From positions 1-26,700 of the IMG/VR virus record IMGVR_UViG_3300037483_001454: a stretch of 26,700 nt of DNA; one strand, written 5' to 3'. Shown here piece after piece: positions 1 through 26,700 of this stretch (position 1 is the stretch's first letter; each line of letters starts with the position of its first letter). The position numbers and the translations under genes were made by a program. The stretch comes from a virus (taxonomy: Duplodnaviria; Caudoviricetes). Under the pieces are notes generated by a model, which saw nothing but the letters and a program-made list of their open reading frames with translations, had not been told where the DNA came from and did no database searches.

Positions 1-2009
1 CGGAGCGCAGTGCCGCGGTTGTTGTAGGCGGCCGCCAGATCGTTTCGCAGTTCCTTGCGGCCTTCTTTCTCCACGAGTGTTTGGAGTATCTCGATAAAAA
101 CGCTTGCGACATCGACGGCGACAGTCAAGTACCCAAAAACACTTAGCCATTCGAAGAAGCTATATACGCAGTCACTTTTTGGCGGACTACTTAGTATTGC
201 CCATGCAAGTGCCACATCGGATGCTTCGAGGGCATGATCGATAGCGAGCAGTAACGGTGCCACATCGTCTAGCGTGCTCGGATGTTCCGGTATTGATTGG
301 CTCTTGAACCATTTTGCAACGCGGAGCATGTGTGCCTGATAACGATCGTGCGTAAGGCGGCTTCTGAAGTAATGGCGAAGCAGGGCGTGTTGATTGGCAA
401 CCGAACCCTCAAAGTTTATCAACTGCCAATCAGCGAGTAATGACAGTCGTTGTCGCATGGTTTTGAGATTTACATCACACAATAATGACAGCATCTCGAC
501 GGGAGCTGGTACGCGACAACAGGCGATCAGCTCGAGAACATTGGAATCCAATTGGTCCTTGTGGTGGGCCATCATCTTGTCGAGAATAGAGCTCAGTCTG
601 CTATCAGGGTCATCTGTGATAAGATTGACATCTTTACAGGCGCTGGCTTGTCCACCATATTGCTTCACTAACAGTGCGCAAAGCAATGTCAGAGATAGCG
701 CATGGCAATCGTAGTCACGCACGATGGCACGCAACGCGGCATCATTACCTTGAACGCCAAACTTGTCACGCACTAGTTCTATCGCTGCATTCTCATCGAG
801 CCCTTTCAGTTTTCGTTGATTAGGACTCCCACCTTCCGTGCCGATTATCGTAATGCCCTTGTTATCTAACGCACAAGGCAATGCCCGACTGCTAAAGAGT
901 ATTGTGGAGCCGTTATCCCAGGTTGTCGCGTCTTCAAAAAGCAGGTCCAAGCCAGCAACGCCGCCTGCACGACCAGCGGCGCTGACGTCTCCGCCTATTG
1001 TCTCAGGGGCTTGAATCCACTGGCAAAGCCAGCGTTCAACTCCATCCAGAACGATGAGCGTCGGACGTTGGCGTAATCTCTGGCAGAGCAGGATGGCTTG
1101 TTCCATAGAGGAACTGGTCTCTTGGGGATCAAACGTCCCTTCTGTAAGGTAGTCCAATATCTCCGAAAGAAATCGGGCAAAAGTGTATCTTGTGTCATAA
1201 GGTCGGCACCAGAACAGCCCCTTCTGAGAATCAGCTTGCGGGCCACGTTCCTTATGCCACTTGGAGAGCAAGAAGCTTTTGCCTTCACCAGGCATTCCAA
1301 CTAAAGCGATAACGCTCTGTCCTGTGCTTACCGCTTCGCTGATTTGTTGTAGTTCCGCTCTACGGCCTACAAAATTGACAGTTCCGCGCTGAGATGCGGG
1401 ATAAATCCGGGGAGCCGGCCAAAACAATTCGCTTGATGGTGTGCGTTTGGATTTTGGCGGGGTTGAGTGGGAATTGGGTCGCTGAGACTGTGGTTCTATG
1501 TTAAAGGTGACTGCCCCGTGAATTTCCCCGATCTGAATTGGAGAATCAGCTTTACTGGCCTCTTGCGCGATTCTGACCCGCTTAGGAGAGGCCGAATCAG
1601 GTGAATAGGCAGTCCTCCTTGTATTCAATTCCATGGCCGCGCAGACTAGCAGAGACAGACAAAATGCCGTGCCAAGTATGACATGCACCGGCCATTGATT
1701 CCCATCGATAACAACCTTGGCAAAAGTTCCCGGCGAAACTTGTCCAGTAAAAGCAAGATTCGGCGCTGTGAATGCGACAATCCAAATCCCCATTAAGCTA
1801 CTAGAGACTCGTCGATACCAATAAGCGGGGTTGTGATATAGTGTTATGCAAAAAACAGCCACGCCAACAGCTAACACAACGGTCGCTTTGCCTAATGGCA
1901 GGTAGATTACCCCAAAACAGAGAGCCATTGCGACAACGCCTGTTACCAGGGAAACACGGAGCCATCGGGTAGTGTCAGCTTGCGGTGCGGCTCGAAAGCT
2001 ATCGGACAT
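1..2009 (-). CDS. Membrane-anchored STAND (NB-ARC/AAA_16-like) NTPase with C-terminal TPRs; 3'-partial, not in ORF track
   Basis: Manual translation of the minus strand is stop-free from ATG 2009 (GGAG upstream) to base 1. About four hydrophobic segments at the N-terminus, then FVGRRAELQQI, Walker A VIALVGMPGEGKS, Walker B TLIVLDGVE, ILFSSR, LKGL, CHALSL (GxP-like), HALLRHYF (WHD) and the TPR start ELRNDLAAAYNNRGTAL. Lower GC than the rest of the window. Confidence 0.88.
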   Translation of the reverse strand, partial: MSDSFRAAPQADTTRWLRVSLVTGVVAMALCFGVIYLPLGKATVVLAVGVAVFCITLYHNPAYWYRRVSSSLMGIWIVAFTAPNLAFTGQVSPGTFAKVVIDGNQWPVHVILGTAFCLSLLVCAAMELNTRRTAYSPDSASPKRVRIAQEASKADSPIQIGEIHGAVTFNIEPQSQRPNSHSTPPKSKRTPSSELFWPAPRIYPASQRGTVNFVGRRAELQQISEAVSTGQSVIALVGMPGEGKSFLLSKWHKERGPQADSQKGLFWCRPYDTRYTFARFLSEILDYLTEGTFDPQETSSSMEQAILLCQRLRQRPTLIVLDGVERWLCQWIQAPETIGGDVSAAGRAGGVAGLDLLFEDATTWDNGSTILFSSRALPCALDNKGITIIGTEGGSPNQRKLKGLDENAAIELVRDKFGVQGNDAALRAIVRDYDCHALSLTLLCALLVKQYGGQASACKDVNLITDDPDSRLSSILDKMMAHHKDQLDSNVLELIACCRVPAPVEMLSLLCDVNLKTMRQRLSLLADWQLINFEGSVANQHALLRHYFRSRLTHDRYQAHMLRVAKWFKSQSIPEHPSTLDDVAPLLLAIDHALEASDVALAWAILSSPPKSDCVYSFFEWLSVFGYLTVAVDVASVFIEILQTLVEKEGRKELRNDLAAAYNNRGTAL

Positions 2010-2271
2010 GCACTTTCTCCGGAAGATCATGGCCGGCGATTTTACACCGGTTGAGATAGATTACACAGCACGGGGCCTCGTTTGTTTTGCCGTACGTGGA
2101 TCTGAACGCAATCAGTCGAATCAATGCCTGCCGGAGAATGTGATAACCGATGACTTCACAAGGCGTTGCGGTAAACGAATCGCTCGACGCGAATTAAGCT
2201 ATCGGCGTCGATATCTGCCCCCGCTATTTCTTGACCGGTTGCAAACCCAGCCGGCCCCACGGTTAACGCAG

Positions 2272-2309
2272 AACGCCGTCGAGACATCTCGGCGGCGTTT
2301 TCGCTTTCT
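2272..2309 (+). terminator. Hairpin with T-rich tail (intrinsic terminator-like)
   Basis: AACGCCGTCGAG-acat-CTCGGCGGCGTT (12-bp stem, one G:U) followed by TTCGCTTTCT. Confidence 0.5.
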
Positions 2310-2432
2310 ACGCCAGTATCCGCAAGGGGTTAGAGAAACGGGTTGCTCGGGACGGTGCTCTTCAGCCGCAGGAGAGACATAACCGGACAGGCCCGCATCT
2401 CGCCTGCCGATCCTTAATCGCGCCCAAAGTCT

Positions 2433-2469
2433 CTGATAACCGAGCCGAGACATGGGCTCGATTTATCAG
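2433..2469. repeat. Imperfect inverted repeat at the pglX breakpoint (possible recombinase site)
   Basis: CTGATAACCGAGCC-gagacat-GGGCTCGATTTATCAG; PglX-like coding begins 1 bp after the right arm. Confidence 0.5.
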
Positions 2470-2470
2470 G

Positions 2471-4804
2471 GGGTACCGCCAGCTTCCGCAGCTTCACATT
2501 GCTTGCACCGGCATCGGGCCACAGAGCACAGCGGAGGAGTGGGTCAAGCTGGCGGAACAGTCCGGTATTCCCATATCGGCGCTGGAACGCGAGCCGATTC
2601 GCCGAGGCTTGATCCACATGCACGAGCTTTTTTCGCAAGCGCCGACGCTCGGCTCGCTCATTAATCCCAGCGATTTGCCCGCCGAAGGGTTCGCCGCTGA
2701 TTTTGAGACAATCCAGCCCTACTTGGCGGCGATCCTCAAGGCCGAGAAGGCGGACGACGAGACTCGCGAACGGGCCATCGCCGCCGCCGGCATGGTTAAA
2801 GCCGCGGACCTGCTGGCCGGGGACTACACGCTTGTCGTTACGAACGTACCTTACCTTGGGCGTAATGCTCATACTGAGGTGCTCGAAGCGTTCGCGGACA
2901 AGTACTATCGCAACGCACGCGCCGATTTGGCAACCATCTTCATCGCCCGCTCTGTGAATTGGCTCTCCCAGCATTCTTGCTTGGCGGTCGTGTCCCCACA
3001 AAACTGGCTGTTCTTGAAGCGATATCGGAAGTTTCGTACGGAAATGCTTTCCGGTGTTCGCTGGCGATTCTGCGCTAGACTGGGCGACGGGGCATTCGAT
3101 GCAATAGGCGGTGCGGTAGTACAAGCCGCCCTGCTGGTCTTCAGCCGCGATTCAGTAATTGATGCGCTGACCTTTGACGGTATAGACGCCGGGGATCGGG
3201 CTGGAGCGTCGGCAAAGGCGGAATCACTACGGAGTACCGATCCGATCTGTCTGGGGCAGCGACAGCAACTCAAGAATCCAGATGCGAGAGTAGTGCTCGC
3301 GGAGCTTTCAAAGCACAGGCTTCTATCCGATTACGCGGACGCGTACCAGGGAATTGGCACGAGCGACAATGCCCAGTTCCTGCTGCAATTCTGGGAGATC
3401 GCGCCTGTGCCCGAGGAGTACCGGTATGTGCAGACTGCACCTGCGGCCACATCGCTCGTGAGCGGTGGTCACTTCGCCCTGTGCTGGGAGAACGGTGAAG
3501 GTCGTTATTATCGTCACGCCATGGCGCTTAAGGCCGAGGGAAGGCTTGGCGGGTGGAAGTCTGGCGGTGCAGCTTGGGGATGCCGAGGCTTCGCTGTGAG
3601 TGTTACGGGGCGGTTACAGGTCTCACAGTATCTTGGGGACATGTTTGACACGACCGTCGGAGTCGTCATCCCAAAGGACAAGTCCTACATACAGGCGATT
3701 GATGCGTTTCTCCGATCGGACGACTACGAGCCAGCCATTCGGCTGGTGGATCAAGCGCTGAGCATCACAGAGCACACTCTGCTTAAAGTCCCCTTTGACC
3801 TCGCCCACTGGCAGAAGGTTGCGGCCGAGAAATATCCCGACGGCCTGCCCGAACCGGAGAGCGACGATCCAACGCAGTGGCTATTCCACGGCCATCCGTA
3901 TGAAGCCGAGGAAGGCGCGATGCTGCAAGTCGCGGTCGCGCGACTGCTGGGCTATCGCTGGCCGGCGGAACTTGATCCAGACATGCGCCTCAGCAAGCGC
4001 GCAAAAACGCTCGTCAAAGAATGTGAGCCGCTGCTGAAGTTCGCAGATGAGGATGGGATTGTTTGCATTCCGTCGGTTCGTGGCGAAGAGCCGGCGGCCG
4101 AGCGGCTGTTCCGGCTGCTGACCGCATGCGACATTGAGCCGGAGCTCGATCTTGAAGACTGGCTTCGCAATGAGTTTTTTGAGGAGCATTGCAAGCTGTT
4201 CCACGACCGGCCGTTCGTGTGGCACATCTGGGACGGCCGCAAGCGTGACGGCTTCCATGCGCTGGTCAACTATCACAAGCTGGCTGAAGGCGATGGCAAG
4301 GGCCGGCGACTGCTGGAGAGCCTGACCTACGCCTATCTGGGCGAATGGATCACCCGGCAGCGTGACGGCGTGAAGCGCGGCGAGGAAGGCGCGGAAGACC
4401 GCCTGGCCGCAGCGCTGGAACTCCAGAAGCGACTGGAAGCGATTCTCGCCGGCGAGCCGCCATTCGACCTCTTCATCCGCTGGAAGAAGCTTTCCGACCA
4501 GCCCATCGGCTGGGAGCCGGACATCAACGACGGCGTGCGGATGAATATTCGCCCGTTCCTAGCAAGCGATTTAACAGGCGGGCGAAAGGGTGCCGGCATT
4601 TTGCGATACAAGCCGAACATCAAGTGGACGGGGGACCGGGGCAAAGAGCCGGAGCGGCCGAAGGCCGAGTACCCGTGGTTCTGGGGCTGGGATGAGAAGA
4701 CGGAGGACTTTGCCGGCGGGAAGACTTTTGACGGCGTTCGATGGAATGATTGTCACTATACGCACAAGGCGAAACAAGCGGCGCGGGATGCGGCGAAGGA
4801 GTAG
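2471..4804 (+). pseudogene. pglX: BREX-1 adenine methyltransferase PglX/BrxX, 5'-truncated
   Basis: The frame reads GYRQLPQLHIACTG...LFSQAPTLGSLINP...VVTNVPY (motif IV)...ADLATIF...PQNWLFL, then a TRD, then the C-terminal DDPTQWLFHGHP, FHDRPFVWHIWDG and GWEPDINDGVRMNIRPF. Homology extends upstream of the track start (2609) to ~2471, with no start codon and no SAM-binding motif I (DPxxGxG). Lies upstream of pglZ/brxL. Confidence 0.82.
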
Positions 4805-4810
4805 GCTTCC

Positions 4811-5644
4811 ATGGAGTTCCTCAACACAGCCCCACCCAACTGGACGTCGACGCTCGCCTTTCGAGCGTTCCGGCGGAAACTGGAGTCTCTCAGTTCAGTC
4901 TACTGGACCTTCCAGCTCGGCGAGACAGCCTTACGCAGTGCACTGGATGGTAAGGTTGTCACCGCAAAGGCAGTGACAGAACTGGGTAGTCCGTTCTGCC
5001 TGCGGATGCTCCCGGAGTCAGTCGAGGAGTTGCGCGGACAGCTGAAACACCGGTCTGGAGTCCACCGCCTGCACCTATTAGTTGTCGCCTTAGCGAACAT
5101 TGAGTCCTACCTGAAGGACGCGGTGCTCTTGCATGTTGGCGGCTTGGGTTATGCGGCTGGCCATCGGAAGCTGAACGATGTCGGTGCTGCTTTGGCCGCG
5201 CCAATCGCAAAGAAATCCACCGTACCGGAGATGGTGGAATACGCCGGCCATCTTCTGTCGGTCGATTTCCGTCCTGTGATGGCGAGCCTTAAGCGGGCGT
5301 ACAAGCTCCGGTGCGAAGCTGTACATTCGGGCGGCGTGGTGACGGCTAGGACGTTGACGGATATCCCGGACCTGGGCGTCCGTCTTGGCGACCATATTCG
5401 ATTGACATGGGAGCAACTGCTCAAGTATCTGAAGATGCTCGACCGTGTTGCCTCGCGCGTGGACTGTGCCACTGCGAAACTAGATGCCCGCCGCGTCGAA
5501 GTCGAGTGGCTGCTTCTGGACCTGAAGCAACGGAAGGCACTTCCCCCGCGGCCGAACGTGTGGCACTGGCTGGCGCAGACATACGGCGTTCAGGGAATGC
5601 CGAGATCGGTGACGCAGAAAATCGAGAGAGCGGTCTACGTTTGA
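4811..5644 (+). CDS. Putative HEPN-domain RNase embedded in the BREX operon
   Basis: Helical protein with an N-terminal acidic motif (ALANIESYLKD) and an R-X4-H motif (KLRCEAVHSGG); starts 6 bp after the pglX stop. Confidence 0.6.
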   Translation: MEFLNTAPPNWTSTLAFRAFRRKLESLSSVYWTFQLGETALRSALDGKVVTAKAVTELGSPFCLRMLPESVEELRGQLKHRSGVHRLHLLVVALANIESYLKDAVLLHVGGLGYAAGHRKLNDVGAALAAPIAKKSTVPEMVEYAGHLLSVDFRPVMASLKRAYKLRCEAVHSGGVVTARTLTDIPDLGVRLGDHIRLTWEQLLKYLKMLDRVASRVDCATAKLDARRVEVEWLLLDLKQRKALPPRPNVWHWLAQTYGVQGMPRSVTQKIERAVYV

Positions 5645-5679
5645 GGCTTCCAGCCTCGCATAGGCGAAAGGAGTCATTC

Positions 5680-8043
5680 TTGACCTCTGTGCGAACAGAT
5701 AAACCGACGACCTTGCTTGAGGCGGTGCGAACCGCGCTGGCGCACGCCGGCCGGTACAACCCCGGCGACGTGGTTGCGCCTGCGGCGGTGCTGTGGACCG
5801 ACGCTGATGGCCAGTGGCGGCCGGTCGTCGATCAACTTCGCGGGCTGATGCCCGAGCTTCTGACGCTGGGCGAATATGACGCGGAGGCGCGGACCGGGCC
5901 GGCGATCTGGCTGCGGTGCGTGATCGAGCCAGCGGTGCGAGCTGACAAGTTCCCCAACCTTGTATGGCCGAACGGCACGGTGCCCGTGATTTATATGCCG
6001 GGGGTGAGCCGGCAGACGCTTCGGGCGGTGGAGGAGTGTCCCGATTCCCTCAAGCCGCTGGTTGAACTGCAGTACCGAGGAACGGTCTGGACACAGAGGA
6101 ACGGCAAGGACTGGACAGTCCGCGCCTTTTTGGTGAGCGATGATGGCGGGCTGGGGTTGGATGTGGCCGAAGACAAGCTGACGCTCCAGGCAATGCAGGG
6201 GGCGATGCCGCAATTGGCGGTGACGCCGGCGGCGCGCTTGCGGGGCAAGCGGCTGGAGGCGGAGGACTTCGACAAGCTCATGATCGGCGATACGCCACGC
6301 GACCTGTTGTTGTGGCTTGGCGACCCGGAGGGCGCGCGCGGGCAGTGGGACGAAGGCAAATGGGCGGCATTCCGCAATCGCTGCCGACAGGACTACAGCT
6401 TTGATCCAGTAACGGACGGGGAGATAGTGGGCGGTGAAAAGCTCGGGCATCGCAAGGACGCGTGGTACGGCGTGTGGGAGCGGTTCGCGGAATCGCCATC
6501 GCTGTATGCGGGCGTGCCCGACCTGTTGCGCCGGGCCAAGCCCAAGCATCTGTTCATTGAGCGTGATGCGTGGCCGGACGAGAACGAATCGATGGAGGGC
6601 CAGCTTCGCGCGGCGCTGGTAGAGGTCGGATCGATGAAGCCGGCTGACGCGCGGGAGCGTCTGGAGCAATTGGAGGCTGAACACGGTCCGCGGCGAACGT
6701 GGCCGTGGGCGAAGCTGGGGCAGTGCCCGTTGGCCTGCGCGATAGCGCACCTGGCGGTGCTGGCCAAGCGAACGGCAATGGCGCTAGGCGGCGACTCGGC
6801 CGACTTGATGGGCAAGCTTTACGCCGAGGGTGGATACCTCGCGGACGATGCGGCCCTGCAGGCGATGGCGTGCGCGAAGAGCGCGGAAGACGCGGCCGCG
6901 GTCCGTGCGGCCGTGCGATGTGTGTATCTGCCGTGGCTGGAGGATACGGCGCGGCATTTCCAGCAATGCCTGGAGGTGAAGGCCCTACCGACAGTGGCGC
7001 AGCAGGAAGGAGTCGAGGCTGCGGCCGGCGAGTGTGTGCTGTTTGCCGACGGTCTGCGGTTCGACATCGCTCAGCGGCTTGTGGCGATGGCTGGGGCGAG
7101 GCAGTTGGAAATGTCAGCCGGCTGGCGTTGGGCGGCGCTGCCCACAGTGACGGCAACGGCCAAGCCGGCGGCGTCGCCGGTTGCCGGCAAGCTGCGTGGG
7201 GGCGACCTCGGCGCGGACTTCTGCCCGGAGGTCGCCGAGACGGGCGAATCGCTGAGCACCGACCGGTTCCGCAAACAGCTTGCGGCGGCGGGATACCAGG
7301 TGCTCGGCGCGTCGGAGACGGGCGACCCGCCGGCAAAGGACGCCCGCGCGTGGACCGAGTACGGCGAGTTCGACAAGCTCGGTCACGACCTGCAAGCGAA
7401 GCTGGCGGCGCGGATCGAAGACCAGTTGGAACTTCTGCTGGAGCGGGTTCAATCGCTGATCGAAGCTGGCTGGAAGCGTGTCCGGGTCGTAACCGACCAT
7501 GGCTGGTTGCTGGTCCCCGGTGGAATGCCGAAAGTGCAACTGCCGAAGTATCTGGCAGAAAGTCGTTGGTCTCGGTGCGCCTCGATCAAGGACAGCTCCC
7601 ACGTCGAGGTGCCGGTTGCCAGCTGGTCGTGGAACCCGGACGAGCGGTTTGCCTACGCGCCGGGGGCGCACTGCTTCGTCGCGGGGCAGGAGTATGCCCA
7701 CGGCGGCGCGAGCTTGCAGGAATGCATGATCCCGGTGCTGGCGCTGACCTCGGCGGGCGCGCCGGCTGGCGTGGTGGTGACCGTGGGCGAGGTGCAATGG
7801 GTGGGACTGCGCTGCCGCGTGACGGTTCAGCCGCCGGAGGAAGGTCTGCGGGCCGACCTGCGGACGAAGCCGAACGATCCCAGTTCAAGTATCGCGGAAC
7901 CCAAGGCCGTGGACGCCGACGGCAAGGCCGCACTGCTGGTCGCCGACGATTCGCTCGAAGGCACGATGGCCAGCATGGTCGTGGTCGATGCGTCCGGGCG
8001 CGTCGTCTGCAAAGAAGCCACCACCGTTGGAGGTGACGGATAA
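5680..8043 (+). CDS. pglZ: BREX-1 phosphatase/nuclease PglZ (type B-like)
   Basis: Alkaline-phosphatase-fold motifs LFADGLRFD, LPTVTATAKPA, VVTDHGW and YAHGGASLQEC; N-terminal AAVLWTD and RTGPAIWLRC. TTG start at 5680 preceded by AAGGAG; stop overlaps the brxL ATG (TAATG). Confidence 0.88.
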   Translation: MTSVRTDKPTTLLEAVRTALAHAGRYNPGDVVAPAAVLWTDADGQWRPVVDQLRGLMPELLTLGEYDAEARTGPAIWLRCVIEPAVRADKFPNLVWPNGTVPVIYMPGVSRQTLRAVEECPDSLKPLVELQYRGTVWTQRNGKDWTVRAFLVSDDGGLGLDVAEDKLTLQAMQGAMPQLAVTPAARLRGKRLEAEDFDKLMIGDTPRDLLLWLGDPEGARGQWDEGKWAAFRNRCRQDYSFDPVTDGEIVGGEKLGHRKDAWYGVWERFAESPSLYAGVPDLLRRAKPKHLFIERDAWPDENESMEGQLRAALVEVGSMKPADARERLEQLEAEHGPRRTWPWAKLGQCPLACAIAHLAVLAKRTAMALGGDSADLMGKLYAEGGYLADDAALQAMACAKSAEDAAAVRAAVRCVYLPWLEDTARHFQQCLEVKALPTVAQQEGVEAAAGECVLFADGLRFDIAQRLVAMAGARQLEMSAGWRWAALPTVTATAKPAASPVAGKLRGGDLGADFCPEVAETGESLSTDRFRKQLAAAGYQVLGASETGDPPAKDARAWTEYGEFDKLGHDLQAKLAARIEDQLELLLERVQSLIEAGWKRVRVVTDHGWLLVPGGMPKVQLPKYLAESRWSRCASIKDSSHVEVPVASWSWNPDERFAYAPGAHCFVAGQEYAHGGASLQECMIPVLALTSAGAPAGVVVTVGEVQWVGLRCRVTVQPPEEGLRADLRTKPNDPSSSIAEPKAVDADGKAALLVADDSLEGTMASMVVVDASGRVVCKEATTVGGDG

Positions 8044-8834
8044 TGGAACTCGACAATCTGGACCAACTCGCCGCCTCGGCCTTCGACGGCTACCTCGTCC
8101 GCAAGGACCTCGTGCGCCGGTACAGCCGGCAATACCCGGTGCCGACCTACGTCGTTGAGTTCCTGCTCGGCCGGTACTGCGCGACGGTGGACGAACAAGA
8201 GATTGAGGAAGGATTGCAGATCGTCGAGCGGCAGCTACAGGACCGCACGGTCCGCACAAGCGACCAGGAGCTTTTCAAGGCCATCGACACGATCGACAAC
8301 GCCTTCAAGTTCTGCACTGACCACGTCAACGCCAAGCACAACGTCGAGTACGAGGGTGATCTGGATCACGGCAAGGGCTGGGCGTTCGTTAAGAACGAAT
8401 GGCACCGGGTTCTGACGCGCCTGGCCAGTCTGCCGCTAGGCCTGGTGCTGATCAGCCACGCAACGGACAAGCAGATCGAAACCCGCACCGGCAAATACAG
8501 CAAGACCCAGCCATCCCTGCCCGACCGCGCCCGTCATGTCGTGCTCGGCCTGGTGGACATGATCCTGTACTGCGACACCGTGTCACGCCCGCGAGCCAAC
8601 AGTTCGGGGGGCGGCACTTCGGGGGGCGGCACTTCCGGGGGCAGCAAGGGCAGTGAGATCGTTCGCATCATCCGCACGAAGCCACATCCGACCTACGAGG
8701 CCGGTGATCGCACGGGCCGTCTGCCCGAGGTGATGCCGCTCGATTTCGCCGCGTTTGCCAGTCACTTCGCCACGCCGGGCAAGCCCGACGCCGCTGCATC
8801 CGCCGCACAACCGCAACCTTCCAGCAAGGAGTAA
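8043..8834 (+). CDS. brxL: In-frame chimera: BrxL N-terminus (8043-~8282) fused to the C-terminal half of a phage AAA_24/Sak4-like NTP-binding protein (~8283-8834)
   Basis: aa 1-80 MELDNLDQLAASAFDGYLVRKDL...PVPTYVVEFLLGRYC...QELFKA match the BrxL start. The sequence then switches to IDTIDNAF (Walker B remnant), GKGWAFVKNEW, LVLISHA, GLVDMILY and YEAGDRTGRLP, typical of AAA_24. No Walker A and no Lon domain. Confidence 0.8.
   Translation: MELDNLDQLAASAFDGYLVRKDLVRRYSRQYPVPTYVVEFLLGRYCATVDEQEIEEGLQIVERQLQDRTVRTSDQELFKAIDTIDNAFKFCTDHVNAKHNVEYEGDLDHGKGWAFVKNEWHRVLTRLASLPLGLVLISHATDKQIETRTGKYSKTQPSLPDRARHVVLGLVDMILYCDTVSRPRANSSGGGTSGGGTSGGSKGSEIVRIIRTKPHPTYEAGDRTGRLPEVMPLDFAAFASHFATPGKPDAAASAAQPQPSSKE
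8601..8645 (+). repeat. Three 15-bp tandem units encoding SSGGG-TSGGG-TSGGS
   Basis: AGTTCGGGGGGCGGC / ACTTCGGGGGGCGGC / ACTTCCGGGGGCAGC; each is a variant of TTCCGGGGGC. Confidence 0.85.
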
Positions 8835-8839
8835 CTGCC

Positions 8840-9469
8840 ATGACTGATCCTTCAATGACCGTCACGACGACCAACGAGCCCGCCTTCGATCCTGCCAATC
8901 CCGGTGGCGCGACGCCGCCCGTGGCGGACGGTGCCGGCTTCGACGCCAGCCCCGCCGAGCACGAAGCGTTCAATGACCCGACTCCGGGGCCGGGGGCGGC
9001 AGTTCCGGGGGCGGGGGATGGGACGGTTCCGGGGGGCGTCAGCGACCTGAGCGTCTTCGACGAAGAGTATGACGAGGCCGAGGTGCCGACTTACGAGGAG
9101 GTGCCTGACGGCAAGTACCAGGTTCGCGTGCAGCGCGCGGCGCTGGGCACCAGCCAGGCAGGCGACGCGATGCTCAAGTGGGACCTGGTGGTGTTGTCCG
9201 GTCAAGACGCAGGCCGCCACGTGTTCAAGAACGCGGTGATCACGCACAAGTCGCTTCCGTTCGTCAAGGGTGATCTGCACACGCTCGGTGTGCAACTGTC
9301 CAGGTTCAGCGACCTGCCCAATCACCTGGAGGCGCTACTCGACCAGACGCTGGAGATCACCAAGCGCACGCGCGGTGAGTACACCAACGTCTACTTCAAC
9401 CGCCGGCTCGAAGGCCTGTCCAGCGAAGGCTTTGAGGGTCTGGCCAGCGATGAGCCGACGCCGTTTTGA
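8840..9469 (+). CDS. DUF669 family protein (phage ssDNA-binding-like)
   Basis: VPDGKYQVRV...GDAMLKWDLVVLSGQDAGRHVFKN; acidic C-terminal tail ending PF; follows the AAA_24 gene; AAGGAG RBS. Confidence 0.75.
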   Translation: MTDPSMTVTTTNEPAFDPANPGGATPPVADGAGFDASPAEHEAFNDPTPGPGAAVPGAGDGTVPGGVSDLSVFDEEYDEAEVPTYEEVPDGKYQVRVQRAALGTSQAGDAMLKWDLVVLSGQDAGRHVFKNAVITHKSLPFVKGDLHTLGVQLSRFSDLPNHLEALLDQTLEITKRTRGEYTNVYFNRRLEGLSSEGFEGLASDEPTPF

Positions 9470-9632
9470 GTGATGCATTTCAGCGACGTTTGGTTGATCG
9501 GCTCCCGTTCAAGCCAGCGTCAGTCGTGGGGCCGCCCCTGGCCTCGTCTCCCTTCCGGGGTCCCGGAGGTCTCGGGGTCAGGGGTCGGCTTTTCACCCGG
9601 AACGCAGACAGGCTAGCAAAGCGGATGCGCCC

Positions 9633-10067
9633 ATGGACTTTACGATCATCATCGATTCGCGCGAGCAGCAACCGTACTCGTTCGACTGCTCCACGTCAGT
9701 CCGCAAACTCGAAGCCGGCGACTATTCGGTTGCCGGGCATGAGCATCGCATCGCGGTGGAGCGCAAGAGCCTGCCGGACTTCGTACACACCGTCATCCAC
9801 GACGCACCGCGCTTCCGCAACGAGTTGGCCAAGCTCTCGGCCTGCCAGTTCGCCTGCGTCACCGTTGAGGCTGACCTGGACCAGGTGCTGCGCGGGCTGC
9901 GCCAGTCCGACCTGCGACTGGTGACGCCGACGGCCGTGCTGGGTGCGGCCTTACACGTCGCCGTGCACCACCGCATCCCCGTCTACTGGTGCGGCAGTCG
10001 CCAGGCCGCCTGCGCGTTCACCGAGGCGTTCCTTCGAATGGCGGTGCGTGAGGGGGTGGCGGCGTGA
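9633..10067 (+). CDS. ERCC4/XPF-domain nuclease
   Basis: IIIDSREQQP, LEAGDYSV, AVERKSLPDF (GDx..ERKxxxD signature). Confidence 0.88.
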   Translation: MDFTIIIDSREQQPYSFDCSTSVRKLEAGDYSVAGHEHRIAVERKSLPDFVHTVIHDAPRFRNELAKLSACQFACVTVEADLDQVLRGLRQSDLRLVTPTAVLGAALHVAVHHRIPVYWCGSRQAACAFTEAFLRMAVREGVAA

Positions 10068-12211
10068 GTCAGACGATCCATGGCACGGTCGTGAAGACCT
10101 ACTACAGCGACGCGCAGTTCTCGGCCGGCGTGATCGCCACCGACGACGGAACGCAGGTGCGGTTCCGCGGGCGGTTGTATGCGGCCGAAGGCGACCGGCT
10201 GTCGGCCATCGGGCAGTGGACGATGGACCCGAAGTACGGCCATCAATTCGAGATCAAGCAGCTCGACTATGAACTGCCGCAGACCCGTGAGGGGCTGATC
10301 AACTACCTGTCGAAGCACCCGGCTTTCGTCGGCGTGGGGCAAAAGAGCGCCGAACGGATCGTGGATGTACTGGATAACGGTGAAGACCTCAGCGAAGCCC
10401 TGCGTAGTCGGTTGGATGATTTCGTCGCTGCGGGTGTACCGCGCAAGACGCTCGAGGCCTTGGCCGAATCGTGGAACCAGCACGCCGGGGAGAATGCCGT
10501 CCGCTCGTACCTCGCCGGGTATGGCCTCACCCCGCACCAGATGCAGACGCTGCTGGAAAAATTCGGCACCAGCATCGTCTCGGTGCTCAAGCACGATCCC
10601 TATCTGCTGATCAAACACCTGGCCGGCTACGGCTTCAAGAAGGTCGATCAGATCGCCTTAAAACTCGGCATCGCCAAGACGCATCCGGGCCGGATCGAAG
10701 CGGCGCTGTCTTACTGCGTCGCGCAGCAGATCAGCAATGGCCACACATGGACCCTCGGCAGTGAGCTGGTGACGCAGGCGAATGAAGCGTTGGTGATCGA
10801 CACGCTCGACAGCCGCGATCTGATCCAGGCGGCCGGCAACCGGCTGATCGCCAGCGGTGACCTGATCGCCGACGGCTGTGCCGTGACCTTGCCCTGGCTC
10901 CATCGCGACGAGCAGTTGATCGAAGCCGCCTTCCAGGGCGCGGTACGAGGAGACGACGAGACACCCGACGTGTTGACCTGTCGTCCCGAGGACGATCTCA
11001 GCGATGATCAGCGTGAGGCGTTCGAGACGGCGGTCACCAATCGCATCTCCGTCATCTCCGGCGGTGCGGGCACCGGCAAGACCTACGTGGTGGCCCGACT
11101 CGCCCGTCGATTCCAGGAGGCAGGCCTCGTCGTCAGTCTCGCCGCCCCGACGGGCAAGGCCGCCAAACGCATCGAGCAACTGCTGCGCGCCCATGGTGTC
11201 GATCTATCTGCGTCCACGATTCACCGCCTGCTGGGCTACAACGGCATTGCGTTCCGCGAAGACATTCTGCCGGCGGACGTGGTCATCATCGACGAGGTGT
11301 CGATGGTCGACGTGCCCCTCATGGCCGAATTGCTGCGCCACATCGACCCCCGGAAAACCCGCATGATCCTCGTCGGCGATCACAACCAGTTGCCGCCGGT
11401 CGGCCCCGGCAACGTGCTGCGCGACATGATCCAGCACAACCTGGTGCCGGCCACGGTGATGACGAAGGTCCACCGCCAGGCCGGCGTGCTGAAGACCAAC
11501 AGCGTGGGTGTCCTGAACGGACAACTGGCACCGACCGCCACGGACGATCAATCGCGGTGGATGGTCGTCAACCGCTTCCGCGATGCGCAGGCCATCAAGC
11601 ACTGGCTGCGTGATCTGGTCCTGACGGACATCCCGAAGCAGTTCGGATTCGATCCCGTCCACGACGTGCAGATCATCACACCGGAGCACCGTGGCCCGTT
11701 GGGCACACGGTCGCTCAATCAGATGATGCAGTATCTGCTCCGCCCCCGGAATGGGACGTTGGAGGAAAGCAAGCCCGGGCGATCACTTCCGGGGGCGGGG
11801 GATAAGGTCATTCAGACGCGCAACGACTACGAGCTGGGCGTGATGAACGGCACGATCGGCTTCGTGCGGGAGGTGGGCAAGAGCGGATTGGTGATCGACT
11901 TCGAAGGCAAGGAAGACGTCGAGGTCGACTGGAACAAGGCCAAGTCGGTGGAACTGGCGTACGCCCTGACGGCGCACAAGGCCCAGGGTAGCGAGTTCCC
12001 TTGCGCCGTGGTGCTCTGCCACAAGTCACACTTCTTCGCGGATCGCAACTGGCTCTATACAGCCGTAACCCGCGCTGCCCACACCTGCGTGCTGGTTGGC
12101 GATGACTACGGGTTGCGCCGGGCGGCGGGTCAGGTGCGGAATACCAAGCGACGGACCTGGTTGAGTCTCTGGGCGTCGCGGTCGCAGCAGTTGCAGGAGG
12201 CTGCGGCATGA
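10064..12211 (+). CDS. recD2: RecD2-like SF1B DNA helicase
   Basis: N-terminal OB/HhH region (GVGQKSAERIV, GYGFKKVDQIA), Walker A GGAGTGKT, APTGKAAKR, IIDEVSMVD, VGDHNQLPPVGPG, YALTAHKAQGSEF, YTAVTRA; GTGA overlap with the ERCC4 gene. Confidence 0.93.
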   Translation: MSQTIHGTVVKTYYSDAQFSAGVIATDDGTQVRFRGRLYAAEGDRLSAIGQWTMDPKYGHQFEIKQLDYELPQTREGLINYLSKHPAFVGVGQKSAERIVDVLDNGEDLSEALRSRLDDFVAAGVPRKTLEALAESWNQHAGENAVRSYLAGYGLTPHQMQTLLEKFGTSIVSVLKHDPYLLIKHLAGYGFKKVDQIALKLGIAKTHPGRIEAALSYCVAQQISNGHTWTLGSELVTQANEALVIDTLDSRDLIQAAGNRLIASGDLIADGCAVTLPWLHRDEQLIEAAFQGAVRGDDETPDVLTCRPEDDLSDDQREAFETAVTNRISVISGGAGTGKTYVVARLARRFQEAGLVVSLAAPTGKAAKRIEQLLRAHGVDLSASTIHRLLGYNGIAFREDILPADVVIIDEVSMVDVPLMAELLRHIDPRKTRMILVGDHNQLPPVGPGNVLRDMIQHNLVPATVMTKVHRQAGVLKTNSVGVLNGQLAPTATDDQSRWMVVNRFRDAQAIKHWLRDLVLTDIPKQFGFDPVHDVQIITPEHRGPLGTRSLNQMMQYLLRPRNGTLEESKPGRSLPGAGDKVIQTRNDYELGVMNGTIGFVREVGKSGLVIDFEGKEDVEVDWNKAKSVELAYALTAHKAQGSEFPCAVVLCHKSHFFADRNWLYTAVTRAAHTCVLVGDDYGLRRAAGQVRNTKRRTWLSLWASRSQQLQEAAA

Positions 12212-12228
12212 AGCGTCACGCGCAGCAT

Positions 12229-12651
12229 TCAATCAGTGTCCAGCGCGGCAAGGAAGCTAGCCGGCGACATGACGGGAAGATCGGCGTTGCGATAGTGGCG
12301 CAGGTCGCGTGTGACAATGCAGTCGGCTTTGCCGCGGACGGCGCAGTGGTACTGGATGGCGTTTTCGAAATCCTTCACTGGCGAGTCAAGGGCCTGCCGC
12401 AGAATCTGTTCGTCGAGTTCGACGACCTCGAAGACGCTGAGCAAGAGGGAGATACCGCGCTGGGCTGTACGGGAATCCGACGCCTGGCGAAGCAGGTAGT
12501 ACAGCGTGCTGAAACTGTCGGCCGAAACCAGCCCTTCGATCTGCCTGGTCTCGGCGGCCGTCCATATCCGTTCGGCGTCGGCCAGAAACGGCTCACGCTC
12601 GCCGAGCACATCGAGAAGAACGTTGATGTCGATCAGGGGACGACGCATCAC
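12229..12651 (-). CDS. PIN-domain toxin (PIN_3/VapC-like)
   Basis: LIDINVLLD...DFENAIQYHCA...IVTRDLRHY acidic PIN motifs; 4-bp overlap with the upstream antitoxin. Confidence 0.88.
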   Translation of the reverse strand: MMRRPLIDINVLLDVLGEREPFLADAERIWTAAETRQIEGLVSADSFSTLYYLLRQASDSRTAQRGISLLLSVFEVVELDEQILRQALDSPVKDFENAIQYHCAVRGKADCIVTRDLRHYRNADLPVMSPASFLAALDTD

Positions 12652-12911
12652 TTGCCGTATCGCTCTCGCAGGGCCGACTCAATCAGCTGCCGGTCCGTCT
12701 TGTCGCTCGGCAGTTTGACCAGTCCGCGAGCCTTCCTGGTGATCGGGCCAATTGGTCGGCGGCCCGCCTGGTCGCGTCGTGACGACTCTGAACCGGACAT
12801 CCCTTTGATGAACTGGCTGAACATGGCCGACACGCTCGTGCCACGTTCTTCGGCGAGACGCTTGGCCCGTTCGATCACGGCCTTGTCCGCACTGAGGGTG
12901 AGCTTGGGCAT
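12648..12911 (-). CDS. Ribbon-helix-helix antitoxin (DUF6364-like)
   Basis: MPKLTLSADKAVIERAKRLAEERGTSVSAMF RHH pattern; directly upstream of the PIN gene. Confidence 0.82.
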   Translation of the reverse strand: MPKLTLSADKAVIERAKRLAEERGTSVSAMFSQFIKGMSGSESSRRDQAGRRPIGPITRKARGLVKLPSDKTDRQLIESALRERYGK

Positions 12912-12923
12912 CGTCGGGCTCCT

Positions 12924-12954
12924 ATACGTACTGTACTCACTTGATTGTACGTAT
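12924..12954. promoter_or_regulatory. Inverted repeat, likely TA autorepression operator
   Basis: ATACGTAC-15 bp-GTACGTAT just upstream of the antitoxin RBS. Confidence 0.55.
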
Positions 12955-13037
12955 CGTCATTTGGCGAGGCAACCTTTTGCTCTGGAGTTGGCTGCGCGCG
13001 CCGGTTTTCTCGGTGGCGTGGGGTCGGAAGTGGTGTA

Positions 13038-15410
13038 ATGAGCGTGCAAGATACCCAGCCAGCCTCGTTTATCGACCGCTTCGCCTTGCTCGACTGGTTG
13101 GAGCCCAACTGCGAGCCGGACCGCGTGGCGCTGCTCTATCCCAAGGGGGATCGGGGCCTGTCGCCGGGCTGGGTCATTGGTCGAGCCGACGCCCAACGCG
13201 CGATCGCAGCGTACCGGGCCGGCAAGCTCGACGAGGAGACCTTTACCTCCACCACCAAGCACGGCAAGCAGTACCGTATTCGCGGTGCGGTGCGATTGGG
13301 CCTCGTGCCGCATCGCAATGGCCGGGTGCTGGCGTTCTGTATTGACCTCGACAATCACGCCCCCACCCCCGCCCCCGGAAACGCCCCCGGAAACGCCGAT
13401 ACAGGCAGCACCGTTCATCTGGCCTTAGCCATGGCTCGCTTCTTCGGTTGCCAGCCGCTGACGTTCACGTCCAAGGGCGGTATCGGTCTGCACAGTTTCG
13501 TGCACTTGGCCGAGCCGATAGCCGCCGAGGCGTTCGTCGAGTGGGCACGCAGTTGGGGCTTTAACCGACAGGGCCAGCCGGAGGTATTCCCGAAGACGGT
13601 GAAGAACACCCAGGCGTGGTTGCCCAACGAGCCGAACGAGAATGGTGGCGACTGCTACGTCAGTGGGACATTCGAGTCATGCAGGATCACGGCGCTGCCA
13701 CCTGCGCCGCCGGTCAAGCTGACCACCAGCACATTGGACTTCCTGCGGGGGTTCGTTCAGCAGCCCGGTCGCAATGAAGCCCTGAACAAGGCGGCGTTCG
13801 AATTGGCACAGAAGCGGGTGCCAAGAGCCGAGGCCTGGCGGTTGTGCCGGTTTGGCGCTCGTCTCTGCGGTCTTGAATCCGAAGAACCGGAGCAGACACA
13901 GACCACGTTCGACAGCGGCTATGAGGCGGGCAGTCGAGCGCCCGCACCACCGAGTTCCGACTTGCCCGACGCTCCCCTTCCGGGGGCGGGGGACGAGGTG
14001 CTCAAGTTCAGGCGACTCGACGGCATCGGCAACGGCGAGCGCTTCATTGACAACTACCGCGGCACCGTGCGCTACAACTACGAGCTGGACCGATGGCTGG
14101 TGTGGAACGGCAAACGCTGGTCGCTCGATGCCCAGGCTCAAGTCGAGGCGATGGCCAAGAAGACCGCCCGTCTCATCCTTAAAGAGATGGAACGGGCGCT
14201 CGACGAGGCCCGTGACGCCGGAAAGGACGATGGCGAGCTCGAGTCGATCGAGAAGTCTTATCGCAAGCACTACCTGTCCGCCGCTCGCGTCCATGGTGTG
14301 CGGGACACGCTGACGATGGCCCAGTCCGAGCCGGGCGTGAAGGTGTTGGTCAGCCAGATCGACGCCAACCACATGCTGCTCAACGTCAGCAACGGCACGA
14401 TCGACCTGGGGACCGGCCGAATGCATGCCCACCGCCGGCAGGACGGTATCACGAAGATCGGCCGAGCCCTATACGACCCCAACGCACCGTGCCCGCGATG
14501 GCTGGCATTCCTGCAGCGTATCTTCGATGGCGATGACGAGCTGATCACATTTATTCAACGGGCGGTGGGCTATTCGCTGACCGGTCAGGTCAGCGAACAG
14601 TGCCTGTTCTTCCTCTACGGAACCGGACAGAACGGCAAGTCGGTCTTCATCCAGACGCTGTTGCACATGCTCGGTGAGTACGCCCAAAAGGCCCCGACCG
14701 AGATGATCATGAAGCAGGAGCGGTCCAATTCCGGAGGCGCATCGCCGGATATGGCCCGGTTGCGCGGTGTCCGCCTGGCCGTCACGGCGGAACTGGAAGA
14801 GAGCCAGCGCATGGGCGAATCGCGGGTCAAGGACCTGACCGGTGCCGATCGCATCGTCGCCCGCCCGCTGTACCGCGATCCGATCGAGTTCGAACCAACC
14901 CACAAGCTGTGGATATACGGCAACCACAAGCCGACGATCCGCGGCACGGACGAGGGCATCTGGCGGCGCATCCGCCTGATCCCCTTCACCGTCACCATCC
15001 CCAACAAAGAGAAGGACCCGCACCTGGTCGAGAAGCTGCAAGCCGAGTGCGATGGCATCTTGGCATGGGCAGTCGCCGGGTGTCTGGCGTGGCAGCGGGA
15101 AGGCCTGGGCATCCCGACCGCCGTGGCCGAAGCGACCGAAGCGTATCGCAACGAGAGTGATCGGCTTGGTGCGTTCCTCGAGGAGTGCTGCATCGTGGAG
15201 CAGTACGCGCGGGCCGGCAAGAACGAGGTGTATGCCGCCTACGAGCAGTGGTGCCGCGACTCGGGCGAACACCCGGTCAGCAAGAAGAAGCTGGGGCTGC
15301 TGCTGAAGGAACGCGGATTCGAGGAAGGGCGCAATGAGCGCGAGCGCTACTGGATCGGGCTGAGCGCAACTGATTTCGGGGGTGTCGGGGGTGTTTATGA
15401 CCACGAATGA
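13038..15410 (+). CDS. Phage/plasmid primase-helicase (AEP primase + PriCT + D5_N + SF3 helicase, P4 family)
   Basis: AEP-like FCIDLDNH and TSKGGIGLH; GRNEALNKAAF; LDGIGNGERF, WLVWNGKRW; Walker A LYGTGQNGKS, VKDLTGAD, GNHKP, GIWRRIRLIPF. ATG at 13038 (TAATG) preferred over 12945. Confidence 0.92.
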   Translation: MSVQDTQPASFIDRFALLDWLEPNCEPDRVALLYPKGDRGLSPGWVIGRADAQRAIAAYRAGKLDEETFTSTTKHGKQYRIRGAVRLGLVPHRNGRVLAFCIDLDNHAPTPAPGNAPGNADTGSTVHLALAMARFFGCQPLTFTSKGGIGLHSFVHLAEPIAAEAFVEWARSWGFNRQGQPEVFPKTVKNTQAWLPNEPNENGGDCYVSGTFESCRITALPPAPPVKLTTSTLDFLRGFVQQPGRNEALNKAAFELAQKRVPRAEAWRLCRFGARLCGLESEEPEQTQTTFDSGYEAGSRAPAPPSSDLPDAPLPGAGDEVLKFRRLDGIGNGERFIDNYRGTVRYNYELDRWLVWNGKRWSLDAQAQVEAMAKKTARLILKEMERALDEARDAGKDDGELESIEKSYRKHYLSAARVHGVRDTLTMAQSEPGVKVLVSQIDANHMLLNVSNGTIDLGTGRMHAHRRQDGITKIGRALYDPNAPCPRWLAFLQRIFDGDDELITFIQRAVGYSLTGQVSEQCLFFLYGTGQNGKSVFIQTLLHMLGEYAQKAPTEMIMKQERSNSGGASPDMARLRGVRLAVTAELEESQRMGESRVKDLTGADRIVARPLYRDPIEFEPTHKLWIYGNHKPTIRGTDEGIWRRIRLIPFTVTIPNKEKDPHLVEKLQAECDGILAWAVAGCLAWQREGLGIPTAVAEATEAYRNESDRLGAFLEECCIVEQYARAGKNEVYAAYEQWCRDSGEHPVSKKKLGLLLKERGFEEGRNERERYWIGLSATDFGGVGGVYDHE

Positions 15411-15682
15411 CACATCCATGACACATCCTGACGCATCGGAAAACGCATGTGTCATGGGTCAAGCCCCGGATAGCACGGCGGTTATAGAAACCATGACACA
15501 TCTGACACGTTCTCCCCCGAAAGTCACATACGCGTGCGCCTGTGTAGGCAGACAGATAGAAGCGCCATGGGGAAGTCTTGGCAAACGTGTCACATCCGTC
15601 ATCGCAACGTCGCTGAAAGGACTCAAACAATGCACACCCAATCACTTAGCGACCATGACACATCCATGACACATCCGTCATC
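15407..15682. repeat. Iteron-like ATGACACATC(C) direct and inverted repeats (candidate replication origin)
   Basis: Direct copies at 15407, 15418, 15493, 15655, 15666; variants at 15429 and 15503; inverted copies at 15447 and 15585; immediately after the primase stop. Confidence 0.7.
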
Positions 15683-15692
15683 GACCTCCAGC

Positions 15693-16010
15693 ATGCCAGA
15701 GATTGACCTGGGGCGACGGCTGCTCGATATGCTCCGGCACAACCTTTTGGTGCCGGATATCCGTGACGAACTGTTCCCAAAGCGATCTGTACGACATGCC
15801 CGCGATCTGATCGTTCGCATGGCCGAGCGCCCCGAGTTCGCCACCGCAATCTGCACCACGTGGGGCAACGACGTGGGTGCCGCTGGCGTGAGCGCCTGGC
15901 GAAGCTGGTGCGGTAGCCAACGAACATCGCGAGATCGTCTTCGCTCGCTTCGTCGCCTCGTCCGTCTGTGCGACGACATCCATGCGTTCATCAGCGGAGA
16001 TGCGATGTGA
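15693..16010 (+). CDS. Hypothetical phage protein (start uncertain)
   Basis: MPEIDLGRRLLDML... has host-like codon use; the stop overlaps the next ATG (TGATG); the upstream extension reads through the iterons. Confidence 0.55.
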   Translation: MPEIDLGRRLLDMLRHNLLVPDIRDELFPKRSVRHARDLIVRMAERPEFATAICTTWGNDVGAAGVSAWRSWCGSQRTSRDRLRSLRRLVRLCDDIHAFISGDAM

Positions 16011-16453
16011 TGGACGCAGACGCCAATCGCTACATGACCTGCGACTACGACGATCCCGCAAAGCCCGTCTACACACCTGCGGACGATGTCCTGGAGTTCA
16101 AGCGCTCGGTGCGCTTCGCCGCCATCGACGTGATGATCCTCGCGTTCGCCGCACGCCGTCACGCCGAGTGGCTAAGCGAAATTGGCGTCTGCCCACCCGA
16201 CATCGCCAAGCTGATCCGCAAAGACCTGGCATACATAACCAATGTCCTGGACCGCGAGCGCCAGGATGTGGCCGCGCCGAGGCCCACCTCCGGGGGTTCG
16301 CCCACGTTGGGCGACGTTGGCCCACGTTCGCCAGGGGCGGCCCGGGCGACCACGCCTACGCCGACGCTCTTCGACGCCACACACCCCGGAACGTGGCGAC
16401 GTGGGCTAAACCGGCCGAAGGGGCCAAGCGAGGCCATAACCGGCGAGGCATAG
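16010..16453 (+). CDS. Hypothetical phage protein
   Basis: ATG 16010 coupled to the previous stop, GGAG upstream; coding-like first ~85 codons. Confidence 0.6.
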   Translation: MDADANRYMTCDYDDPAKPVYTPADDVLEFKRSVRFAAIDVMILAFAARRHAEWLSEIGVCPPDIAKLIRKDLAYITNVLDRERQDVAAPRPTSGGSPTLGDVGPRSPGAARATTPTPTLFDATHPGTWRRGLNRPKGPSEAITGEA

Positions 16454-16493
16454 GTACTTGGACGGTTGCGCTCGCTACTGATGGCGGCGGGAA
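16452..16493 (+). other. Candidate cos site (cosQ-cosN-like)
   Basis: AGGTACT-23 nt-TGGCGGCGGGAA mirrors lambda GGGTCCT-23 nt-GGGCGGCGACCT; lies at the start of the packaging region of an element with a GpA-type terminase. Confidence 0.45.
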
Positions 16494-16559
16494 CGGTCGC
16501 CTACGTGCTTTGAGTTGGTTGCCAGTGAAAAACACCACCATCGGAACGGAGTCCGAACC

Positions 16560-17969
16560 ATGAAGATCGTCAAACGCAGCATCGATGACATCCGCCCCTA
16601 CGAGAACAACCCGCGCCAGAATGATGACGCGATCGATGCGGTGGCCAAAAGCCTGCAGGAGTTCGGTTGGCGTCAGCCGATCGTCGTCGATGAAGACGGC
16701 GTGATCATCGTCGGCCACACCCGCTGGAAGGCGGCGAAGAAACTGGGCGTCAAGGAAGTGCCGGTCCACGTGGCCACTGACCTGCCGCCGGAGAAGGTAC
16801 GAGCGTACCGTATCGCCGACAACCAGACCTCGACGTTGTCGGAGTGGGACTACGACCTGCTGCCGATCGAACTGACGGCGCTACAGGACGCTGACTACGA
16901 CCTGGACCTGCTGGGCTTCGGTGAAGATGCCCTCAAGTCCATCCTCGCCCCGGCCGGCAACGAAGGTCTGACCGATCCGGACGAGGTGCCCGAGCCGCCG
17001 GACGATCCGATCACCCAACGCGGTGACATCTGGGTTCTCGGCAATCACCATCTGCTCTGTGGTGACAGCGGGAGCGTCGAAGACCTGGACCGACTGCTCG
17101 CGTCGGGCGGCGTTCCGGGGGTTGACCTGGTGAACATGGACCCGCCGTACAACGTGAAAGTTGAGCCGCGCAGCAACAACGCCATTGCGGCGGGTGTGAC
17201 GTCGTTCTCACGACGCGAAGACCTGCAGTGCGAACGATCACAGAGCGAACGCGGCCAGCGCGATCGCCAGCGGCTTCAGAAGAAGATGCATCACCAAGGC
17301 CTCGACTTGGCTCGCCACCCGGAGAAAGCCAAGGCGACGCACAAAAAGATGCGGGCCAAGGATCGCCCGCTCGCCAACGACTTTGTGAGCGACGATGACT
17401 TCGACCACATGCTGCTGGCTTGGTTCGGCAACGCCTCGCGCGTGCTCAAGCCTGGCGGTTCGTTCTACATCTGGGGCGGGTACGCCAACCTTGGCAACTA
17501 CCCCGGCCCGCTCAAGGCGGCGGGGCTCTATTTCAGCCAGGGCATCGTTTGGGACAAGCAGCACCCGGTGCTGACGCGCAAGGATTACATGGGCGCGTTC
17601 GAGATCTGCTTCTACGGTTGGAAGGAAGGCGCGGGCCACCACTTCTATGGCCCGAACAATGCCACCGACCTGTGGCACGTGAAGAAAGTCAACCCGCAGG
17701 CGATGGTCCATCTGACCGAGAAGCCGGTCGAACTGGCGACGCGAGCGATTGAGTACTCGTCGAAGCCGGGTGAGAACGTGCTCGACCTGTTCGGCGGGTC
17801 GGGGTCGACGTTGATCGGATGCGAGCAGACGGGCAGGCGTGCGTTCCTGATGGAACTCGATCAGGCATATTGCGATGTGATCGTCCAGCGATGGGAGCAG
17901 TTCACCGGGAAGAAGGCCGAGCGTGTGCCGGCAGCATCCGGTCAGGAGTGCGAAGCTGATGCGGCCTGA
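16560..17969 (+). CDS. ParB/Srx N-terminal domain fused to an N6A/N4C DNA methyltransferase (beta class)
   Basis: PYENNPR, FGWRQPIVVD, IIVGHTR, RAYRIADN; MTase motif IV MDPPY precedes HLTEKPVEL and motif I VLDLFGGSGST; GGAG before ATG 16560. Confidence 0.92.
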   Translation: MKIVKRSIDDIRPYENNPRQNDDAIDAVAKSLQEFGWRQPIVVDEDGVIIVGHTRWKAAKKLGVKEVPVHVATDLPPEKVRAYRIADNQTSTLSEWDYDLLPIELTALQDADYDLDLLGFGEDALKSILAPAGNEGLTDPDEVPEPPDDPITQRGDIWVLGNHHLLCGDSGSVEDLDRLLASGGVPGVDLVNMDPPYNVKVEPRSNNAIAAGVTSFSRREDLQCERSQSERGQRDRQRLQKKMHHQGLDLARHPEKAKATHKKMRAKDRPLANDFVSDDDFDHMLLAWFGNASRVLKPGGSFYIWGGYANLGNYPGPLKAAGLYFSQGIVWDKQHPVLTRKDYMGAFEICFYGWKEGAGHHFYGPNNATDLWHVKKVNPQAMVHLTEKPVELATRAIEYSSKPGENVLDLFGGSGSTLIGCEQTGRRAFLMELDQAYCDVIVQRWEQFTGKKAERVPAASGQECEADAA

Positions 17970-17970
17970 A

Positions 17971-19128
17971 TCACGCGGTGTCCTTGGTCAGCAAATCGAG
18001 GTAGCGGCGGTAGGCGTAGACCCGATCTCGCTGCTTGCCGGTGGTCTCATGAAGGATGCCAGCATCCTCCAGCGCCCTAATGGCCTTGATCGCCGTAGGT
18101 GTGGTGGTATCGAGCAGTTCGGTCGTCAGTGGCAGCGTCACGATCGGATGCTTGGGCAGAAGATCGAAAAGGCGGATAGCGGTTACCGTGGCGGAGTCAT
18201 GCTGGGCGACCGCCGCGCGGTCGGTGTTGATCCGGTTGAACAGCGATTGGGCGACGGCCACGCCATCGTCAGCCGCCTCCCTGACACACTCGAGGAAGAA
18301 GCTAGTCCAGCCCTCCCAATCCCCTTCGGTGCGAACAGAGGACAGCTTCTCGTAATAGAGCCGTCGATGCTTCTTGAACGCGAGACTGAGGTACAGCAGC
18401 GGCGCATCGAGCATGTTCCAGTGTTCCAGGAGCAGCGTCACCAGCAGACGCCCGATGCGGCCGTTGCCATCGAGGAACGGGTGGATGGTTTCGAACTGGA
18501 CATGAGCCAGTCCGGCTTTAATCAGTGGCGGAAGCGGATCGTCGCTGTGCAGCCATGCGTCGAGTTCAGCCATCGCGTTCACGGCCACATCCGGCGGCGG
18601 CGGAACAAACGCCGCGTTGCCCGGGCGCGTGCCGCCGATCCAGTTTTGCGAGCGACGGATCTGGCCCGGTTCCTTGTGCTGCCCACGAACGCCCTTCATC
18701 AGTCGCTTGTGAACCTGACACAGCAGACGCGTGCTCAGGGGCAGTCCCTTGGGCTGGGCGATCTCGCGACGGGCGTAGTTCAGCGCATCGACGTAGTTGC
18801 AGACTTCCTGAACATCGTCCGGGCGATCCGCCTGCTCCGTCGCTTCGTAATTCAGCACGTCCTCGAGGGTCGCTTGCGTGCCTTCGATCTGCGAGGAGAC
18901 CACCGCTTCCTTGCGAACGAATCCGTAAAGGAACCACTCGGCACTGGGGACCATGGCACCAGCGACCGACAAGCGGGCAAGCGAGGCATTCGCTGCCGAC
19001 ATCAGATCGCGCATGGCGTCGTCGAGTTGCAGAACGGGATCGGTCGGTGGCAGCGGATGCGGGATGAACGCGCGCACCTGCTCTTGCCCCGCTGTCGTTG
19101 CGCGATAGGTTCCGGTGGTCCGCGGCAT
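17971..19128 (-). CDS. fic: Fic family protein (class II, N-terminal inhibitory helix, C-terminal wHTH)
   Basis: Canonical HPFLDGNGRIGR; SSQIEGT inhibitory motif; AAGGAGG RBS. Confidence 0.93.
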   Translation of the reverse strand: MPRTTGTYRATTAGQEQVRAFIPHPLPPTDPVLQLDDAMRDLMSAANASLARLSVAGAMVPSAEWFLYGFVRKEAVVSSQIEGTQATLEDVLNYEATEQADRPDDVQEVCNYVDALNYARREIAQPKGLPLSTRLLCQVHKRLMKGVRGQHKEPGQIRRSQNWIGGTRPGNAAFVPPPPDVAVNAMAELDAWLHSDDPLPPLIKAGLAHVQFETIHPFLDGNGRIGRLLVTLLLEHWNMLDAPLLYLSLAFKKHRRLYYEKLSSVRTEGDWEGWTSFFLECVREAADDGVAVAQSLFNRINTDRAAVAQHDSATVTAIRLFDLLPKHPIVTLPLTTELLDTTTPTAIKAIRALEDAGILHETTGKQRDRVYAYRRYLDLLTKDTA

Positions 19129-19159
19129 CGCTGCTATAGCCTCCTTTACTTGGGCCAGC

Positions 19160-19216
19160 CACTAGTAAAGACATCTTATCTAGTGTCGGCTCTTAGTCAA
19201 CCGGGCTTTACTAGTG
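19160..19216. promoter_or_regulatory. fic promoter with inverted repeat
   Basis: CACTAGTAAAG...CTTTACTAGTG perfect 11-bp IR flanking TTGACT-16-TAAGAT on the minus strand. Confidence 0.5.
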
Positions 19217-19230
19217 TTCCCGGTCGTCCA

Positions 19231-19261
19231 ACAACACAAAACCCCGGGATGAGCCGGGGTT
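19231..19261 (-). terminator. Intrinsic terminator of the minus-strand HARE-HTH operon
   Basis: AACCCCGG-6-CCGGGGTT stem, followed on the minus strand by a T-rich tail (TTTGTGTTGT), 30 bp after the stop at 19291. Confidence 0.7.
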
Positions 19262-19290
19262 ACGGGGCAACGGGAGCGGGAAACGTCGCT

Positions 19291-19917
19291 TCAAGCCACA
19301 TTCGTGGCGGTGAATTTGCCGCGTTCGACCTTGGCGAATCGGGCCTGGTCGCCCTTGTTCTGCATCTCGCGCAGGATGGCGCTGTAGAGCGTGGCCGCCG
19401 GCGTCTTGCCGGCACCGGGTGTCCAGAGCCCTTGCACGGTGACCTGTTCGACCAACTGCTTGGTGTTCAGCGGCGCATCGGATTTCGCCAGTACCTGGGC
19501 GGCCGCGTCGATCAGGCTGAGCTTCTTCGGCTTGTCGGGTTTGGCGACGCCCTTGCCCTTCTTCGGGGCGCTCTCGGCCATCGCCCGTTCGCTGGCGGTC
19601 ATTCCGTCCTTGGCCTTGGCCCGCTCGTTGCGGGCTCGGGCGTTCTCCTGGTCGGCCTTGTGCTGGGCCTGCAGCGCTTTGCGTTCGTCGGCAGTCAGCT
19701 TTTTCTTCACCGGTCGCTTGGCCGGTGCGGCGTCGGCATCGGCCTTCACCTCTTCGCGGAGGCGCTGGGCGCTCTTGATCCGCACCGTCTTGTTGGTGAC
19801 GAGGTTCGTTGCCGTCCATCCACCGCTGGCGTGTTCGGCATCGATGCGGACGGGCACGACCTTGTCGGTGACCTTCGCGCTGTAGGTGTGCCCAATTTTG
19901 ATCTCATTCTTCTTCAT
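19291..19917 (-). CDS. Lys/Ala-rich DNA-binding protein with C-terminal HARE-HTH (HB1/ASXL/restriction endonuclease winged helix)
   Basis: C-terminal LSLIDAAAQVLAKSDAPLNTKQLVEQV...GKTPAATLYSAILRE...RFAKVERGKF; basic linker; AGGAG RBS. Confidence 0.8.
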   Translation of the reverse strand: MKKNEIKIGHTYSAKVTDKVVPVRIDAEHASGGWTATNLVTNKTVRIKSAQRLREEVKADADAAPAKRPVKKKLTADERKALQAQHKADQENARARNERAKAKDGMTASERAMAESAPKKGKGVAKPDKPKKLSLIDAAAQVLAKSDAPLNTKQLVEQVTVQGLWTPGAGKTPAATLYSAILREMQNKGDQARFAKVERGKFTATNVA

Positions 19918-19968
19918 CGCAGTTCTCCTGGTTGGAGGGTGAAAGGGAACAATTCCGGGGGCGTAGGC

Positions 19969-20205
19969 TCAGCGACATTCGCTGAGCAAGTCTTCGATGT
20001 CTTGGGTTTCGCGATTGGAGAGGAACGCAAGCGTCTCGATCAGCTTCTCGCGGACATGGCCGAGGTCGCCGGCGTAGCCCCAATCCTTCGGGTTGGCCTT
20101 CGCGTTGGTCTGGTGGCGATCAAATTCCATGTCGAGCCAATCGAGGACGCGGGCGATGTCTTCGCGTCGTTCGTCGTACAGTTCGCGTGCGGTCTGCTTG
20201 GCCAT
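19969..20205 (-). CDS. Small hypothetical phage protein
   Basis: 78 aa, AAGGA RBS, host-like codon use, WGYAGDLGHV motif; co-directional with neighbours. Confidence 0.7.
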   Translation of the reverse strand: MAKQTARELYDERREDIARVLDWLDMEFDRHQTNAKANPKDWGYAGDLGHVREKLIETLAFLSNRETQDIEDLLSECR

Positions 20206-20226
20206 GGTGGTCTGGTCCTTTCTGTC

Positions 20227-20493
20227 TCAGGCTTGGAAGCGCTGCATCTCGCGGAAGTAGTCGTGGATCATGCTGTTGGTGCCGCCGACGCCGTCGCAAC
20301 GGCGTTGGACGGTCTCGGCGATCTTGAACAGCTCGTCGTCGCTGGTGCGGGTGGGAATCTCCCAAGTCATCCACGCCTGCTCCTTCTTTGGCTCGCGGAG
20401 GATGCTGTCGATGCGGATGGTGGCGCTGCCGCGTTGGCGTTCGATGGCGACGTGGCCGGCGCTGCCTTCGAGTTCGATCCGTGTGGTTCGCAT
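20227..20493 (-). CDS. Small hypothetical phage protein
   Basis: 88 aa, AAGGAG RBS, first gene of the minus-strand operon. Confidence 0.7.
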   Translation of the reverse strand: MRTTRIELEGSAGHVAIERQRGSATIRIDSILREPKKEQAWMTWEIPTRTSDDELFKIAETVQRRCDGVGGTNSMIHDYFREMQRFQA

Positions 20494-20601
20494 GGCCTAT
20501 CTCCTTGTGGTGGCTTGCGTTACAGACACATTGAGCCATGACTTCGCGCCCGCAGCAAGCAGTTAAGCCCAGAATTTGCAGTTATTTATGAGATTCACGA
20601 A

Positions 20602-20829
20602 ATGGCCCGCCGCGACAGGCAAAACCCGGTCCAGTCGGCCGAATCTGGCCAAGCATTCGACCCATCTGCGCTATCTATGCCGGTGGCCGCCAAGGTGCTC
20701 GGCCTGACCGAGGGCACGCTGCGCAAGCATGTCGATGAGGGCCTGCCGCTGAATGCGGACGGGTCGCTGAACCTGGTGACCTATGCCGCCTGGCTCAACG
20801 GAACGGATGAGGGCAGCGATGGCGATTGA
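20602..20829 (+). CDS. Small HTH protein, likely terminase small subunit DNA-binding domain
   Basis: MPVAAKVLGLTEGTLRKHVDEGLP...NLVTYAAWL wHTH pattern resembling the gpNu1 N-terminus; overlaps the large terminase start. Confidence 0.6.
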   Translation: MARRDRQNPVQSAESGQAFDPSALSMPVAAKVLGLTEGTLRKHVDEGLPLNADGSLNLVTYAAWLNGTDEGSDGD

Positions 20830-23092
20830 TATCCGTGAGCTCAGCCCGACCGAACTGATCCGACTGGTCAACTCCACGCCGCTCGGGCCGGTGCTCAATG
20901 CGCCCAAGCTCAACCGCCAGATGAACGAGGCGGGGTTCCGCATCACGCCCGGAAGCAATGCGAAACGCATCAGCCTGGTGAAGTACGTTGCGTGGCTGGC
21001 CAAGCGCCGCGAGCAACCACGCAAGGCAACGATCAGCTACACCGAGCGCAAGCAGCGCGAGGCCGAACGCAACCTTGCCAAGAGCCGGGCCGGCCGCGAC
21101 ATCGGCCCATCCCCGGAAGTGGCCCCGGAAGGTGTCCAGCGCCGGGAACGCTGCGCAAACAGCTTCCGGGAGTTCTGTGAGACGTATTTTCCGGGGGCGT
21201 TCTGTCTGCGGTGGTCGGAAGACCACCTACGTGTCATGGCGAAGATTGAACGTGCCGTCTTGCACGGCGGTCTGTTCGCGTTCGCCATGCCGCGTGGCAG
21301 TGGCAAGACCACGCTCGCGCGTGTGGCGGGCATGTGGGCGGTGCTATACGGGCACCGCGAGTATGTCTGTCTGATCGGGTCCGCAGAAGACCAGGCCAAG
21401 AACATCCTCGAATCGATCAAGCGCGACCTGCTGGCCAATGATCTGCTGTTGGCGGATTTCCCGGAGGCGATCTACCCGATCCGCAAGCTGGAGAACAACG
21501 CCCGCCGGCAGATCGGCCAGCTCTGCAATGGCGAGCCGACGTACATCACCTGGTCGGCCGACCGCTTGGTCATGCCGACAATGTCCAACTCCCCATCTTC
21601 CGGCGGCATCGTCACCGTCGCAGGCCTGGACTCCAACATCCGTGGCCAGCAGCACACCAAGATGGACGGATCGATCATCCGCCCGTCGCTGGTAATCCTC
21701 GACGATCCGCAGACCCGGCAGTCGGCGGCATCGGCGACTCAGACGCGCCACCGCCTTGCGATCCTCAATGGCGACGTGCTCGGCATGGGCGGACCTGGCG
21801 TGAAGATGGCCGGGTTCATGACCTGCACGAAAATCTACCACGACGACCTGGCCGACCAGATTCTCGACCGGCAGCGTAACCCCGACTGGCAAGGCGAATG
21901 CACGAAGATGGTGTATGCGTTTCCTTCCGGCGCGGAACCTGAGAGGCTGTGGGATCGCTATGCTCAGATTCGCGCCGACAGTCTGCGTGCCGACGGCGAC
22001 GGTGCGGAAGCGACCGAGTTCTATCAGAAGAACCGTGAGGCCATGGACGCCGGTGCGGTGGTTGCCTGGCCGGACCGCTACAACGATGATGAGATCTCAG
22101 CACTTCAGCATGCGGTGAATCTCAAGCTCCGTGACGAAGAGGCCTTCCTCGCCGAATACCAGAATGAGCCGCTGAGCGAGCAGGCCGAGGACGACATCCT
22201 CACGTCCGACCAGGTGGCCGATCGGTTCAATGGCCGGCCCCGGAAGCTGGTGCCTGCGGCGGCGACGCATCTGACGGCCTTCATCGACGTGCATGATCGC
22301 CTGCTGTATTACGTGGTTGCTGCATGGGAACAGGGCTTCACCGGCTATGTGGTGGACTACGGAACCTGGCCGGATCAAAAGCGAATGCACTTCACAATGC
22401 GGGATGCCAAGAAGACGCTGGGTGACTTACTGCCTGGCGCGGGCGTCGAAGGCGCAGTGCAGTCGGGGCTCGAGGAATTGGCGACGAACTTACTGACGCG
22501 TGAATGGAAACAGAACGAGGGCGCGACGCGCATCGATCGACTGTTGATCGACAGCGGATATCTTCCCGGCGTCGTCGCCAATGTGTGCCTGAAGGTTCCG
22601 GGGGCGGGTAGCGTGATGCCGTCCAAGGGCGTGGGTATTCGGGCCGGTAACAAACCCATGGCGTCGTACCGGCGGAAACCCGGTGAGCGGCACGGTCACC
22701 ACTGGTACATGCCCAACGTGTCGCGGACGACGGAGATTCGCCACGTCCAGTTCGACGCCAACTACTGGAAGACGTTCGTCCACGCCCGCCTGGCGACCAC
22801 GCCGGGTGACCGGGGATGCCTGACGCTGTTCGGTAAATCAGCGAACGAGCATCGGCTGTACGCCGAGCACATCGCCGGTTCCGAGGTCAGCACCGTCACC
22901 GAAGGCCATGGGCGGATGGTGCGGGAGTGGGCGCTGCGCCCGTCTCGTCCCGACAACCACTGGCTCGATTGTTTGGTCGGGGCTGCGGTGGCTGCGTCGA
23001 TGTGTGGGGTGCGGCTGGGCATCGAGCCAGCGAGTGCTCGCGAGGTACGTCAACCCATGCGTCTTTCGGCGCTGCAGCAGTCGCGACGCTGA
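20819..23092 (+). CDS. Terminase large subunit (GpA-type nuclease domain)
   Basis: Walker A AMPRGSGKTT, Walker B VILDDPQT, AEYQNEP, nuclease LTAFIDVH, LIDSGY, DNHWLDCLV; upstream of portal. ATG at 20819. Confidence 0.9.
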   Translation: MAIDIRELSPTELIRLVNSTPLGPVLNAPKLNRQMNEAGFRITPGSNAKRISLVKYVAWLAKRREQPRKATISYTERKQREAERNLAKSRAGRDIGPSPEVAPEGVQRRERCANSFREFCETYFPGAFCLRWSEDHLRVMAKIERAVLHGGLFAFAMPRGSGKTTLARVAGMWAVLYGHREYVCLIGSAEDQAKNILESIKRDLLANDLLLADFPEAIYPIRKLENNARRQIGQLCNGEPTYITWSADRLVMPTMSNSPSSGGIVTVAGLDSNIRGQQHTKMDGSIIRPSLVILDDPQTRQSAASATQTRHRLAILNGDVLGMGGPGVKMAGFMTCTKIYHDDLADQILDRQRNPDWQGECTKMVYAFPSGAEPERLWDRYAQIRADSLRADGDGAEATEFYQKNREAMDAGAVVAWPDRYNDDEISALQHAVNLKLRDEEAFLAEYQNEPLSEQAEDDILTSDQVADRFNGRPRKLVPAAATHLTAFIDVHDRLLYYVVAAWEQGFTGYVVDYGTWPDQKRMHFTMRDAKKTLGDLLPGAGVEGAVQSGLEELATNLLTREWKQNEGATRIDRLLIDSGYLPGVVANVCLKVPGAGSVMPSKGVGIRAGNKPMASYRRKPGERHGHHWYMPNVSRTTEIRHVQFDANYWKTFVHARLATTPGDRGCLTLFGKSANEHRLYAEHIAGSEVSTVTEGHGRMVREWALRPSRPDNHWLDCLVGAAVAASMCGVRLGIEPASAREVRQPMRLSALQQSRR

Positions 23093-23101
23093 GCGGTGGA
23101 C

Positions 23102-24067
23102 CTATCCCCCGTGGTGCTGGCGGACGTTGACAGCCTTCCACTGAACGGCTGGATGCTTCGCAATCCGGTCACGCATTGCTGGATCATCCGTCAGCAGTTC
23201 GGGGTGAATCTCGCCGCGTTCCAGAAGGTTGTCGAGGAATTGGCGCTCGTTCTCGCGCAACGGGAGCACGAGGGAAACCGCCTCACGACACTCATCAATG
23301 AGCTGTTGAGCCCACGGGTGGGGACCATCGCCCGGCAGCGCTGCCTGCCGGACCACTGGCAACAACTGGTCTCGAAGCTCATCCGCGTCGTACGCAATGT
23401 CGTCGACATGAACGGTGCGCCAGTCTTTGCGATTCATGCCTCCGTATACGACGAATCCCAGCCGAAGTTTTGCCTGATCCAGGTCTGTCTGCGTGAGCAA
23501 ACGATGGGCGTCGAACAGATCGCGACTGGCGTGCCGCGCGAACAGCGCCGCGAGCTTGCCGGCCGCCAACTCATGCAGGTCGAGTACGGGAAACACCTTC
23601 GCTTGATGATTGCCCACCCGTACCGAGTCCGACTTGGTGATGGGCCACAGCGGCACGCGGAACATGAAATTCAGATCGACCTCCAGGTTGCCGCCATCGC
23701 TCAAGGCGCTGTTGTATCGCAGTCGCCACTTGCCGCCGGCGTGGTCGGTGGGCATGCGGTTGATGGCCATGCCCTCGCGGCCACAAACATCCTGCAGCGC
23801 CTTCTCAACCTTCGGACGCTCCTCAAGCATGGCTTGGCGATCCTCCGCCGCCACGTAGTTGAGATCGATGTCCACCGACAGTCGTGGCAGGTCGAACAAG
23901 AACAGGTTCAGCGCCGTCCCGCCTTTCAGGGCCAGACGGTCTTTGAGGAACGGATGGCCCTGGATGGCGTTGAGCAGGTTCAGCAGGTGGATCACCTTCT
24001 CCAGTATCTCAGGCCGGAAACCTGTCGACGACGCATTTTGCATGAGCGATTCACGAGAGAGATTCAC
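23102..24067 (-). CDS. abiEii: AbiEii/AbiGii-family nucleotidyltransferase toxin (type IV TA)
   Basis: LALKGGTALNLF...RLSVDIDL; KLAAL..R...RDLFD; GTG start at 24067 overlaps the abiEi stop, GGAGG RBS. Confidence 0.9.
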   Translation of the reverse strand: MNLSRESLMQNASSTGFRPEILEKVIHLLNLLNAIQGHPFLKDRLALKGGTALNLFLFDLPRLSVDIDLNYVAAEDRQAMLEERPKVEKALQDVCGREGMAINRMPTDHAGGKWRLRYNSALSDGGNLEVDLNFMFRVPLWPITKSDSVRVGNHQAKVFPVLDLHELAAGKLAALFARHASRDLFDAHRLLTQTDLDQAKLRLGFVVYGGMNRKDWRTVHVDDIAYDADELRDQLLPVVRQAALPGDGPHPWAQQLIDECREAVSLVLPLRENERQFLDNLLERGEIHPELLTDDPAMRDRIAKHPAVQWKAVNVRQHHGG

Positions 24068-24864
24068 AAGACCTCCTCCCAGCGCCGCTCCAGCACCTCG
24101 GGCGGTACGACCAGATTCCACGCTGAGACCAGCTTGCCACTCCGGCCCCGCACCAAGTAGTGTGGTTGCTTGGGCCGGCGTTTGCGCAGCTTTGCCAGAT
24201 GCTTCTCTTCGACCCAAAGCGCCTCAGCGTGTTGTTCCAGGTAGAACCCAACCTTCGCCGTGGTGGTCGCGTTATCGAGCAGGTTGACATATGCCAGGAT
24301 CAGGTCCAAGTCGAAATACTCGACCAACTCGAGCGACCGCCAGACCTCTTCCCAACCACCACTGAGCTTGGGACGATCCAATGCGTCGACCAGCGCCCGC
24401 TCAACTTGCGCAACGCGCACATCAACGCCTTGACGGTCGGCGAGCTTGGTCGCGAAGAACTCCTGGCCGGCGTCACGCAGCGGTTTGGGGAAAGGCACCC
24501 CTTCAAAGTGCAACTGGTCGAACGTGGTCGGCCGCAGGGCACGACGGCTCTGCACGACGTAGCGGTCAAAGACGGTGTACGCCTTGCCGTGGAACTCGAG
24601 CGCAGTGTGGTAGGCCAGCACAGCATCCTCGGCGAGCTTGGCCGCCACCAGGTACGGATCGACCGAGTGATCTTCGCGAGTGGCTCCAGGCGGCACGACT
24701 GCGTAGAGGCCTCGACGAACACGGCGGAGATTGCCCTGGCTGAGGTGGTAGCGCAACAGGGCCTCCTGCGATCGCCGGTTGGAGGAGTACTCGGCATCCA
24801 GACGATCAAGCACCTCGGCATGCGTGAGCACTGGTTTGCTGGCGAAGAGTTGCTGGAGTCCCAT
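24064..24864 (-). CDS. abiEi: AbiEi-family antitoxin/transcriptional regulator
   Basis: N-terminal wHTH ending LRRVRRGLYAV; AVLAYHTALEFHG; VERALVDALDRPKLSGGWEE; ATG 24864 with AAGGA. Confidence 0.88.
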   Translation of the reverse strand: MGLQQLFASKPVLTHAEVLDRLDAEYSSNRRSQEALLRYHLSQGNLRRVRRGLYAVVPPGATREDHSVDPYLVAAKLAEDAVLAYHTALEFHGKAYTVFDRYVVQSRRALRPTTFDQLHFEGVPFPKPLRDAGQEFFATKLADRQGVDVRVAQVERALVDALDRPKLSGGWEEVWRSLELVEYFDLDLILAYVNLLDNATTTAKVGFYLEQHAEALWVEEKHLAKLRKRRPKQPHYLVRGRSGKLVSAWNLVVPPEVLERRWEEVL

Positions 24865-24888
24865 GGGGTCATCCTTGCTGATCAGCCT

Positions 24889-25012
24889 CAATACACGTAA
24901 CAAAACTACGGGTATTGCAAGCGTTCTTCAAGTATCGGCCCCCGCAGCCATTGGCTTGAGAAAAACTCGCGATACACGTAATAACACTACGTGTATCGAC
25001 CATATTTGTCAA
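24889..25012 (-). promoter_or_regulatory. Tandem abiE promoter/operators with two inverted repeats
   Basis: IR1 CAATACACGTA-7-TACGGGTATTG (24889-24917) and IR2 CGATACACGTA-7-TACGTGTATCG (24970-24998). TTGACA-17-TAGTGT (25012-24984) plus a second TTGAAG-17-TAGTTT 81 bp downstream. Confidence 0.8.
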
Positions 25013-25107
25013 GTCTCAGTGGTGGGTTTCCTCCCTGCGGCCCGGCAAAGCCATGAGGCGAACGCCGTAGCGGTCAGCCCCCCCCTCAATCGGCATACAT
25101 ACCCACC

Positions 25108-25179
25108 AGCGGGATAGAGCAGCGGTAGCTCGCCAGGCTCATGCCCTGGAGGACGCGGGTTCAAATCCCGCTCCCGCCA
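25108..25179 (+). tRNA. tRNA-Met(CAT), initiator-like, variant anticodon loop, no encoded CCA
   Basis: Acceptor AGCGGGA/TCCCGCC (1:72 mismatch); D arm GAGC-AGCGGTA-GCTC; anticodon arm CCAGG-CTCATGC-CCTGG; T arm GCGGG-TTCAAAT-CCCGC. Confidence 0.88.
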
Positions 25180-25190
25180 TTAGGAAGCCC

Positions 25191-25388
25191 ATGGCCGAAG
25201 ACCTTTCCAACTCGATCAAGACCAACGCCGAAGGCCCGGCCAAGGCCAGCGGTGACTCCGGCAGCGTCGAGCAGCACGCGATCGGCGATCAGATCGCTGC
25301 CGACAAGTACCTCGAGTCAAAGAAGGCCAGCCGCACCAAGGGGCTGGGGATCAAGCTGACCAAGATTTCTCCGGGAGGGACCGTCTGA
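25191..25388 (+). CDS. Small head gene, gpW-like head-tail joining protein by position
   Basis: 65 aa between terminase and portal; AGGA RBS; stop coupled to the portal ATG (TGATG). Confidence 0.65.
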   Translation: MAEDLSNSIKTNAEGPAKASGDSGSVEQHAIGDQIAADKYLESKKASRTKGLGIKLTKISPGGTV

Positions 25389-26700
25389 TGTGGCCATTCC
25401 GCCCCCGGAATCGCAGCGCAAATCGGTCGCGCCCGGCCATCCCAGGGGTGGTTCGCGCCCGCTTCGATGCGGCGCAGACAACCGCCGAGAACGCCCGCCA
25501 CTGGGCGATGGCCGATGCGATGTCGGCGGACGGTGCCGCCTCGGCCGACGTCCGCAGGAAGCTCCGCGAGCGTGCTCGCTATGAGGTGGCCAACAACAGT
25601 TACGCCAAGGGCATTGTGCTGACCATCGCCAACGACGCCATCGGCACTGGGCCTCGCTTGCAACTGCTTACCAATGACAGCGAGATCAATCACCGTGTCG
25701 AGGTGGCATTCGCCCAATGGGCCAGGACCGTCAAACTGGCCGAGAAGCTCCGTGCAATGCGCATGGCCAAGTCGACCGACGGCGAGGCCTTTGCCGTACT
25801 CACCGCCAACCCGGTGATCGACTCGCCGATCCAACTCGATGTGCAGTTGGTGGAGGCCGACCGGGTCGCATCGCCAGTCATGTCGATGCTGGCGACGTCC
25901 AACGACATCGACGGCATCATCCTCGATCCCTATGGCAATCCTCACACCTACACGATCCTGCGTCATCACCCCGGAAGCCCCGGAAGTTTAACTGCGTGGA
26001 ATACGCCGTATGACATGGTGCCCGCTGACGCGGTGGTGCACTGGTTCCGCGTCGATCGCCCAGGCCAGCATCGGGGCGTTCCGGAGATCACGCCGGCCCT
26101 GCCGCTGTTCGCGCAGTTGCGGCGCTACACACTGGCGGTCATCGCAGCGGCCGAGACTGCTGCCGACTTCGCGGCTGTGCTGTTCACCGACGCCCCGGCC
26201 AACGGCGAAGCGCAGGCGCTCGAACCAATGGACGTGGTCGAACTTGAAAAACGCATGGCCACCGTGCTGCCCGATGGCTGGCGATTAGGCCAAGTCGAAG
26301 CGCAACAGCCCACAACCAGTTACGGCGAGTTCAAACGCGAGATCCTCAACGAAATCGCTCGCTGCCTGAACCTGCCATTCAACGTCGCTGCCGGCAACAG
26401 CGCCGGCTACAACTACGCCTCCGGTCGGCTCGACCACCAGACCTACTTCAAATCCATCCGCGTCGAACAGGCGCACCTGGCTGAGACGGTCCTCGATCGC
26501 ATCTTCGCCGCGTGGGTTCACGAGGCCATGTTGATGACCGAGTTCGCCTTCCTGCGCACGATGAGCCGCCGGGCTGATTTCCGGGGGCAGTGGTTCTTCG
26601 ACGGCACTGAACACGTCGATCCCGCCAAGGAAGCCAACGCGCAAGCGACCCGCCTGGCCAACAACACCACCACGCTCGCGGCGGAGTACGCACGCCAGGG
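25388..26700 (+). CDS. Phage portal protein, lambda family; 3'-partial, not in ORF track
   Basis: MWPFR...RARFDAA...LRERARYEVANNSYAKGIV...DGEAF...VEADRV...RPGQHRGVPEITPAL...YNYASGRLD...HVDPAKEANA. Confidence 0.93.
   Translation, partial: MWPFRPRNRSANRSRPAIPGVVRARFDAAQTTAENARHWAMADAMSADGAASADVRRKLRERARYEVANNSYAKGIVLTIANDAIGTGPRLQLLTNDSEINHRVEVAFAQWARTVKLAEKLRAMRMAKSTDGEAFAVLTANPVIDSPIQLDVQLVEADRVASPVMSMLATSNDIDGIILDPYGNPHTYTILRHHPGSPGSLTAWNTPYDMVPADAVVHWFRVDRPGQHRGVPEITPALPLFAQLRRYTLAVIAAAETAADFAAVLFTDAPANGEAQALEPMDVVELEKRMATVLPDGWRLGQVEAQQPTTSYGEFKREILNEIARCLNLPFNVAAGNSAGYNYASGRLDHQTYFKSIRVEQAHLAETVLDRIFAAWVHEAMLMTEFAFLRTMSRRADFRGQWFFDGTEHVDPAKEANAQATRLANNTTTLAAEYARQ

Follow-up and report, generated by a model that had tools for sequence, protein, structure and literature searches.

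A short DNA motif (TTCCGGGG as an 8-mer, TTCCGGGGG as a 9-mer) that is dispersed through a temperate phage is a host-lineage signature, common to some Phycisphaerales chromosomes, unrelated viruses, and islands, and its gains leave the 3' flank kept and the 5' flank disturbed. A host process may well be pasting one short fixed single-stranded oligonucleotide into DNA during the repair of gaps or breaks. A full-text literature search found no earlier report of the motif, in agreement with the original prediction that it was undescribed.

The window, the whole stretch of 26,700 nt that was analysed, contains 22 copies of the 8-mer (11 on each strand), and 15 copies of the 9-mer (10 plus, 5 minus), with an extra C in 12 of the 15; the first copy is at 8633 and the last at 26579. 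The recount matches exactly the 15 9-mers, 12 extended copies, and 7 further 8-mers counted earlier. The motif is the commonest 8-, 9-, and 10-mer of the window, where an order-3 Markov model expects 1.16 copies of the 8-mer and 0.27 of the 9-mer. The motif-free parts, the phage core, and the copies are as follows:

1..8282, no strand assigned: motif-free; STAND-like ORF and partial BREX (pglX, pglZ, start of brxL)
8283..26700, plus: core genes of a temperate, lambda-like Planctomycetota phage (AAA_24, DUF669, ERCC4, RecD2, D5-type primase-helicase, ParB-MTase, HARE-HTH, terminase gpA, lambda portal)
12229..12911, minus: motif-free cargo, PIN toxin-antitoxin pair
17971..19128, minus: motif-free cargo, Fic (SoFic) gene
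23102..24864, minus: motif-free cargo, AbiEi/AbiEii pair
8609..8642, plus: copy at 8633 and two imperfect copies 5' of it at period 12; in-frame insertion SSGGGTSGGGTSGG in the AAA_24 part of a BrxL::AAA_24 fusion
9003..9035, plus: DUF669 gene; two copies 24 nt apart in an insertion missing from loci L035 and L038, and in part from a variant in run X2
9553..9560, plus: 8-mer, intergenic between DUF669 and ERCC4
11347..11355, minus: RecD2, block replacement of unchanged length (PRK here; LDR, LEQ, FNR, FSR, or IDH in seven orthologues)
11742..11796, both strands: divergent pair (11742 minus, 11787 plus, the latter with an extra CGGGGG unit) in a RecD2 loop longer than that of L038
13359..13392, minus: primase gene; two copies 12 nt apart with extra G5 units in an insertion of about 10 codons, which has a third copy in L001
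13978..13993, plus: primase linker; copy followed by CGGGGG, with one further CGGGGG in L001 and run X2
16384..16391, minus: 8-mer near the end of a 148-aa ORF, missing from five orthologues
17113..17121, plus: ParB-MTase gene, copy among about 3 inserted codons; the L001 copy is imperfect
19953..19962, plus: 10-mer, intergenic between HARE-HTH and a 78-aa ORF
21111..21198, both strands: terL; minus copies at 21111 and 21123 (12 nt apart) and a plus copy at 21189, in divergent geometry
22238..22245, minus: terL 8-mer, at the same codons in five relatives
22596..22605, plus: terL 10-mer; the L002 and L035 orthologues differ by one synonymous change
25401..25410, minus: portal gene, 10-mer at its start
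25969..25985, minus: portal gene; two 8-mers 9 nt apart forming a 3-codon insertion (HPGSPGS vs HPG)
26579..26588, plus: portal gene 10-mer (FRGQW vs mostly PHQW); L042 has the motif at the same junction, and so does L223, where it is a 9-nt insertion

Phage core genes (14,040 bp) have 20 copies of TTCCGGGG compared with 1.19 expected from synonymous-codon shuffling (maximum of 5 in 300 shuffles), and these copies occupy all six frames; the motif is thus a mark at the level of DNA and not a peptide or codon effect, on both strands and in every reading frame, as had been proposed. The cargo and defence genes, together 11,079 bp, have none, a significant contrast with the core (p 9e-6, or p 1.6e-4 if about 15 clusters are counted). 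Their reported lack of the motif is real, but with 0.30 copies expected it is the background level and not avoidance. The intergenic copy at 19953 is also real, but is not the only one, since the 8-mer at 9553 is a second. Alignment of orthologues confirmed the low-complexity segments as genuine insertions that keep the frame. Contigs of run X1, a possible source of this DNA, have the same letters; run X2 differs at motif sites, with CGGGGG added behind 13980 and 15 letters missing at 9000.

The way in which copies arise was examined in 49 independent gains from 37 gene pairs of at least 80% DNA identity, with the direction of change read from the nearest motif-free relative and not reconstructed. 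These comprise 18 insertions, 18 blocks of at least three changes, and 13 near-matches, the last being ordinary changes. Control 8-mers differing in the same pairs (n=3,547) comprise 40 insertions (1.1%), 508 blocks, and 2,999 near-matches; the excess of insertions is significant (Fisher p 2e-21), with the insertion share inflated because motif sites lie in tolerant loops. As had been suggested, the motif is actively spread; insertions and blocks make up 36 of the 49 gains. Identity over 12 nt is 0.61 in the 5' flank and 0.76 in the 3' flank (identity is lower on the 5' side in 32 events and on the 3' side in 12; Wilcoxon p 0.001), an asymmetry that loop tolerance does not inflate. Clean 9-nt insertions are found in the portal genes of L223 and L256, terL of L245, and DUF669 of L039, and a clean 12-nt insertion in the ParB-MTase gene of L202 lies between sequences that are 91% identical. 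Judged by eye, several 3' joints have partial G matches and others have none, and the L223 insertion, compared with L239, has a 3' junction without G microhomology.

Copies are also arranged in polar arrays. In 1.85 Mb there are 182 pairs on the same strand at 8-20 nt compared with 6.1 expected, the 848 perfect copies are accompanied by one-mismatch copies 104 times upstream and 22 times downstream, and pairs within 80 nt are divergent in 50 cases and convergent in 8 (15.0 expected for each). Array periods are 9, 12, 15, and 18, with locus-specific spacers, and in genes 55 of 57 tandem pairs are spaced by a multiple of 3, as are 20 of 41 pairs outside genes. The extension is fixed: in 458 kb of genome G060, TTCCGGGGGCGGGGG occurs 46 times and its T variant twice.

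The motif is not confined to phages. In 22 of 151 Phycisphaerales genomes there are 200-2,129 copies, housekeeping genes included, while 89 of the 151 are below twice the control. A sample of 350 genes from G060 has 205 copies compared with 13.0 after shuffling, in 108 of the genes (asd, recQ, hemW, and an xerD-like gene among others). Density in G060 is 0.549/kb in coding and 0.555/kb in non-coding DNA; the G001 sample is intergenic-biased (0.13 vs 0.59). Such copies in host housekeeping genes overturn the original prediction of a system belonging to this element. Density varies 70-fold within one family of 19 genomes and more than tenfold between sister genomes. G010 is low and its sister G068 high, and the complete genome G087 has 32/Mb while its trio partners G054 and G101 have 194 and 85. 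A phage of 194 kb with its own replisome (G394) carries the motif 118 times (control, 1), and on the motif alone its host would be a member of Phycisphaerales. Mu-like and serine-recombinase elements and G394 are as dense as the phage studied here.

The best reading of these patterns is a process that would be like SPDIR (for short-patch double illegitimate recombination), but with one dominant donor. The donor would be abundant, with the core TTCCGGGGG, often RC before it, and CGGGGG after it; its G-rich 3' end would anneal to exposed single-stranded DNA of either strand and be extended, while its 5' side would be joined with resident letters lost or gained. Older copies would then shift 5' as events recur at one junction. 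Mobile elements are likely to be richer in copies since their passage takes them through writing hosts and they are more tolerant of change, and cargo genes are likely too recent for marking. Okazaki-type priming would predict a lagging-strand bias, and the 67 leading and 80 lagging copies at 19 loci with clear skew count against it. A search of 5S rRNA (4 genomes), tmRNA (4), and 23S-containing regions (3) gave no donor locus. Likewise, none of eight protein families profiled tracks motif density; RecJ is present in 60/60 genomes and MutS in 58/60. More tentatively, some Phycisphaerales could carry a horizontally moving dedicated writer, an enzyme by which a fixed oligonucleotide is made or added and gaps or breaks in any DNA of the cell are healed. 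If so, bacteria would have an equivalent of telomere healing, with thousands of scars of 9-15 nt as its traces and a continual seeding of Pro/Gly-rich loops in host and phage proteins.

An uptake tag like the DUS of Neisseria is rather unlikely. In that case the competence machinery would favour motif-bearing DNA and cut near the motif, and the cell would fill with motif-ended fragments, which would push near-matches to the consensus and sometimes be pasted at microhomologies. The presence of copies on both strands and in all frames, their equal density inside and outside genes, and the 13 near-match gains are consistent with this, and outside DNA is reported to raise SPDIR through transformation (10.1101/2023.11.22.568220). 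ComEC is present in 59/60 genomes, and the one without a match is G087, the low member of its trio; however, ComEC is found in high and low genomes alike, including all 32 low genomes of the panel with G010 among them, and the 70-fold range within one family also argues against a tag. DUS and the USS of Pasteurellaceae are reported to evolve by point mutation and not by insertion (PMC1939737). In G060, words with one mismatch at positions 3-7 are about as frequent as expected, or rarer, a weak objection since DUS itself is reported to drop 82-92-fold at one mismatch (PMC1939737).

Healing of broken ends by a telomerase-like polymerase is distinctly improbable, although it accounts for several of the features above. 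Using an internal template, the enzyme would extend broken 3' ends with the complementary strand (CCCCCG units followed by CCCCCGGAA), and the ends would then be rejoined sloppily. The flank that is kept lies on the primer side of the C-rich strand, the junction base on that strand is a purine in 305/330 G060 copies, CGGGGG units reiterate, divergent pairs are enriched while convergent pairs are not, and insertions without microhomology would be explained; moreover, bacterial telomerase-like reverse transcriptases have been described (DRT10, PMC12632851). However, RVT_1 was found in 11/22 high genomes (6/12 middle, 28/117 low) and was not found in G060, G110, G021, or G068, where absence is not proven because these are drafts and divergent enzymes could escape; 25/30 RT loci are without the motif. 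LigD polymerase is in 1/22 high genomes, PolX is ordinary and in 54/60, none of its columns tells 18 high genomes apart from 13 low ones, and the full motif is far commoner than bare CGGGGG repeats without TTC.

A HIP1-like ratchet of methylation and repair on the CCGG core, one of the originally suggested mechanisms, is very unlikely: the core, the lack of strand bias, and the near-match gains would fit, but the motif is asymmetric and most gains are insertions or blocks. A binding site (HARE-HTH, ParB domain, or stoperator-like) selected within this phage also has a very low probability. Motif density in the element (814/Mb) exceeds that of the densest host chromosome counted (626/Mb), one copy lies upstream of HARE-HTH, and the motif-rich state is clustered on the portal tree. 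Against this, co-occurrence with HARE-HTH, ParB-MTase, and RecD2 breaks down at L038, which encodes all three (41%, 78%, and 69% identity) and primase (72%) but has no copy in 18.4 kb, and G394 is dense although a search gave no match to HARE-HTH or ParB-MTase. No gene family separates 28 motif-rich from 77 poor loci (ParB-MTase 15 vs 31, HARE-HTH 14 vs 29), unrelated elements are equally dense, and whole-motif insertions are beyond the reach of selection alone. A stoperator or parS-like role is further opposed by the host-wide distribution and by the lack of orientation to transcription (94 sense vs 111 antisense in 28 family loci).

Chi is polar, and temperate phages can carry the Chi of their host. 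A polar signal of the Chi or KOPS kind, read by RecD2, AddAB, or FtsK, is nonetheless highly improbable: the motif is G-rich, asymmetric, and 8-9 nt long, and a few loci are one-sided (L512 3+/20-, L123 and L134 4+/15-16-), but strands are mixed along G107 (32+/28-), G049 (31+/18-), and G136 (9+/7-) and between leading and lagging copies, strand overdispersion in G060 is not significant (p 0.22), and most genomes of the order are below twice the control. The suggested role with RecD2 fails on polarity. G-runs and GGC contexts are error-prone in sequencing, but a sequencing or assembly artefact is refuted by the frame filtering of tandem pairs in genes, and the motif occurs in megabase contigs, is shared by independent records at orthologous codons, and is missing from cargo on the same contig.

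Gain of the motif alters conserved residues and adds protein loops, and if a host process is responsible, it would likely be an undescribed source of mutation that adds small loops to proteins. Since sister genomes differ so strongly, comparative genomics should be able to find the cause, and cultured Phycisphaeraceae are a possible test ground. The motif may also help to assign hosts to uncultured viruses such as G394 and, on a relative scale, to date the residence of a gene in a writing host.

The best-studied abundant bacterial words, DUS/USS and HIP1, reportedly spread by substitution (PMC1939737, PMC13756078), while a fixed word repeatedly inserted into or overwritten in genes is a mutational process unlike these or SPDIR. 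Like DUS/USS as reported, the motif is 9-10 nt long, asymmetric, lineage-specific, and present in hundreds to thousands of copies on both strands and in genes; unlike them, it arrives largely by insertions or blocks, forms polar tandem arrays, and has patchy density within a family. Cyanobacterial HIP1 is similarly a single over-represented short word in several frames of genes and patchy on the host tree, but it is a palindrome reported to introduce no insertions or deletions (PMC13756078), while this motif is asymmetric and comes with indels. As to Chi and KOPS, the motif is likewise short, G-rich, asymmetric, and over-represented, but has no replichore polarity and is missing from most genomes of Phycisphaerales. 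Cyanobacterial STRR and SDR, and also REP/REPIN, are very small inserted repeats that likewise come in by insertion, build tandem runs, and can be kept in frame; however, their unit is at least 20 nt or of fixed period and mainly intergenic, while the motif is mostly a single 9-mer, overwrites without change of length, has no fixed spacer or hairpin unit, and is as dense in the genes of G060 as between them. Telomeric repeats are inserted at repaired breaks in eukaryotes. Telomerase and DRT10, whose tandem-repeat synthesis is reported to be protein-primed (PMC12632851), share with the motif a fixed G-rich word, reiterated units, and one conserved junction, but here no reverse transcriptase tracks the motif and the usual product is one copy and not a long repeat. 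SPDIR, described in Acinetobacter baylyi, also gives clustered substitutions and microindels that resemble a foreign single strand pasted at short matches (10.1101/2024.07.02.601687). As reported, it is thought to use replication forks, has donors traceable to a genomic locus, rises on loss of RecJ, ExoX, or RecA, and is very rare in the wild type (below about 1e-12; 10.1101/2023.11.22.568220), while the motif has no lagging-strand bias, one fixed core without a donor locus found, and is abundant though RecJ and MutS are present. SPDIR products are highly variable in those accounts, and here one sequence recurs up to 2,129 times per genome.

Within the window the motif occurs as 22 copies of the 8-mer TTCCGGGG, 15 of the 9-mer TTCCGGGGG, and 12 of the 10-mer TTCCGGGGGC, spanning 8633 to 26588 with 11 copies on each strand. 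The core phage genes hold 20 copies, distributed over all six frames, versus 1.19 expected from synonymous shuffling (maximum 5 in 300 shuffles); the PIN, Fic, and AbiE cargo genes and the BREX genes hold none versus 0.30 expected. The enrichment is real, as claimed in the original prediction of a dispersed, over-represented motif in core genes, and it persists under the codon-preserving shuffle in which it might have been lost. The claimed absence from cargo and defense genes is accurate as a count, but cargo is merely at background level.

The motif is a host-lineage signature. A genome counted as high if it had 200 or more copies and also five times the reversed-motif control; among 151 Phycisphaerales genomes tallied (one row, G108, being unpublished, with no claim depending on that row by itself), 22 are high and 89 fall below twice the control, and none of 241 further Planctomycetota genomes reaches both thresholds, as read from the table. 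The top genome, G060, has 2,129 copies in 3.4 Mb, with densities over 478 kb of 0.549/kb in genes and 0.555/kb outside. Using a simple codon-score gene finder made for the analysis, 108 of 350 called genes carry the motif, with 205 copies versus 13.0 after shuffling. These include asd, recQ, hemW, and an xerD-like gene, and abundance in housekeeping genes is what the original prediction had named as indicating a host-wide signature instead of a phage system. A DnaG tree was built for 29 genomes (30 were hand-picked, and G034 was dropped, no sequence having been extracted). The high ones do not group together on it, and sisters differ at 182 versus 13 copies per Mb, which suggests that the cause is accessory or episodic. 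A 20-kb phage-like stretch of G060 (L124, G060:C8) has no 9-mer in this densest genome, and either arrived recently or was mis-binned. Two Planctomycetaceae loci, L063 and L049, have other enriched short words, AACTCCCA (26 times in 16.9 kb) and ATTCTCCC (nine times), perhaps parallel signatures.

The window belongs to a virus record, and from 8.3 kb the element encodes AAA_24, DUF669, ERCC4, RecD2, a D5-type primase-helicase, ParB-MTase, HARE-HTH, terminase gpA, and a lambda-type portal, with the PIN, Fic, and AbiE genes scattered among the core genes and a partial BREX locus on the left. Among relatives in genome contigs, 26 of 27 are labelled Planctomycetota or a group within it, those most similar being Phycisphaeraceae and a single Planctomycetales bin. 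A metagenome scan gave no relative above 73%, and cultured-phage records match the portal at <60% only. Individual features of the window are as follows.

8043-8834: single ORF of the BrxL N-terminus and the last two thirds of phage AAA_24, fused at the common ELFKA
15400-15680: clustered ATGACACA repeats in both orientations, 3' of the primase gene, likely origin iterons
16007-16453: 148-aa ORF with no Pfam match
24891-25017: upstream of abiEi, a pair of imperfect 46-nt direct repeats plus a 26-nt inverted repeat that likely form its autoregulatory operator
25108-25179: tRNA-Met (CAT) gene, between abiE and a small head gene

The fused ORF reflects either a BREX/prophage deletion or a chimeric join; its junction is covered by a 651-nt contig of run X1, a possible source of the window DNA, and in the related loci L280 and L035 AAA_24 is intact with a PD-(D/E)XK nuclease gene ahead of it. 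Clustered words are also found in relatives, with L038 sharing ATGACACA and L003, L014, L017, and L204 having others.

A phage-specific system, as originally proposed, is not supported. Host chromosomes carry the motif, and L038, with a terminase 81-82% identical, encodes HARE-HTH, ParB-MTase, RecD2, and primase and has no copies in 18.4 kb (its bin has 61 versus 30 for the control). The 98 portal relatives comprise 24 rich, 12 intermediate, and 62 poor loci, and on a quick portal tree the rich state requires 10 changes, 7 of them forced by well-supported branches, versus 21.5 with shuffled labels. No gene family sets the 28 motif-rich loci apart from the 77 motif-poor ones. The 148-aa ORF was rejected as a reader or writer: it occurs in seven rich and no poor loci, but poor loci seldom cover the region, and the rich locus L139 showed no such ORF. 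In low-count hosts the motif is concentrated in unrelated islands, with 13 8-mers per 20 kb in each of two, a Mu-like prophage and a serine-recombinase element; of the six 20-kb flanking stretches in G009 and G087, five have no 9-mer. A 193.6-kb phage, G394, which encodes DnaE, a DnaG-type primase, DnaB, and RecA of its own, shows 118 copies versus 1 for the control, a density suggesting a Phycisphaerales host. This large phage (G394:C1:1-193655, L478-L487) is 97% complete and also encodes RecD2, a RuvB-like protein, class II ribonucleotide reductase, and a 5,163-codon ORF. Lower-GC (0.54-0.57) members of the phage family (L367, L403, L386, L372, and L413) are also motif-rich, so some hosts may belong to lower-GC lineages.

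The manner in which copies arise was examined at 67 gain sites from codon alignments with a motif-free relative, reduced to 49 by pairwise realignment, a requirement of at least 80% identity, and collapsing of clusters. These comprise 18 insertions, 18 blocks (at least three changes within eight letters), and 13 near-matches, versus 1.1%, 14.3%, and 84.6%, respectively, for 3,547 other 8-mers that differ within the 37 pairs concerned. For example, the window RecD2 has PRK where seven orthologues have LDR, LEQ, FNR, FSR, or IDH, and the window primase has about ten extra codons made of motif and G5 units; around dnaG, comparing host orthologues yielded a single informative site. Flank identity is 0.76 on the 3' side of the G-run versus 0.61 on the 5' side of TT (p 0.001), an asymmetry for which tolerant loops cannot account because the sites within genes point either way. 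In the extended consensus the motif is preceded by RC and followed by CGGGGG, and at 13980 a run X2 variant carries an additional CGGGGG. Same-strand neighbours 8-20 nt apart number 182 versus 6.1 expected across 1.85 Mb of motif-rich DNA, most of them at spacings of 9, 12, 15, and 18. Tandem spacing is kept in frame in 55 of 57 pairs in genes versus 20 of 41 outside, and this frame filtering rules out an artefact and indicates that selection acts on the products. In the same 1.85 Mb, there are 104 imperfect copies on the 5' side of perfect ones and 22 on the 3' side, and pairs within 80 nt are divergent in 50 versus 15 expected and convergent in 8 versus 15 expected. Counts over the whole genomes of five hosts point the same way (89 versus 21), although several of the G142 pairs stem from a single copied repeat. 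Repeated hairpin elements whose arms are divergent motif copies occur at L103 and L113 of G142 and at L116 and L127 of G060.

A fixed word cannot recur in independent insertions without a template, and a short donor strand is read as the simplest explanation. Host-level writing of a fixed word is well supported as a pattern; in the mechanism proposed from it, a short donor strand of fixed sequence would anneal by its G-rich 3' end, be extended, and be joined on the 5' side with variable loss or gain. The chemistry would be SPDIR-like with one dominant donor and no fork bias. Strands are mixed along three megabase-scale contigs, third-position skew as a measure of fork direction at 19 loci places 67 clusters leading and 80 lagging, and G060 has 104 sense versus 99 antisense copies. 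Replichore polarity was rejected when apparent plus-strand runs in G087 and G107 disappeared in fuller counts. Three 20-kb loci are nevertheless one-sided (L512, L123, and L134), but strand overdispersion does not reach significance (p 0.22 in G060 and 0.08 in both G107 and the phage family); the most one-sided seen, L512 (G107:C2:1500001-1520000; 20 minus versus 3 plus), is an island with ThiF, JAB, C5-methyltransferase, and HSP90-like ATPase genes. The same geometry would result if the complementary strand were added to broken 3' ends, a route that better explains joints lacking microhomology; the sequence alone does not separate it from donor annealing. The fragments could stem from a DUS-like bias in uptake. 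A repeated IS-like end in the first 55 bases of four G003 contig starts (L083-L086) holds the motif near its terminus, but IS ends are rejected as the source, as gained copies keep the resident 3' flank and not an IS end.

Candidates for the writer were sought in a panel of 60 genomes hand-picked from the 151 (22 high, 6 middle, and 32 low). Density is not tracked by RVT_1 (all 151 genomes), LigD polymerase and AEP small subunit (7 of 60 each, in identical genomes), MutS (58), RecJ (60), ComEC (59), or topoisomerase IB (0 of 5). PolX and DnaG do not track it either: PolX, in 54 of 60, has no discriminating column in 31 sequences, nor does DnaG in 29. A retron-like RT group is shared by high and low genomes. 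The single genome of the 60 lacking a ComEC match, G087, is on one 4.1-Mb contig and is the low member of its trio with G054 and G101; this one case hints at a link to low density. As donor RNAs, 5S rRNA (4 genomes), tmRNA (4), and 23S-containing regions (3) do not have the word in the RNA genes, and no RNA holding the motif was listed. A dedicated writer, if found, would make the motif categorically new.

The motif was not found described in the literature covered, which excludes most subscription journals. In PMC1939737, DUS and USS are described as evolving by point mutation, not insertion, whereas 18 of the 49 gains here are insertions. HIP1 is described in PMC13756078 as introducing no indels. 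SPDIR products are variable and in wild type arise below about 1e-12, according to 10.1101/2023.11.22.568220; the supplementary mutation lists of both SPDIR preprints could show recurrent donors. The motif looks most like DUS and works most like SPDIR, but each has a defining test that it fails, and it is filed as an abundant, very short genomic repeat with an undescribed mode of spread.
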